A DNA stretch of 62,446 nt, filler included, from Hausera hauseri (Eukaryota), in NCBI GenBank assembly GCA_046269625.1. It is 12 parts of 12 records of this genome, joined end to end, with 100 filler letters (N's around TTAATTAATTAA, not from the genome) between each part and the next. Parts side by side here need not be neighbours in the genome. Positions count along the whole stretch, not along the records: positions 1 to 4,132 come from JBJURY010741653.1; positions 4,233 to 8,613 come from JBJURY010609221.1; positions 8,714 to 13,310 come from JBJURY010511573.1; positions 13,411 to 19,698 come from JBJURY010116876.1; positions 19,799 to 27,899 come from JBJURY010774313.1; positions 28,000 to 32,836 come from JBJURY010418477.1; positions 32,937 to 37,413 come from JBJURY010562118.1; positions 37,514 to 42,204 come from JBJURY010473910.1; 4 more parts are not named here. One strand, 5' to 3'. Numbering within the stretch: position 1 is the stretch's first letter; the number at the start of each line of letters is the position of its first letter. The position numbers and the translations under genes were made by a program. Under the pieces are notes generated by a model. That model made no database searches, was not told the origin of the DNA, and saw only the letters and a list, made by a program, of their open reading frames with translations. Shown here piece by piece: positions 1 through 62,446 of the stretch.

Positions 1-486
1 CGATGGAAATTACTAAAACTATGACGAGCCCATTATTCATCAATTCGTTATGGAACTTGTCAATCGGCTCGACTACGTCACGTGGTCTCCTCACAACTGA
101 CGAAAGCTAATAAAAATTCCCATCTTTGCTATCAGAAATCGAATACAAATTCGATCGAATAAATACAGACATGAACGCAGATAATTTCCTGATCAATTTC
201 TTTAATATTCTTATAATATTCATTTAGCTTTTCTGCAGATGGCAACACGCGCCGCAAAATCGAAACAATTAAACAGCGACAGCAACAGACGTGACAATGG
301 CAACGACAACCGAAATAAGGTTTACGGAAATGTTGTTTCAAAACAGACGAAACAACTTCAACCAAATACCACGTGGCATCGAGGACGTCTCCGCCAACGT
401 TTCACACGGTGTCGAGTTCAACTCCACCTACACACGACGTCGAAATCACTCCGTCAACCTATATTTATTAAAATAAACCTTTTAAT

Positions 487-1742
487 ATGAAGTTGTTGTT
501 TCCTCGCGTTTTCACCAGTTGTTTTATCGGCCACATTTTAGTAATTGTGTTGTGTGCCCAAACAAAGCTTCTGCACAATACAGACTTCTAAAATGGTGGC
601 AGCGCATACCGCACACACATCCCTTTTTGAGAGAATCACGGATATTCATCAGGTTTCCACATTAAACACGACCGTTGATAGCAATCCGCTTCTACTGGGA
701 CCACTCTCACGTAACGCAAGCATATTGCGGCATGGAATAATCCCATTTCGGATTATTGCCTCACACAATGCGACATTGCTCGCAACATCTAAAATGAAAG
801 GAGGTGTGGACAAAATTACGCCCGACAAAAAAGCCGAAACTGCTTCAGCAGCACCGGCCAAACCGCCCAAACTAGCGTGTCCAACCTTCTTTATAGGTTC
901 GGACGGAACGCCGTTGAAGTGGTTCCATGTGTTCAAATCATGAGCTACTCAATACAGCATTACTGGCCAGTTAAACAATGCCTTAACCTGAATCCAATTT
1001 TATTGACCAAACCGCACAATGCGCTGATACGCATATTAAACACATCATTCCACAACCACGTGGAAACGCCCGACGATGACAAAGCATCCCGCAACAATCC
1101 CCAAAAGGGAAATTGTACCCGTAATGAACCATTCGGTTCACGTAAACATGACATCCTTTCGTCAAAACGAGAGTTACGAATCTTCCAGGCCTTTATTTTC
1201 AAATAAATTGCAGTATTAAATCATCAAGACTGACCAATAATCAGTCATCCTATCAACATTCGCAAGACGTGTAGGACTCGCACCTACTGGGATCCAAATG
1301 GATCGCACCAGCTTGGACGTCTTTTATTACAACGCTAACGTGATAGCCAATTACGCCTATTACAATCCATTTAGGTCGTTCAAACGTTGCTGTTGTTCTT
1401 TTAAAAGCATCAACGGGACGGCCTTGTGGTTTACAATACACGTTTGAAGACACAACGGATTGAACATAACAGAAAATCGAGAGTTCAAAATACCATCTAC
1501 TATGACGCATTAAAAACTCGCCGAGCAATGTACCAATTCTCGGTTTCGACTCAACAAGTTTACCAAGTTGGTCCACAACCGTGATCCCATTACGGAACTT
1601 GCATTTTACCACAACACAGTTGTGTCTCATTTCTAACGAGCAGGCGAAACATTCCATCCCGATCTGAACACATGCGGAATTTCGTTTCTCAGATCGCCAA
1701 AACCAACCAGTCCGCCCAAACGTTTTAACAACGTGGAGTTCC
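487..1742 (+). other. Degenerate, Cys-containing, intronless coding-like region; possibly a viral or env-like glycoprotein relic
   Basis: Higher GC than neighbouring DNA; hydrophobic start (MKLLF...) and several frameshifted Cys-rich pieces; no family recognised. Confidence 0.2.
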
Positions 1743-1756
1743 TGTGGTGTTCCGCG
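1743..1756 (-). mobile_element. Candidate LTR terminus (minus strand CGCGGAACACCACA) of the cargo-LTR family
   Basis: Ends in CACCACA like the family terminus and sits where GC-richer DNA changes to AT-rich host-like DNA. Confidence 0.5.
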
Positions 1757-2259
1757 GTAGACCTCTATTTTTTAAATATCTATTTTAAAATTATTTATGC
1801 TATATAGTGATAAAATTGATAAGTATATTTCCAAACCATGTTTCTGCTAAAGTAAAAAAAAACTGCCGATAAATTTAACTCAAATCCATCTCGAACGCAG
1901 TCAAAATGAAAGTCAGTCTTATCAAAGCCGACGGACAATTTGGAACAAAAAATCAAATCTCGACCTGTTTATTTCACTTATGCAGCATGTCGCAAATTTT
2001 ACAACACAAAATGATTTCACTGTGATTTTATGGTGTTTTTTCATGGAGACTTTTCATATCCCAGCCGAAAAAGCAAAACCAAGTTACATTTTCTGATAAT
2101 AATACTCAAATAATTGAAGTTCCACGGGATACTTATGGTGTCCAATCACGAAAAAATTTCGAGCTAAACAAACGAAGTATGATACGAAAATTGCGAAATT
2201 TGCAAAATATCGTGTAATTCTCAGGTAATATTTGAGACACCTAGCTGGTAAAAGGCATA

Positions 2260-2690
2260 AAAATATTTGGATAAACTGGAGAAAAACGGTTATTCCTGTA
2301 AAAATTGTGTAGTTGAATTGAAAGATTACGAAGATTGGGAAAACCATTTCAAATCTGACGAACACAAACATAACAAGCAGAATATTCTGTCTCTCAACGT
2401 CAGTCAATCGTTACCCATTATTGACGTAACCAAACACGTTTTCTCATGTGACATTTGTCAAATCGACTGAGAGCAACATCATTTTACAATCTCATTTAAC
2501 CGGATTTCCGCACAAAAGGAAAGTGAGTATTGGCAATTGGTAAATTGAAAAATGCAAAAGACCCCAGCCTTTATTGTGAAATCTGCTCTATTTATCTCGA
2601 ACCCGATCTAATGATAATGCACAAGCAAAGTATTCGCTATCGAAAACAGTGCGATAAAGAAAATCAACCGATTGAAAAAGAGAATGTAAG
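2260..2690 (+). pseudogene. Matrin/U1-type C2H2 zinc-finger protein fragment
   Basis: Three CxxC-x12-H-x5-H-like units (CKNC...HFKSDEH; CDIC...HLTGFPH; CEIC...HKQSIRY) broken by a stop and frameshift. Confidence 0.65.
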
Positions 2691-2719
2691 TGGAACGCAT
2701 GTCCGTACTGACAACAATT

Positions 2720-3815
2720 TTGTTTTGGGGTCAATTGACATCGGTGTCATCAATCGCTGTCTCCAGTCCATCATAGGAGAATCGCGATTTGTCATTGAGT
2801 CATTCCTCATTGATGTCCTGAACAAACAACGGGCAATCCGTAAACTCATGACCAATTACTTCATTTAATCGGGGAATGATACGCATAACCTCATTGGTGC
2901 GCATCGATACGACAATACTCGACCCGACAGCATCCATAACGTCAACACTGTTCACCGTTCTCGTTTCCCATGTACGGGCCATGAATGCACATTGGTTTTG
3001 AGGTCAATACACCAACGGGACAGAGATCAATGACGTTACTGGACAAGTCACTGCGAAACAGTTTTTCCACATATGTTCCCACCTGAATGATGGTCGCTGA
3101 TGAATGAATAATTTTAACGAGATTTCACCTGCATGTCAGACCCACGACCGGTTGTGCCGAGAACATTCACACCGGCCACTTCACTGGTAAACCTTATACA
3201 ACGAGTGCAGTGAATACAACGCGTCATAATTTTCTTGATCAATGGTCCGATGTTTTTGTCCTCAACTGTGCTGTAAACAACGGTCAATAAAATGGTCAAA
3301 TAATGACTAATGCTCACCGTTTAACAAGGTACTGATTGCCAGTAAATTGTGATCGGTCACGGCCGAATACCATTGATTGATCCTTTACGCAAATATGTCT
3401 AAGAATCAAAGAATTGCAAACTTACCCGAAAATCACATTCACCTCCGTGATCACAAATCGGACAATCCAACGGATGATTCACGAGTAAAAACTCCATAAC
3501 TCCCTCTCTTGCCTTATTCGTCAAATCGGAATTCGTCTTAATTCGCATTCCCTTCATAACGGGCATGGAGCAACTCGCGACAGGATTTATACTTTTCTCA
3601 ACCGCGATAAAACACATCCGACAGTTACCGGCGATAGATAGTCGTTCGTGGTAACAGAATCTACGGTACAACTACATTAGTGAACGTAATAATCGTAATT
3701 ACCGTGGAATTTCCACACCGGCCAAGGCACATGCCTTCAGAATAGTCATTCCTGGATCATATAACGCCGAATGGTCATCAATAAACACCTCAACTTTGTT
3801 TGAAGCAACGACTTG
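2720..3815 (-). pseudogene. NDUFS1: NADH:ubiquinone oxidoreductase 75-kDa subunit, N-terminal Fe-S part, with five introns
   Basis: [40 protein letters not shown] and IDLCPVG motifs. GT-AG introns at 3661-3702, 3383-3425, 3271-3317, 3083-3128, 2818-2859. TGA at 2800-2802 plus frameshifts; 3' truncated. Confidence 0.95.
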
Positions 3816-3867
3816 GCCTTCTTTACGAAACACATTTGACAAGATTCCTCAACCGTAATAAATCTCC

Positions 3868-4132
3868 ATAGTTGAAAAAGTTTATCGGGCTGTTGAGTTT
3901 GACCAAGGCTATGTCTTTAAGGATTACATTGATATAAACACTGCAAACAGGGCTGCAGCGAAATATCCTTTTGAATAAGACTTCTTAAGCTCAAGAACAA
4001 TAGCTTATATGGTAAGACTGTCGAAAACCTCTTAGAAAGGTCCAACTTGAGACTATGTAATAACGCTAAAAAGCTTGTTACATATGCTAGTAAGGCCCAG
4101 TTTAGAGAGAGTATTATAATAACCGATGATCC
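3868..4132 (+). mobile_element. Protein-primed DNA polymerase B (Polinton/adintovirus-type) fragment
   Basis: VYRAVEFDQ...YIDINT...FE*DF/KLKNNSLYGKTVEN (motif B), with a stop and frameshift. Confidence 0.85.
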
Positions 4133-4232
4133 NNNNNNNNNNNNNNNNNNNNNNNNNNNNNNNNNNNNNNNNNNNNTTAATTAATTAANNNNNNNNNNNN
4201 NNNNNNNNNNNNNNNNNNNNNNNNNNNNNNNN
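4133..4232. other. Artificial contig spacer (44 N + TTAATTAATTAA + 44 N). Same spacer at 8614-8713, 13311-13410, 19699-19798, 27900-27999, 32837-32936, 37414-37513, 42205-42304, 47306-47405, 51454-51553, 57559-57658
   Basis: Identical 100-nt blocks; the linker has stops in all six frames. Sequences on either side of a spacer are not genomic neighbours. Confidence 0.98.
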
Positions 4233-5100
4233 ATAGATGGAGGATGGATAAAGCCGAATGATAAAAGTATTGGCCAATATTCTCCAATAATTCACAATCG
4301 TTTCTGATGGATTATAATTTTTCAATGTGCGAAAGAATAGCAGCAAGACCAACCTGATTATCCGTGCCAGCATATCGCATGGCCATTACAAAACTTGACC
4401 TCCTTAGCAGCAGAAGGTAACTATCATTGGCCGTCAGAATATACTTTTCAGCAAAATCCGTCGGTCGGACCTGCCCTTCAGACAGTTTGGGAAAGTTGTC
4501 TTTAAACGTGTATTCCAATCTTTCTTCAAGTTCCTAGAGAGAAAGACGAAAGCGTATGTAACATAAAACTCTTTTAATTAGTAGGGCAAAGTGTACAATA
4601 TCGTTATGAAAAGCTGTCTTAAAGAACCTCTCGGAATTGATTTTAACGGTAAATGTATAGCGTTGGATTATAGCGTTCATTTCAAAATTTTCAAGCAATT
4701 TAGCAAGAATTTTGTGTTCCAAAATATCATCCTTGTTAACAACGGGTCGATGCAAAATCAGGTATTGAAGTTTGAGACGCAGTATATCCGAAATGTCGAA
4801 CAGTTACTTTTTTTCACTATCAATGAGCCATGTAAGAATGACGTCTGTCGATAACGGTTTAACGCCTTTCTTTGACGGTGGTCTCTCAAATTTCGGCAAT
4901 GAGTATATAAGTCGACAACTGAATGTGTTGTTTAAGTTAGGTGGCCACCGTTTCTTATCCTGTAAATCAGGAAGTTCTGTACACGGATTATCGGTAATCG
5001 AATCAAGACTACGAACGAAAATCCTCTTCGGAAAATCCTCTTGAACCAATGTTATATAATATGCAATATCGTATCTGACAATCTGGCATGGTAGCATTTT
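4233..5100 (-). pseudogene. Unidentified host-like protein fragment (~290 codons in one frame, three in-frame stops)
   Basis: ORFs 4804-5097, 4534-4755 and 4312-4518 share one frame and are separated by single TAA/TAG codons. Confidence 0.5.
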
Positions 5101-5297
5101 AATGAGAGGTTGATGGATAAATATAAGGAATCCTCTAAATGTAAACGATTTATCTTTTGTTTGTTTAGTGTTGCTGTTTGTGACAGGAAATATGTCAATG
5201 GATAGGTTATCAGCTGATAATGATGTAATTTTACACAGTTATTAGAATTCAACTGAAAAATTGAAAACGGTGTTTCGGCCGGAAAATGATCATGTAA

Positions 5298-5770
5298 TTA
5301 ACCGATTTGGTACTTGGACTCACAAGAATATGCAGGTCCATCGTTATACGTTACCTGACAAGCGGAACGATGGATCTTTGACGCACACGGAGTACATGTC
5401 ATATAATTATTCTGCCAAATACCCTGTGGACCGGGATCACGACGGCCACAAAACTGGCAAATCACACTATTTTGACATTTCCAACTTCCTTTTGGTACTT
5501 CGTTTAGGGGTGGATCCAAACAAAATGTATAATAACTAATGTCAGAATCGTCACGCAACAGCAGGAGATTTTTCTCGGCAGGTTGACCACATCCTTCACA
5601 GACTGTACAATCTAAACAACGTCAGGCTTTTTTAATGTTATCTTTGGACAGTTTGTTGATTGCAGCACAGTATGAATGGTAACATTGACCACACTGAACA
5701 CCACAAAACAACAGTGCATCGACACCGTACGACTTGCTCGAAACACACATGTCTTTATCCAATGCAAGAA
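5298..5770 (-). pseudogene. KMT2C/KMT2D (MLL3/4, Lpt-like) tandem PHD-finger fragment
   Basis: QCGQCYHSYC...A*RCLDCTVCEGCG...DISYYTFCLDPPLNEVPKGSWKC...WQNNYMTCTPCAS; stop codon and lost Cys/His ligands. Confidence 0.9.
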
Positions 5771-5965
5771 TCGCCGGCGCGACAAATAACAACGGTTGTA
5801 GGATGTTCGTCTTTTTTGCATTTTTACATTTTACCTTAGACTCCGGTAGCGACGGTCGTCAATCCATTGCATAAATTTCTACGTTGAAAAATTACAATCA
5901 ATGATGCAGAAACTACGAGTTCTGCATGTCGGACACTGATAATTTTCGTTAATTGTGCTGGCTGC

Positions 5966-7000
5966 TTATGTCATATATTTATTTGGTCCAGTAGTTTGGA
6001 AAAAATTGAATGGCAAAAATGGAAATCCAGCCCTAGTCATTTCCAACTGATAAATCATACCATTGTAACTTCTCACGGCACAGCCATTATCAATTATTAC
6101 GATTCCAGGAGTAGTAAAATTTCTATCAATGGAAACCGAACATGTTTGGAGAATGAAAATGGTATTTGGTTTTGACAGACTCCATTCAACACCAACAAAT
6201 GCCGTTTGATCTGAATTAAGTGCAAATGGATTATTCATTTTACTTTGGGAATTGCTATCAGTGTAGAAATCCATTGTCGAATTTGTTGGACTTAAATTAT
6301 AACTAGGACAAGGCGGAAGAGAACCAAGTCGATCGTTTTGTGTATTGTTGAAAGGGGCAACCGTTTTACAGCTTACTTGGATTGTTTTTGACGGTACAAG
6401 ACTCAAGCCATCCTTTACGTAGAAGCGATTTAAAAACAGCTATATAGTATACATGTACCCATATTCTGCATAATTGGGGTGCTACAAATAAAATCAAGCA
6501 CAGTATAAAGAGGGTACGTTGAATTACTTTATATAATTTCTGTTGAACTATATTCTGGACTAATTGATACAAGACTTGAATTAATATATGGAACTGTATA
6601 AAGATGCCAATAAATACCCATCGATATATTTGTGCAAATAGCGGTCGGCGCAGTTTCTTCAATTTTTTGCTCCGCTGCATTTTATCCAAACCAGATAATT
6701 CGTACATCGATTGACCGGACTAATTATTTGGCAGTTTGCACCATTTCAAGAGAGTTTCACCGATGTATTGCTTTTAGGATAACCGTTTGGTACAATTAAC
6801 TGTGGATTCTTTACATTTCTGTACGTCAGTCCACAATAATGTGCTGCGATCGATTTCGTTAACGAAGAATTATAGTTACAAACATGGATAAAATATCTGT
6901 TATATATATCACCCAAATCATTTCCAATAACAACGCAACTCACTGAATATTCTTTAATAACTGATATTTCTAGTAATCCCAGTTTTGTGTGGAATTTTAA
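5966..7000 (-). pseudogene. SRCR-like plus zona pellucida (ZP) domain protein fragment
   Basis: ZP-C pattern (AFVGVEW...FILQTCSV...IIDNGC...FPFLPFNF). Upstream ZP-N-like and Cys-rich SRCR-like pieces are broken by stops and frameshifts. Confidence 0.6.
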
Positions 7001-7279
7001 ATCCAATATTTGGACATACTCAAGCTTAATTTGCTTCGTTAAGTAGATCATCATCCAAATGTGTAAACAATGTAAATTAACATTATTTTTAATATTTGAT
7101 TGAATATTAGTTAAAATGTTACGTAAGAAACAACTGCGGGGTGCCCCAAGGACAATAACCGAACTCACCAGTATGATTCTGTATCCGGAAGTCCAGCGAA
7201 TCGATGCCTTTAATACCAAAGAATCTGCTCTGAAATACTTCTGACACCAATAGTTGTTTGTGAGAAGTACATGTGTATA

Positions 7280-7550
7280 GGTCGCTGGTCCTTCGAAGTA
7301 AATAAAGAAATTTAAATGCTCAAAAATTTTAACCAAGTTTTGGTGGTGCAATGAAACTTCACTTTCACTGATCTTCTGGGTTTTTTTTTATTGTATTTAG
7401 ACTCACTCGTTTACTATCGCGTTCCGCTGCTACTCTTACCACCAATAGCTTGTACATCTTGTATTCATTTCTTACAGTCAGCAGTGTGTCATCAGCAAAC
7501 CTAATGTTGTTTATATCGTGTCCCCCTAATAATATTTCTGGTGTGTCTCA
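7280..7550 (-). mobile_element. RTE-clade LINE reverse transcriptase fragment
   Basis: ILLGGHDINNIRFADDTLL...LNTIKK matches the RTE RT core (INNLRYADDT). Confidence 0.8.
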
Positions 7551-8713
7551 TTACCATTTCGTTATGTATGAAGCTTATGTAAAAATCATCGGGTCTCTGT
7601 GGTCACGAGTCGACCACGCGGCGAGCTAGATACGAGGTTCAAATGCCGGTGGAAGCTTTGGGATTTTCTTTCTTCTGGATCTTCTAGTAAAAACTTCCTT
7701 AGAGTTTATTTTGTATTATTTATTTTTAGTAGCCGATTACCATTCGTTAATGCGACACTGTTTATCGTGAGTTAAAATAGCAATGCTTATCACGCGTTCA
7801 ATTAATACAGCTTATCATTATTTCAGGCATGCGCAAACATGGGCACTGAAAATACGACCTACTCTGTTTCTACTCGTTCGTTGTTGCTTTGTGTTGCCTA
7901 CACTAGTTGTCTTGTTCTGTGATCCCGTGTTAGAGAGAGAGTTGGGCATTTCGTACAAGAGACACATTTACAGTTATAGAGTGTTTCAAGCGAACGACAG
8001 AAGAAGAATGTGCATATTACAAAATGGAAATGGTGAATTACAGCTGAAGGGTGTTAGGAGATTAAAAATTATGTTCCTTTTAAGTTACGGTAAATTATCC
8101 CCCCACCCAAATCACGTTCCGAAACAACATTTTAAAGCAATATTTCTTGTTTCTTCTTCAAGTGGCGCCCACCCCCTCCCAGCGAGGAGAGAAAACTCTC
8201 TGTATAAAGTCTGTATATAGAACTATATTATTTTTCAGCTGAATTTTCGCTGATAAGTGTCTTAATTTCAACCTGCTTGTTCATGGTGCCACGAAAGAGT
8301 TGTCTCGCTGTTTATCCATAGAATCCTCTGACAGTGGATCTGTCGTGCTCTGAAATTTGTGGAGTCAATTTCGGAAACTGTGTATTTCTATAAATAGTGT
8401 CCATGAAATGTAATTAATAAAATGTCTTTTTCTTCTTCTTCTCCAGTCGTCCAATACGATAGGGAAAGTTAGTAGGAGCCGTCCTAGGACATTTCTCCCT
8501 GCTTGAGTGCAGGAAAAACCGGCATAACCCTGGCTGTTCCTAACGGTAAGCAAGGAGTCCACGAGGTCTACCTCAAGGTAGGAATGTCTTTACTAGAATG
8601 TCTTGAAAATGCTNNNNNNNNNNNNNNNNNNNNNNNNNNNNNNNNNNNNNNNNNNNNTTAATTAATTAANNNNNNNNNNNNNNNNNNNNNNNNNNNNNNN
8701 NNNNNNNNNNNNN

Positions 8714-9361
8714 AACGGTCAAATAATCAACTCGACGAAGGAGAACACGGTTTTCATGTACAACATGACTTGGAAATAAATGGTATTAGACAGACTCCGC
8801 GTTTCGTCCCATATCTCAACTCTAACAATATAATTTTATTTTAAAAGTACACAATAAGAATAATAACCTTTGACGATATAATCGTCAGTCAGCAACAAAT
8901 AATGAAATTAATACAATCGAGATTTTCTCCAATACTGTTCGTACGTGCAATCAATACTCGTTTTCCTCTAAATTCTAATGGAATTTTCTTCGACTTTCCT
9001 GTTGTTACTTCTCTCTCAACTAAATCGACGTTTATATAGCTGTTGATAGCCGGAGTGGTGTGCTAGGAATTTTTCGTAATTAATTTCCATCCATTTCTCT
9101 GCTAATTTTATCCAGTAATCTCAGCCTTCAGCCTACAATTATTGATTTACAAAATAATTTCGGTATATCCAGCGAACAGTTGTTGGCGTATTTTGATGAT
9201 TAAGAAAAAGAAAACTGATTAACTAATTCTGAATGGTAACGATTTTTCTTTTCAAATTTCAGTGCTAAACATTTAGTTCCAGTTTCACTTTCGATTTCGC
9301 TTTTCGGTTTCGTTTTGATTTACATATGTACAATTTACGGTTTACAGCCCTTTCTACAACA
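8714..9361 (-). mobile_element. 3' LTR of an LTR retroelement, preceded by a polypurine tract at 9362-9372
   Basis: Minus strand GGGAGGAGAAA followed directly by TGTTGTAG; TATATAAA near 9031-9038 and AATAAA near 8836-8841 in LTR order. Confidence 0.65.
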
Positions 9362-12300
9362 TTTCTCCTCCCTGAGCGGCACTCTCGGATATGCCTATTG
9401 CGTCAGAAGAGTTGCTGCGTAAACGATTCATTCTCCCACGTATGTCCGCTTCCGAATCTGACTCATCTCGCGGGGGTCGCAAGTCAAAGCGGTATGCTGT
9501 AGTAGGCTTTTGAGTGAATATTTCCACTATCTTCTTACTCTCTCCATTAGAGAAATAACGCAACCTCGTAGCTTCAGCCCTATATACTAGGCAGGTCATC
9601 TTCCCATTTTCAGGGTCCACGTTTCTAAGCAATAATGACAGTAATTATGGGTGCAGTTCTTATTATCTAACACCACAAATCCTTTGTATAGGTTTGCGTC
9701 ACAAACGAGGCATTCTTCTTTTCACCCCATCTATATCTATAAGATTTTCGTCAATTTCAATTCGTTCGAACACGAGTCCCTTCTTGTCTTGGTATAAATA
9801 TCCGCATAGCCGTTTCTATTTAGGGTCTATTGAGCTCTTTTGGGGTCATCCGATAAGATAACCAATGTCCATACAACGATTTCTTGTTAGTCCAAATCTG
9901 GTGTCCCCATCTTCTTGTATTGCCTCTTTAACTGCACTCTGACTTGGGTGTCTACCGGAATAGTTAGTCGTTGGGTTTCGTTTCTTGATTGAAATATCGG
10001 GGCTAAATATCTGCCAATTGTTGCGTCTTTTCAGGAATATCCATTTCCACTCACAATTCTCCCAGGAACAGTAGAGACGTAAAATGTCGCTTCTTTAATT
10101 TTGCCATTGCTATAATATTCGGCCATGACGAGTATTCAGGTGTATTCTTCAACCTGACCGAATTCGCTTACTATGATAGGGGTTGCTTCTTTCCAGTTTC
10201 TTCGAAGGACATTTACTTCTGTTTTGGGTGGCTTATAGCTGAAGGTCTTTGTTCTTTGTTCGTTGGATTTTTCGGATCCCTGTTCTTTTGGTTTATCCTT
10301 TGGATTTATCACTTCTTCTTTAATAATTGGTATAAAACTTCTAGTAGACGGTTTCATTTCTTCGACTTGACCCTTACTGGTCTTATTTTTCTTTCTACTG
10401 ATATATTCGAAGAATGAGGGTTTCGACTTTTTCCCTCTCTGAGGCTCTCCGATGTTCGATTTTCATTTTCCCGTTGTCTTTTTGGAGGAGGGTCGGCCTT
10501 CGGTTAGACTGCAATTGGTGGATGGTGTGGTGTTCACATTCACCCAATCGATGATTTGTACAAAAAACATTTCTTGTTTTAATAAAGAAACTACTGAAAA
10601 ATTTCGCTCAAGATTTGAAATTGCGGCAGCTTAATTCAAAAAAGACTGTTGATTGGTGACTTAACAATTTTGCATTATTCTACTGTCGCAATTTTATCAG
10701 TTTTTTAAGTCGATTCAGTTCCTATTTCATTCGCCGTTCTGCACTCTAATTGATAGTTTTTATTTCGAGTTCCAGATTTGTTCCAGATAAAAGTGATCAC
10801 TAATTGATAGTCTTCGTCTGGCCGCTATTCAATTACTGTAATTGACTTGGTGTTATTTTCTAATTGATTTCAATTTGAACGTTATTTCTGTAAATGTCGT
10901 CATGAATAATTTCAAAATTAACTGTTTGTCAAGTTTATATTTTCTTTAATTACTAATTCCTTCTAGACGAAGTACAACACGCGGATTTCAATTTACTTTC
11001 TATTGATGCTGGATGTATTATTGTAATCGTTTTATTTTCTGACGAATTCTGGCTATCCATGGATACCGTACAATAAATGGACAAATAGTAATTGAAAACT
11101 TCGGAAATAACAGATGGGGTTTTCTGGTTATTTCCATTTGATCCTTTCTGTTCGAACAAGTTGACTGAGCTGTTTTGAACGGTTATTTGGAGATTATTAT
11201 GTCCTTGGATTTCAGTCTGTCTATACGAGGGGTATTCGCTAAATCCTTTTCGAAATTTCTGTATCAAGATTTTTGGGTTACTGTCGGACATTACATTCTG
11301 TGTAGAGTTTCTCGGCTTCCACTTTTGTTCCCAGCGTAGCGAGATATAAATATCTGTTACAAATCTGATTTTCTGACTCGCTGATATCAATTTGGGAAAT
11401 CTAAATGGTTCACAATTCATAGCTTTTAACATCATCTTAAACCGTGATTCACGAGACGCTGAAGGAAGTAGACACCCCCTTTTCTCATCAGGGTACGTTT
11501 TGTTTGAACTACGACTATCGGATTGCGACTCACTTCACGAATTTCGGCTATATATTTCTATCGGATTCCTAATCTTTCTAGCATTTCGTGTACTTTAAAT
11601 CCGGTTATAACATATCCGTACAAGCAATGGCTTATGTCTTCTTGAATCTCTAGAAAATCTTTCCACTTTTCGAGTTGTAGTTTTGTGATTCCGATAACGT
11701 CGGGAAATGTATCTTTCACCTTCATCCTAGGTGCAATTATTTTGTTTATAATTTCTTCTCCATTTATACTTCGGATAGAGACTTCGATTGGGATGAACCA
11801 TCCATCATCCTTTTCTCCATAGTTTACGGCTAAAATTCGAGTATTCCTGCCATCTGGAACTAGCCTGAAAGCTTCTCCATTCTGTTCTATCTCGTCTTCT
11901 ATGGGGCTTCTGTATACATAATATTGATGGTAGCGGTCTCATCACTTCTCATCACAAGCTTAGTCGGTAGTTCAGCAATTCTAAACTCTAAAGCGTAGTC
12001 TATGAGACTAGCGCAATATAACTCATATGTACTAAATTTTCCTTGTTGACCTCTTTTGGTACTCTAGGGCTGCCCTACGATCCTGTACTGTATTTCTCCA
12101 TCAGCGATATGTATGTACATTTGCTGGTGTGTCAGTTCGTATGGGATCATATCTCTCAACAGATATGCTCGTGCATCTTTTGGACTTCGCATTGCGTATA
12201 ATCGAACTATCCGATTTTCTTCTAAGCCCCATTTCAGTCCATTTGGTATTTTGCTTTCTTGATCGATTTCTAAACAAGTTTGGTTTTTCAATCTTTCTCC

Positions 12301-12414
12301 TATTTGACGATATAAGCTTTTAGATGGAGACTTAAGGACTGTTACATTCTGCTATAGGAAGTCATCAATGTCGTATCTGAGACTTTGTGCTGGATTCTTC
12401 GCCTCTTCGGCCAT
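9354..12414 (-). pseudogene. Long degenerate accessory ORF with a C-terminal C3HC4 RING finger, interrupted by the 10526-11112 insertion
   Basis: ATG at 12414; intronless frame with stops and frameshifts; ECLVC-x15-CTHNYCHYCLETW...TCLVYR at about 9575-9712. Confidence 0.6.
10526..11112 (-). mobile_element. 587-bp TG...CA insertion (solo LTR-like cargo unit) with 5-bp TSD GATGG
   Basis: GATGG at 10521-10525 and 11113-11117; minus strand starts TGTTATT and ends TGTGAACACCACA; removal rejoins the host ORF (QKTPS/TNCS). Confidence 0.85.
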
Positions 12415-12519
12415 ACTTACTCTGCTAAGATAAAAATAAAGGTCAATCCTAAGACAGATCATCGTTTTGAAACAAAACATTTTCTCTGTCTGATGATAGG
12501 ATAACCCGATATGTAGTTT

Positions 12520-13310
12520 TCAGATTATGCTGTCATAGAGTCCGTCTTGGTGCCCTTTTTCCCATTTATCTCCCTTCCGATTTTTACAGCGCTTATTACA
12601 ATTTTTGGAAACTAAAAGAATCGTCGCTGTTATTATGATAAGAACGAAAATTGTCAAACTGAATATAGCTATTATCGGTAAGTTATTTGGTTCAGTAGAA
12701 CTTTTCGTGGTAAACACATTTTGCGTACTAAGATCTCTATACTGCATTGCTTCGATCTTACTATCTAGAGTCCGCACTGTATAAGTCTTAGGGTTCTTAC
12801 CCTTTGCAGTAATTCTGACTATATAATCATATTGCGGCCGTAATGACCTTCACTCAGCCTCCTGACTATTCTTTCTCAGGATCACAACTTGGTTGGTGTG
12901 CAGGGTGCGACATTCAATTTTGATGTCCCGATTTAACGTTTCCTCAGCGTAAAATCGAATTTTACCGTTTTTTGCCAAAATCTTAATTGGTATGCTTCCT
13001 GGCATTTCGTCCGAAGTGACGATCGTAGTAGCGAGAGTCGTTCTTGAAGCAGTGGACGGTTTTCTTGTAGTGGTTGGGAATGAAAGTTTCCATATTCCGT
13101 TTTTCGGACGATATCCTCTTAAATATTTTCTTTGTTCTCCGGGATACGTATTGTACAAGTCGAATTGTAACTGATAATCCTGTCCTAGTTGTATTACACA
13201 ACACGTAGTAGGTCGGCGTCTGGCTAGATAACAATATTCGGGAGTAGGGATCGAAGCATTCAATGGTATAAATCGGAAAGATATTTGTCTGTATCCAGTC
13301 AGCTCTATTT
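12520..13310 (-). pseudogene. Type I membrane protein (Thr-rich linker, FN3-like motif, TM helix, short tail) with one internal TGA
   Basis: ORFs 12850-13263 and 12520-12777 are in frame; LRPQYDYIVRITA resembles the FN3 LxPxxxYxVxVxA motif; TM segment IIAIFSLTIFVLIIITATILLV. Confidence 0.6.
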
Positions 13311-14829
13311 NNNNNNNNNNNNNNNNNNNNNNNNNNNNNNNNNNNNNNNNNNNNTTAATTAATTAANNNNNNNNNNNNNNNNNNNNNNNNNNNNNNNNNN
13401 NNNNNNNNNNTACATCAATCATTCCTTCCTTATTGTGTTTATATTTTCCTTAATCGCAGTACAGTATGAAGATTAAGCACGTATGCAGTTTAAATATATT
13501 CATCACCAGTTGTTGGATTATATCAAAAAAGTAACATTTTAATTTTAGTTGACATCAAACGTAAAAGCATATCATTAGAATACTAGGCTACACAATATTA
13601 AAATAATTAGTATAAATTTCATTAAAATTGTTACGTACCAGACTTTAGTAAAATTTAGTGTACATGCAAATTATACTAAAAATGGGTGAAGTTAAATTCT
13701 TGAACGAAACCGGTGCTATTTAATATTATAACAACATAACCATTTTTCCATTTTGAAATTGATTTCCCAAAATCTTAAGGAAAATATTTGAATTTTTTAA
13801 TAAATGAATGTGAGATATATCTGTTTTACTCAGAACTATTTCAAAAGATAACAAGAATGTTGATAATTCCATTTACAGTTGGGTGAATGTGACGGGCTTC
13901 ATAAAACCAATAAGACCGTTCTGTCTGTAGACGTTTTTGGCATCATTAAATTGCAATTTGTATCGTGGAGAAAAGTTTGTAATTTTCACGATCGTTGAAT
14001 TTTACTACAGAAACTATATAGATATTTTTTGTTATGTTAAGCACAAAAACAAAAAAGTATGTCATGAACAGTGTCTTTAATCGATTACAAGGAGTAGTGT
14101 CTTTTTATAATCACCCTGCATTTCATTAAAGTTTGATGTGAAATTTTATCTTATGTGTATTGTAGTAATGCTGCATTTTGCTTAATATTTAAATTGTAAA
14201 ATTAAGTTATTATGAACTCTATTACATTTACTAATTGTAAAGTATTACATTCGCTCTTAACTGCTAGCCTATTAGTACTAGATTTAGACTTCCAAACATT
14301 GTAAGTAGTTAACAAAATAAATTTATTCCAGTTTATAAAACTAATTCCTAAAATATGCATAAGAATCTAAATTTTGGTTTAATTTTAGAAATGGAAGTTA
14401 GATGTCAGTCGAAAAATTAGAGCAGAAATGAACAAATTCAATTGCAGTGTATTGCCTGATTGATTCACCTTTTGGTATCTTGAGTCCGCTTAATGAAGCT
14501 AACATGTTAGTTAAATATTGATTTCATACAGATTTCGATGAACTTGATTGATATGTTGGATTTATGATACCTGTTATATTTACACGGTAGTGTATTGAAT
14601 GAGTGATATACTGTATATACATTCTTATAATCTGATCAGTGATCAACTTGTACCTCATCTTGTACGTGAAAAGAAAGTAAAATACAAATTATGATGTCTA
14701 ATTATTTACTATTTGCATTTCCTCACATTTATCATATATGACAAGTTGAGCAAAATTAAGTGTTTCAACAAATTGATTACAAAAATTTACAAATTTGTAA
14801 TGACATTTTGAAATTTGTTATTTCATCTA

Positions 14830-15450
14830 TGGTACTGCCGAGTTCGCCGAGAAAAAAGATATACCGATTATTGCGAAATCCGGATGCCACATTCTGTGAA
14901 ATTTTGCTCAGACTATCATCGTATCACAATAAACATCTCATTAATAAGACAGTTGAATTATTCGACATAAAAAAGGTTCACAAAGTGCTGAATATTTATT
15001 TCGGATTGGGCTATGGTTTTATGAAGGTAATGAATATTCTGCTGCCCGGTAAAGGACAATTGTTTGGAATTGAATCGTCATAAGCTATGTTTGTCTCAGC
15101 TCACAAATGATTGAGTACAATTGCATCCGATAAACGGTACCGTCTATACCAAGGAACAGTTCTCAATCTGTCACTAAACAACGAACACATCAAGGTTATT
15201 TACCACGCTGATACTTTCTACAACTGGTATCTGTTCCATGTTGCCCCGATGGCTTGTCACGAGATGTTTCGCGTGTTGAAACGCGGTGGTACGGTAGCCT
15301 GTGCATTCAACAAGACGAAAATTGAACGGATGGTGGCCCACATGACGACATGGGTTTAATGGAGCACACTGGATTCACCGACATCCGCATTGATTACCAC
15401 GAATTTAGCAGATAATCGCAGGAATTTCAAACGATTTTGAACAGAAAATG
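14830..15450 (+). pseudogene. Class I SAM-dependent methyltransferase (Methyltransf_11-like)
   Basis: VLNIYFGLGYG (motif I), GIESS*AM, EMFRVLKRGG, GFTDI; in-frame stops and a frameshift. Confidence 0.75.
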
Positions 15451-16819
15451 AAACCGGTGTTGATTGGATTGTTTTGATTTGGTTGTCATTTTGTTAATTT
15501 ATTCAATTTATGTCTTACGTCATTTATGCATGATGCGGTGACGTCGAAATTATATTACAACTTGCACAATGTTGTTACATATTTTATTCTATTATTATTT
15601 TCCGATTATGTCGGTCAGGAAATATTCTATTTATCGATTTGACAAATTTTAGTTCATTACCAATATTTCATCTCATTGGGTGAAATTGTTTTGCACATGT
15701 GCAGTATCACTCCCATAACTGTGATACTTATTCATTTTACCCCTCCACTTGTTGTTGTACTTGTTCACATTACCTTACAGTAATTCTGTCACTCCCCACT
15801 GCTCATATATGTATAGAGAGGAATGCAGAATTTTCCCAAGTCTGAATTATTTTACAAATTGCAGTAATAAATGTCGTTGCCAGGCATTAAGGATCGCCAA
15901 ACAATTTAACTTTTCCCGGTTTCGATTTGACACGGTTTGAAAGTTGTTCCACAACCATTGTCCCACGAAGGAAGCTGCGTTATTCTCATTTCGTCTTCAG
16001 CTCTTGATCCGATTTTATTCTATTGAGAATGCAATTCCATGCATCTCAATGCGAATTCATCTGTGTACCTGTTGTAGATGACGGCTGTTACGAAGGCCTC
16101 TCTACACAGAAGATTCCCAAAATCCTACGACGGACGGTTTTATTCATGTTCCATTAAGATACATAAATTCAATCGAGCATACGAAACATTTATTTTAATA
16201 TTTGCGGAATTTCGTTTCCCTTTCTAATCTGCAGTCTAGCATCGGCGTTCCGTCCGAACAATTTCAAAAAGTTAAATTCAGAAAGCACACATCATCGGAC
16301 GACTGTCGAAGTTTCTGTCACAAGTTCAGCTATTTGCATGAATACAAATATTCTCCCTTTATTTTTATTCATTAGAATGAAAACCTCTAAACGCAGCATT
16401 TGAACAAGTATCCGTATTTTACTTTAAATTCCTAAATTTTCAAATCATGAACAAAATAATCAATGTTTAAATTGATCTTTTAGGCTATTTGAACGTATTG
16501 AAACTCTCTTATATTCTTCAGATGGTTGATTTTGTGAATTATAAGAATATAAAATATTTCTCACATTCATTTTGTTAAGATTGTAAGTGATGAAATGGAT
16601 GGTATTTATTTAGATATCCCCGTTAGTAATTTCCGCAAAGAACCAATGTATATTTTGCGGTGAATTGATTATTATTTAGATTACAATGAGTTTCGTAGGA
16701 AAGCTTGCAAACCAAATATATTTCGAATTTATGGATCACATTCTATCATTTAAAAACCGTTTTCGTTGTACTCCAGCAGGGTTATAGCTGGAATATAGTT
16801 GTTTAAAATAGATTACTTA

Positions 16820-16880
16820 AATGTTTTGGAACAATTGCCGTTTCTACCGTCGATCTCAAACCCATAGAGAATTTGAGTCA
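16820..16880 (+). mobile_element. Highly decayed Tc1 transposase remnant
   Basis: NVLEQ.../DLKPIENL resembles WPxxSPDLNPIENLW. Confidence 0.4.
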
Positions 16881-17393
16881 TTCTTATGCTATGCATATTT
16901 ATAAAACTCGAAACTGATTTTTAAAATTACTCCAAAACGTTACGAAAGGCGATTGTTTTATCGCTGAACCATCGTCAATGTTTAATACAGTTGGACCTCT
17001 GAAGGTGCCATTTATTTTGTCATTTGTTATTTCTCGAACGAAATAATGAAGACGACTGTTTGAAAGTTATGATTGAGTACAAACTCTAATTGGAAATTCT
17101 GTTAAGCATATATTTCTAACTTAAACTTTTACCAATAGAAAAGCAGTTTCAGTGCTTGTGTGTCTGAAGATTAACTGCGTGATTAATACGAAAAAAGATA
17201 AACGAGATCTCTCATAGAGACTGTTAAAATACACCATACTGAACAAATATCTGCTTCTATTACTTTTTCCTTTCTAAATTGACACGTCAGTGACTTATCT
17301 TATATAGATAATTATTCTCGGCAGTTCGTAATTTTGTTTCTTTCATGCATGAAGTGCTGTTTCTTTAAATTTCGGTTTTATAATACGATCAAA

Positions 17394-17546
17394 CAACGGC
17401 GTGTTTAAATGGGGGACTAAAACTTACAAAAATGTCATTGTGATCTGCGTATGCAAGAAGTGCCGTAGAGCGGATACTTCCGGCTTTTGATATTATTTAA
17501 TAAGTATTACATAAACCCATTTGGGAAAATCTTGGTCACGCCACTG
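17394..17546. mobile_element. Possible hAT-type MITE
   Basis: CAACGGCGTG ... CACGCCACTG imperfect terminal inverted repeats (8/10). Confidence 0.3.
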
Positions 17547-19953
17547 AATTCAAGAATCAATGTAATAACCCGATTCTATAAATTTGTGAAACCAAACGTA
17601 TTGAGTGATATGATTTGATACGATGATTAATTTCTTAGACAACAAATCGTTCATTGATAGACACTGAATCACAGTTAAACATTTTGATGAATTTTCGGCT
17701 CCAACACATGAAAGTATGGAAGTGAATAAGCCATATACTGTTTTATATTTATAATTTACCTTAATTGATTATTAGGAATGTTAACCATTTTGATCGGTTG
17801 CTATTTTGGTAGGTTTAGTTTTGCATTACGGCATCTTGGTAAGTACATTTATTATTTAACTGATTGAATATACAATCAAAATCCGAAAAATAAATGAAAA
17901 CAGATTTTACCACAGGATTTTCTTAGAAATTTTTGTGATTGTTGAAGAAATATTACTTTTTTAAATTGTTTTACCGGCGCCTCAAACCCCCATTATCCCT
18001 CGCAAATGTTCCTCAAATGCGTCGTGTCGTTGAACTTTTTCTTCGGCGAGAAATGTTTGCAAACTATACCAAATGCCATCGATCAAGAACTAGCGAGGCC
18101 AATCATGTAAAGCCGGAAGAAAACGTTGATAACATTTTTGGCTTTGGACTCCCACCAACAAGGAAAACGAAAGTCGAAGGCCGCAAATTATTGTCTCTTA
18201 TAAGTGGCACCTTTAACTGTTTTGTATATTGAAGATTTATAAATGTAATTGAGTGAAGTCGATGTAAAACCTTTTCCGAAGCCGCAAAATACTATTTTCC
18301 TGCGAAGGCCTCAATAATTTTTCAAAAGATCGCATGCAGCTATCTAGACCGCTGTTTCCTTCACCTGATAATGAGACTGGTTCCTTCAGTTTCGTTATAA
18401 ATTGAATCTGTTGGAAAATGAAAAATACTTTTTACAAAGCTATGATTTGGTGTAGTAATCAGTTTTCAAGTGTTGCATAGTTTCGCATTTCTTCATATTT
18501 CCCTTGGCACACAGAAGAATTTTGACTTTTCATAAAATTTTCGTTTTTATTTCAATAAGTTTGATTCTTCACCTAAATATTGACAAATAATAATGGTGGA
18601 TAAACGGGCGGACATGTATGATAAATGTGATGTCATTTGGAAGTAGAGTTTAGCGAATCGTGCATATTAAGAAAGAGAATGTGATATTTAAGGGATAATG
18701 TGAAAATTTAATGTATTATTTTTATACTACCCTGACATCTATAAGTAAATTAAGGTACGGAAAATGGTAAATGATTCTGAAATTTATCCTGAATGTACAT
18801 ATTTTTAATGATATAGGACACTATTTTCTCAAGTACTTGAATTTTGATCGTGAAGTATGATTTTGTTGGTATTGAAGTTTGCACTGCACGGAGTTATAAA
18901 CGACTCCGTATGTTGCGTTCGTGCGTATATTTCTGTTAAATCAATTGCATGACTGCATGACTGATTATTCTGTATGTTGATTGTATCCTAGTATGACTGT
19001 ATAATTGTAATTATCCGTCAATTCTGTATTTCCATATTATGACATTCATCAGTTAGCATGACACCTGTATATTATTGTATGTCTTAATAACATTGTGAAT
19101 AATTCATGTTTTAGTGTAAATAACCCCCTTATTATCTTTTGGTTTTGTCTTGGGACTGAAAATGGAGCCTTATACAGGTTCACAGACCTTTTTCAGCGTG
19201 TTGACGTCATGCCTGAATGTGGATCGGTTGCATCGCGTATTTACGAGCCAAACTGCTACTCGTAACAGCCTTGAGTTAGGGTGATTTTCCAGAGTGAAGT
19301 ATTTTGTCCGTATGGTCGGCAATTATTATTTTGCTACCATTTCTCATACACTTACGAAACGCGATGCCGCCGCCTGTCATTTGATCAGTGAGAGTTATCT
19401 CCTGTTTATTGATAACACCACGGAATAGGAATTAGTACAGTTATATAATTGAGCATTATGATTGTCTAAGGAGCGGTCGTAAATTATTTTGCATCCATTG
19501 TCTGATATGAGTGGATTCTATCCTGATTTAATACATTTTCTTTCGCGAATTGCTCTTATTTTCTCCGCGCATGTGAAAACAGATTTTCTCTGATTTAAAG
19601 CGTTGAGACATTGCGGCTATGTCTTGCTGATGTGTGACGCATTGCGTTTATTCTTTATTATTGCGTATATTCTTGAATATGCTTTCAGACATTACCGGNN
19701 NNNNNNNNNNNNNNNNNNNNNNNNNNNNNNNNNNNNNNNNNNTTAATTAATTAANNNNNNNNNNNNNNNNNNNNNNNNNNNNNNNNNNNNNNNNNNNNAA
19801 ATTCGGTCTTATATTCATCAATAATTTACATTTATTCGGGAAATGATGTATTATGACTCGATTTGACATTTTATAAATAAGGTCAGAATTATGAAAACTT
19901 AAGTTGAATATTGTCCGAGGTATTCGCCTGATTTCGACTATTTAAGTTCGACA

Positions 19954-20464
19954 TGCGTCGGTGCTTCAAAACGTTTGTGGGAAAATTGTTCTTAGGATTT
20001 TGTTTAATCGAATAAGGATATGAAATTTGATTTTGGAAAATTTTGAATTTAATCATTAATCATAAATTCATTGATTATATATATTTGTAGTAAATTTTAA
20101 TTATCTAAATAAAATTTCATATAGATCAATATAAAGTATGTTCATTATCCTAATTTAATATTTTGTACTTGTATAACATGCCATGTATAGAGTATTAAAT
20201 AAGTACTTAAATAAGATGAAAGTGTATTTTTCCAAATGAATCTCAAATACTTTATATATCATACTGCTCATTTATGCACAGCACGAATTATATTTATAAT
20301 GACTATATAGAGAGTTAAGCAAACTTTTAGTTTTTCATATTTGTTTTGAACGCGAATTATGCAAACGAATGTGAAATTTCCGCAAAATTTATTATTTTAA
20401 ATTGATACAGATAAACAAAATCCTAAGAGTAATTTTTCCACAAACTTTTTGAACTGCCTACGTA
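19954..20464. mobile_element. MITE with ~54-bp imperfect terminal inverted repeats
   Basis: AAAACGTTTGTGGGAAAATTGTTCTTAGGATTTTGTTTA matches the reverse complement of about 20412-20450; AT-rich non-coding interior. Confidence 0.75.
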
Positions 20465-21954
20465 TTAGTGAGATAATTCTCAAACTAAAGAAGAAGATCA
20501 CAATATGCAAAATAAAGAATTTCAGTCATTATGGCAGGCAAAGCAACAAATATTTGCCTAGCCTAAAGAAGCCCAATATAATCCTGTTTATTTGTTAGGC
20601 TCGACGTTCTAATCCATTGATTAATCTACCATTTTCCTGTTGACCAAATTAATCCTGCATACAGAATGTCTTAAATAGATATATAATTAAAGCGCAAAGT
20701 CAAACAATCATGCTCGTCCAACTAGTATTCGTGGAACTACTGATCAGCACTGTGTCTAGTGACAAAATTCGTAAACGTTTCTGACACTAAATTTATAAAT
20801 TTTAACATTTAGAATGCACGGATTTACCCGTTGAAGAAGCAATTCGGTGTTACTTTGTGAGCAGTCTGTATTTACCAAGTGGGATGGACAATTTAACAAT
20901 AAATGCCGTTGCCAAATCTGCATTTGGCGAGGTAAAGAAAGGTGAACAAGGCGAGATTTTGTTCAATTCTCCACTCCTGTCTCTGTCATATTTTGTGCAC
21001 AATAACGAATGTTCATTCGAGTATTCTCTTTAATTTGTGAATATCTCAGGTCAGACGACAATAACACATGTCGCCCTGTTATCTTTTCCATAAACATGTG
21101 AAACCTCAGACACAGTTGTTTCTTGCAGAAAATTTCTGGTAAAGTTCACCAACTTCTGACGGTCATATTTTTCTGTCTGTCCAATTATAGTCTCAAAGGA
21201 AGTAATTCTGATGATTCTGTGAGCGAGATTCCTCTTTACGACAATTACAAAAAAATTGGGCACCAGAGGATATCCTCAACAAAGGCAATTCAAAACCTTC
21301 GAAAATAGTCACAAAATTATGACGGCAATAGGAAATTTCAAAATGGTGGAATCACAGTTAGAGAGAACGAAATCGTAAAATTCAAAAATTAAATCCAAAT
21401 CGAAATTCAAATTATCTTTAAATATCAAAATCTTTCAACAGAGAGAAAATAGCAATGGTTGCTAAAATGAAATCGAAAGCCTTTTATCAATAAAAAATGT
21501 CCAAAATGTCTGTTTCTGGTCATGAGGAATATTTAAACAAAAATTTATATAAATATGTACATCTACAAGAGGCCGGGTAATTCCAGCAATTACTAACTCC
21601 CGACAATATAATGATTTGGCGATTTTGGTTGACCTTGTCGACGAATAAAAATTGAACAATCATACATATGGATTTAACAACAAAAATCTGAAATGAGCGC
21701 AAATCAATCGAACTAATCACAAATACATATGGAAATAGGGACGAGCGATCGGCGAGAATGAAACACTGATAGCGACAGTAATTTAATTCAAATCCTGATA
21801 ATCACCTTTTACGAATTGGTCTTTTTAGATTTAATGCTTGACTAAATTAGTGTTTTCTATCTTTTCCCTCTGATTTCTAAATCACAACATTCGGTATTAT
21901 GAATCGACAAACATAGGACATTCTTTCGTTTGGTTTCGGTGCAAATATTGGTAA

Positions 21955-22735
21955 TTTACTTTCCTTTCTCTCTATGCGCAGTAAATTCAATGTCTGTTCT
22001 TCAGATAAGTAATCTTGAGTTACGAAATCGTGCGAAAGCAGTATTTCCGCAGTTGGTCGTCGCCGCTCATTTTTTGATCAGTGCATATTTAAGGAGGAAG
22101 TGAAATCTTGGTGACCACGATTCTTTTTTCTGAAGTTTTAGTGGTGAATACGTTCTCTGGGCCAAAATCTGCAAGGCATACATAGGATGTAAATCAAATA
22201 ATGGTGGCTGTAGTTCTGCATATTCAATAGCAGTAATACCAACTGCCCAGACGTCACAGCGTTCGTCGTATCTACTTTATCTATTGTTCACTGCAGCAAC
22301 TTTCGGTGTCCTCCAGTACGGAGTTCCTATTAACATGTTTCTTTTGGCATAAGTGGAAGACAATTTCGCTGCGATTCAAACGTCAGCTATTTTCACTTTT
22401 CCATTATCAGTAAGAGGGATATTAGCACCTTTCATATCTCTATAAATACGATTCTTTTTGAGCATATACTCAAGACCTCTGAGTGTTTCTCTAGAAATAA
22501 ATGCAATCGTATTTTTTCAATGGACCGTAGGAGATTGAGATAAATATCTTGTATTGACTGACCACCGCAAAACTCCATACAAATCCAAAGTTTTGAATTT
22601 TGCAAATAACTTCCAAAAAACTGTACAATATTTTTATGCGTACATTCTTTTAATGTATGAATTTCTTGGCAAATAACTGTAACGTCATCACGAAGATCGA
22701 TTTTCATTATTTTGATGGCAACATGCAGATTGGTT
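21955..22735 (-). pseudogene. MAP4K (GCK-I/Ste20, MAP4K3/5-like) kinase domain
   Basis: VAIK, KLWICMEFCGG, YRDMKGAN, DFG changed to DV*, GTPYW, CDVWAVGITAIEYAELQPPLFDLHP; frameshifts and stops. Confidence 0.92.
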
Positions 22736-23384
22736 TTATCAAAGTACCAGCAACTTACGGTTTCTTAATGTGACAATGATTGTTATCAACGACACGAAAA
22801 AAACATCATGGGTTGATTTAAGATGATCGCATAACCTCTGACAGAATGGTAGGTCTTCTAATTTCGTTACCAAATTTAACACGCCGAAAATTGGTTTTTG
22901 TGATTGGGATCCGCGATTCGAACAAATAGTATCCAATTCATGCCAAGGAAGATGGTTTGAAAGTTTATTCTCATCGCTAACCGTACTGACAACGTTTATC
23001 AAACAGTTTGAATCATTTTCTTCAGTTACTGGTGGCAAATATGTCGGAAGCAATGACCGTATCGATTGCTTGGAAATGATAATTATGAACCAAATGGGGT
23101 ACAACTAATCCCACAATTGACATCGATTGAGCTAATAGAATTTCCAATACCAGATTCGAAAGGACAGCTGATATGAGTATTACAAGAATCGTGCGAAGCC
23201 TTGGAATATGACCTAGAGTTACAAAAAGAGTTAAAGTCTATATCTGATTTGATGTGTAGTCTGAAATTTAAGCTACTTGTAAATGAAGACCTGTTGATAA
23301 ACTTGACACAAGAAATTTCCTCAGAATTATCATTAGTCGTATCCGTTCGCCTTATAGCTTAAATTTTAGAGGCGGAAGATCTGG

Positions 23385-23462
23385 GCCCGACGCGGCGGCA
23401 ACGGACGCCCGGCCGTGTCCAACCAGATGGGCCAGAGGGAGCCGGGCGCTGTGGGCACCACA
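23385..23462 (+). mobile_element. GC-rich LTR right end of the CsRn1-like family, directly abutting a Tc1 transposase
   Basis: 66/78 ungapped identity to the reverse complement of 56126-56203; ends TGTGGGCACCACA. Confidence 0.85.
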
Positions 23463-24405
23463 ACCTTACTTCCAATGTCCAGAGCCAATTACCGGTTGAC
23501 ATGGAGAGCTCTACAGAATGCATGGCAAAATGAGTGTGGTGTTATCTTGAGTTATACAACAGTTAAACGGAGGTTATGCAGCGGTGACTTTATGAGGCGA
23601 ATTGCTAAAAAGAAATTTTTGTTAACGAAAAGAAATCACCAATTCCGCTTGCAATGGGCAAGAGATCATCTCCATTGGACTCCTTCTTCGTGGCGGCGTG
23701 TTCTGCTCAGTGACGACAATCCTATGTACTTCATCCAACATGCCCAGCAACGATATATCCGTATTCATCAAGGTACCAATTTTCAGCAAGACTTCTGCAA
23801 CTGTTCACTTTGGCGGTGGTCACATGATACTTTTGGGTGCTTTGTCTGGTAGTGATCAAAAATGTCTCTGTCAAGTCTCCTATCGGCTAGATTCAGAAGA
23901 GTACATTCATATAATCGATGATAATGTTATTCCGCTTAACTTATCGGCAAGCAACATGGTTTTCCAACAGGATAACTGTCCTATTCATCGCACTTGACGA
24001 ACAACACAGTTTTTTGTGGCTTCCGAACTAACATTACTTCGCTGGTTAGCACAATCACCTGATTTAAGGCCCATAGAAATTTATAGGTCATTTTGAAAAG
24101 ACAGATGGCATCAAATCATGTTGTTTTCTGATATGCAAGAACTATGGGTGGCAGCACAAACAGAGTAGGCAGGTTTGGATGAAATTGTTGACCCGCCTTG
24201 CAGATGTAAAAGCGTCATTGCTGCTCAATGAGGTCATACTCGTTACTGAGACGCTACAGTTCTATTTATACTGCATTCTATCATGAACTTTGTAAAAGTG
24301 TAATTAATATAATATAGTATATGACTACAAACCTTACAGCAAATATTTCCCGTATTTTTTGAAAATTTTTATTGCGTGGTGTTATTTATTATGGGCGGGG
24401 TTGTG
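23463..24405 (+). mobile_element. 5'-truncated Tc1 (DD34E) transposon, degenerate
   Basis: RLQWARDHLHW...LLSDD; QQD-34 aa-E (WLAQSPDLRPIE); ends GHTRY*. Confidence 0.88.
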
Positions 24406-25661
24406 TTAGTTATTTACATTAAGTTGATATTCAGATTTATGGCTGTTAATTACTCGTTTGTAAAAAATTAAAGATACTATATTTTGAATTTGTTGAAAGG
24501 CTGTAGTTCGGTGTTTCTAATCGATGATGGTGTCACACATAAATTGCTTTTCGAATTATGGGAAACGGAGTTGAGCGAAATTGGAATTCGCACTGATTAG
24601 ATTGGACGCTTTGCCATAATTTGATGGGACCAGTGTTTAAAGTTAATGGACTCACTATATTGGAAATTGTATTGGTCGAGTTCTTTGGTGATGTTGTAAC
24701 GTAGAGAAAAAGGATGATTGTGTTCACTCCGTGGTACGTGTTTTGAATTTGAAAACTGATCACTCGATTGTCGGCAAATAATGACCAGAAAACAGCGATT
24801 GAGTTCAAAATCTACGCGGGCTTTGGGGCGTTTTACGTCAGGCGTTTTTTGCCGAGAATTGGGACTGTGTCTGCAACCGCGTCACTAAACGGCCTATACA
24901 AGGCTGTTGCACAATCCAAAACATCTTAAATGAAATTTCTGAAATAGAATTTTTGATTGTTGTAGCTTGATTTATTTCCTACGAAATAAGAAATGAATAA
25001 CATATGTATAATAAATTTGTTCTGGCCGCGTTCTGTTTCCCATTTTTGTTTCCTTTTCTGGACGCGTACATTTCGCAGTACGTCAAGATGCGCTGCAACA
25101 GGCGACAAAAGTCGGCTGATTCCAATAATCATTATCATCATTCAGTCCAGATTATTCCAACAACGATCGATTATTTCCAAATAGATAAAATTACCCTAAC
25201 TATGTAGAAATTTCAAAGATTTTCTATACAGTTATAAAATTACTCTTGCCTCTTCACTTCTAAAGCAAGTATGCACAGAGCATTTACATTGTTGCCGGGA
25301 ATTTTAATAGATCAAACATTTGAAGGCCGAAAAATAAAATTTGGAGAATTGGCCGGATACACCGAACCAGTTGGCAATATTTAATTTAGCGTTCTTTGCA
25401 TAAAACGTTTAATTAAAATGTTATAATTTTTTCATAAAAACAACGAAAAGAGGTTATTTTCCGAAAAATGCCAGATGAAATCATGGATGTCGTTAAATAC
25501 AACGAATTCGCCGAATAGGAAGTCGTTATGAAAGTTACATAGGGAACTGTAAAAACCGAGAAAAAAACGAAACCGTTCAATTAATTCCATTCTAACTGGA
25601 AGAAGTCGCCGGGAATGTTGCAGAAAAAATCGAAGAAACCGAAATCATTCCAAATCGACAC

Positions 25662-25945
25662 ATGTCAGGAAAAGAAACTAAGAAAGTAACAAGAACCCAA
25701 AACAAATGCAGAAGTTTGAGAGTTGATTTTCAATTCCCAGTCGGAAGAAGCCACGGATTTCGGAGAAAAAACTACACTGAATGTATTATTTCTGTTACAC
25801 AGGTATACTCGGCTACAGTTCCCGAATACTTATCCGCGGAATTTGATTAATTAGCCAAAAACGCCTCCAAAGTCAACAAGAAATCGACAATCAATCCACG
25901 ACACTTGCAGTCTGCCATCCGAAATAACGAAGAACTGGATTCCAA
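25662..25945 (+). pseudogene. H2A: Histone H2A pseudogene
   Basis: RSLRVDFQFPVGR...EYLSAE..*LAKNASKVNKKSTINPRHLQSAIRNNEEL. Confidence 0.88.
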
Positions 25946-26179
25946 TATTTTTGAAGTCCGCGGCCGAAAAATATACTAAAAAATAAAACTTTTATAAATG
26001 AATATAGTAAAATTACCAGTTTTCCTTTCTTTTACAATTATGATGTAAATTTCGACATTTCTACCTTTCAAATAAAATAAATCCAAAAAATAAAGAATAA
26101 ATACAATTTTAGCATTATGTCAGGAGGAATTGATATGACAACTGTAGTGCCCCGAACTCGGGCGCCACCACAATCCAAC

Positions 26180-26725
26180 TGCACCGAATTCCGCTGTCAG
26201 AAATTGACTTCTAAGACCAACCGACAACTTCAAGACACATTCTATGTCATTGCCAGAAACAATTGTTTCACACATGTGCATTCTTATTTTCCTTGGAAAC
26301 CAGACAGAATTTTTTCTACTTATTTAATTTCGATCGAGTAAGAACAATGTTGTACCTGGGTGGTGTTTCCAACCAAGACTCTGATACGTTACTTAATTCA
26401 TCAACTTCGGAAATGCATAGAGCACGCATACGGGTTAACAGATCAGAACGATTATTAGAAGAGCCCGAATTGCTTCTTAAAAAATTATTCAGATCCTTCA
26501 GAAATTTCTTTTAGTAATGAAGTAGGTTTTGGTTTTGGACCAACAAACGAATTTTATACTTAAGTCAGTAAATGTTTGAAAATTAATCTGGTGTCGATCG
26601 AGGAAATACAGCTAACGTTTGCTTGAATTCTCCTGCAAACAATATTAATGCGTTCCTAAATTGTCTGATGTTTCCACGTAAATCTAGCAATAATCGAGCA
26701 GGAGCCTTGGTCGATTTTTTGTGCA
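26180..26725 (+). pseudogene. TRIP12: TRIP12/UFD4-like HECT E3 ligase fragment
   Basis: KLTSKTNRQLQD, CAFLFSLETRQNFFY..FDRVR, NEVGFGFGPTNEFY; frameshifts and stops. Confidence 0.8.
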
Positions 26726-26738
26726 TGTGGTGACCACA
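26726..26738 (-). mobile_element. LTR right-end motif TGTGGTCACCACA (minus strand) at the junction between TRIP12 and fish-like DNA
   Basis: 12/13 match to the terminus at 23450-23462; TRIP12 similarity appears to stop here. Confidence 0.65.
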
Positions 26739-27524
26739 TCTTCCAAACAAGGTAGCAACCAGTCAGAGCCTTTTTTTCTTACTAGTTAAATAAAAATTCT
26801 AACATAAAAAAACAGAAAAAGAAATACCTGCATCTACTTGAAGGTCTTGTTTAGGTCTACTGCTTTGTATTAATCTAACTAAAGTAAGAAAAAATGGTGA
26901 GTTGACCTGAAAATGGCTTAACGGGAAGAAAATTACATTATAACAACAATGCTTGTGAACGAACAAGTGTCTGTTTTAAATCAACTGCATTTTTGGTTCA
27001 AGTATCTTCATTCAGGGCAGTTAATGCAATACAAACAAAAATGCATTTGTTCTGCTCACAGATGTTTTTATTGCTGCTGGTTTAACTCATCTTTATAATT
27101 TTGCCCTCCAGATTTCTCTTTTGTTCTGTTCCAGTTTGGTTTATTTTAAGAACATACAACTTCAGTTCAGGCTAATGCTCTCAGTAGTTATTTTTATTTC
27201 CTTATCTTAAATACACAGCCGATTCAGCTGAAATTCCTCAAAGATGTTTAATGTCATGCATAACACAATAACCACCCAAGATGAAAGTAGCAATGGCACA
27301 GTTTTCCGCTGGAGTCTGGCATCATAATGTCCAGATTTATCGATGTGGTATATCTGTATCGATACGCCAAATACGTAATGGTAAATACTGATTCAATTGG
27401 AGATGTGATGCTTTTTGTTTTGCTTGTAAAACATGAATGCTGTTGTCATTTATTATTTTCGTGTCATCTGGTAACCAATCCAACTTTCTCCGTCCGTTTT
27501 TCCTTTTCCCCCCTCTCATTTCAG

Positions 27525-27666
27525 ATACCTCCATGATCGCTATAAAACAGCTGTGCAAGTTTTGTGATTTGCAGGCCACCAACTGTCCCGGTAAGGGAAT
27601 CTGCAAGGTGGATTGTGAAATTACCTCCATCTGCCCCGATGATAATGACGTGTGTGTCAGCATCTG
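27525..27666 (+). CDS. TGFBR2: Teleost-type TGF-beta receptor type II ectodomain exon (142 nt) with intact splice sites
   Basis: QLCKFCDLQATNCPGKGICKVDCEITSICPDDNDVCVSIW parallels vertebrate QLCKFCD...CSITSIC....VCVAVW; polypyrimidine tract plus CAG acceptor and GTAAG donor. Confidence 0.9.
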
Positions 27667-28018
27667 GTAAGCTCCGTTTCCACAATATCTCATCATTTGG
27701 GACCTGATTTTCATCTTGACTCAGTTTATCTGATGTTCTGATATTTGCATGTAAAGCAGACAAAAAGCAAAAACGGGAGAATCCTGTAAGGAGCCGGATA
27801 CTTTTCACAGCACGGCGAATGTCATACTTTTAAGGAATATGTTGGAGCTAAAAAAGAGCAAGTTTGGAATAAAGCCAAACCGGACACATCTACATATTGN
27901 NNNNNNNNNNNNNNNNNNNNNNNNNNNNNNNNNNNNNNNNNNNTTAATTAATTAANNNNNNNNNNNNNNNNNNNNNNNNNNNNNNNNNNNNNNNNNNNNT
28001 GAAGATAACAAACATCAT

Positions 28019-31000
28019 TTGACTGACTTCACATCAAAGTCAAAGAAGATCATCTTTAATGAACATAAGTCAGTTGCAGCAGCACAGCCTGCAGTACTAC
28101 AGCCAGATGAAGGATTAAAACGTGCATCAGGACCATTATGCGCAGCAGCATCAGGTGCAGCAGCATCAGGCACGGCCACATCAGATGCACCGGCTCCATC
28201 AAAAAGCCAAGGACAGCGGCCGGTTAATGCTGCAGCATTACACAGAAAAGTCTACATTTATGTCATTGATGCAACTGGTCAAACAACCCTCAAGGAGTTC
28301 CTGGAGTACGCAAAGGACAACATAGCTCAGCTCAACGCCATTAAGGCTAATATAAAACTTGAGGCCACTTACGTCAATGTTGATGGTAAAGAGTCCAAAA
28401 GGGTCTTCAAGACCAGAAATAGGCAGAAACAATTTTTGAAGCCACCAATATAATAAAATGGCTGCATGAAGAGCATGCGAAGGTGATTATTGACGCCGAT
28501 GAGAACCAGAGTAAGAAGAGCGGATGGACTCTGAGAAACGTTAAGAGCTTGCTTGTGTATGTGCACAGATTCTCGCACTATGCGAGGTAGTGTACATGTT
28601 CAGCTCCCTGATTGGATCGCTAATAAAAAAGCATGTGACAATGTCCATAATAACGACAACATGTGTTTCATGTATGCCATTCTATAAAAACCCGTACCGG
28701 ATCAACATAATGCTTTACGAGTTTTGCGATATAAGGATGTGCAGCACAACTATGAATTCCAATGTATCACATTCCCTCCATCCTTAGATGAAATTAGGAA
28801 GTTCAGTCAAATCGACAACATATAAACCAAGATCTTTTGATTGGATGAGGAAGATAAATTCTATCCCCTGCAGATATGATAATGAATTGGAAGATCATAG
28901 GGATCTGCTCCTACTTGACGATGGAGAAAAGAAACATTACGTATGGATAAGGAATTTTCAACGTCTAGTAAGATCCCAAATTACTAATCATCATGGAAAA
29001 ATTGAGATCTGTAAGCGATGCCTGTCTCATTTTAGCGGTGATACTGCAGTGGACAGGCTCGCAGAGCACAAGATTTACTGCAGCAACAATTACTGTATCA
29101 GGCCAGAATTTCCCAAGGAGGACTATATTGAATTTAAGGAGTTCTAGAAGAAGCTCAAGGTCCCAATTTTCGTCTATTGCGACTTTGAAGCTATTCTCAG
29201 ACCCGTTCGGAGTTGCAGTCCTAATCCCCAACATAGCAGCACAACGGCATATCAATATCATGAGCTCTCATCATATTGCATGTATGCCAAAGGACTGGAC
29301 AGTGAACCATTTCTATTCAGGGGCCAGGCGCAGCAGCTCATTTCATGAAACGACTTAAAGATTGTGATTAGGTCTATTCATGGTCTTACCCAGTGAAGAA
29401 TTCAAATCTGTATTTTGCTTAATGATATCTGAGTCCAATCCGAAAAAATCGACATTCGAATTAGCCTGAAAGTTGTTAAACGTTATCGGTTTAACTGGAG
29501 TATCATGACGACTCGTATGTTGATATGATACAGTTGAAAAGATCTGAGATTTAAGCGAATTGATAGAATTCGTAGTAGATAAACGAGATTCCGAAAGATT
29601 ATCTTGGGTTGAATTAACTACAAATGCACCGTGAGTGCTCTGAATTGGGATCGGTGATTTCTACAATCGGTGGAGTTGAAAGTTCATCACAAACATTGTT
29701 GGAATTTGCGCTTATATCAGGTTGAGAAACCTCTGATCAATTCGGATACGAATGACGTATGACTTTGTGGCTGATTTAGAACATCATAGAAGTATTTTCT
29801 CTAGGTGTCGAAGACACATCAACTATCGCTTGGTTATCAGTTTGAGAATAATTTACGTCACCATGAGGCTCATACTGACTGGACCTTTCAGTTAAGCGAT
29901 TATTACATGTCTGAATATTAGTATGAGAAAAACCATATCTTTCCGAACGACTTTCTGGATTACAACAATTCATTAAATTTTTTTCTTTGGTATAAAACTT
30001 ATTCACTTAACAAAAATCCGACTTTTCTCTGGCTAATATATTCTCTTTTTTGAACTGTTTGAAGTACATTAATTTTTCTTTGGTTGTTAGATCGATTCCA
30101 GTTAATCATGTATAATCGGCAATTTCAGTTTCGGCAACTTTGTAATCATAGTTAATATGTTTCTTCAAGAATAATTCGTCCATTTATTTTACCTTCATCC
30201 AGCAATAGCAAGAACTCGTAGGAAAATAAAACTATTATAATAGTAAATCCAACACCAATTAAAAAAATCGAACTCTGCATAAAGTCTTATTTATTTAAAC
30301 AATCAGTTTTTGTTTTTTACAAATTCCACATGCAGATCACCAATTGGGTGAATGTGGGCGCCACAAAGATATGTCTCATAGGATTGGAGATATGCTGCAG
30401 CAGCATAAGGATACAATGAGCATGTCGATGCAGCAAGAAGAAAACAGCATGTTACTTGTGCTTTACTAAGGAGAATTATAAAGTCAGGGATCACTGCCAA
30501 TTTACAGGCACATATCAAGGTGCGGCATGCAACAACTGCAGTTTACGTTGCAAAACATGTACATATGTGCCTGTAGTGTTCCATAATCTCGGTTGCTATG
30601 ATTCCCATTTCATTGTTCGGAAACTGGGCAGCACTGAAGGAAACATTGATGTGATCCATAATAGTGATAAGTACATCACCTTTACGAAGCATGTTGGGAA
30701 AATCAGACTACGCTTCGTAGACAGTTTCCGTTTTATGTCGTCTTCACTTGACAGTTTAGTGAAGAACCTCCCTGCATAAGAACTCAAGAAGACGAAGTGG
30801 TTCTTCCCTATCTGGTCAAGAGGAAAGGCGTGTTTCCGTATGACTATATAACATCATGGGAAACAATGAATGAGACCTCTTTGCTGGCCAAGAAGGACTT
30901 TTGCAATATCCTCTCTGATTGCAATATCAGTGATATGTACTACCAGCATGCACAGAACGTCTGACATACATTTCAATGCCGAACATTAGGCGAATACAGC

Positions 31001-32360
31001 GACATATATCTCAAGACTGACGTGCTGTTGCTGGCGGATGTCTTTGAGAGTTTCAGGGATCTTACGATAAACAGCTATGCATTGGATCCGGCTCACTTCT
31101 TTACAGCTCCAGGGATGAGTTGGGCAGTTATGCTAAGATATACCGGTATTAGGGTTCAGATCATAAAGGATTACGACATGATCCTCATGATTGAGAGAGG
31201 TAGTAGAGGCAGAATATTCCAGGCCATTCACCGGTATAGCGAGGCCAAAAACAAGTATAGGGCCCAGTATGATCCATCCATGGAATCCTCATATATATCA
31301 TACCTGGACGCCATCAACCTATATGGATTGGCAATGAGCGCCCCATTGCCATATGATAACTTCAAATGGGTCGAGAATCCTGAAAACATCCATATACTGG
31401 ACCTAGATCCCACTGGCGATACGGGATACATAGCGGAGGTGGATATGGAATATCCGGCTTCTCTCCACACAAGGCATTAACAGCTGCCTTTCCTCCCTGA
31501 GAGCAAGCCACTGCCCCATAAAAAGCATAGAAAGCTGGTCTGCCACCTGGCTAGTAGGGCGAGGTATATATTGCACTACATAAATCTCCAGTAGGCGGTT
31601 AGAAATGGACTCCGCATTACTAAGATCCATGGAGCCCTGCAGTTCAGCCAGTCAAACTGGCTGTAGCCCTACATAGATCTCAATACTAAGCTGCGGACGA
31701 ATGCAAAGAACGATTTTGAGAAGGACCAGTCCAAGCTTTACAACAACAGCCTTTTTGGCAAGACCATGGAGAATATTCGGAACAGGATCAACATCGAACT
31801 GGCCTCTGTGTAGAAGCGGTCAAAGAAGTTTATTGGCAAGCTCAACTTCCACAGCAGCATCACATATGCGGAGAACTTGCTCAGCATCCACATTAGGGTA
31901 CCCACATTCAAGTCCATAAAACTGATGTACATGGATACTGATAGTTTCATCTATCAGATCCATACAGAGGACAATTATGAGGACTTTGCTTAGTTGGCTC
32001 AACATATGGTTACGTCTGACTATCTGAAGGAGTATCCCAACTATGCAATTACTAACAAAAAGGTCCTTGGGAAATCCGAAGACAGGTGAATGGAGCAATC
32101 ATCTCGAGATTTATGGCTCTTAGGTCCAAAATGTATGCCCTTGATGTATGTGGTCAAGTAACGAAGCGGGCTAAAGGGGTTCAAAGGGCGACCTTAACCA
32201 AGAAGATTGGCTTCGATGACTGTGAGAGTTCTGCATGAGCAGACTCATCATATCAGAGATGCGAAGGATCCAGTCTAGAAAGTCTAGATTGAATGGATGA
32301 CAAAGGCAGATCATTGGTGATGGAATATGCACACTACCTCACGGACATGTTGCATTAATG
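28019..32360 (+). mobile_element. Degenerate Polinton/adintovirus-type protein-primed PolB, interrupted by the 29363-30365 insertion
   Basis: [85 protein letters not shown]. Confidence 0.92.
29363..30365 (+). mobile_element. 1003-bp TG...CA insertion (solo LTR-like cargo unit) with 5-bp TSD AAGAT and an antisense host-like ORF relic
   Basis: AAGAT at 29358-29362 and 30366-30370; starts TGTGATT, ends TGTGGGCGCCACA; removal restores FMKRLKD/MSHRIG. Confidence 0.9.
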
Positions 32361-32480
32361 TAAATATCTTTGTTATGACGTATTGTTTTTTGTATTAATA
32401 AATCTTATAAAAATATCGTGTTGTCGTCTTGATCAAGTAATGCGGGATATAGGATAAGGCCAACTAATTTCAGAACACAT

Positions 32481-32746
32481 TTATTTTGTAACAACATAAC
32501 TTTGGCATAACGCTAAACCCTTTTTATAAACACAATATAAACCATGTTCACGATAAATACATGTAATGTTCTTTGGTATAGATACCAATTTGCCACATTC
32601 ATATGCACATATTCGTAATTCTGGAAATGTAATGTTAAATATCTTTCGCCCATCAGCATGATCCTTGACATAGAACGTGGCCTCACATATATCACACATA
32701 GTGTCTGTGAGGAGGAATTTAAACGAATATTAAAGTTTAAATTCAA
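32481..32746 (-). pseudogene. Small Cys-rich ORF convergent with pPolB; possible element accessory gene
   Basis: CDIC...CAYECG...C..C; frameshifted, tail-to-tail with PolB. Confidence 0.3.
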
Positions 32747-35030
32747 TCAAAGTTAAATCAATAAACAGCCAATATAAAATCAGGAAATTCAAAAAAGGAT
32801 GAAAAGAAGAATCATTTAATGAGTGAAGGAGATAATNNNNNNNNNNNNNNNNNNNNNNNNNNNNNNNNNNNNNNNNNNNNTTAATTAATTAANNNNNNNN
32901 NNNNNNNNNNNNNNNNNNNNNNNNNNNNNNNNNNNNTAAATTGTTAATAAGTCAATAATAAAAATATTTCAAAATTTAAATTACTTTAATCAGAGTTACA
33001 AATGCCGTACGTCAGTATTTGCAAGCTTAGATTCAGGAAGAATATTTACTTCATTACGTTATGGAAGTTAATCAGAAAACTCTATAAACGAATTTCGAAT
33101 GGTAATAGTGGTATATTCAAAATGGTCACTGATAGATGTATATTTCAGAATCTTTTACGTTCAGATGTTGGAGACAGAAAATTGGATTTAATTTGTGATC
33201 AACCGATAAACTTAAACATTATATTACGGTGCACTCATAGTGATGATACAAATATTGCTCGTGAAAATGTTGAAGAGTTAATTGGAATTATAAAACAAAT
33301 TGATGCTATTTCGTTGTCAAAATCAGGTGAGAAGTTTCAAATGAATAGTATACAGATCAGCAATTATTGGAATTTATAGATATTAACTGAACAACAGAAC
33401 TTACGTTATAAGGCAGATATGCGGATATTTCCGAGATTACTACATCAGTTTGAATCAATCTTTGGAAGTAATATTGTTGGGATTGATCAAATAATTTTTG
33501 ATACTTCTATCGTAATTTATCGTAATTGTTCCTTTAATTGGTTTCTTTTTAATTGGTGTCGTGCCCTGAGGGTAATTTGATTTAATTGTTTTTTTCGGCA
33601 TGTATAAATTATGTGGCTTGAAGAATCAACTCACAGTTTTTTTTTATTTACGGTTTCTGTTACTGGTTTTGTTTCTGTGACTAGAATGTACACGTCCCCA
33701 TGAATATACTTTGGAAGAGTTTCGAAGTTTTATTTTGTTGTTCCTTTAAGGGATAGTCTGACCAGGTCCTGATACTACGAGTGGGTAAATTTGTGCATTT
33801 TTGTTATAGTGTTGTAATTGTCATAATCTTTCCTTTTCTATTTTTTTTTGACGTTCATCGTGGCATTGGGTGTATAAAATTGGCTGGCTGTTAAAATCGT
33901 TTGTTTGTTAGTGAGTAATCTGAAGACCATTCAGTGAACCGGCTTTAGTTGCTCACTTGTGCTTGATAAATTGGTAAGAAAGTGAGTATACGAACCTTGG
34001 TAAACTCGTAACATTTTATCCCAGAGTAAAACCCCGATTTGGTTTATTGGTAGCTTTGTGCGATAATTACTATTCAAAATCCGGTGCACGAAAGACATCT
34101 CAGATCATCTGAGTGCGCCCCTTTTGAAAGATTGTAAGTTCAATTGTGGCGTTCTCGGGTCGACGATTTAGTCTTAACGATCTTCTTGACTGAATAGAAG
34201 TTGTTGGTTGAACAAGAACTCACACCCCTTTGTCCCTACTCGTTTTCATTATTTTTAAGCTAAAAAAAGACGATAACACATTATAAATTCAAATTGCACA
34301 GCAATAGACGTGCCAAACACTAACCTAACACCCCAACACATGTATTATATTCATTGAAAAAATTGACAACGATATCCGAATGAAATCCTTTACGCTCTTT
34401 GTTCAAGTCAAGTTGAATGCCCAGTGATTCAAAGATTTGCAACTTTTTACATTAAAAAGTTTTTTGAAGATTCTTGTCAAAATAAGCTAAATCAGAAAGC
34501 AAAATTATTTGCATATGATCGGGCAAGTACGGAATATATGACGGTCATGTACGAAGTGTACTACGAGAAAGAATATTCTAAATAAACTTTTAGGGACAGT
34601 GTTAAACAAAATCCAAATAAGACAAATCCAGGATAGTCACTTCCGATTTTGTCAATAAATACAGAGAGAATGAAAGTAGACGAAAGGAGATAGTCTCTAT
34701 GTCGGCCAACATTTCAAGAAGTAAACCATAAGTGTGCTAAACAAAATTTATCTAACAAGGAAGTTGTACTCATTGTTAAATTTGATGGAATATCTATCAG
34801 TCAAAAAGATCATCGTTCTTGAAAGATATGATGTTAACGTTCAACAATCACAGTTTCTCAGTGATATTGAAATGATTAATGAAAGTTACCTATCTATGTC
34901 GAAAGCATCTGTGAAGACAAAATGATCGAATGTCATAACTGAAATCCAACACAAATGCCTGATGTAGTGTTACTATATATAAAATCAATTACATAAATGC
35001 TGAATAAATTATTATAATACTTAATATTTG

Positions 35031-35067
35031 TTTGTACTATATATTAATTATTAATATATAGTACAAA
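35031..35067. repeat. Perfect 18-bp inverted repeat with a 1-nt spacer
   Basis: TTTGTACTATATATTAAT-T-ATTAATATATAGTACAAA. Confidence 0.9.
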
Positions 35068-35149
35068 TATATAGTTTGAAAGCGTGAAGAATTTTCATTC
35101 GCTAGTATCTTTTGGTGGTGAGGGCATCAGTACAACATGATCAAAATAT

Positions 35150-35183
35150 TGGGTCGCCGAACAAAAAAGGTTGAGAACCACTG
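35150..35183. mobile_element. hAT (Charlie-like) right terminal inverted repeat remnant
   Basis: AAAAGGTTGAGAACCACTG is the typical end of CAGTGGTTCTCAAC-type elements. Confidence 0.6.
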
Positions 35184-35646
35184 GATTAATAAATTTGAAT
35201 TTCAGTCGTTACACTTTTTGGTTGTAATTTATCATTCATACAATATGGATATATCATAAATTAATATTATATTATGTAATAACAGTATAATATCGCAAGT
35301 TAATCAGGCATGAATTTAGAATCAAATTTCATTCTTGTGCATAATCTTTTGGATTCGTGCATGATCTTTTGTGCATAATGTTGTTTAATCGAAATTTTGT
35401 TCCGATATTAATGAAATTCTATGTAATTTGTGTACTCCACAAAATCCATCGAAACAGTTATAAACGTATATTATCAGTGCATCTTCGGGTAAATTAGATG
35501 CTAATTTCATTTACATTTGATTGGTTCTTAAACTATTGAATTGGCAGGAAAGTAGTTTCGTTTTCACAAATAGATAGCGTTTTGTTTATTTTCAATGACA
35601 CCTGTTAATATTATTATACTTTCATTTTCATTGTATCAATTATCTA

Positions 35647-36931
35647 CATGGTGCGCGGGATAAATTGGCAATATGTTGAATTGTTGTATATGTAAGACGT
35701 CATGTAACCTCAACCTGAAAACCGAATTACTTGAAGTCTGCTTTTCTAATTTACTTATATTTTTTAGACATATTTATTTAAAAATGAGCAAGGAGTAGGA
35801 TGTTACAGCAACCATCATACACGGACTCCGCGCCGGTAGGACTGCCAAAGAGATCTTAAAGATCAGTAACATCCTCATGAGGACAGTTTACAATAAAAAA
35901 AGGTACGACACTGAGATAAAAGCTGAAAAGTCTCCTAAAAACGTATCCTCCATCAGAAAGCCTCACAAAAGGCGCAGAGACACGAAAGACAATGACTTCG
36001 TGAAGAGGGTGCAAGACATGATCAACAGTGATCCCGGCAGATCCATGCGTTCTATCGCGGATGAGTTACAAGTTTCTGACTCCACTATTAGACGAATAGT
36101 GGAGGAGGATATCCACTACAGATCTTATGCGTTTAAGCGAAGCCAATTCATGAATGCGTGTACTAAGAAAAGGCAGCTTGGGCAGGCCCAGCTTCTGTTG
36201 GCTCGGATCAAACACCCTCGAACTCAGGGACAGCTCATCTTTTCCGATGAGAAAAACATCTCTCAGGACCAAAAGATAAACCGACGAAACAACAGGTGGT
36301 TATGTTATGACCATGAGGAAGTATCGATAGTCATGGCGACAAAGTTTCCAGCCACCATCATGGTTCTTGGCGTCATTCCCACTGAAAGGGATATGATGCC
36401 CCCTCACTTCTTTGAGAAGGGGCAAAAGGTGAATACAGAGGCCTACGTTGATGTGATGAGGACAGGTAGAGCCTTGGATGAGGCAGGTTGCTTCTGGGAG
36501 ACATTTTGTCTTCAAACAAGATGGTGCACCCCCGCACACTGCCAAGAAAACTCAAAAATGGCTGCTGGACAACCTGCTTGAATTTTGGGAGAAAGAAATT
36601 TGGCCACACAGCTCTTCCGACTGCAACCCCCTCGACTATTGCGTGTGGGCGTTTGTGGAAAGAATGTCAGTAAACGTCCTCACAACAACATGAAATTACT
36701 GAAGACCAAGGTGACAGAGGTGATGGTGCACATAAAGAGGGAGGCAATTGTAAAGGCATGCAAGAGATTCCGGATCCGAATTGAGGCAGTCATAGACCAT
36801 GACAGTGATTTCTTTGAGTAAACTATTTCAAAACAAGCTAGCAGACATATGTTTGAAGTTTCAAATTAATATTTTCAGGAATTATGACTTTTCAATTATT
36901 CGGTAAAGGCCAATTTATCCTGCGCACCCAT
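35647..36931 (+). mobile_element. maT (DD37D) Tc1/mariner transposon, near full length, frameshifted
   Basis: TIRs GGTGCGC(G/A)GGATAAATTGGC at about 35650-35669 and 36909-36928; FSDEK, QDGAP-37 aa-D (DCNPLDY). Confidence 0.92.
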
Positions 36932-37104
36932 CATCGCTGGTGACGAAATTAAAACGTATGCGACAACCCGTCATATACAATGATATTATGCATCAGAATC
37001 CATTGACATTTCTATGTATGAATTATTGTGTGGACTTACTTAGACGCCAATGTACATAAAATTGTTATAAACGTTGTTTTGTTAATAAATATTTTATTGA
37101 AATA

Positions 37105-37413
37105 ATGTCCGTCCTATTTATTGACTTTGAGGGATTTGTGGATAATAACAATGAATTCATCATAAAGGAACTATGTGTAATACCAGTGGATAATGTTTCA
37201 GCCACTACATTACGTATTTTTGTAAGTGAATTTTAGTATAGTCCATATGGTTTATGCTATTTTTAGGCCTACACTGCACTGTTGCACAAACAAGGTTTAA
37301 GCAACAAATGCTTACTTAACCCAACATCATCACAAACTGACTTGGGAGGAATATAATACCCAATTTTGCAGAGATTGCCTTATGCGAGAACTTGGGAATA
37401 TGTGTGATATAAA
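37105..37413 (+). pseudogene. Possible DEDD-like nuclease accessory gene of the Polinton/adintovirus type
   Basis: MSVLFIDFEGF...FIIKELC and a later HHKLTW, resembling the DxxGF..FxxKE / HGLxW pattern. Confidence 0.4.
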
Positions 37414-37513
37414 NNNNNNNNNNNNNNNNNNNNNNNNNNNNNNNNNNNNNNNNNNNNTTAATTAATTAANNNNNNNNNNNNNNNNNNNNNNNNNNNNNNN
37501 NNNNNNNNNNNNN

Positions 37514-40500
37514 GCTATTGCGTCGTTGTATAGACAAGGCGCTGGATCTTATCGACATTTTGTTCTCTGCTGTATTTGCTGAAGTAACTGTCTTGTGTTT
37601 TTTACCATGTTGTTTGTCTGCTTGCTGAGTTGGTTGGGAGAAAGTTAAAATTTGATTTGACGTGTCAGCAGCTTGAGAACTAGTCGGTATGTCGTTTAAC
37701 GTAGTCTTTGGTATTGATGCGGGTTTTTGAATAGCATATTGTCGTGGAGGTAGAACAGAAGAAGGATTGAAGAAATCAAGGAAGGTATGTGCAGAGTTAG
37801 TTGTTGGGTCCGGTACGTCATTAATGAAACATGCAGGTTTTACTTTAGATGTGCACATTTTGTTCTTTGTCATTTTTGAATATTGTAACCGTGTGTGAAG
37901 TTAACTGAGGACTTTATATGGTCCTAAGTAGCTTGGTTGGTATCCGAAAGGTGAAGGATGTTTTATCCACACGAACTTTGCATTAAATAGCAAGTCAGGT
38001 AAGTATGATTTGTCACCATGTACTATTTTGCAGAAAGAATCCTGGCTTAATTGGACGAAGTGACTTTGTGCAGACCTAATGGTTTCGTCAGTCGGTGTGT
38101 TATCCAAATCTGTGAGTTCAAAGAGTGCATGAATTGTGGTACCAAAGAGTGCTTCAGCGGGTGCGCAACCGGTGGTAGAAGACGGCGTGTTGCGCCACCC
38201 GAGTAAAACAAAAGGGAGTTTGGTTGTCCAATTCTTATAAGCTTCGGCCAAGATTTTTAACAAGATCTTAAGAATGCCATGAAGGCGTTTTAATAAGCCG
38301 TTCAACTGGGGATGATATGGAGTTGTGTGTTTTATGCCTAGTCGACTAACTAAAAATTTGAATAGGATCGATTCAAATTGGGGACCTTGGTCTCTAATTA
38401 TATAGCGAGGTGAACCGAACCGGCTAATCCAAATCCTTATGAATGCGTCTGCAATAGAGTCTATATTGATGGAGCGCAAAGGGACGGCTACAGGCCAACG
38501 AGACGCGCGGTCCATCATTGTTAAGATGAATTGGTGGCCGTTATGGGAAGGTAATGAGCCAACGATATCTATGTGAACTGACTCAAAGCGGGATGCAAAT
38601 AAGATTTTTAGCTACCTTAAACTTTTGGCAAGGCACGCATTGCCTAACCCAGCTCTGTACATCAGACCTCATTGATGGCCATGTTACATGACGTTTGAGG
38701 AGGCGGAATGTAGCTTTGGAACCTGGATGATGCAAAGAATGAACATGTTGAAATGCAGTTTGTTGGAGGACGTGCCAAAATTGGTAAATGTTGTCCAGGT
38801 GTCGAAGTGTCCATGACTATTCCATCGATGATTTGTACGGATTTGTACTGTTTAAGAATTTCAGCGGAAGGAGAATTTTGGATTAATTGTTCCTTAGAAA
38901 ATATTGGTGTGACACTAATAGCACCAACTGGCCGTGATAGGAAATCAGTTATTAAATTGTTTGTGCCAGAAATATGGCAGATTTTGAAGTTAAATGTTGA
39001 CAGATATAAGATATGGCGTTCTTGTCGGAGTGATGGTTGTTTCATGTTCATTACGTGAACGAGAGGTTTATGGTCCGTTTAAATGGTGAAGGACCGGGAG
39101 ATAAGTAAATGTGAAGTGTTTCAGAGCTAAAACAATGGCTAGGAGTTCTCTATCAAAGGTAGAATAAAGGCGTTCTTGTGGCTACAGCTTGCGTGAAAAG
39201 AATTCTAACGGCTCATTTATCCATTGAGATATTTTATGAACAACCGCTCCTACTGCTGTAGTTGATGCGTCGGTTGTTAAAATTAGGTTAGCATCAGGTT
39301 TTGGGTAAGCTAAAATTTCGACTGTTTTAAGTTTATCGCGGAGTTCGTCTAACTGGTTAATAAGTTCTGGTGTCAAGTATATGAGCTTTTTCTTCGGCCA
39401 TGCTCCTAGTTGAGCAAAAGGGGCAGTTAACTGGTTACAGTGTGGGACGTATTTATGTACAAAATGTAAAGTCCCAAGGAAACTACGCATGTCAGTAGTG
39501 GTTTTGGGTAGCTCGATGTTTCGTAAATGATGAATTCTATCGGGCTGTGGACTGTGTCTGTCAGGTGTGATGACGTGGCCAAGGAAATTGACTTTTTTGA
39601 AAGAAGGAACACTTACAAAAGTTCACTTGCAAATTGTAGCTGTGCAAGCGTTGGAAAATTAGTCTGATATGTTCTTCGTGTTGTTTGGGCGATGCCGATG
39701 CGACTAGTATGTCATCAATGTATGGATATACAAATGACAAGCCTGAAAGAACTGAATCAATGTGCCGTTGGAAAGTTTGTGCTGCGTTCTTTAAACCGAA
39801 GGGCATGAATACATATTCGAAAAGACCAAAAGGTGTTATTATGGCCGTTTTTTGGATGTCTTCTGGCGCTACCGGTATTTGGTGGTAGACTTTTTCGAGA
39901 TCTATAGTCGAATAGATTGTTGTCTTGTGTAAGGAATGTAATATATCTTTTATCAAAGGTAGAGGATAAGCGTCCATGGTAATGGCAGATGGACAGAATG
40001 TGCCATCTTTTTTTGGTACGACGTGGAGTGGTGATTCTCACGGCGATTTTGACCTTTTTATTATTCCGGCTTGCTCGAGTGCAGAGAATTCCGCTTGGAC
40101 TGCCTGTCGACGGCGTGGTGAAAGTGAGTGGAGCATTTGCCTAACGGGCCTAGAATTTTCTGTGATGATGTAATGAAGCGTCGTGTTAGATGGTCGAAAT
40201 GCTGGGTCTTTTTTATTGTGTGAAAACAAAACTTGGTTAAATATTGTTGCATTTCCTGGCTAAGTGTAGTAAAGGCTGTTGTTGTTATGGCAGTAGACAG
40301 ATTGGATTTAATGTGAGAAATGGTAGAAATCGGGCCGCCTAAATCGGACTACAACAAAAAAGTATGATTGCTTATATTGGTTTTATCAGCGAGGTTTTTA
40401 TTCACGTTGGTTAATGGTTTCTTCAATATTAATTTTATAAGTGAGATAGGCTGCATGATCGGTTGGTTATTTGTAGAGGTCGGCTTTGTTAAACTGCTTT

Positions 40501-42204
40501 TAATGATCCGACGTTGTCTACAATCTACAATGAGGTTGTAGAAGAATAAGAAATCAAACTCAAATATTGGAGATTGTGTGTCGGCAACGATGAATGTCCA
40601 ATTGAAAATGTCTGAGAATGGTGGTAAAGTGAATGAAACTTTGAACGTGCCGAAAATGCGTAAAGCTTGGCCGTTAGCTGTGTATACTTTTGTTTTAATG
40701 GTGAAATGAATGGTGTTTTGATGAATGGTGGTAACAAAGAAACAGAAGCCCCTGAGTCAATGAGGAAGTTGATTGGTTGATTGGGTTTGGATGTTAAGGA
40801 AGCTTTTAATGTAAAAACAGCATAGGTACGGCTATTATAATGAAGACGTTTGTCTGTGCCAGTATGTGCCGAAACATCTGGCGGCTTTGTCAGTTTTTTT
40901 AATAGGATTTGATGAATCGGAAGAATTACGATGGCATTGGTTAAACCAACTGGAAAACGTGCAACCGTTGATGCAGTTTCGAGCTTTACTGCAAAACCTA
41001 TTATGGTAAATACAAACGATGGCAGGTTTCTGAAAAGCGGGTGTAAAGAATTTACACCCCAGGCAACATTTGTTGGACGTGTCCTTGAACTCAGTGTGAT
41101 AATAGCACACCATAGGTCGAATATGGGACCTAGCGTACCTCGAATTTTGCGATGAAGCACGGCTATGACTGAGTGTGAATCGATATTGTCGCGGCATGGA
41201 TAAATTCTCCAATTTAGAAGTTAAAGCAGAAATGACTTGGTGTATTGCCATGTTTTCAGCCCGTAAAGAATTTATCTGTGAGTTCAGATCAGCTATGTCA
41301 CTAGCTTGTTGAGTTGTTGGTGCTTGTAGTGTAGCGGCTACTAATGGGGCTGTATGTGCATGTAGTATCTCGTGGCTTTTGTCAGCCAGTTGTGCTAGTT
41401 TTTGTAGTGATGTGTCCTCTACTATGGTCAGAAGCGCACGTATGTCTCTGGGTAGACTGTAGAAAATACCTGCGTAGTAAATCGGCGTTACTTGCTTGAT
41501 TAACGCCAATGGTACTCAATTTAGTGAGGTTTGGAAAAATTCTAAGGTTTCAATGTTCCTATGGTATTGTCGTTAAAATATTTATGGATGATGTTATCTA
41601 GGGATGTTTCGGTGATTTTTAGTACCGAGCTAAAAAGTGTTTTATATGGGTCGCTGCTATGGAAAATTTCCGACAAGTTGGAAAGTTGACTTAATGTTGG
41701 AAGGCAAATATCAGCAAATTGTTTGCTTTAAGGAACGAGTCGACAATATTATTTGATTTCAACTAAGCCGCATAAAAGTCTAACCACGTCTGGCTGGAGT
41801 GTTGCTTGTCGACGAAGTATTCTACGCAAGGTAGATTTACAGTAGACGGCTTGGTTAGAAGTAAATTTAACGGTATACTTATAGTGGGAATGTCGGTAAA
41901 ATCTTGGTCGCTAGCAAATGTTTTGGATCAGATCCACCTAACACAGTAATGTGCAGCTAGCATAGGTGTAGATGAGCGGGTGTAGTTAGTGATAATGTCT
42001 GATTGCTGCAAAAAATCCGTTAAAACTAAGATAAAAATTAGACGGAAATATTTCTCGTTGGAGCATGCTAGACAAATTTGCAGTAGTTGCAATTTTATGT
42101 ATATAGTATGTGTGTCTGTTTTCAAGCAAGAGTAAGGAAGATAAAGTTTTCAGCTATGTTGGGTGTATAATGTAGTGCATAGGACACGGGCGCGCCCAAC
42201 ATCT
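37514..42204 (-). mobile_element. Ty3/gypsy CsRn1-like retrotransposon, copy B (LTR end, gag, PR, RT, RNase H, IN), degenerate
   Basis: LTR end GCACTACA at 42171; double CHCC Gag; LIDSGA; YIDD; TDAS; IN core (DRASRWP, DQGPQF, YHPQLNG) and GPY. Confidence 0.95.
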
Positions 42205-42341
42205 NNNNNNNNNNNNNNNNNNNNNNNNNNNNNNNNNNNNNNNNNNNNTTAATTAATTAANNNNNNNNNNNNNNNNNNNNNNNNNNNNNNNNNNNNNNNN
42301 NNNNAAACACAATTATACATTATCCAATTTTCCGAATTCTC

Positions 42342-43554
42342 ATGGCCTGTTTGAGAATGAAAGTCAAGAAAGTGGCCATACAAAGCAGACTTCCTTTTAA
42401 TATTTTACAGTTAGTATGGCCACCACTAAATTCAACCTTTCGTCACTTTTGCGGCGTAATTGCACTATCAGCAAATGAAAATCCGTTCGAACAAGTGAAA
42501 ATCAGAATGGACGCTATAATGCAACATAAAATGTTTGCATTATTCAAGGAAGAAATTTCAGCTCAAAAATTCCCCCACCTCCATATACTCGTATATGCAC
42601 CTAACCAAATAAGGTTGATATGGTGCAAAACACTACTACAAATGTACTAATACCATTCAGAGAGTCCATATTCGAGGTATACAAGTATTATGACAAAGGA
42701 ACATACGATGGGCATTTGTGTTCCAATACGGTACAGCGCCAATAAATATTTACAAAGATAACACTTCACGAAAGGCTCTGTACTGTCAGTGCGATGAAGC
42801 GCAAAGCTTCAATGAATCACTCGAGATTATGAAGGACGGAGACAGAGCCGAGTATATTACTAGCCATCGTCTCTTAAACCAATACATTCGCAATAAATTT
42901 AAGAGGCCTATAAAACTAAATGAATCGTTCGTATTCACGTTACCAAAAATTGCTTTCCGGCCAGAAGACGGAGTTCATAGCGCAATTCTATTCGGACAAA
43001 GTAATATAGGCAAAACGTTTTGCCCTGAGTCATGGTTCTAATCCAATGATCCTCTATTCGCTCCACGACACCCCTAACGACTGGACAGGGGATTATGACC
43101 TGATTATCTTCGATGATGTTGGATTTAACACCTGATACGCTATTATCCATTGTACAAGTAATAATTTTTTATTTTCATTTTTTTTACTCAAACTTAGGCC
43201 AATCATGAATTTGACAATCGATAAATAAGAGGATTTTACAAGTCTGTCATAATTCCGTCAAGCGTTCCAGTTATTTTTACGTACAACTCGGAAATTAATT
43301 TCTGGCCGCGTAAAATGGACATTACGCAAAAAGAAGCTTGTATTAAAAGATGCCTCATCTACAATTTAGGTATAAATTTTTCACACATTATATACTTATT
43401 TTTTTCAGGCAGCTTTATACTTTACAATTCTCCGAATCTACGAACGAATTTCGTTGCAAAAAATACGGTTGATGTTATGAAATTAGCACAAGACCACAAC
43501 CTTGAACTTTCTACACTAAATATACCACTTCAACCAGTAGATATCGATGAATAA
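42342..43554 (+). pseudogene. CRESS-DNA-virus-type Rep (HUH endonuclease plus SF3 helicase) with small introns, frameshifted
   Basis: PHLHIL (motif II), VYKYYDK (motif III), GQSNIGKT (Walker A), IIFDD (Walker B), IFTYN (motif C); GT-AG introns 43158-43197 and probably 43370-43408. Confidence 0.85.
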
Positions 43555-43647
43555 AATTTTAGTCTTTCTGAATTTTTTCACTATATAGTTTCTTTTTTGT
43601 ATGATTCTTATGCACTTTTATTTAAAGGTTGCTCATTCTAATTTTAG

Positions 43648-44213
43648 ATGAGCAAGGTCGTCTAAGTTTTTTTTATATATATAAACATAAGCTGAACAGT
43701 AAAATTTTATCGCTTAATGTCCGTTAAAGCTACTAGTAATTTCAACTGCATTTTAGCAGATTTACTCAAATTGTACCACGTAACAGACGCACTTGGAGAA
43801 TTTTTGAAACTAATCAAAATCCGCTACATCATGCCGCCCGAGGAATTATCTCCACTGCAGCACATCAATTTATTACATCAAGACTTATTAAATCTGAATT
43901 ATCGCATTATGAGGAAATATTGAAATCGCGAATGCTGTGAAAATAAAAGACTGCATGATTCTATGTGGTAAACTAGAGGCTATTTCTAACGACGACTCTA
44001 TGCACTTGATTGATACACCTCTTGATGTTCACAAAATATGTAAACAACTACATATTAAACAGTTCTGACAGAGCATGGTCTGACTCCGACAGATTACGAA
44101 CCGAATGTATCTTATGCATGGATATGATGAAAATTGACAATCCTAATGGTTTGGTTAAATTATGGAGAGAGGAAGTTAACCGATATAGATTATCACAGCC
44201 AAATCTGAAATGA
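43648..44213 (+). pseudogene. Unknown ORF downstream of Rep, not capsid-like
   Basis: Frameshifted Leu-rich frames 43717-43923 and 44010-44213, followed by AATAAA near 44320. Confidence 0.35.
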
Positions 44214-44381
44214 TACAGAACCAATGACACCTCCAGGAAATTGGCGAAGTTGCTATTGCATAGATGAGAGCAGCGAAGATGAACTACATGATAATAATTG
44301 TACAATTGTTTAATATTTCAATAAATCTATTTACTCGTGTCTTATTTCTCATGTCTCTTTCTCGGGATACCCTAAGCGATT

Positions 44382-47305
44382 TGTTATTACAATGATTAGA
44401 AAAAATATATACTTATATAAACTGGTTTCCAACTATATAGAAAAAATAATCTTTTAATCACAAATTAGCACTTTCTTCTGAACAAAAATAGGGGCCCACC
44501 CAAATATACGGCTGCATACGACGCAAAATATCCAACACACAAAAAATTAACTCAAAAACGGGGAATAAATTAAAAAATCTATATAATACTATATATAACA
44601 TTAAGCAAAAAATTACTACTATATTTAGTGAGTTTGTTTTTTACAAGGTTATTGAAATAAAACACGTAAGGAAAAATGAACAAAATAAAGAACAAATAAA
44701 ATTCCGAACATTTATTTTGTTTAATAATTATTTCGTCCGCCGAGGCGTACGAGTCATCGGTTGATGAGAGTTCCGGGTCGTTCCTGACAGCATGACATGA
44801 ACGGTTCGGAGCGTCGTCCGAACTAGAGTCCGTCGGTGTTGACTCGAGTTGTATCGACTCCAATTGGCGTCGACGGCGCGGTACTGGAAACTCGTCTAGG
44901 CTAGAGCTCAGAGCTCTGGCCTGCGGTATGTCAATTGTTCGGTGATCGGGGATCAACTGGATCTCCGATGAAACCAACAGCTCGTACAGGCGATCGGTTG
45001 CCGACATCAGTCGTAGGAACACCGGTAGGAAAACCGACGAGTCGAAGAGACGCCGGTTATTCTCGTCCTGGTAAAATCGATGGAGCGTGCTTGCTGGGAG
45101 AGAGTATGAATCATTTCTCTCCAACCCGACCAAGTGTCGTACAAAGCGACTCCTTTGCAGGAGTTTCCGTATCGTCAGAAAGTCCGAGTAGGACCGGTAC
45201 GGGGCTCGTTTGTGTGTGTCGCGACGGCGTTTTCCGTTGGAGGCGGCGTTCCGTTCGGTAGTGTGTCGTCGTTCATTCGGTCGATACTGGTCCTGTTGTG
45301 TGGTGGGACTGTCGGCACTATTGTCCGTCTTGGCATGTATCGGTCGGGGTATCTTTGGTATACGATACCCCGAAGTCGTACAATTTGTTTGTCACTGAGG
45401 GTGGTGTTTAACTGTTTTGATGTGTTGGCCGGGGTGGTCCTGGCATCGTTTCTGGAGATCGGTTCGCATGGTTTGGAAGTTTTTGGGATATTTGTTCGTA
45501 CTGGCATGTTGAATGGTTTTGATGTTTCTTCTTTTTTGTTTTCGAAAATTTCTGTTCAATCCTTGATCTGTGGATTCAAACAAATAAATTAAATCCACAG
45601 CTCTTGATTGTTTTTTATTTTATAAGTGCTGGTTGTTTCAGCACTTGTAATTTTGTGATTTAATTTGTGATTCCGTGGTTAATTTTCGGATTTTAATTTT
45701 ATTTTGATAATTTAATATTTCTTTTTTGTTTCCCTTTTTTGTACACGAATCCGTGATTTGGAGAAATTAAAAATTTTTTGAGATTTGTCAATTTTAAATT
45801 TTGTTTCTGTTTATTTTATTTTTAAGTATTTTAATTTATTTGTGAGATTTAAATTTTGAGACTTTATTTTTGATTTTGTTATTATTAAAAATTTTATTTT
45901 GCTGATAAATATTCTGGATATCAGTTTTAATATTTTTTTAAGGTGGAACCTTACACCAGGTCTGTATCTAAATTCTATATCAAAATCTTTGATATACGCT
46001 AACTATTTATTAATACGTTTGGTCAGTTCCTAGTAGAATTTCTTATTCAATAATGCTATATGATCAGTATGAAGGATAATCTTTTGTCCATAAATATAAT
46101 AATCGAAATGTTTTAATTCGGATTTTACGGCTAGTAATTCGAGCTCTGTCGCTGCATATCGTGTCTCTGCTTGCTTTAATGACATATTTTCGTAAACTAT
46201 AACATGTTCTGTCATTTCATGTGGTGCTTGTTAAGCTAGGATATATCATTGTCCTTTTCCACTTGCATCTGCTTTGATGATAAATGGTAGGCTATAATCG
46301 GGGCACTAAATTATTGGCGCGGAGTTTAGTCGCTTTTTCATTTCGTCTACCGCTTGTTGACATTCTTCAGTCCATTCGCATTTGACTTCTGCTCTTAATA
46401 GTCGATATAATGATGAGTTTATTTGTGCATAGTTTTCTACAAAATCTGTGTAGAAACCTCCTAATCCTAACCATCTTTGTAATTGTTTCTTATTTTGTGG
46501 TATAGTATATTCAATAATCTTTTGTATTATATCGTCAAGAGTGGTTATTCCTTCTTTTGATATCTTGAATCCAAGATACGTTATTTCTTGTTTGAACCAT
46601 TTGCATTTTATAGGATTAATTTTGAGACATGTTTTCCTACAGCGTTCTAACTTGTCTTCTAACTTTGCCATTAACTGGTTGAAATTATTACCAGTTAGGA
46701 CCAGATCATCAATGTATACCATATCTCCTTCACTATTATTAATTGTTGTTTCTAAACCACATTTATTTTCCTTGATTACAATTTGAGTCACTAATCTTTG
46801 AAACATTGAAGCAGCTATTTCTAAACCGAAGGGCATTCTTTTAAATTGATCAATTCCTCTTGGTTCTCTAAATGCAGTTTTGTATCTTTCTCCTTTGGCG
46901 ATTGTGACGTGTTAGAAACCGCATTGGAAATCGATAGTTACATAAAATTCATTGCTTTTAACTTCTCAATTATTTCATTTATTTTCAGCGATGGGAAGGT
47001 ATCACTTATTATAAAATTGTTTATATTCCGAAAATCGATACACAAACGTTTTTTGGTTGAGTTCTTCTTTGGAACCATTAGGTTTGGAGATATCCATGGT
47101 GCGTTGATTTTTTCTATTATCTTTAAACTTAACAATCTTTTAATTTCTTCATCTAAATCTTGACGAACTACTTCAGGTGGTAGATAATGTTTTGGTTGGG
47201 GTTGGTCTGCAAGACCTAGTTCATGTCCTGTTTCTGGATCCTTTTTTGGTTTTATTGAGACTTGGTAGTCTTTTAATTTTCCTAAGTCGTCTTCATTTTT
47301 GGCAA
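44382..47305 (-). mobile_element. Second Ty3/gypsy-type element: RT and RNase H, no visible integrase, an extra ORF, possible LTR at 44382-44710
   Basis: RLCIDFR, MPFGL, YIDD, ADAS, YAATELELLA, TDH, YRPG; then an AT-rich gap and ORF pieces at 45507-44730; TGTT...AACA ends. Confidence 0.8.
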
Positions 47306-47841
47306 NNNNNNNNNNNNNNNNNNNNNNNNNNNNNNNNNNNNNNNNNNNNTTAATTAATTAANNNNNNNNNNNNNNNNNNNNNNNNNNNNNNNNNNNNNNN
47401 NNNNNTATTTTCGTAAGACGTATGCTATGAAAAATGATGTAAGAATACTAATTACTATATTAACTGCTCGTTTCCGTCTACAAAGTTCTTTCTTAAGTTT
47501 TCGATTAAACAAGGATCTTACAATTAATTCAATGCAATCTTTACTACTCATTGACTAATTACTTTTTTCCATTAAATCATTGAGATACTGAACGTTGTCA
47601 ATCTAACCAGACATTATTTCTTCTGTAAGTTGTTTAATTTCTCTATCTAATTTAGATTCCATTCTTTATTACTCATATTAATTACTTTGTTTATAAAAAA
47701 TAAATCAAAACAACACACAGTATGTACAATAAAAACCCTTTATAGAAATGAAATAAAACATCAATTCAAATAAAATGAAGCACATATTAATCAAAAGTTA
47801 ACTTCTTTCAAATCATTTATCTCCATAACATTTATCTCCAT

Positions 47842-48199
47842 TGTTAGGGGACCATTAACCGTTGGTTGATATCGTTTCCCACTTCCCCATAAACCATGTG
47901 CGTGTTCTGGATCACTTTTTTGCCCTCACCCCGTACTTCTGCGCAGCATTCCACCGACTTCTTTTCTTCGCCTTTCGATACGCCATTGCTCACCCATCCT
48001 TTCTCTTTGCCACTCATAACCGTGCACTATTTCCTTCTAATATCCGCTCTTTTCATGCATTCCCCCTGCTTCCAAGGTGCACCGTGCACTTCGAGGGTGT
48101 TTTTTGAACTCTCCGTCACCAACTCTACCGAGCCCGTGCCTGTGTACGCATGAAGCACGCTTCGTATTGGCTGCATGGAGGAGGCGGGGTGATCTAAAA
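47842..48199. mobile_element. Possible solo LTR of another family
   Basis: Starts TGTTAG, ends CTAAAA (one mismatch to CTAACA); flanks CCAT/CCTT; GC-richer than the flanks. Confidence 0.45.
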
Positions 48200-48579
48200 C
48201 CTTCATTTTTATACTACTTTCATGAGTGCCGTTCTACCGACTGCATTTAATTTCAGTGCAATATTCCACGTATTCTTCTGGAATAACGAATTCGTCGTTG
48301 TTAGCCTTCAGAATAACACGGTGATATTTTATCCTCCTACGTATTTAAGTCGATCAAAGAAAGACAATTTATGTCTGTCGTCATGTACACGAATTGAAAA
48401 CGAACCCAACAAAACAATTTTCTCTCTGTCATGTTCAGCAAAACCCGACGGCAGTTCGACGAGTAAATCTACCCTTCACACATCACCCCAACTAAGCTAT
48501 AATAAAATCATCGCACTCAGCATACGATCGTTCNNNNNNNNNNCGACATCTATTTGAAATACCGCCTACAACGTTTTAC

Positions 48580-49050
48580 ATAGGGTCGTTTCCAAATTAC
48601 AACATCGGAGGAATTATTCGAAATAAGAGTGGACAAATAACAGTACAATGATGCATTATTGTTAGCCAAACAATACCAATTAGACAGTGATAGCGTGTTG
48701 CATAAACAATGGCGCAATTCGAGCAAAACAATCGATGATATCCGGAATATACTCGTTAAAATAATGAAGAAAAATTGGATACTGAATAAGTGTTTGAAAC
48801 ATATTCCGGATAGTAATGAGTCATTGCGTTGTCTGTTGAAATTGGGTTTGCAATCGACAGCTTCAAATCAGCTAAATAATGATTGTGTTGTTGTGCCTGA
48901 TGATTTCCGGTTCATTTGTAACGAGTTTGATGATATTCATGCTGGCGTGCAATGTCTTAATGAACTGCCGTTAGTTAAACTGGAAATTATTCGAGTATGA
49001 TTGAAATTATCGCAGTACTTGGATAAATTGGTATTGCATGAGGAAATTAA
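48580..49050 (+). pseudogene. NBAS: NBAS (neuroblastoma-amplified sequence/Sec39-like) fragment; more decayed coding-like sequence continues to about 50450
   Basis: TTSEELF...YNDALLLAKQYQLDSDSVLHKQW...KKNWILNKCLKHIPD...LLKLGLQST; in-frame stops. Confidence 0.8.
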
Positions 49051-50689
49051 ATGCGTAATGAATACGAATACGAATCTTAGTGATATTATTCTCCACGATT
49101 CATTACTCATTGAGTCAAAAAGTCTTACTGCACAATTCTATAATAGCGTCTATAAGAAATGCATTTACTGTTGGGACCAGAAATAAAAAATTGTACTTTT
49201 CTTTCAACTAATATGTTTGACATTTTCACACGGACAGTTAGACACAATTCTGAGTACCATGATAGTCTTGTCGAATACGTTGAATATTAGTACCCTTGAT
49301 TTCTTAAAACTAAGCAGACTGGATAACACTTCCACAAATCTCTGTAGAACGTCACTCATGTTTTGTGATAAAGCTATCAGATACAACAAAATTGGTTTTA
49401 TTCACGTTTTGACTGATGTTATGCAGAATTCGGCGGGATTTGACAAAGGGTGATTTCGGTGTGATGGAACTTCCATCAATTTTCGAATGGTTGAAATTAT
49501 TTTGTACATAACAGCTGATATTCAAAAGTCATTCGTTTTACTGGAGAAATTGGTTTCCGATTTTCAGGACCATTTAAACATTTGTTTTTCCTCCGTTAGT
49601 TCTTTGACCGAGAAGCAACAATATTACGGCTATATCCGAGTTTTGAAGCAGGAAACAAGTCCACACCTCTCATAGTGCGCCATATATTAAGAGTTATATT
49701 TTCGATCCAGTTGCTAAGACTTTATAAAAATATACATCGATTTATGACTCCAGACATTTTGACACCGGCTCACTCTTTTTACAATCAGTTTTGTACTATC
49801 ACCGAATATATTCATTCAGCAGAGTACCAAACTCGTGTGAAATTACTTCATGAATCATTAAGGGACTTTGTATGTCTCCAAAAAATTGGAGATGAAAGTC
49901 GAATGACGCGTATTTTACAAAAACAATTTTTTTTTGAAAAAGGTGATTTTAATGTTCTCTATAAAGATAGACAGAAATTTCGTCAATCAGCAGTTTTAAG
50001 TTGTTTTCACTGTCTTCTAATTGAAGATGAGCATAATATGAAAATCTATCGAAATAAAACAAACGATGTACTCGAGGATCTCATGGCAAAGGTGATTAAA
50101 AAGATTGAAAGCTACAAATCCATTGGTTCGCCGCCTGAAGTGATAGCACGGATGTCAAATGTCGGTATTCGGAAATTTCACTAAAATCCTTTCAATCGAC
50201 AAATGTTAGAACGTTTAGCTGTTTTAAAAGAAATCAGCAAGCCAACAAGTGCCAAAACAGAAGAAAATAATACCGAACTTCGGAAATTAGGAATAATGGC
50301 AGATAGAAAACCGTCACAGATAATGGAGTTCGAAAACACAACGATTTGGCCATTCGCAAATATCACCTGCCAAGAATCTAAAAAACTGTCGGGGAATTTG
50401 TTATCGGCCCTTCTTTTACACTTTGTCATATCATACCAACCAAAGTAGTTCAATCACTACATTCAGTATGATTCAGTATAGTTAATTCAATTAAATGTTA
50501 CAAATTCGGCTGTCTACTTGTTCGACTTATGAACAAGGGACTAGAATCTAAAAAGTTACTTGCTGAACTAGCTAACATACAAAAAAAGAATTGACTTATC
50601 ATTTTTCGAACCAACTGATCGAATGCTCCAGGTCATATCCACATCCACTATTCCGGATACCACTCTGGTTGGGCAGACCAGCCATTACA

Positions 50690-51453
50690 ACGCAGGGATT
50701 TTGGGCGCGCCCGTGTCATATGCACCACATTGCACACCCGACTTATGTGACAACATCGTTTCACTTGTCTTGTTATTCGAAAATAAGCATACACAAACCT
50801 ACTACATTCACAAATCAGCAACAATTGCAAAATTGTCAGGCATGTTACAACGACAAACAACTCTTGCTAATTTTCGCCTTAGTTTTAATGGACTTCTTCC
50901 CCAATAATCCGACATTATAACAAGTTACACCCACTCATCTTCAACACCTATACTGACTGTACACTATTGTCTGTTAGGTAGATCCGATCCAAAAGCCTCA
51001 TCTAACGACCAACAAGAGTGTCGACATTCCTACTATAAGCGTACCGCTAAATTCACCTCTACCTCCATCATCTACTGTAAACCTACCATGCGTAGAATAC
51101 TTTACTGACAAGTAACATTCCAGCCGGACGTTGTTGGACTTCAATGCGGCTTTGTTGAAGCCGAATAATATTGTTGACTTCTTTCTTAAAAAAACAGCTT
51201 GCTTATACTTTTTTCTTCCACAAATAAGTCGCAACTTTCCATCTTGTCGGAAATTTTCCAAAGCAGTGACCCATACAAAAGGCTTTTTAACTCAATTTTA
51301 AAAATCAGAACCATCTCTGGATAACATTATCCACAAAGATTTTAACGACAACATCATAGGCACATTAAAACCCTCAGAATTTCTTCAAACCTCACTAACT
51401 CAGTTGAGTACTCTTGGCGTTAACCAAGCAAACAACGCCGATTTTTACGCGGA
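50690..51453 (+). mobile_element. CsRn1-like gypsy copy C: 5' LTR end (50729), leader and gag start
   Basis: TTGGGCGCGCCCGTGTCATATGCACCACA and the downstream gag region are homologous to copy B. Confidence 0.85.
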
Positions 51454-51553
51454 NNNNNNNNNNNNNNNNNNNNNNNNNNNNNNNNNNNNNNNNNNNNTTA
51501 ATTAATTAANNNNNNNNNNNNNNNNNNNNNNNNNNNNNNNNNNNNNNNNNNNN

Positions 51554-54500
51554 TTATGGCTATTTCTTTATTGGACTAAGACTAGTTTCTGGACGTGAAA
51601 ATTGTAACTCATCAACTTTCATAATCATCATTTATGTGTTTTTCACTGACTCAAAAATATTTCGCTCTTTTAATCATCCTGAGAAACCGATCTAGAATGA
51701 GTTCGTAAAATCTTTCTGTGTTCGGTTCAATTCTTGGACCACAGCCGTCCGTACGAGAGTTGGCGGACTAAAGTCAGGTCGAGTGGAACACGGGTCAAAA
51801 ATGCACCCAGCCGCCAAACGCTTGTCTTAATTGGTGGCGACGCCCGTAACAGTGGCACCACAGTACGCCCCGTAACAAAAATGACACTATAATACATAGC
51901 GAAAATATGAAGATAAAAATCTCGAAAAAGGAAAAGGGTTTGTGTTCTACTCAATTTTTTTGTGTACTAGGCGTTGTACTTTGTTCACATTTTGCTTTAC
52001 TGTACTTACTGAAAGTAACTCTGCGTGTTCTGTTTTTATGTGGTGTGTTCGCTTGCAGAGATGTACATAGGGGTGAAAGCTTTGTCGTTGATTGTTTGGT
52101 ATTATTTTTGTTGAGGCAGGTGAGAGTTTTGATGAACGATTGAGTGAAACAAAAATGGAGGAAGAAGGTGAAGACTTTCAAATGAAAAGTGAAGAGTGAG
52201 GAGTAAAAAATGGAGAATGTGAAGTAGATTTGGTAGATGAGAAAAGGGGAGTAGGAATTGAGACGAAAGAAGCAGAAAATGATTACTGTGAAGTAGTGGA
52301 TGGGACGTAAGCTGTAGAAAATGAGAAATGAAAAGTAACAGGTAAAGAATTGGAAGTATGGGTAGAAAGATTAAAGAGAAAAGCGGGAATTGGACCAGGT
52401 GGTGGTTGATTATTCGTTGATTTATCAAGGAACGGAATAGAAACAAAAGAATCGAGAAAAGTGCCAGTGGAGGTGAGGTTGTTTTGTGTATCATGAGGAG
52501 AGTCGTCCACAAAGAAAGCAGGTTTTAGATTGGTGATGTGTACAGTTTGTTCTCTACCGCTTTTAAGAATTGTAGCTGTGTGAGTCGATAAAGAAAGGAG
52601 TTTGAATGGCCCAACGTATTGTGGTTGAAAATCACCAGGTGAAAGATCTCGAAGCCAGACAAACTTGGCAGTATACAAATCATTTGGTATATTTGATTTG
52701 TTATAATTTACTATTTTGCAAAATGAGTCTTTGTTTAGTGCAAAGTGATATTGGGCATTTCGAATCAGTTCGTTTGTTGGTGTATCGTCCAAATCATTTA
52801 ACTCAAAAAGTACTCGAATTGGTGTTCCAAACAATGCTTCAGCTGGTGCACAACTTGTGGTGGTGGATGGTGTGTTTCGCCAGCCAAGCAAGACAAGACC
52901 GTTCGCTTGGGGATTATATGGAGAAGTGTGTATATGTTTAATCCCCAAGCCATTGACTAAGGATTTAAAGAGATTTGACTTGAATTGTTGACCTTGGTCC
53001 GTGATTATGAAACAAGGGGAGCCAAATCTGCTGATCCACGTTTTGATGAAAACCTCAGCGATAGTGCTTGTGTTGGTGGAACGTAATGGAATGGCTTCTG
53101 GCCATCGAGAAGAACGGTCCATCATTGTGAGTAAGAATTGATGACCGTTGTCTAGACGAAGAGGGCCAACTAGGTCCATGTGAACGGATTCAAAACGTGA
53201 CGTACAGGGGAAGTGATATAATGGTGTCTTCAGATCCTTTTGAGTTTTGAATTTTTGGCATGCCACGCATTCCTTAACTTACGCCTGTACGTCTAATCTC
53301 ATCGACGGCCATATAACGCTACGTTGCAGATGAAAAGTTGCTTTGACACCCGGATGATGAAGAGAATGTACGTTATGAAATGCTGTTTTCTGCAAAGATG
53401 AAGACAAAATTGGTTTGTGATTACCGGGTTTAGACGTGTCATAAGCTATTCTGTCGACGATTTGGTGCCATTTAAAAGACTTAAGAATTTAATGTGCTAA
53501 TACGTTTTTCTGAAGCACTGCTTGTGAAAAAATGGAAGTGACTCCAATGATGTTAATCGATCTCGACAAAAAATCGGCAACAAAATTGTCAGTGCCTGAA
53601 ATATGAACCATTTTAAAATTGAATGTCGACAAGTGCGATATGTGACGTTCTTGCCGAGGTGAAGGAGTTTTTATATCCATGATGTGAATGAGATGTTTGT
53701 TGTCATTTTGAATCGTAAAAGACCTGTCAATTAGCAAATGCAAGAAATGTTTTAGAGATAATACTACAGCTAGGAGATCTCTGTCAAAAGTTGAGTAACG
53801 ACTTCCTGGTGATGTACGTTTCCGAGAATAAAATTCCAGAGGGCAAAAAGACATACTCAAAAAGACCGAAAGGTGTTGTCACAGCTGTTTTCGGTATGTC
53901 AGCAGGTGAGACAGGAATCTGATGGTAGGCTTTATAATGATCGATGGATGAAAATATGGTGTTGCCATTGAGTCTGTGTAGGATATCGCTGATAAGAGGT
54001 AATGGATATGCGTCTATTACCGTAATGTTGTTCAATTGGCGATAAACGCCACAGGGTCTGAAAGTACCGTCCTTCTTTGGCATTACGTGTAGAGGTGAAG
54101 CTCAAGGTGACTTTGATCTTCTTATAATTGCTGCCTTTTCTAATTCATTGAACTCCGATTCCACAGCTTTGCGTCTGCGCGGAGAAAGCGGCCTAACCTT
54201 CTGTTTAATTGGTCTTTGGTGTTCAGTGAAGATGTGATGGTACGTCGTAGAAGCAGGCTTGAAATTTGGGTTTTTCTTCAATGCTCTAGGACAAGATACT
54301 GTGATGTAGTCACGAAGAGCTGTATCCAGTTACATTAATGAGGAGGTGAGGTGAGATGCTGTGTCGGTGTTGGCAATTGTTTTTGTTGTTACTGTATAAA
54401 TGGAAACGTCACAATCGAAGTTACCAACATTCAGTTTATCTAATTTAATAAAAGATTTCTTTAATATAGATTTCGAAGCTACAGCCAACTGCGCGAAAAA

Positions 54501-56218
54501 TGGTGCAATATTTTTTGATTTTGTATGATTGATTATACTTTTAATCACACGGTGCTGCTTGCAATAAACTAGTAAGTTGTAGTGCGATAAAAAATCAGAC
54601 CCTAAAATTGATGTTTTAATATCTGCAACAACGAAATTCCATTGAAAGACATAAGAAAAATGTGGCAGGGTGAAAGACATTTCTGTAGCACCAAAAATAC
54701 GTAATGCTTGCCCATTTGCCGTGAAGAGTTTAGTAGACGTACGGAGCATTTTTAGTGAAGTGAAAGATGAAGGTAGTAATGAACCAGCTGCACCTGAATC
54801 GATCATAAATTTAGTGTGGTGCGGAAAAGATGTGAATCCAGAATCCAATAAGAAAACGCTATTGGTAGAAGTACGGCAGTCAAAACAGAAAAGATGGCCT
54901 TTCCAGAATTTTCCTTAGTTTCTGGCGGCTTTAGGCGTTTTCTTTGAATAGATGAATAGGTTGGAGTTTTCTGGGTGTAAAATGTACACCCAAATAAGCA
55001 GCGCTCTACATTGTCTTTAAACCTACTGTGATAGATGCAGACAGTATCGTGTGACTGGAAACGCTGCGTATAGAACTTGCGGCCTATACAGCATTTTTTG
55101 GCATTTTGATCGAATTTTGTGTGATAATAGCACACTATTTTCCTCGAAGGTGACTGGGCGTGCCTAGAGTTTGCAGACGACTGTCTGCTTCGATCTGTTA
55201 TAAACCGACCACGATGCGGTAGATCCAAAGCGTCAATTTTGCTAGAGATGACCGATTTGGCTTGATGTAAGGCTGCATTTTTGGCTTGCAAATTTTGAAT
55301 TTGATAGACTATACTGTTCTCGTTGTTTGATGAGTTTGCTAATTGTAGATGTGTAACTATTGTTCGTGATTGCGCTACTTGCAGAGCTGCAATCGGTTTA
55401 TGTACATTACTGTTGTGAAAAATTTCGTAACTTTTTTCTGCAAGTTGCGCCAGTTTGTCGAGCGACGTAGAATCCTCCACAACAGTAATGAGTGCGAGGA
55501 TTTGGATTGACAAGGATGATAAGAAATAACGTAGAAGAAGATCCGCGTTATTTTATTGGTTTACTCCTAGTGAGTTTAGTTGTGAAAGTGAGGTGCGAAG
55601 AAATTTTCAGGGCTTTTGCTGGCCAAGAGCGTTTTCGTTGAAGTATATTTGTATTATTGTGACTAATGAAGACTCGGTTGATGTAGTTACGGTGTCAAGT
55701 AGTAATTTATATGGGTCAGAATGATTAAAGATGTCAGAAAGATTAGTTATGCCGGATTTTATATTGGGTGGAAGATGGAAAAGTAGACTGTTGGCCTTTT
55801 GAAACAAATCAGTGATTTTATGTGAGGCTAGCCACTTTGCTTGGAAGTCTAACTATGTTCTGCAAGAGTTTGGATTATCGAAGAAAAAGTCTACACATTG
55901 ATATTGTGAGAAAGAAGATGGAGTTGGAGAAATAAAGGTTTTGTTTGGGGATTTTTTATCTCCTCAGAATTGAGGTCAGATCCACCATGAAGTTTAAGAA
56001 TTAGATGTAAAGAGAAATGAAGTATGTGATTGAAAAGAGCATAACAGATCGTCGGGGCGAATAATGAGTCCATTCAGAAATAGAGAAGCCAGAAAGATGG
56101 ACGTCGTTGCATATCGATGTGTATATGTGGTGCTCACAGCGGCCGGCGCCCTCTGGCCCATTCGGTTGGGCACGGCCGGGTTTCCGCTGCCGGCGCGTGG
56201 GACACAGGCAGGCCCCGA
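51554..56218 (-). mobile_element. CsRn1-like gypsy copy A with both LTR junctions and an internal RT/RNase H deletion
   Basis: 5' LTR end GCACCACA at 56126; PPT-like GGGGCGTAC then 3' LTR start TGTGGTGC at 51862; gag CHCC x2, MIDSGA, IN core. Confidence 0.95.
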
Positions 56219-56258
56219 TTTTAATATTTATAATTAATTATAAGTATTAAATAATAAA

Positions 56259-57402
56259 TTGATATTCAAAAATCGTAAAGCAGAGTTCCAGAATAGTGAA
56301 AACAAGGACAACTCAGATAAATGTCTCATCGTTTACCGACTTCATCCGTCATATTCAGATGGAATATTATTAGTCCACATTCTGTGTGCCTCTCTCAGTG
56401 ACGAACAGTGCCCAGTCAAATTGAAAGATCGATTAAAGATTCCTCAGGCAAACTTTTAATGGCATTCGATCACCGTTTATTGGACCAGTCGTTTTCATGC
56501 AAAAATGGCTTTTGACTCGTCGTGACGTGAATATTTTCCATCCATATCCGAAACAGAAAACCTTTTCAAAGCCTATTTCAATGAGTTCATCCGATAAAGT
56601 ATCTATAGAGAATTCTAAGGAATCTAATCAAACAACCAATGAGACATCAAATCAAGGTAACAAAGAACAAAATCCTATGGAATTTAAGAATTCTGTTGAA
56701 GGTGATCGGCCATTTTATTAATGTACTTATCCATTGTCGACGGTTTCTCGAACTAAATGTGTAGCGAGGTCCACAATAACTGAAGTGTCCTTAGCAATGG
56801 TTGCGGGCGCCCTTCGGACTTATCAGCAACATATCGGTGAAGTACCTCATCCCTATGATATTTTATGTTTGATTCCCACTGATTTAACCAAAGAATTTCA
56901 TGGATCCGTATTAAATAGAAATAGTTCTTCAGCAGCCAGTAAAGCCAGTAATCTGAGTAGTATTGGCGAATATTCATCTCATTTGAAAAACAATTATTCA
57001 TTAGTCGACTGTGGTCTACCAACGAACACAGAAGGTATGATTCCTAGACTTTGGGAGGTCAAACAACAAATGGAAGAGTTGAAAAACAGTGCAGACAGCA
57101 TTATTCTTCGTGGATTAACACGTATTCTTTGGAATTTATTTCCAAAAAGTGTTGATCAGCGAATAATGCAAATATATTATAATAAAAATAGTCTTTTAGT
57201 ATCATCCCTGCATGGTCCCGATTACAATTTGAACTTTGGTGATAAAACAATCCATGATATTACGTATTGGTTTCCAACAATTTTTGATGTCTCTTTGGCA
57301 ATATCATGTTTCACATACTCCGATTCCTTTATTTGTTCAGTGTCAGCTGATGCTTCCGAGTTGCCAAAAATTCGTTTAGTTTTAGACTCTATTGTATATC
57401 AG
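56259..57402 (+). pseudogene. Wax-ester synthase/DGAT (WS/DGAT)-like protein fragment
   Basis: RLHPSYSDG (HHxxxDG-like), TITEV...AGALRTY, SSLHGP...FG...YW, ISCFTYSD; one frameshift, one stop; ends at a GT donor. Confidence 0.75.
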
Positions 57403-57658
57403 GTTATACATTTTATTGGTTTGGTGAATTTTTTAATGTTCGGACACTTTGTATAATTGTCTTTTAAATTTGAAACTTTTGAGCAAAAATACCTTTAATA
57501 TTTGCTTAAAATTATGCAATATGGGCTCTGTAAATGTTAAATCATTTTGCACTTCTTCNNNNNNNNNNNNNNNNNNNNNNNNNNNNNNNNNNNNNNNNNN
57601 NNTTAATTAATTAANNNNNNNNNNNNNNNNNNNNNNNNNNNNNNNNNNNNNNNNNNNN

Positions 57659-60600
57659 CTTTACGTATTTTGCTTGCTTGTTTTGAGTTTGCTTGCCGAG
57701 GTATATGTTGGGGAAAAATATATGGATTTACCGTTAGAGTTGTTTTAGTTGTGGAAAGTGAAGGTTGCAAAGGAACGTCAGCAGAGATTGAAGAAGATAG
57801 AACAGGTGCAGCAGGTGTGAAGACTTAAGGATTGGAGGAAGATTGGGCATTTGAAGAGAAGTGAGGAGAGATATGAAGTGGAGTAGAGTCAGAAAAAGGC
57901 GTGTTTGAGGAAGGTTGAATGTGTGAAGGAGTCTGAGAACTTGGAAAAGGTTGAGGAGAAAAATCTAAAGGAGATTTATCTTTACGTGAAGGTCGTGTGT
58001 GATTAGTTAAATTGGATGGGGGTGAAATGGTGGCAAAAGAATCAAGAAAAGTACCAGTAGAGTTGGTGTTGGTTTATGTATCTTCGGGAGAATCATCAAC
58101 AAAGAAAGCAGGTTTTAGCTTTGTTAGGTGTACAGTCTGTTCTTTGCCATTTTTAAGAATCGTTGCCGTATGAGAGGATAAAACAATAGTTTAAAGGGAC
58201 CAATGTATTGCGGTTGAAAACCACTGGGTGAAGGATTACTAAGCTAGACAAATTTATCGGTGTATAAATTATCTGGTATATTTGATTTTTTGTTATGTAC
58301 AATTTTGCAAAATGAGTCCCGTTTAATGCGACGAAGTGATTTTGCGCATCTCGAATTAGCTCNNNNNNNNNNCTCATAAAGTGCCCGAATAGGTGTCCCA
58401 AATAATGCCTCAGCTGGTGCACAACCCGTAGTTGTAGAGGGTGTGTTACGTCAACCGAGCAAAACCAGTTGAAAAAGAGATGTCCAGTTGCTGTGTGATT
58501 CAGCAAGAATTTTGAGCGATGTCTTCATTATGCGGTGAAATCGTTCAAGTAAACCGTTCGCTTGAGGATGATATGGAGAAATATGTATGAGTTTAATCCC
58601 TAAGCAATTGACTAAGGTCTTAAAAAAATTTGACTCAAATTATGGACCTTGGTCCGTGATAATGAAACGAGGTAAGCCAAATCTGCTGATCCAAGTTTTT
58701 TGATGAAAATATCAGCAATTGTGACCGTGTTGTGGAGCGTAATGGAATGACCTCTGGTCATCGAAAAGCACGGTCCATCATGGTCAATATAAATTGATAA
58801 CCGTTATCTGGTCGAAGATGGCCGATTAGATCAATATGCACGGATTCGAAACGCGATGTACAGGAGAAATGATAAAGGGGTGGCTTCAGATATCTGCTAG
58901 TTTTAAACTTTTGGTATGACACACACTCCCTAATCTACGCCTGTACGTCTGATTTCATTGACGGCCTTATAACGTTGCGTTGTAAGAGCTGAAAAGTTGC
59001 TTTAGCGCCCGGATGATAAAGAGAATGCACGCAATAAATTCAGTTCGCTGCAAAGATGAAGATAGTATAGGTTTGTGATGGCCGGGTTTAGAAGTGTCAT
59101 AGGCAATGCAGTCAGTGATTTGGTGTGATTTAAAGGATTTAAGAATACCCTACGTTTACACATTCTGCTGAAACACAGCTTGTGAAAAAATCGGCGTGAC
59201 TCCTATCATGTTAACCGATCTTGATAAAAATTTGGCAACTAGATTGTTGCTGCCTGAAATATATACCATTTTGAAATTGAATGTCGAAAAGTACGATATG
59301 TGACGTTCCTGTCGGGGTGAAGGGGCTTTCATGTCCATAATACTAAGCAGTGGATTGTGGCCTGTTTGGATCGTAAAAGACCTGGCAATTAACAAATGCG
59401 AGAAGTGTTTTAGAGCTAATATTATAGCTAAGAGCTCTGTGTCGAAAGTTGAATAACGACTTTCTAATGGCGTAAGTTTCCGAGAAAAAATTCCAGAGGC
59501 TCTTTGACGCTATTAAAAATTTAATTCAGTATTGTGCCGACTGCTGTGGTAAAGGCATCTGTGGTTAATATCAGCTCTGCGTCAGGCTTGGGGTACGCTA
59601 AAATTTTGACAGTTTTTAAACTTTCACATAAATGGTCAAACTGGTTGGCAAATTCGGGAGTCCAGTGAATTAATTGTTTCTTCTTTCCAGACGATAAGAA
59701 TGCAAACGGTGTGGTTAATTCAAAGCAATGTGGCACATATTTGTGAATAAAGTGGAGTGTGCCAAGAAAAGAGCGCATTTCTGTTGCTGTTCGTGGCGAT
59801 TAAATGTTCTTAAGCTGAATTGTGCGGTCTTGTTGAGGAGAGTGGCCAAATTTTGTGATGAAATAACTAAAGAAGTAAATCTTGTTTTGGAAAAAAGAAC
59901 ATTTGATGAAATTTACTTCTAAATTATTTTGGTGAAGGCGTTGGAAACCTATGCGTAAATGCTCAGAATGCTGTTTGGGAGGCGACGAAGCGATGAAGAT
60001 GTCGCCTATATATATGGGAACACAAAGTTTAGACCAGCGAGCACTGTATCTATGTGCCTTTGAAGTTTTTGTGAGGCACTACGAAGTCCGAATGGCATGA
60101 AAACATACTCGAAAAAGGCGAAAGATTTTGTTACAGCCGTTTTCGTTATGTCAGCAAGTGAGACAGGAATCTGATGGTAGGCTTTATGAAGATCGATGGA
60201 TAAAAATATGGTGTTGCCATTGAGTCTGTGTAGGATATCATTGATGAGCGGTAATAGATATGCGTCCATTACCGTAATGGTTTTTAATTGGCGGTAATCG
60301 CCACAGAGCCTGCAAGTACCGTCCTTCTTGGGCACCACGTGTAGAGGTGAGACCAAAGGTGACTTTGATTTTCTTATAATTTCTGCCTTTTCTAATTCAT
60401 TAAATTCCAACTCTACGGCTTTGCGTCTGCGTGGAGAAAGTGGCCTAACCTTCTTTTTAATTGGCCTTTAATGTTCAGTGACGATGTTATGGTATGTTGT
60501 TGAAGCAGGTTTAAAGTTGGGATCTTTCTTTAATATTCTGGCACAAGAAGTTGTTATGTAATCGCGAAGAGCTGAATCTAGTTGTAAGAATGGAGATTCA

Positions 60601-62446
60601 GGCTGAGAAGTCATGTTTGTATTAGAAGTTGTTTTTTTGGTGATTGTATGAATAGAATCGTCACAATCGGAATTGCCAACACTCAGTTCATTTAGTTTAA
60701 TTACAAATTTCCTTAATATCGATTTCGGCATCGCAGCAAAATTCGCGACAGGTTGTGTACCGTTTTGTAATTTTGTATTATCGATTGTATTTTTGATGAC
60801 ATGATGCTGTCTGCAGTCGACAAGTAAATTGTGATGTGATAGAAAATCAGAACCTAAGATAGGAATTTTGATGTCAGCAACTATGAATTTCCATCGGAAA
60901 ATTTCAGAGAAATGTGCTAAAGTAAGTTCTGCAGTACTAGAAATGCGTAAAGCTTGCCCACTGGCAGTGAAAAGTCTGGAAGACGTGAGAAGTATTTTTA
61001 AGGAGTTGAAGGATAAAGGAAGTAATGAGACGGCAGCACCCGAGTCAATCAGAAATTTGGTGTAGTGTGGGAAAGATGTCAATGCAGCGTCCAAAAGAAA
61101 AACAGCGTTGGTACGGCGATTAAGTGATGAAAAATGGACTTTGCCAGAGTTTGCTGTAGTTTCTGGTGGCTTTATTCGTTTTTTTAAATAGACGAAGAAG
61201 TTGGAGTTTTCTGGGTGTAAAACTTACACCCATTTAAGCAGCGTTTTGCGTTGTCTTTAAACTTGCTGTGGTAGATGCAGACCACATCGTGTGATAGGAA
61301 ACGCTGAGTGTAGAACCTGCAGCTTATACAGCATTTTTTGGCATTTCGATTGAATTTGCTGTGATAATAGAACAACATTTGTCTCGAAGGTGACTGGCCG
61401 TGCCTAGAGTTTGCAGACGACTGTGTGCTTCGATCCGCGCTAAACCGATCGCGTCGCGGTAGAGACAAAGCGTAAATTTTGCTAGAAATGGCCGATAGGC
61501 TTGATGTAGGGCCGCATTATCGGCTTGCAGATTTTTAATTTGATGAACTATATTGTTCTCGTTGTTTGATGGGTTTTCTGATTGTAGATGTGCAACTATT
61601 GTTGGTGATTGCGTTGCTTGTAAAGCTAAAATCGTTTTGTATGTATTACTGTTATGAAAAATTTTGTAAATTTTGTCCGCAAGTTGCGCCAGTTTGTCGA
61701 CAGACAAAAATCCTCAACTACAGTAAGGAGTGCGCGTATTTGGATTGGCAGAGTTGAAAGGAAGTGACGCCGGAGAAGGTCGGCGTTATTTTGTTGGTTT
61801 ACTCCCAAAGAATTCAATTCTGATAATGAAGCGTGCAGGAATTCAGTGGGTTTTTGCTGCCCAAGAGCGTTCTCATTGAAATACTTTTAAATTATAAAGT
61901 CCAGAGAAGACTTAGTTGCTTTAGTCACAGCATCCAATAGAGATTTGTAAGGATCAGAGTGACTAAAAATGTCAGATAGATTAGTAATGAAGGATTTTAT
62001 GTTCGGTGGCAGATTAATCAGCAAACTGTTGGCTTTTTGAAAGGAATCGGTGATTTTATGTGAGGCTAGCCATTTTGCGTGGAAGTCTAGCTATGTTCTG
62101 CTGGAATTCTGACTATCGAGGAAGAAGTCAACGTACTGGAAGTGTGAAAAAGAGGAAAGAGTTGGCGACACGAAAGTTATGTTTGGCGACTTTTTAGTCT
62201 CGTCAAAGTTGGGGTCAGAGCCACCATGAAGTTTAGGCCAAAGCGTGATGCAAATGAATGAAGAGGGCTGCAAGAGAAAACTATACAGACGATAATGTGG
62301 ACGGATGATGAAGCTGTTAAAAACAAAACAAAGTCAGACATGTCGGTGGTGTGTAAGATTGAAGTATGCAGCTCTTTTCCTAAGGTATTGTAGTAGGGGG
62401 AGTGGAGGACACGGCACCACCCTCCCCCAGGATCAATAATCTATAT
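57659..62446 (-). mobile_element. CsRn1-like gypsy copy D, degenerate
   Basis: Colinear with copy A: gag CHCC motifs, LIDSGA, RLCGDYR, MPFGL, TDA, IN core; LTR end CTACTACA at 62389. Confidence 0.95.

Follow-up and report, generated by a model that had tools for sequence, protein, structure and literature searches.

The question raised by this DNA is whether gypsy LTRs can keep short conserved ends while the LTR body is filled with captured genomic DNA, as a preliminary description had proposed. The window, i.e. the whole stretch of 62,446 nucleotides from the flatworm Hausera hauseri that was analysed, consists of 12 contigs of 4-8 kb each, linked by 11 identical 100-nt spacers, and two internal gaps are present in the contigs. 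Since these contigs are separate, the dense gene mosaic described earlier is not a single locus; however, contigs 1, 2 and 5 are each gene-fragment mosaics on their own. Pieces of WS/DGAT, MAP4K, the TGFBR2 ectodomain, NDUFS1, and PHD were recognised as described, but the alleged ZP stretch gave no Pfam match. Tc1, polB, and other relics are intermixed with the gene remnants. The NDUFS1 piece in contig 1 contains several short introns inside 1 kb, and a motif scan of the mosaics of contigs 1 and 2 found no convincing LTR end.

The recurrent 13-nt motif

Five exact copies of the 13-mer (10526-10538, 23450-23462, 26726-26738, 30353-30365, and 56126-56138) confirm its recurrence. The expectation from 100 shuffles is 0.02 copies, a contrast inflated because the pattern was derived from the very sites counted. 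Two of the five bound complete TG..CA units that are flanked by exact TSDs of 5 bp. Two weaker matches had also been listed. The one at 7271 was rejected as an end, with no match there at up to 2 mismatches; the one at 1743 is indistinguishable from chance, an equal match at 5705, rejected as an LTR end, lying within PHD coding sequence.

The motif had been taken for a right terminus, but it better suits the left (head) end on the opposite strand. Its reverse complement opens with TGTGGYG, which is given as the CsRN1 5' LTR motif in Table 3 of PMC3601003, and 14 of 15 readable control LTR pairs from intact relatives start with TGTGG, the complete control LTRs being ~130-210 bp long. Judged from sequence, the motif is most likely the conserved integrase end of CsRn1-like gypsy LTRs, namely its head, and the 13-mer was most likely read in the reverse direction originally. 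With the motif as a head, the gene pieces behind it are therefore sense, not antisense as first thought, and there is no support for antisense RNA or small RNA directed at host genes, as expected from the former orientation. Nor is there one common terminus: at least three end families (A, B, and C) can be told apart, and the best explanation of the sequences would be that several LTR families of this flatworm have the motif in common. The full 13-mer has no copy in 442,620 bp of control loci, and the exact A- and B-end patterns gave no match in three collections of metagenome, viral, and prokaryote contigs. In a search for a conserved RNA hairpin, just one of seven ends folded better than shuffles.

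Two complete units of family A

10526..11112, plus strand: complete family A unit, 587 bp, TSD GATGG, interrupting a reading frame
29363..30365, minus strand: complete family A unit, 1003 bp, TSD AAGAT, inside a polB remnant
29380..30160, minus strand: insert of the 1003-bp unit, ~790 bp, with stop-codon depletion on the head strand only

Both complete units and their exact 5-bp TSDs were found as previously described. As background, a TSD with TGT occurs within 3 kb at 466 of 5732 CA sites, and a TSD with TGT.ATT at 26 of them. The same reading frame lies on either side of the 587-bp unit, continuous across the TSD, and the polB remnant around the 1003-bp unit is presumably Polinton-type. The order in the 587-bp unit is a ~65-bp head, ~370 bp of private DNA, a 116-bp module, and the tail, with AATAAA 40 nt before the end. 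In the 1003-bp unit, the head is followed by the 116-bp AATAAA module (30278-30164), the ~790-bp private insert, and the tail, the AATAAA being 825 nt from the tail. Thus, private DNA precedes the module in one unit and trails it in the other. The interiors had been called unrelated; this does not hold here, since ~65 bp of head and the module (z=20, offsets differ) are common to both units. Head and AATAAA module sum to an LTR of ~200 bp, the size of intact relatives.

The two ends of each complete unit are non-identical; therefore each is a single LTR-like piece and not an LTR-interior-LTR element. All three solo-LTR features examined (TG..CA ends, TSD, and poly(A) signal near the tail) are present in the 587-bp unit. 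Pack-TIR or Ginger-type DNA transposons have terminal inverted repeats of tens of bases, of which there are none in these units, their inverted ends being just 3-4 nt. The TSD is 5 bp, as against 4 bp in the clade, which counts against the best explanation; therefore no integrase is named as the mobiliser.

The ~790-bp insert appears coding-like: its stop depletion was equalled by 2 of 200 shuffles on the head strand, as against 187 of 200 on the opposite strand, and the MAP4K piece, used as a control, likewise gave 2 of 200. The ~370-bp insert does not look coding (185 of 200 shuffles were as good), and the 12 frames of both units gave no Pfam match above cut-off; both results count against capture into the LTR body. 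One of these frames was also compared with 1.8 billion representatives, and the sole match, a repetitive unrelated protein of 23-24% identity, was rejected. An interpretation of the 587-bp unit as fibronectin-like, made by eye only, was dropped.

Family B ends and the gene pieces behind them

23360..23462, minus strand: family B end, ~103 bp, GC-rich; its outer side adjoins a Tc1 transposase remnant
21934..23350, minus strand: DNA behind this end, a coding-like piece (22770-23350) and a broken MAP4K kinase domain, seen in contigs of run X1
56126..56230, plus strand: family B end; its outer side adjoins the 5' region of a gag-pol copy on the opposite strand
56280..57403, plus strand: broken WS/DGAT gene piece, sense to the head, with one frameshift and one stop

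The two ends have ~103 bp in common, so that here, too, the DNA inside the terminus is not wholly unrelated; what stands of that claim is that different DNA lies behind the ends, namely MAP4K and WS/DGAT in the window and pol in a contig of run X1. There is a sharp repeat boundary at 23462, and 23360..23462 is most likely an LTR head. The B end occurs in 126 X1 contigs, whose outer flanks differ from one another (agreement 0.37). Its summed depth in X1, a qualitative measure, is 10275 as against 13-24 on nearby unique DNA, and 19007 as against 5-8 for the second copy. No tail was found for the B units when one was sought, which counts against LTR-body capture; the far ends of these units lie beyond their contigs.

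The MAP4K piece is flatworm-type, is covered by 6-11 diverged X1 contigs per site, and is colinear over ~665 nt with a trematode orthologue, the reference being this orthologue and not the donor gene. The WS/DGAT piece is likewise colinear with its orthologues, which again are not the donor gene. Neither piece has intron-sized gaps by these comparisons, which lend no support to the proposal that antisense capture preserved introns. For WS/DGAT, a frameshift is preferred over a 31-nt intron because the snail orthologue has 8 residues there. Among the matches listed, two long near-identical X1 contigs cover this piece, a pattern that resembles a resident locus and counts against LTR-body capture; a repeat starts at ~57403, where the piece ends. 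A second, diverged WS/DGAT copy is absent among the X1 contigs, an observation given no weight since contigs cannot show absence.

The end at 56126 had been assigned to a gag-pol copy as its 5' LTR end. This assignment fails, as no PBS follows it and the copy's own 3' LTR (51862) is unlike it. The sequence adjoining 56126 aligns to a sister copy and stops 79 nt before that copy's contig end; the extension of the alignment beside 56126 alone has p ~0.04. It appears as if the end at 56126 cuts into the 5' region of the neighbouring gag-pol copy.

The gag-pol copies and family C tails

52286..56125, minus strand: decayed CsRn1-like gag-pol copy with CX2HX9CX3C knuckle, protease, RT, and integrase
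37900-42170, 50730-51453, and 57659-62446: sister gag-pol copies
51554..51871, minus strand: polypurine-tract-like stretch and 3' LTR start of the gag-pol copy at 52286..56125, with TGTGGTG at 51862
50700..50729, plus strand: family C LTR tail, ~30 bp, with a degenerate PBS and gag region next to it
42171-42201 and 26143-26172, minus strand: units similar to the family C tail
48560..50690, plus strand: broken coding sequence with a weak KNTC1 ARM match, sense, abutting the family C tail

Two marks of the CsRn1 clade are present: four full matches to the CX2HX9CX3C Gag signature (contigs 8, 11, and 12), and a TGTGGYG-type 5' LTR end after the polypurine tract at 51862(-). This 3' LTR is at least 309 bp long, being truncated by the contig end, and is found in 23-24 X1 contigs. 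As the one LTR linked by a polypurine tract to gag-pol, its 309 conserved bp with no recognised cargo count against LTR-body capture, and so does the lack of paired ends in any contig, no two LTRs of one element lying within the window. The canonical tRNA-Trp PBS (TGGTGACCC) is absent, and only a degenerate version follows the tails at 42171 and 50729; the canonical core occurs in 40 of 78 control loci, and RT relatives of up to ~60% identity have a Trp PBS. The TSD is 4 bp in control loci L009, L020, L023, and L042.

The coding DNA at 48560..50690, possibly from NBAS, occupies the expected place of the 5' LTR body. A search for Gag homologues among longer proteins gave none in 1544 candidates, and a ubiquitin-like domain before Gag was rejected, with no support in PDB, Atlas, or Pfam.

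The vertebrate-type TGFBR2 piece

26726..26773, plus strand: 13-mer resembling a head, weakly similar to family A, ambiguous
26774..27899, plus strand: vertebrate-type DNA with a TGFBR2 exon, sense to the 26726 head

This 13-mer is palindromic and includes the 8-nt core of the tRNA-Trp PBS. The TGFBR2 exon (27525-27666) is intact, splice sites included, and 26774..27899, presumably of teleost origin, matches run X2 contigs (organism B) at ~90%. The part from 26845 to 27899 has no X1 contig cover, to which no weight is given since contigs cannot show absence. Of the junctions considered, this is the one for which an assembly chimera is most plausible.

How host-gene pieces may have come to lie at LTR ends

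What remains of the cargo-cassette proposal is that different DNA, some of it host-gene remnants, lies behind short, much-repeated gypsy-type ends, and that one TSD-flanked unit holds a coding-like insert. Our leading explanation, tentative and put at slightly under an even chance, is that sense RNA of host genes was captured into the LTR body of CsRn1-like elements in reverse transcription. In this scheme, the obligatory first strand transfer would take the nascent DNA onto co-packaged or read-through host RNA, from which it would return before the polypurine tract. Integration would be restricted to products keeping head and tail. Through the second transfer, both LTRs would receive the insert, which could then pass to later generations, accumulate further captures, and persist in solo LTRs. 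The observed cargo is broken, and no protein function is predicted for it. Counting for this explanation are the head identity of the motif, the single-LTR form of the complete units with their common module, the stop depletion of the ~790-bp insert, the much-repeated B end with different DNA behind it, the colinear MAP4K piece as compared with the intron-bearing NDUFS1 piece, and host-gene remnants in sense orientation that follow B heads or precede a C tail. Intron retention in the NDUFS1 and TGFBR2 pieces counts against capture at the RNA level; therefore spliced RNA is not the source of all fragments.

A second possibility, less likely but still to be reckoned with, is that the LTRs are miniature (13, ~30, or ~80 bp) with a decayed PBS, and that non-autonomous elements carry the gene pieces in place of their internal region, akin to ordinary LTR-mediated retroposition and cargo-bearing TRIMs. 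The ~30-bp units at 26143-26172, 42171-42201, and 50700-50729 have the form TG..CACYACA, and a similar 31-bp stretch lies at 51832-51862, although the 3' LTR at 51862 stays conserved well beyond 31 bp. Following the A 13-mer are bases similar to the degenerate PBS in contig 8 (p=0.02), and PBS-like bases lie past B position 81, at 56207 (p=0.03-0.05), all p values being uncorrected for 33 comparisons. The X1 contig in which the inner flank of a B end is pol also suits miniature LTRs, as does the same layout in the 15 of 15 fly cases described in PMC5131818. However, both TSD-flanked units end without a copy of their own first 13 bp, and the position of AATAAA in the 587-bp unit is LTR-like.

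Ordinary decay in a repeat-rich genome, with pseudogenes arising by other routes, is rather improbable. The units would then be solo LTRs of related families with fast-changing U3, and the remnants either nested insertions or flanking DNA. Several observations fit this: the core of the motif is the normal end of the clade, 587 and 1003 bp are usual LTR sizes, neither complete unit gave a gene match, WS/DGAT looks like one locus in X1, the mosaics of contigs 1 and 2 have no convincing end, and relics of other elements are intermixed. Against this stand the coding-like strand of the ~790-bp insert within exact TSDs, the arrangement of both B ends with another transposon outside and host-gene DNA inside, the many diverged copies of the MAP4K remnant, and the coding DNA in the place of the 5' LTR body. 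Assembly chimeras, i.e. short-read joins of much-repeated 100-bp ends to unrelated DNA including vertebrate-host contamination, are very unlikely as a general account: the contigs are short and gapped, no X1 or X2 piece among the matches listed spans both sides of a B end, and one X1 contig diverges from the window at 57402, but mis-joins do not make exact TSDs or a frame continuous across the 587-bp unit.

A wider scheme, which we regard as doubtful, extends capture into the LTR body to a gypsy lineage whose conserved LTR would consist of 13-100-bp integrase caps, whose canonical tRNA primer site would be lost, and whose LTR body would be rebuilt from any RNA met, including intron-containing RNA or vertebrate-host DNA. 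If so, every solo LTR would package gene fragments, and the element would provide a permanent path by which exons are shuffled and host DNA reaches the parasite.

That LTR elements capture genes is already known, the captured DNA replacing the internal region. If it lay within the LTR, the cargo would double in each cycle, persist in solo LTRs, and stack into mosaics, and could therefore account for a genome full of broken single-copy gene pieces. Such pieces would make parasite annotations overestimate gene numbers and duplicate scores, and neither LTR finders nor consensus libraries of repeats would pick up such families. If the vertebrate TGFBR2 piece were truly joined to a head, some seeming host contamination in parasite assemblies would be true transfer. 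The minimum portion of an LTR that needs conservation also becomes a testable question.

Comparison with known systems

The elements resemble the CsRn1 clade of Ty3/gypsy (PwRn1 and AgCR; PMC2582038, PMC3601003) in the Gag knuckle and domain order described there, and in the TGTGGYG head, CACYACA tail, and G-rich tract before the 3' LTR (PMC3601003). They differ in the doubling of the knuckle, in the missing TGG start of the PBS in the two copies where a PBS is visible, in a TSD of 5 bp and not 4 bp for the complete units, and in LTR bodies that are long and variable and not ~200 bp. Saci2/lennie of tapeworms are flatworm gypsy elements that have TGT..ACA ends and vary in LTR and PBS sequence; however, they have 4-bp TSDs and near-identical LTR pairs, and no cargo is reported in the parts of PMC12471100 consulted. 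In the literature searched, mostly open-access main texts, no report of host genes inside flatworm LTR bodies was found, and two monogenean genome papers, as far as consulted, give repeat fractions only (PMC10308649, PMC12677651).

Pack-MULEs, Pack-TIRs, and Helitrons also combine invariant ends with varying gene fragments, as portrayed in PMC8277862 and PMC13317346, whereas here there are TG..CA ends, 5-bp TSDs, gypsy heads and tails, and inverted ends of at most 3-4 nt. Unlike TRIM or LARD elements, which have two identical LTRs with PBS and PPT, the complete units lack two identical LTRs, and their ends differ. BARE-2 and the long Veju TRIMs, according to the account in PMC13317346, show aberrant template switching that brought foreign sequence into the LTR (BARE-2) or lengthened the TRIM; the BARE-2 insert is a single event from another retrotransposon, whereas here the inserts vary from copy to copy, host genes being among them.

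LTR-mediated retroposition in animals (Tan et al. 2016, PMC5131818), in the portion of that study drawn on here, is alike in that parts of host genes are fused to LTR-element sequence, chimeras combine several genes, copying continues as non-autonomous units, and no poly(A) tail is seen. In 15 of 15 fly retrocopies described there, part of the internal ORFs is replaced. Cargo between two LTRs replacing internal ORFs is not the case in either complete unit; the cargo here apparently lies behind an LTR head, before a tail, or within a TSD-flanked LTR-like unit.

Composition of the window and affinity of the host

Between the 12 contigs of 4.0-8.1 kb that make up the window lie 11 artificial spacers, all of one 100-nt sequence in which a 12-nt stop word is flanked on each side by N44; no feature is to be read across one. 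Because the nine best hits of the MAP4K fragment are all from flatworms (75-82% identity; 9 of 49 candidates passed), the host genome is, by homology, that of a neodermatan flatworm. Two public sequencing runs share words with contig 5, X1 (fraction 0.46) and X2 (0.05), and X1 is perhaps not independent of the assembly.

Among the gene remnants named in the preliminary description, WS/DGAT, MAP4K, TGFBR2 and NDUFS1 were confirmed and ZP was not; PHD finger and histone H2A remnants were also confirmed. Several unrelated remnants per 2-3 kb occur in single contigs at 500-3800 (weak RAB3GAP2, zinc finger, and NDUFS1 with introns) and 4233-6440 (PHD fingers next to a helicase-like remnant, the latter by eye), and no convincing element end was found in either mosaic. 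Two related, heavily broken polB remnants lie at 3871-4132, where the NDUFS1 fragment adjoins with its 5' end, and at 28400-32300. Contigs 1 (1507-1605) and 4 (15884-15981) have a 99-bp repeat (72%) in common. Further features are a methyltransferase fragment in contig 4 (15111-15356(+)), a Tc1/mariner-type transposase (35799-36818(+)), a much-repeated (in X1) 490-bp MITE-like element at 19965-20453 with 42-bp inverted arms at 90%, and, by eye and with no Pfam match, fragments resembling a Rep helicase such as small circular DNA viruses have (42694-43551(+)).

LTR ends and their orientation

The recurrence of the 13-mer was borne out, with five exact matches (10526, 23462, 26726, 30365, and 56126) against 0.02 expected for a pattern chosen post hoc. 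Both complete units, 10526-11112 (587 bp) and 29363-30365 (1003 bp), are indeed flanked by exact 5-bp TSDs; in its loose form the TSD criterion is common (466 of 5732 CA sites), and in its strict form rare (26 of 5732). The same reading frame continues either side of the 587-bp unit, across the TSD, and the surroundings of the 1003-bp unit are a polB remnant. No partner end was found within their own contigs for 23462, 26726, and 56126. Of the two weaker sites proposed, 7271 has no match within two mismatches, and the match at 1743 is equalled by one at 5705, inside PHD coding sequence. Overall, the ends, the insertions, and the excess of gene remnants are all real. A weak RING finger and a stretch that looks membrane-spanning occur in the frames around the 587-bp unit (9500-13310(-)).

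Instead of the single shared terminus first supposed, the ends sort into several families. In family A (10526, 30365), both units have in common about 65 bp of the end, together with a module of 116 bp (z=20) that lies at 456-571 in one and 88-202 in the other. Family B (23462, 56126) has about 103 bp in common. Family C, absent from the preliminary list, consists of units about 30 bp long (42171, 50729, and 26143). The 26726 end weakly resembles A and also contains the core of a Trp PBS. In contig 4, 13 nt at 13859-13885 match the family A end, and 14508-14582 weakly repeats the region of the AATAAA module (z=7). The hairpin-like TG..CA unit at 26143-26172(-) (30 bp; 4 of 200 shuffles fold equally well) lies 200 bp from the histone H2A remnant (25690-25940(+)), which is met by at least 8-12 X1 contigs.

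For orientation, 78 control loci were taken from a metagenome scan with the contig-8 RT as query. Of the 40 that were at least 4.5 kb, 25 had a long direct repeat; 15 were taken as LTR pairs and 10 left out as contig overlaps or other repeats. A TGTGG start was seen in 14 of the 15 pairs (about 6 of 7 families), complete LTRs of about 130-210 bp, 4-bp TSDs in four pairs, and a tRNA-Trp PBS core in 40 of the 78 loci. The CsRN1 clade has the 5' integrase motif TGTGGYG, according to Table 3 of PMC3601003, and the window Gag has the CX2HX9CX3C knuckle of this clade. The opposite strand of all five 13-mers reads TGTGGYG; alone, this 7-mer occurs 20 times in the window against about 10 expected. There is a strong case that the family A 13-mer is the LTR start (head) on the other strand, since the far end (tail) is not TGTGG and, in the 587-bp unit, is preceded by AATAAA at a distance of 40 nt. 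Reversed tails can also read TGTGG, as at 50729; since the case for family B rests on likeness to A and such tails may mimic the motif, its 13-mer is probably, though less firmly, a head. The earlier reading of a right terminus with antisense cargo most likely had the strand wrong: read from the heads, WS/DGAT, MAP4K, TGFBR2, and the 790-bp insert of the 1003-bp unit are all sense.

Cargo of the units

In family A, head, module, and tail sum to about 200 bp; the extra DNA is about 370 bp before the module in the 587-bp unit and about 790 bp after it in the 1003-bp unit. Stop-codon depletion was compared with 200 shuffles in 12 regions on both strands, uncorrected. On the head strand, the 790-bp insert shows depletion (2 of 200 shuffles as good; opposite strand, 187), and so does MAP4K as a control (2 of 200). 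No depletion is seen in the 370-bp insert (185 of 200) or in two non-coding controls (173 and 171). No donor gene of the 790-bp insert was found by Pfam in 12 frames of both units or with one frame against protein representatives. MAP4K is colinear with its trematode orthologue across about 665 nt, and the NDUFS1 remnant keeps several short introns. Since spliced-looking and intron-containing pieces coexist, the argument that antisense cargo preserves introns falls. The likeliest, still tentative, reading is that the cargo is internal to the LTR.

Gag-pol copies and their LTRs

The contig 11 copy has a real 3' LTR at 51862(-), preceded by a control-like G-rich tract; it is at least 309 bp long and unlike the B end, at least 23-24 X1 contigs meet it, and its own strand bears no coding signature. 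The site 56126 had been taken as the 5' LTR end of this copy, but no PBS follows it. In the contig 12 sister copy, the alignment of the 130 bp adjoining 56126 begins only at 62367, leaving 79 nt to the contig end; this is moderate evidence because 22 of 500 shuffles equal the extension by itself. Most simply read, the 5' region of the contig 11 copy has received, or become fused to, a B-headed unit. It is the C units of contigs 8 and 10 that represent true 5' LTR tails; each precedes a PBS without a TGG start, and in contig 10 broken coding DNA extends, in sense, right to the C tail. Since TGG, which pairs with the tRNA CCA end, is missing at both PBS positions (42153-42170(-) and 50730-50747(+)), the primer of these copies may be unusual.

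Gag has a tandem pair of CX2HX9C knuckles (40961-41107, 54986-55132, and 61226-61380, all (-)), both complete in contig 8; the CsRn1 description, in its available part, has one. Another gypsy RT-RNase H remnant, a distant one, lies at 45814-47303(-). Before Gag, four copies read by eye as a ubiquitin-like domain with a GG-type end motif, for which PDB, Atlas, and Pfam gave no support:

50745-51025(+), 41890-42155(-), 62200-62446(-), 55975-56125(-): ubiquitin-like reading before Gag, by eye

Run data and possible origin of the units

Summed depth is not copy number, and contig counts per site are among the matches listed. X1 depth reaches 10275 in the contig 5 bin with the B end, against 13-24 on unique DNA, and up to 19007 in the corresponding contig 11 bin. 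At 23462 at least 126 X1 contigs depart, their flanks dissimilar (agreement 0.37); at 23382 at least 182 do so, with flanks more alike (0.65). Therefore, the contig 5 B end is a much-repeated element boundary, reaching somewhat further inward. The MAP4K stretch is met by 6-11 diverged X1 contigs at each listed site, and in one X1 contig the inner side of a B end is joined to pol.

In reverse transcription, U3 copying comes directly after the first strand transfer, and the second renders both LTRs identical (outlined in PMC13317346). If synthesis switched to host RNA and returned ahead of the PPT, the product would run head, sense cargo, R-U5. The arrangement in the 1003-bp unit and contig 10, where cargo precedes the tail, could result from a switch during strong-stop synthesis or, alternatively, from transcription driven by an upstream host promoter.

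It is also possible, if doubtful, that the caps are entire LTRs of miniature size whose PBS has decayed, in line with the existence of 30-bp units and a weak PBS likeness (p=0.02-0.05, uncorrected). Somewhat less probable are ordinary solo LTRs sitting in decayed DNA, as the cargo-free 3' LTR of the contig 11 copy would suggest. This is best supported at WS/DGAT, which two long X1 contigs among the matches listed cover with 2 and 3 differences; one of them parts from the window after 57402, at the start of a repeat. Mis-assembly is improbable and concerns mainly the TGFBR2 junction. There, the similarity of about 90% between X2 contigs and the vertebrate-type stretch starts at 26774, which is 48 nt behind the 26726 head, and no piece bridging 26774 is among the matches listed.

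Comparison with known systems

The window elements agree with the CsRn1 clade in Gag knuckle and head and differ from it in PBS and TSD length. In the literature searched, no report of host genes within flatworm LTR bodies was found. LTR-mediated retroposition works in a similar mode, and there, according to the available part of PMC5131818, cargo replaced internal ORFs in 15 of 15 fly cases. The nearest precedent found is BARE-2, with foreign DNA within an LTR (PMC13317346).

Follow-up and report, generated by a model that had tools for sequence, protein, structure and literature searches.

The window, a stretch of 62 446 nucleotides from the Hausera hauseri assembly (GCA_046269625.1), is made up of 12 contigs or scaffolds of about 4–8 kb each with 100-nt linkers between them. 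One of these, a gap-free contig of 8.1 kb (positions 19799–27899), carries at its right end approximately 1.2 kb of livebearer-fish TGFBR2 DNA, introns included, joined to invertebrate DNA. The features of this contig are listed in Table 1.

Table 1. Features identified on either side of the fish–worm junction (positions are those of the window)
Feature	Position	Strand	Remarks
MAP4K3-like kinase fragment, decayed	22100–22510	-	Contains stops; antisense to the LTR end at 23462; worm-type cargo
Family-A LTR 3' end	23381–23462	+	82 nt; 84% identical to 56126–56207
Tc1/Tc3-type transposase fragment	23469–23675	+	PF01498, E = 6.6e-17
Histone fragment, decayed	25803–25922	+	PF00125, E = 5e-4, below the curated cut-off
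TRIP12 fragment, decayed, intronless	26183–26557	+	Two collinear blocks; stops and frame changes
LTR-terminus-like motif	26726–26738	.	13 nt, inside a 15-nt palindrome (26725–26739, 6-bp stem); direction ambiguous
Upstream fish intron, probable	26739–27432	+	Composition only; CpG o/e 0.40
Fish intron 3' end	27433–27524	+	Homologous to the molly locus
TGFBR2 ectodomain exon, intact, poeciliid	27525–27666	+	142 nt, AG...GT
Following fish intron	27667–27899	+	GT donor at 27667; cut by the contig end

Worm-side setting

The CpG observed/expected ratio is close to 1 over most of the window, and short introns of 39, 40 and 45 nt with GT...AG ends were found in two stretches checked elsewhere in it. 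Both properties fit an unmethylated invertebrate, and the non-fish part of the contig is likely to be invertebrate DNA from a worm; the description of this animal as a parasite is drawn from the presence of the fish DNA. Stretches poor in CpG (o/e 0.4–0.6) also occur at 30851–32350 and 35951–37050, within a polymerase-B region and a mariner-like transposase. Of the remaining 11 contigs, none could be recognised as fish, and Rfam gave 0 matches across the window.

The kinase fragment matched MAP4K3 in the PDB (E = 3e-48, with stops read as X) and Pfam Pkinase. The histone fragment is presumably H2A-like. Further to the left, at 19965–20453, 42-nt inverted repeats (90% identical) surround an AT-rich stretch with an inner palindrome, a MITE-like arrangement.

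The two TRIP12 blocks (26183–26260 and 26501–26557) are each weak (E = 1.3 and 0.28, respectively), and TRIP12 was the sole PDB match. They are spaced 318 nt apart, versus 348 nt in the human protein; this leaves no room for an intron and the piece is therefore intronless. Frames read through up to 26802 gave no HECT or TRIP12 match. A search for a full-length TRIP12 relative returned two repeat proteins and no member of the TRIP12/HECT family, and a word search gave no candidate. The initial annotation had described an invertebrate-type TRIP12 pseudogene reaching to about 26725: the identification as TRIP12 stands, but scored homology extends no further than 26557, and an end of the homology at 26725 is plausible. 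A second site ending in CACCACA lies at 26160–26172, 10 nt ahead of the first block. The TRIP12 piece is thus placed between two inward-facing terminus-like sites, an arrangement which may be due to chance or to coding sequence.

Fish segment and its donor

The exon matched Pfam ecTbetaR2 (PF08917, E = 1e-13) and TGFBR2 in the PDB (E = 4e-10). It codes for the beginning of the TGFBR2 ectodomain, its closest proteins being those of livebearers, and is undecayed, with no stop and both splice sites intact. An intact vertebrate-type TGFBR2 ectodomain exon within one ungapped contig, as first annotated, was thus confirmed. No further TGFBR2 exon was found in the window.

Over 47 residues, the exon shares 44 with Gambusia affinis, 43 with Xiphophorus, 42 with Poeciliopsis, 40 with Anableps, 38 with guppy and 33 with mollies; none of the 102 proteins ranked was identical to it. 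Only at residue 31 does the exon depart from every poeciliid sampled, and there it has the amino acid of the outgroups. In a tree based on the 47 columns the exon was placed among the cyprinodontiforms (91/95), and no clade was starred. The guppy was ruled out as the donor by its 38/47 identity, and the molly, the platy and the sequenced Gambusia affinis were likewise rejected. Judged from sequence comparison, the donor is probably an unsampled poeciliid. The same exon evolves rapidly within Poecilia (proteins P0013, P0016, P0023 and P0025), which score 33–38/47 versus 40/47 for the Anableps outgroup; such fast divergence makes it well suited to barcoding the donor fish. In the JGI metagenomes no relative of the exon was found (96 pattern matches, none confirmed). 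The plasmid collection contained no match for 26600–27899, and a sequencing-run search with 25400–27899 gave no run among the matches listed.

Translation of the 92 nt that precede the exon gives, in two frames, the unusual N-terminus of a Poecilia mexicana protein (UniRef A0A3B3Y4J2; 8/8 residues and a second block), so that this intron end is also fish. For 26739–27432 and 27667–27899 the assignment to fish is made from composition and splice sites only; the latter gave no BLAST match to the worm repeats of the window. The flanking introns had been noted as far longer than the 39–47-nt introns seen elsewhere.

The CpG o/e is 1.12 to the left of the motif versus 0.53 to the right, with the best change point at 26724, on the motif (95% range 25754–26863). 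Between 26739 and 26920 there are 0 CpG versus 4.9 expected (12 of 2277 other windows are as low), and between 26739 and 27200 there are 2 versus 13.2 expected (0 of 2118). Held-out Markov models, trained on 27000–27899, left 26739–27000 unseparated from worm DNA, 205 and 181 of 381 controls scoring as high. A start of the fish DNA at 26739, as originally proposed, thus agrees with the CpG shift near the motif, but homology is found only from 27433 and the Markov models give no separation. The junction probably lies within about 200 bp of the motif.

LTR families and the junction motif

The window contains Ty3/Gypsy elements, and eight LTR termini can be defined, including those of a solo LTR at 29363–30365. 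One element on the minus strand encodes protease, RNase H and integrase in order (54914–52286), with the reverse transcriptase present in sister copies; it ends at 56126 and 51862, and its domain order and TG...CA ends are those of Ty3/Gypsy. Its 5' LTR end is 56126–56207. The conserved true ends extend over 82 nt in family A and 33 nt in family B.

Gene fragments lie behind the family-A ends. The 5' LTR of the minus-strand element (56126–57456) holds the C-terminal frame of WS/DGAT in antisense (244 codons, no stop; PF06974, E = 1e-18), and at 22100–23462 the MAP4K3-like fragment is antisense behind the same 82-nt end, one end thus being found with different cargo. The 1.0-kb solo LTR (TG...CA) has a perfect 5-bp duplication and is located in a decayed DNA-polymerase-B region, which we take to be Polinton-like. 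Copies of its last 33 nt and of an inner block of 107 nt are present at 10526–10558 and 10981–11086. The family-B end pattern gave no match in IMG/VR.

As first reported, the junction motif matches the end of the family-A LTR (23450–23462) at 12 of 13 positions and forms a short palindrome. There are four matches in the window versus 0.02 expected. The motif is the only extra 12/13 match to any of the eight termini in the 62 kb, a number that is not unusual (0.27–0.48 expected by chance), but in the 210-bp junction interval the chance expectation is 0.001–0.002; its proximity to the shift in composition is therefore unlikely to be coincidental. It probably represents either what is left of a worm LTR or a short stretch of homology that directed the joining. 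A random break would fall within 13–22 nt of one of the eight termini in 0.2–0.3% of cases and within 200 bp in 2.6%.

In all, 13–22 nt of LTR-like sequence are kept at the junction (12/13 with family A; 17/22, with one gap, with family B). The longer family-B match was discounted, as the minus-strand reading extends about equally to other termini when compared by eye. Owing to its palindromic form, the motif reads as an LTR terminus in both directions, with the fish DNA inside the LTR or with TRIP12 inside and the fish DNA outside. The earlier placement of the LTR on the fish side is consequently not confirmed. Nor does the antisense orientation of the exon, which had been likened to that of the other cargo, discriminate between the two: a minus-strand start at 26738 makes the TRIP12 and histone fragments antisense cargo instead. 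The hairpin is no more stable than shuffled sequences (z = -0.02; 95 of 200 fold as well), and no significance attaches to the imperfect inverted repeat of 28 nt at 26769/26870 (E = 0.76). No exact match to the 22-nt junction stretch was found in the JGI metagenomes. A partner for the target site is absent from the contig, with neither GTGCA, the duplication predicted earlier for another end, to the right nor TCTTC to the left; a far end may lie past 27899.

Origin of the join and its significance

The probabilities given here in words for the origin of the join are judgements and not computed posteriors. We favour, at somewhat better than even probability, an artefact of library preparation or assembly that linked contaminating fish DNA to worm DNA at, or close to, the end of a worm LTR. 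The motif would presumably be a remnant of that end, or a stretch common to worm and fish, and a polymerase could have switched templates there through short homology or at a hairpin; in vitro, inverted repeats promote such switching (PMC9484634). Alternatively, it may have been a repeat boundary across which a chimeric read connected the assembly graph. From the join the contig would have been extended along thinly covered fish DNA to end inside a fish intron. Such an origin suits an undecayed exon beside worm pieces with stops and frame changes, and a fish part that is terminal in its contig, in an assembly fragmented into 4–8 kb pieces. Terminal position, absence of decay and a sharp change of composition, all present here, are features of contaminant chimeras. 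More than 50% of scaffold- and contig-level parasite genomes are contaminated (PMC12548146), and single chimeric reads can join host sequence to contig ends, as in an RNA-seq case (PMC8376068). The fish piece is genomic, with introns, and its TRIP12 neighbour is intronless; LTR-mediated copies come from mRNA (PMC5131818). The junction has only 13–22 nt of LTR-like sequence versus 82 or 33 nt in true ends, and neither direction of reading yields a second end or a target-site duplication, whereas the solo LTR of the contig that follows in the window carries such a duplication. Against an artefact stand the low chance expectations for the motif and for a random break beside a terminus, and the position of the best CpG change point on the motif itself. 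Moreover, to assemble 1.16 kb of single-copy fish sequence with no gap would need several-fold depth if short reads were used, yet no other contig of the 11 was recognised as fish, and the exon is identical to none of the livebearer proteins retrieved (best 44/47).

A real insertion, by LTR capture or without a retrotransposon, holds a minority share of the probability. In its LTR form, which we regard as unlikely, template switching at a short homology right behind the terminus of a worm Ty3/Gypsy element would have brought in fish pre-mRNA or DNA, and the resulting copy would have been inserted into the TRIP12 retrocopy. The near-identity of the motif to a true LTR end, its standing as the only extra match in 62 kb and the beginning of the CpG shift there speak for this course, as do the gene fragments found in the LTRs of the family (MAP4K behind 23462, WS/DGAT behind 56126) and the use of short similarities (median 6 bp) by template switches (PMC5131818). 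However, the conserved 82- or 33-nt LTR end is absent, the cargo carries introns, neither a far end nor a GTGCA duplication is found in the contig, and vertebrate nucleic acid would need to find its way into a retroelement particle within germ-line cells of the worm. LTR-like sequence is present on one side only, and the contig ends before any second side. Of the criteria for an LTR retrocopy, two, a conserved local LTR end and spliced, intron-free cargo, are lacking, and the fish piece is therefore not to be classed as an LTR-mediated retrocopy. More generally, a terminal, one-ended, undecayed and unspliced piece is typical of contamination and weighs against capture. The introns, the missing LTR body and the missing duplication would all be accounted for if end-joining had patched ingested fish DNA into a broken worm chromosome at, or close to, the palindrome or an LTR remnant, as a recent and non-functional insertion; one or no private amino-acid change permits up to about 4% neutral drift (Poisson estimate). 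We nevertheless consider this course distinctly improbable, as the far junction is absent from the contig and accepted animal-to-animal transfers mostly involve self-mobile elements (PMC13155389, PMC9007160). Least probable, and by our judgement very much so, is an LTR facing left from 26738 on the minus strand, with the TRIP12 and histone fragments as its antisense cargo and the worm element inserted in, or ligated to, fish DNA. The minus-strand motif does also start like the family termini, and the intronless TRIP12 is antisense to it in the manner of the cargo of 23462 and 56126, but no far end preceded by TCTTC occurs in 19799–26725, and all 7 kb to the left are worm-like (CpG o/e 1.12). 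If the joining was by ligation, this explanation merges with the favoured artefact.

Among known systems, contaminant and chimeric parasite contigs (PMC12548146; PMC8376068) resemble the present case in that undecayed vertebrate DNA ends a short contig of a fragmented invertebrate assembly; they differ in that the break here is at or near a 13-nt LTR-terminus-like palindrome. The contested vertebrate-to-Schistosoma transfers, such as those of salmonid sequences (PMC13155389), likewise concern fish DNA in data of a probable flatworm, and earlier reports that Schistosoma contains DNA of fishes or mammals have been refuted or contested (PMC13155389). Those cases were of transposon-like sequence in an EST library, whereas a single-copy exon with introns is found here in one contig with worm DNA. 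LTR-mediated retroposition (Tan et al., 2016; PMC5131818) also places a gene fragment beside an LTR, with possible short homology at the joint, and the worm's own MAP4K, WS/DGAT and TRIP12 cargo fits this process. In contrast, the fish piece is intron-bearing, comes from another phylum and, with 13–22 nt of LTR-like sequence on a single side, lacks a second LTR segment. Perere-3/Sr3 (PMC13155389) and BovB (PMC9007160) provide examples of DNA shared by vertebrate and parasite in an aquatic or host–parasite setting, but these elements are self-mobile and multi-copy and the present segment is one non-mobile gene fragment. Hits to single non-mobile genes are treated as probable contamination (PMC13155389). 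A literature search of incomplete coverage brought up no published instance of a flatworm LTR element capturing DNA of a fish gene.

If the join is an artefact, as we favour, the assembly carries fish–worm chimeras and its other mosaic contigs need read support. It is doubtful that a worm with Gypsy LTRs that pack gene scraps took up unspliced livebearer genomic DNA or pre-mRNA that became fixed in its germ line. If the insertion is real, it would be a rare entry of non-transposon vertebrate DNA into a worm genome, with a candidate vehicle adjoining; capture, if true, would constitute a vertebrate-to-flatworm route for ordinary, non-mobile DNA.

Follow-up and report, generated by a model that had tools for sequence, protein, structure and literature searches.

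The window analyzed here is a stretch of 62,446 nucleotides made of 12 contigs with N linkers between them, and the insertion under study lies in the contig at positions 28000-32836. In this contig a broken gene of Polinton type (pPolB) is interrupted by a unit of 1003 bp, and the unit carries a decayed reading frame on the minus strand (Table 1). The preliminary description of the locus had reported an exact AAGAT duplication and TG...CA ends. Both are present, and the termini read TGTG...CACA.

Table 1 Features of the 1003-bp unit, of its host gene and of related loci in the window
Feature	Position	Strand	Remarks
1003-bp TG..CA unit	29363..30365	. (+ favoured)	likely solo LTR
AAGAT target duplication, left copy	29358..29362	+	5 bp
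AAGAT target duplication, right copy	30366..30370	+	5 bp; empty-site joint
pPolB relic before the insertion, broken	28500..29362	+	by eye; without Pfam match
pPolB relic after the insertion, broken	30366..31600	+	DNA_pol_B_2
Decayed reading frame, 189 codons, 4 stops	29617..30183	-	without significant homologue
Open 99-codon S/T/N-rich frame to the unit end, stop-free	29364..29660	-	without homologue
Weak likeness to DNAI1 (axonemal dynein intermediate chain 1), residues ~176-230	29827..29985	-	hint only
117-nt AT-rich shared block, with ATG 30183	30164..30278	.	75% identity, E 2e-17
Conserved GC-rich end, common with unit 10526	30326..30365	.	weakly like pre-gag gypsy ends 56126 and 23462; has hairpin
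Second unit, 587 bp, TGTG...TAACA	10526..11112	.	GATGG duplication 10521-10525, 11113-11117
Decayed MAP4K3-like kinase, 145 aa collinear	22031..22764	-	upstream of and antisense to the 23462 end; E 7.8e-50
Copy of the contig 11 gypsy pre-gag end	23360..23462	+	78% over 105 nt, E 4e-21, contig 5
Pre-gag end (..GTGAGCACCACA) of Ty3/gypsy relic	56126..56230	-	putative 3' end of its 5' LTR
WS/DGAT gene piece	56722..57453	+	upstream of and antisense to the 56126 end; WS_DGAT_C, E 1e-18

Ends and a 5-bp duplication taken alone are weak evidence of an insertion, because chance alone supplies a partner within 100-1100 nt to 288 of 3451 TG starts and to 3 of 230 TGTG starts. The decisive support is an empty-site joint. 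In six contigs of the public run X1, position 29357 is joined to 30366, and the 1008 nt that are skipped equal the unit plus one copy of the duplication (1003 + 5). Five further joints across the unit are each found in one or two contigs of this run, which was the one matching run in the public run search (share 0.24; no RNA run was among the matches listed). The preliminary description had suggested confirming the empty site in other PolB copies, and the six contigs supply it: as they were placed on the window at 80% likeness, they are probably paralogous PolB copies rather than an orthologous empty allele. Together with the ends and the duplication, the joints bear out the integrase-type insertion that had been proposed.

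The pPolB relic matches DNA_pol_B_2 at E 1.9e-6 and 0.0026, and its codon phase is identical on either side of the AAGAT duplication. The claim that excision restores the PolB frame thus stands with respect to phase, but a minimum of four further stops and three changes of frame (by eye) would remain between 28972 and 31600, on both sides of the insertion. Given these stops and frame changes, the gene is dead whatever the insertion did. We conclude that the 1003-bp unit is a real, clean insertion into a dead Polinton-type gene.

None of the six frames of the unit matched a retroelement domain, in agreement with the preliminary description, and the unit has neither direct nor long inverted terminal repeats. 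The two ends of this unit (TGTGA / TGTGG) and the two of a second one in the window all fit TGTNR, the pattern given for Gypsy LTRs in an excerpt of PMC2836005. Such ends would also suit a non-autonomous DNA transposon of the Ginger/TDD type with a captured gene piece, and the same excerpt attributes 5-bp duplications to TDD-4 and TDD-5. It also gives terminal inverted repeats of 40-270 bp for Ginger, whereas the ends of the unit match over 4 nt only. Membership in Ginger1 or Ginger2 was rejected for want of such repeats, and we regard a transposon of this type as highly unlikely.

The second unit (10526-11112) sits in phase within an interrupted intron-less frame. The two units have in common their last ~35-40 nt and the 117-nt block, giving a shared end region of ~200 nt. 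The second unit is without the 800-nt relic, and ~390 other nucleotides separate its two shared blocks. A pattern built from the two copies of the end matches 2 places in the window and none in 100 shuffles. For the other ends of the two units, 354-485 of 1000 shuffles do as well, and only one end is conserved beyond 7 nt. When viral and metagenome contigs were scanned for the pattern, the resulting 29 and 7 loci resembled neither unit beyond 19-25 nt (chance level), and a two-copy profile of the 117-nt block detected no third copy in these loci or in the window. The terminal hairpin to which the preliminary description had drawn attention is not significant (z -1.58; an equally good fold in 10 of 200 shuffles) and is missing from the second unit.

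The second unit lies in a row of intron-less genes on one strand (9100-13308, minus) with no Pfam or PDB match. This row includes a type-I membrane protein gene at 12523-13308 and a gene of ~300 codons at 11560-12414, both on the minus strand, and the frame struck by the second unit holds a RING-like motif, by eye, near 9600-9700 (minus). The membrane protein gene was considered as an env of the second unit, an idea dropped once 11112-11117 proved to hold the end of that unit and its duplication. A likeness between contig 9 (45759-45922) and the second unit was not used (63%, many gaps, AT-rich DNA).

The shared block changes the interpretation of the start codon. The preliminary description had taken ATG 30183 for a host-like gene start preceded by its upstream DNA. 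The second unit does not bear this out, as the ATG and the 95 nt before it lie in the block that is 75% identical between the two duplication-flanked units. Because a second mobile unit has this block, the supposed upstream non-coding DNA and the start codon are probably element sequence and not a host promoter; this is the simplest reading of the alignment, with a shared early capture as the alternative. In the second unit the shared ATG is followed, three codons on, by two stops, and the unit ends ~35 nt later. We rejected the block as coding, since no synonymous bias was detected in any of the 6 frames (6 observed, a value attained in 613 of 1000 random placements). AATAAA occurs on both strands of the block and is kept in both units.

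The minus-strand frame described from ATG 30183 does exist, with 4 stops in 189 codons and then 99 open codons, but its start is probably not that of a host gene. Over its ~800 nt the relic has 4 stops and one frame change, and 7 of 500 dinucleotide shuffles were as open (p ~0.014, for a segment start picked after the ATG had been seen). Searches of a collection of 5.8 billion proteins gave 104 and 404 candidates, none of which reached E<=0.01, and a further search of this collection gave 1 candidate, without a homologue. The single match in a library of 1.84 billion proteins, P0004 (E 8e-12), is a spurious repeat protein and was rejected because its score is the sum of 11 weak repeat matches. 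Pfam searches with the reading frames of the unit returned only a SprA-related match at E 0.1 and DUF7789 at E 0.004, each below its cut-off, and the two Rfam matches (E 0.11 and 0.99) are far below gathering scores. Related-locus scans of viral contigs returned 0 loci; 3 of 10 candidates passed tblastn in one scan and 0 of 11 in the other.

In the PDB the relic is best matched, along ~53 residues, by two chains of DNAI1 at E 0.031 and 0.012, the latter from one of 4 PDB searches over the two units. No PDB match was found for the relic outside these ~50 DNAI1-like residues. In contrast, another host relic in the window, the MAP4K3-like one, scores E 7.8e-50. Derivation of the frame from DNAI1 is possible but doubtful. 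The relic is probably a piece from the middle of a gene, with ATG 30183 belonging to the LTR sequence.

The window contains other elements with which the unit can be compared. Gag-pol relics of the Ty3/gypsy type are present in contigs 8, 11 and 12 and a gag front in contig 10, with a gag that is of the CHCC type by eye. In contig 11, a GC-rich piece of 105 nt ending in CACCACA precedes gag at 56126, and a purine tract followed by TGTGGTG is found at 51862. The homology of the contig 5 copy stops exactly at CACCACA, so that the pre-gag end has the behaviour of a terminus. In both units the conserved end resembles the pre-gag ends at 56126 and 23462 over ~13 nt (1, 14, 27 and 31 of 1000 shuffles as good in four comparisons, uncorrected and among 44 run). 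When compared with the post-PPT head at 51862, 307 and 414 of 1000 shuffles were as good. The other end of the unit matches no known end in the window, and neither a tRNA-Trp nor a canonical primer site follows the pre-gag ends. We disregarded a partner at 21632 for a 4-bp duplication at the 23462 end, as chance would be expected to provide one.

At 45955, a junction starting with TGTAA interrupts a gypsy pol immediately downstream of its RNase H part and has no duplication partner within its contig. A 30-nt piece, TGTGG...CTACA, at 26143-26172 (minus) has two gypsy-like ends and no flanking duplication.

Pieces of host genes lie behind the pre-gag ends. The MAP4K3-like and WS/DGAT pieces are antisense to theirs, and a KNTC1 piece in contig 10 is in sense orientation before its end (E 9e-5, under the Pfam cut-off). 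Between 22031 and 23462 the MAP4K3-like relic, apparently intron-less, is accompanied by further coding relics behind the 105-nt gypsy end, which at 23462 abuts a piece of a Tc1 transposase. The KNTC1-like frame, long and decayed, extends from 48200 to 50729 and directly precedes, in the same orientation, a ..GCACCACA end and the gag front. These host relics make host capture into an LTR plausible. For the unit itself such a capture is plausible by analogy: the cargo seen in it by the preliminary description would have counterparts in three other contigs of the window, but protein searches returned no parent gene.

The order of parts is the same at the unit and at the 56126 and 23462 ends: a conserved end, an AT-rich stretch and an antisense frame leading away. 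This common layout tentatively favours, by analogy, reading the unit as an LTR on the plus strand with the relic in its variable part, although AATAAA is present on both strands and no canonical primer site is found downstream of the pre-gag ends.

Other relics in the window are of different kinds. The host gene pieces suggest an animal source, and one of them, a piece of NDUFS1, has the Drosophila chain as its best match. A broken Rep/SF3-helicase-like relic at 42600-43400 (plus) with Walker A, B and C-like motifs resembles, by eye, the Rep of CRESS-DNA viruses and has no Pfam match. Decayed PHD-finger coding pieces (PHD E 5e-6, KMT2C-like by eye) are spread over 4233-8613 (minus). A weak long inverted repeat in contig 5 (19953-20465) resembles a near-palindrome of ~49 nt in contig 7 (34986-35073).

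Run X1 also informs on the interior of the unit. Its summed depth, which is no measure of copy number, is 82-906 inside the unit, while most of the bins that flank it have about 30,000-390,000. Each of the 18 listed variant sites inside the unit is covered by 2-16 contigs of the run. Based on contig coverage and depth, the interior is repeated in run X1, more so at the left end, and depth is higher in the distal part than at the conserved end. The preliminary description had stated that its proposal would give way if the interior were a conserved high-copy LTR with no cellular parent gene. The results go halfway in that direction, as the interior is repeated and the end with the ATG is common to a second mobile unit.

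We favour, at a probability of roughly 0.55, the reading that the unit is the solo LTR of a Ty3/gypsy-type retrotransposon with a decayed, probably host-derived coding fragment. The steps that we infer are as follows. Reverse transcriptase would have jumped to a cellular mRNA as its template, so that part of this mRNA came to lie in the variable portion of the LTR, beside the conserved end; according to excerpts of PMC5131818, LTR elements of animals are known to capture sequence by template switching. The LTR with its passenger would then have been copied to both ends of the element and would have spread with it. Insertion of one full element into the pPolB gene by integrase would have made the AAGAT duplication, recombination between the LTRs would have removed gag-pol and left a single LTR, and the frame would have decayed afterwards. 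No complete element flanked on both sides by this LTR was seen. The uneven depth of the unit (82-906) is not expected from a uniform LTR family and counts against a solo LTR with a host fragment.

The same unit could be an ordinary solo LTR without a cellular parent, in which the frame would be an accessory or gag-leading ORF of the element reaching into the LTR, or a stop-poor stretch that arose by chance. Plant Retand elements are reported to have antisense extra ORFs (PMC11963269). The absence of homologues for the relic in protein and Pfam searches fits this explanation, as do the repeated interior, the ATG context common to the second unit and an openness that reaches only p ~0.014. It is set against three gypsy-linked contigs that hold recognisable host relics at the matching place, and against the second unit, with two stops three codons past the ATG and a block without synonymous bias. 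We consider it the less probable account, though one that deserves weight.

Conservation of a single end suggests a different possibility, namely a self-standing short DNA cassette bounded on one side by a fixed end for integrase and on the other by a cryptic CA in captured sequence, which would have been integrated directly in trans and would never have been half of a full element. The frame that runs off the 29363 end stop-free and the greater depth of the distal part in run X1 are consistent with such a cassette, as is the conservation between units, beyond 7 nt, of one end alone. However, the supposedly variable ends of the two units both read TGT.ATT (6 of 7 nt alike), as short att sites would, no other copy sharing both of its ends was seen, and no replication route is known for a cassette of this kind. 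LTRs are, moreover, most variable in U3 in the part of PMC3601003 that treats them. Since a solo LTR explains the anatomy of the unit, an independently moving cassette is not needed, and we judge it unlikely. Quite unlikely, too, is a broader form of the idea. In this form the lineage would keep one fixed end-piece while the rest of the terminal repeat would consist of changing scraps of host mRNA, here perhaps from a dynein intermediate chain, and cassettes would integrate alone at a cryptic CA in the cargo, needing neither paired LTRs nor an internal region.

If the LTR body of these elements is an exchangeable passenger from host mRNA, each of their solo LTRs deposits a piece of a gene in the genome. 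This would be a route of exon scattering unlike internal retrocopies in layout, and LTR-finding software would misread it. The unit adds a complete example flanked by a target duplication and backed by an empty site, together with a sister unit whose middle differs and a family that makes 5-bp duplications. Its passenger is the least identifiable in the window, so that, taken alone, the unit differs little from an ordinary solo LTR nested in a Polinton-type gene that is dead. The layout with cargo in an LTR is probably a variation on a known capture process, with a host origin unproven for this unit.

Among known systems, Cassandra TRIMs reportedly carry a 5S-rRNA-like sequence inside their LTRs (10.1101/2023.07.14.548913, PMC10886601), and the likeness to the unit lies in a host-derived sequence held in a terminal repeat. 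Cassandra has a fixed small-RNA piece with a promoter function in a two-LTR miniature, whereas the unit would hold changing protein-coding scraps, and the TRIM/Cassandra arrangement of two short direct terminal repeats around a spacer is not found in it. A search of literature titles found none on protein-coding cargo inside animal LTRs, which is weak evidence of absence. The CsRn1 clade (PwRn1, AgCR) is approached by the CHCC-type gag, judged by eye, of the gypsy relics in the window and by pre-gag ends like that of the unit over ~13 nt. Its duplications are of 4 bp and its LTRs of a few hundred bp in the excerpted PMC2582038, as against 5 bp and 1003 bp here, and membership was rejected on the 5-bp duplication of both units.

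Solo LTRs of animal Metaviridae (Ty3/gypsy) are similar in their TG..CA ends fitting TGTNR, target duplication, AATAAA, lack of gag-pol and one better conserved end (excerpts of PMC3601003 and PMC2836005). The unit differs from them in the decayed frame of ~800 nt inside it and in that the parent element was not seen. In LTR-mediated retroposition, as far as excerpts of Tan et al. 2016 (PMC5131818) describe it, an LTR element likewise carries a truncated coding piece, for which an origin by template switching and further copying are proposed. The unit, which is without direct terminal repeats, does not have the two-LTR layout of such retrocopies. In the excerpts of Tan et al. 2016 (PMC5131818) the mRNA piece replaces the internal ORFs between two LTRs, whereas here the piece would lie inside one LTR-like unit.
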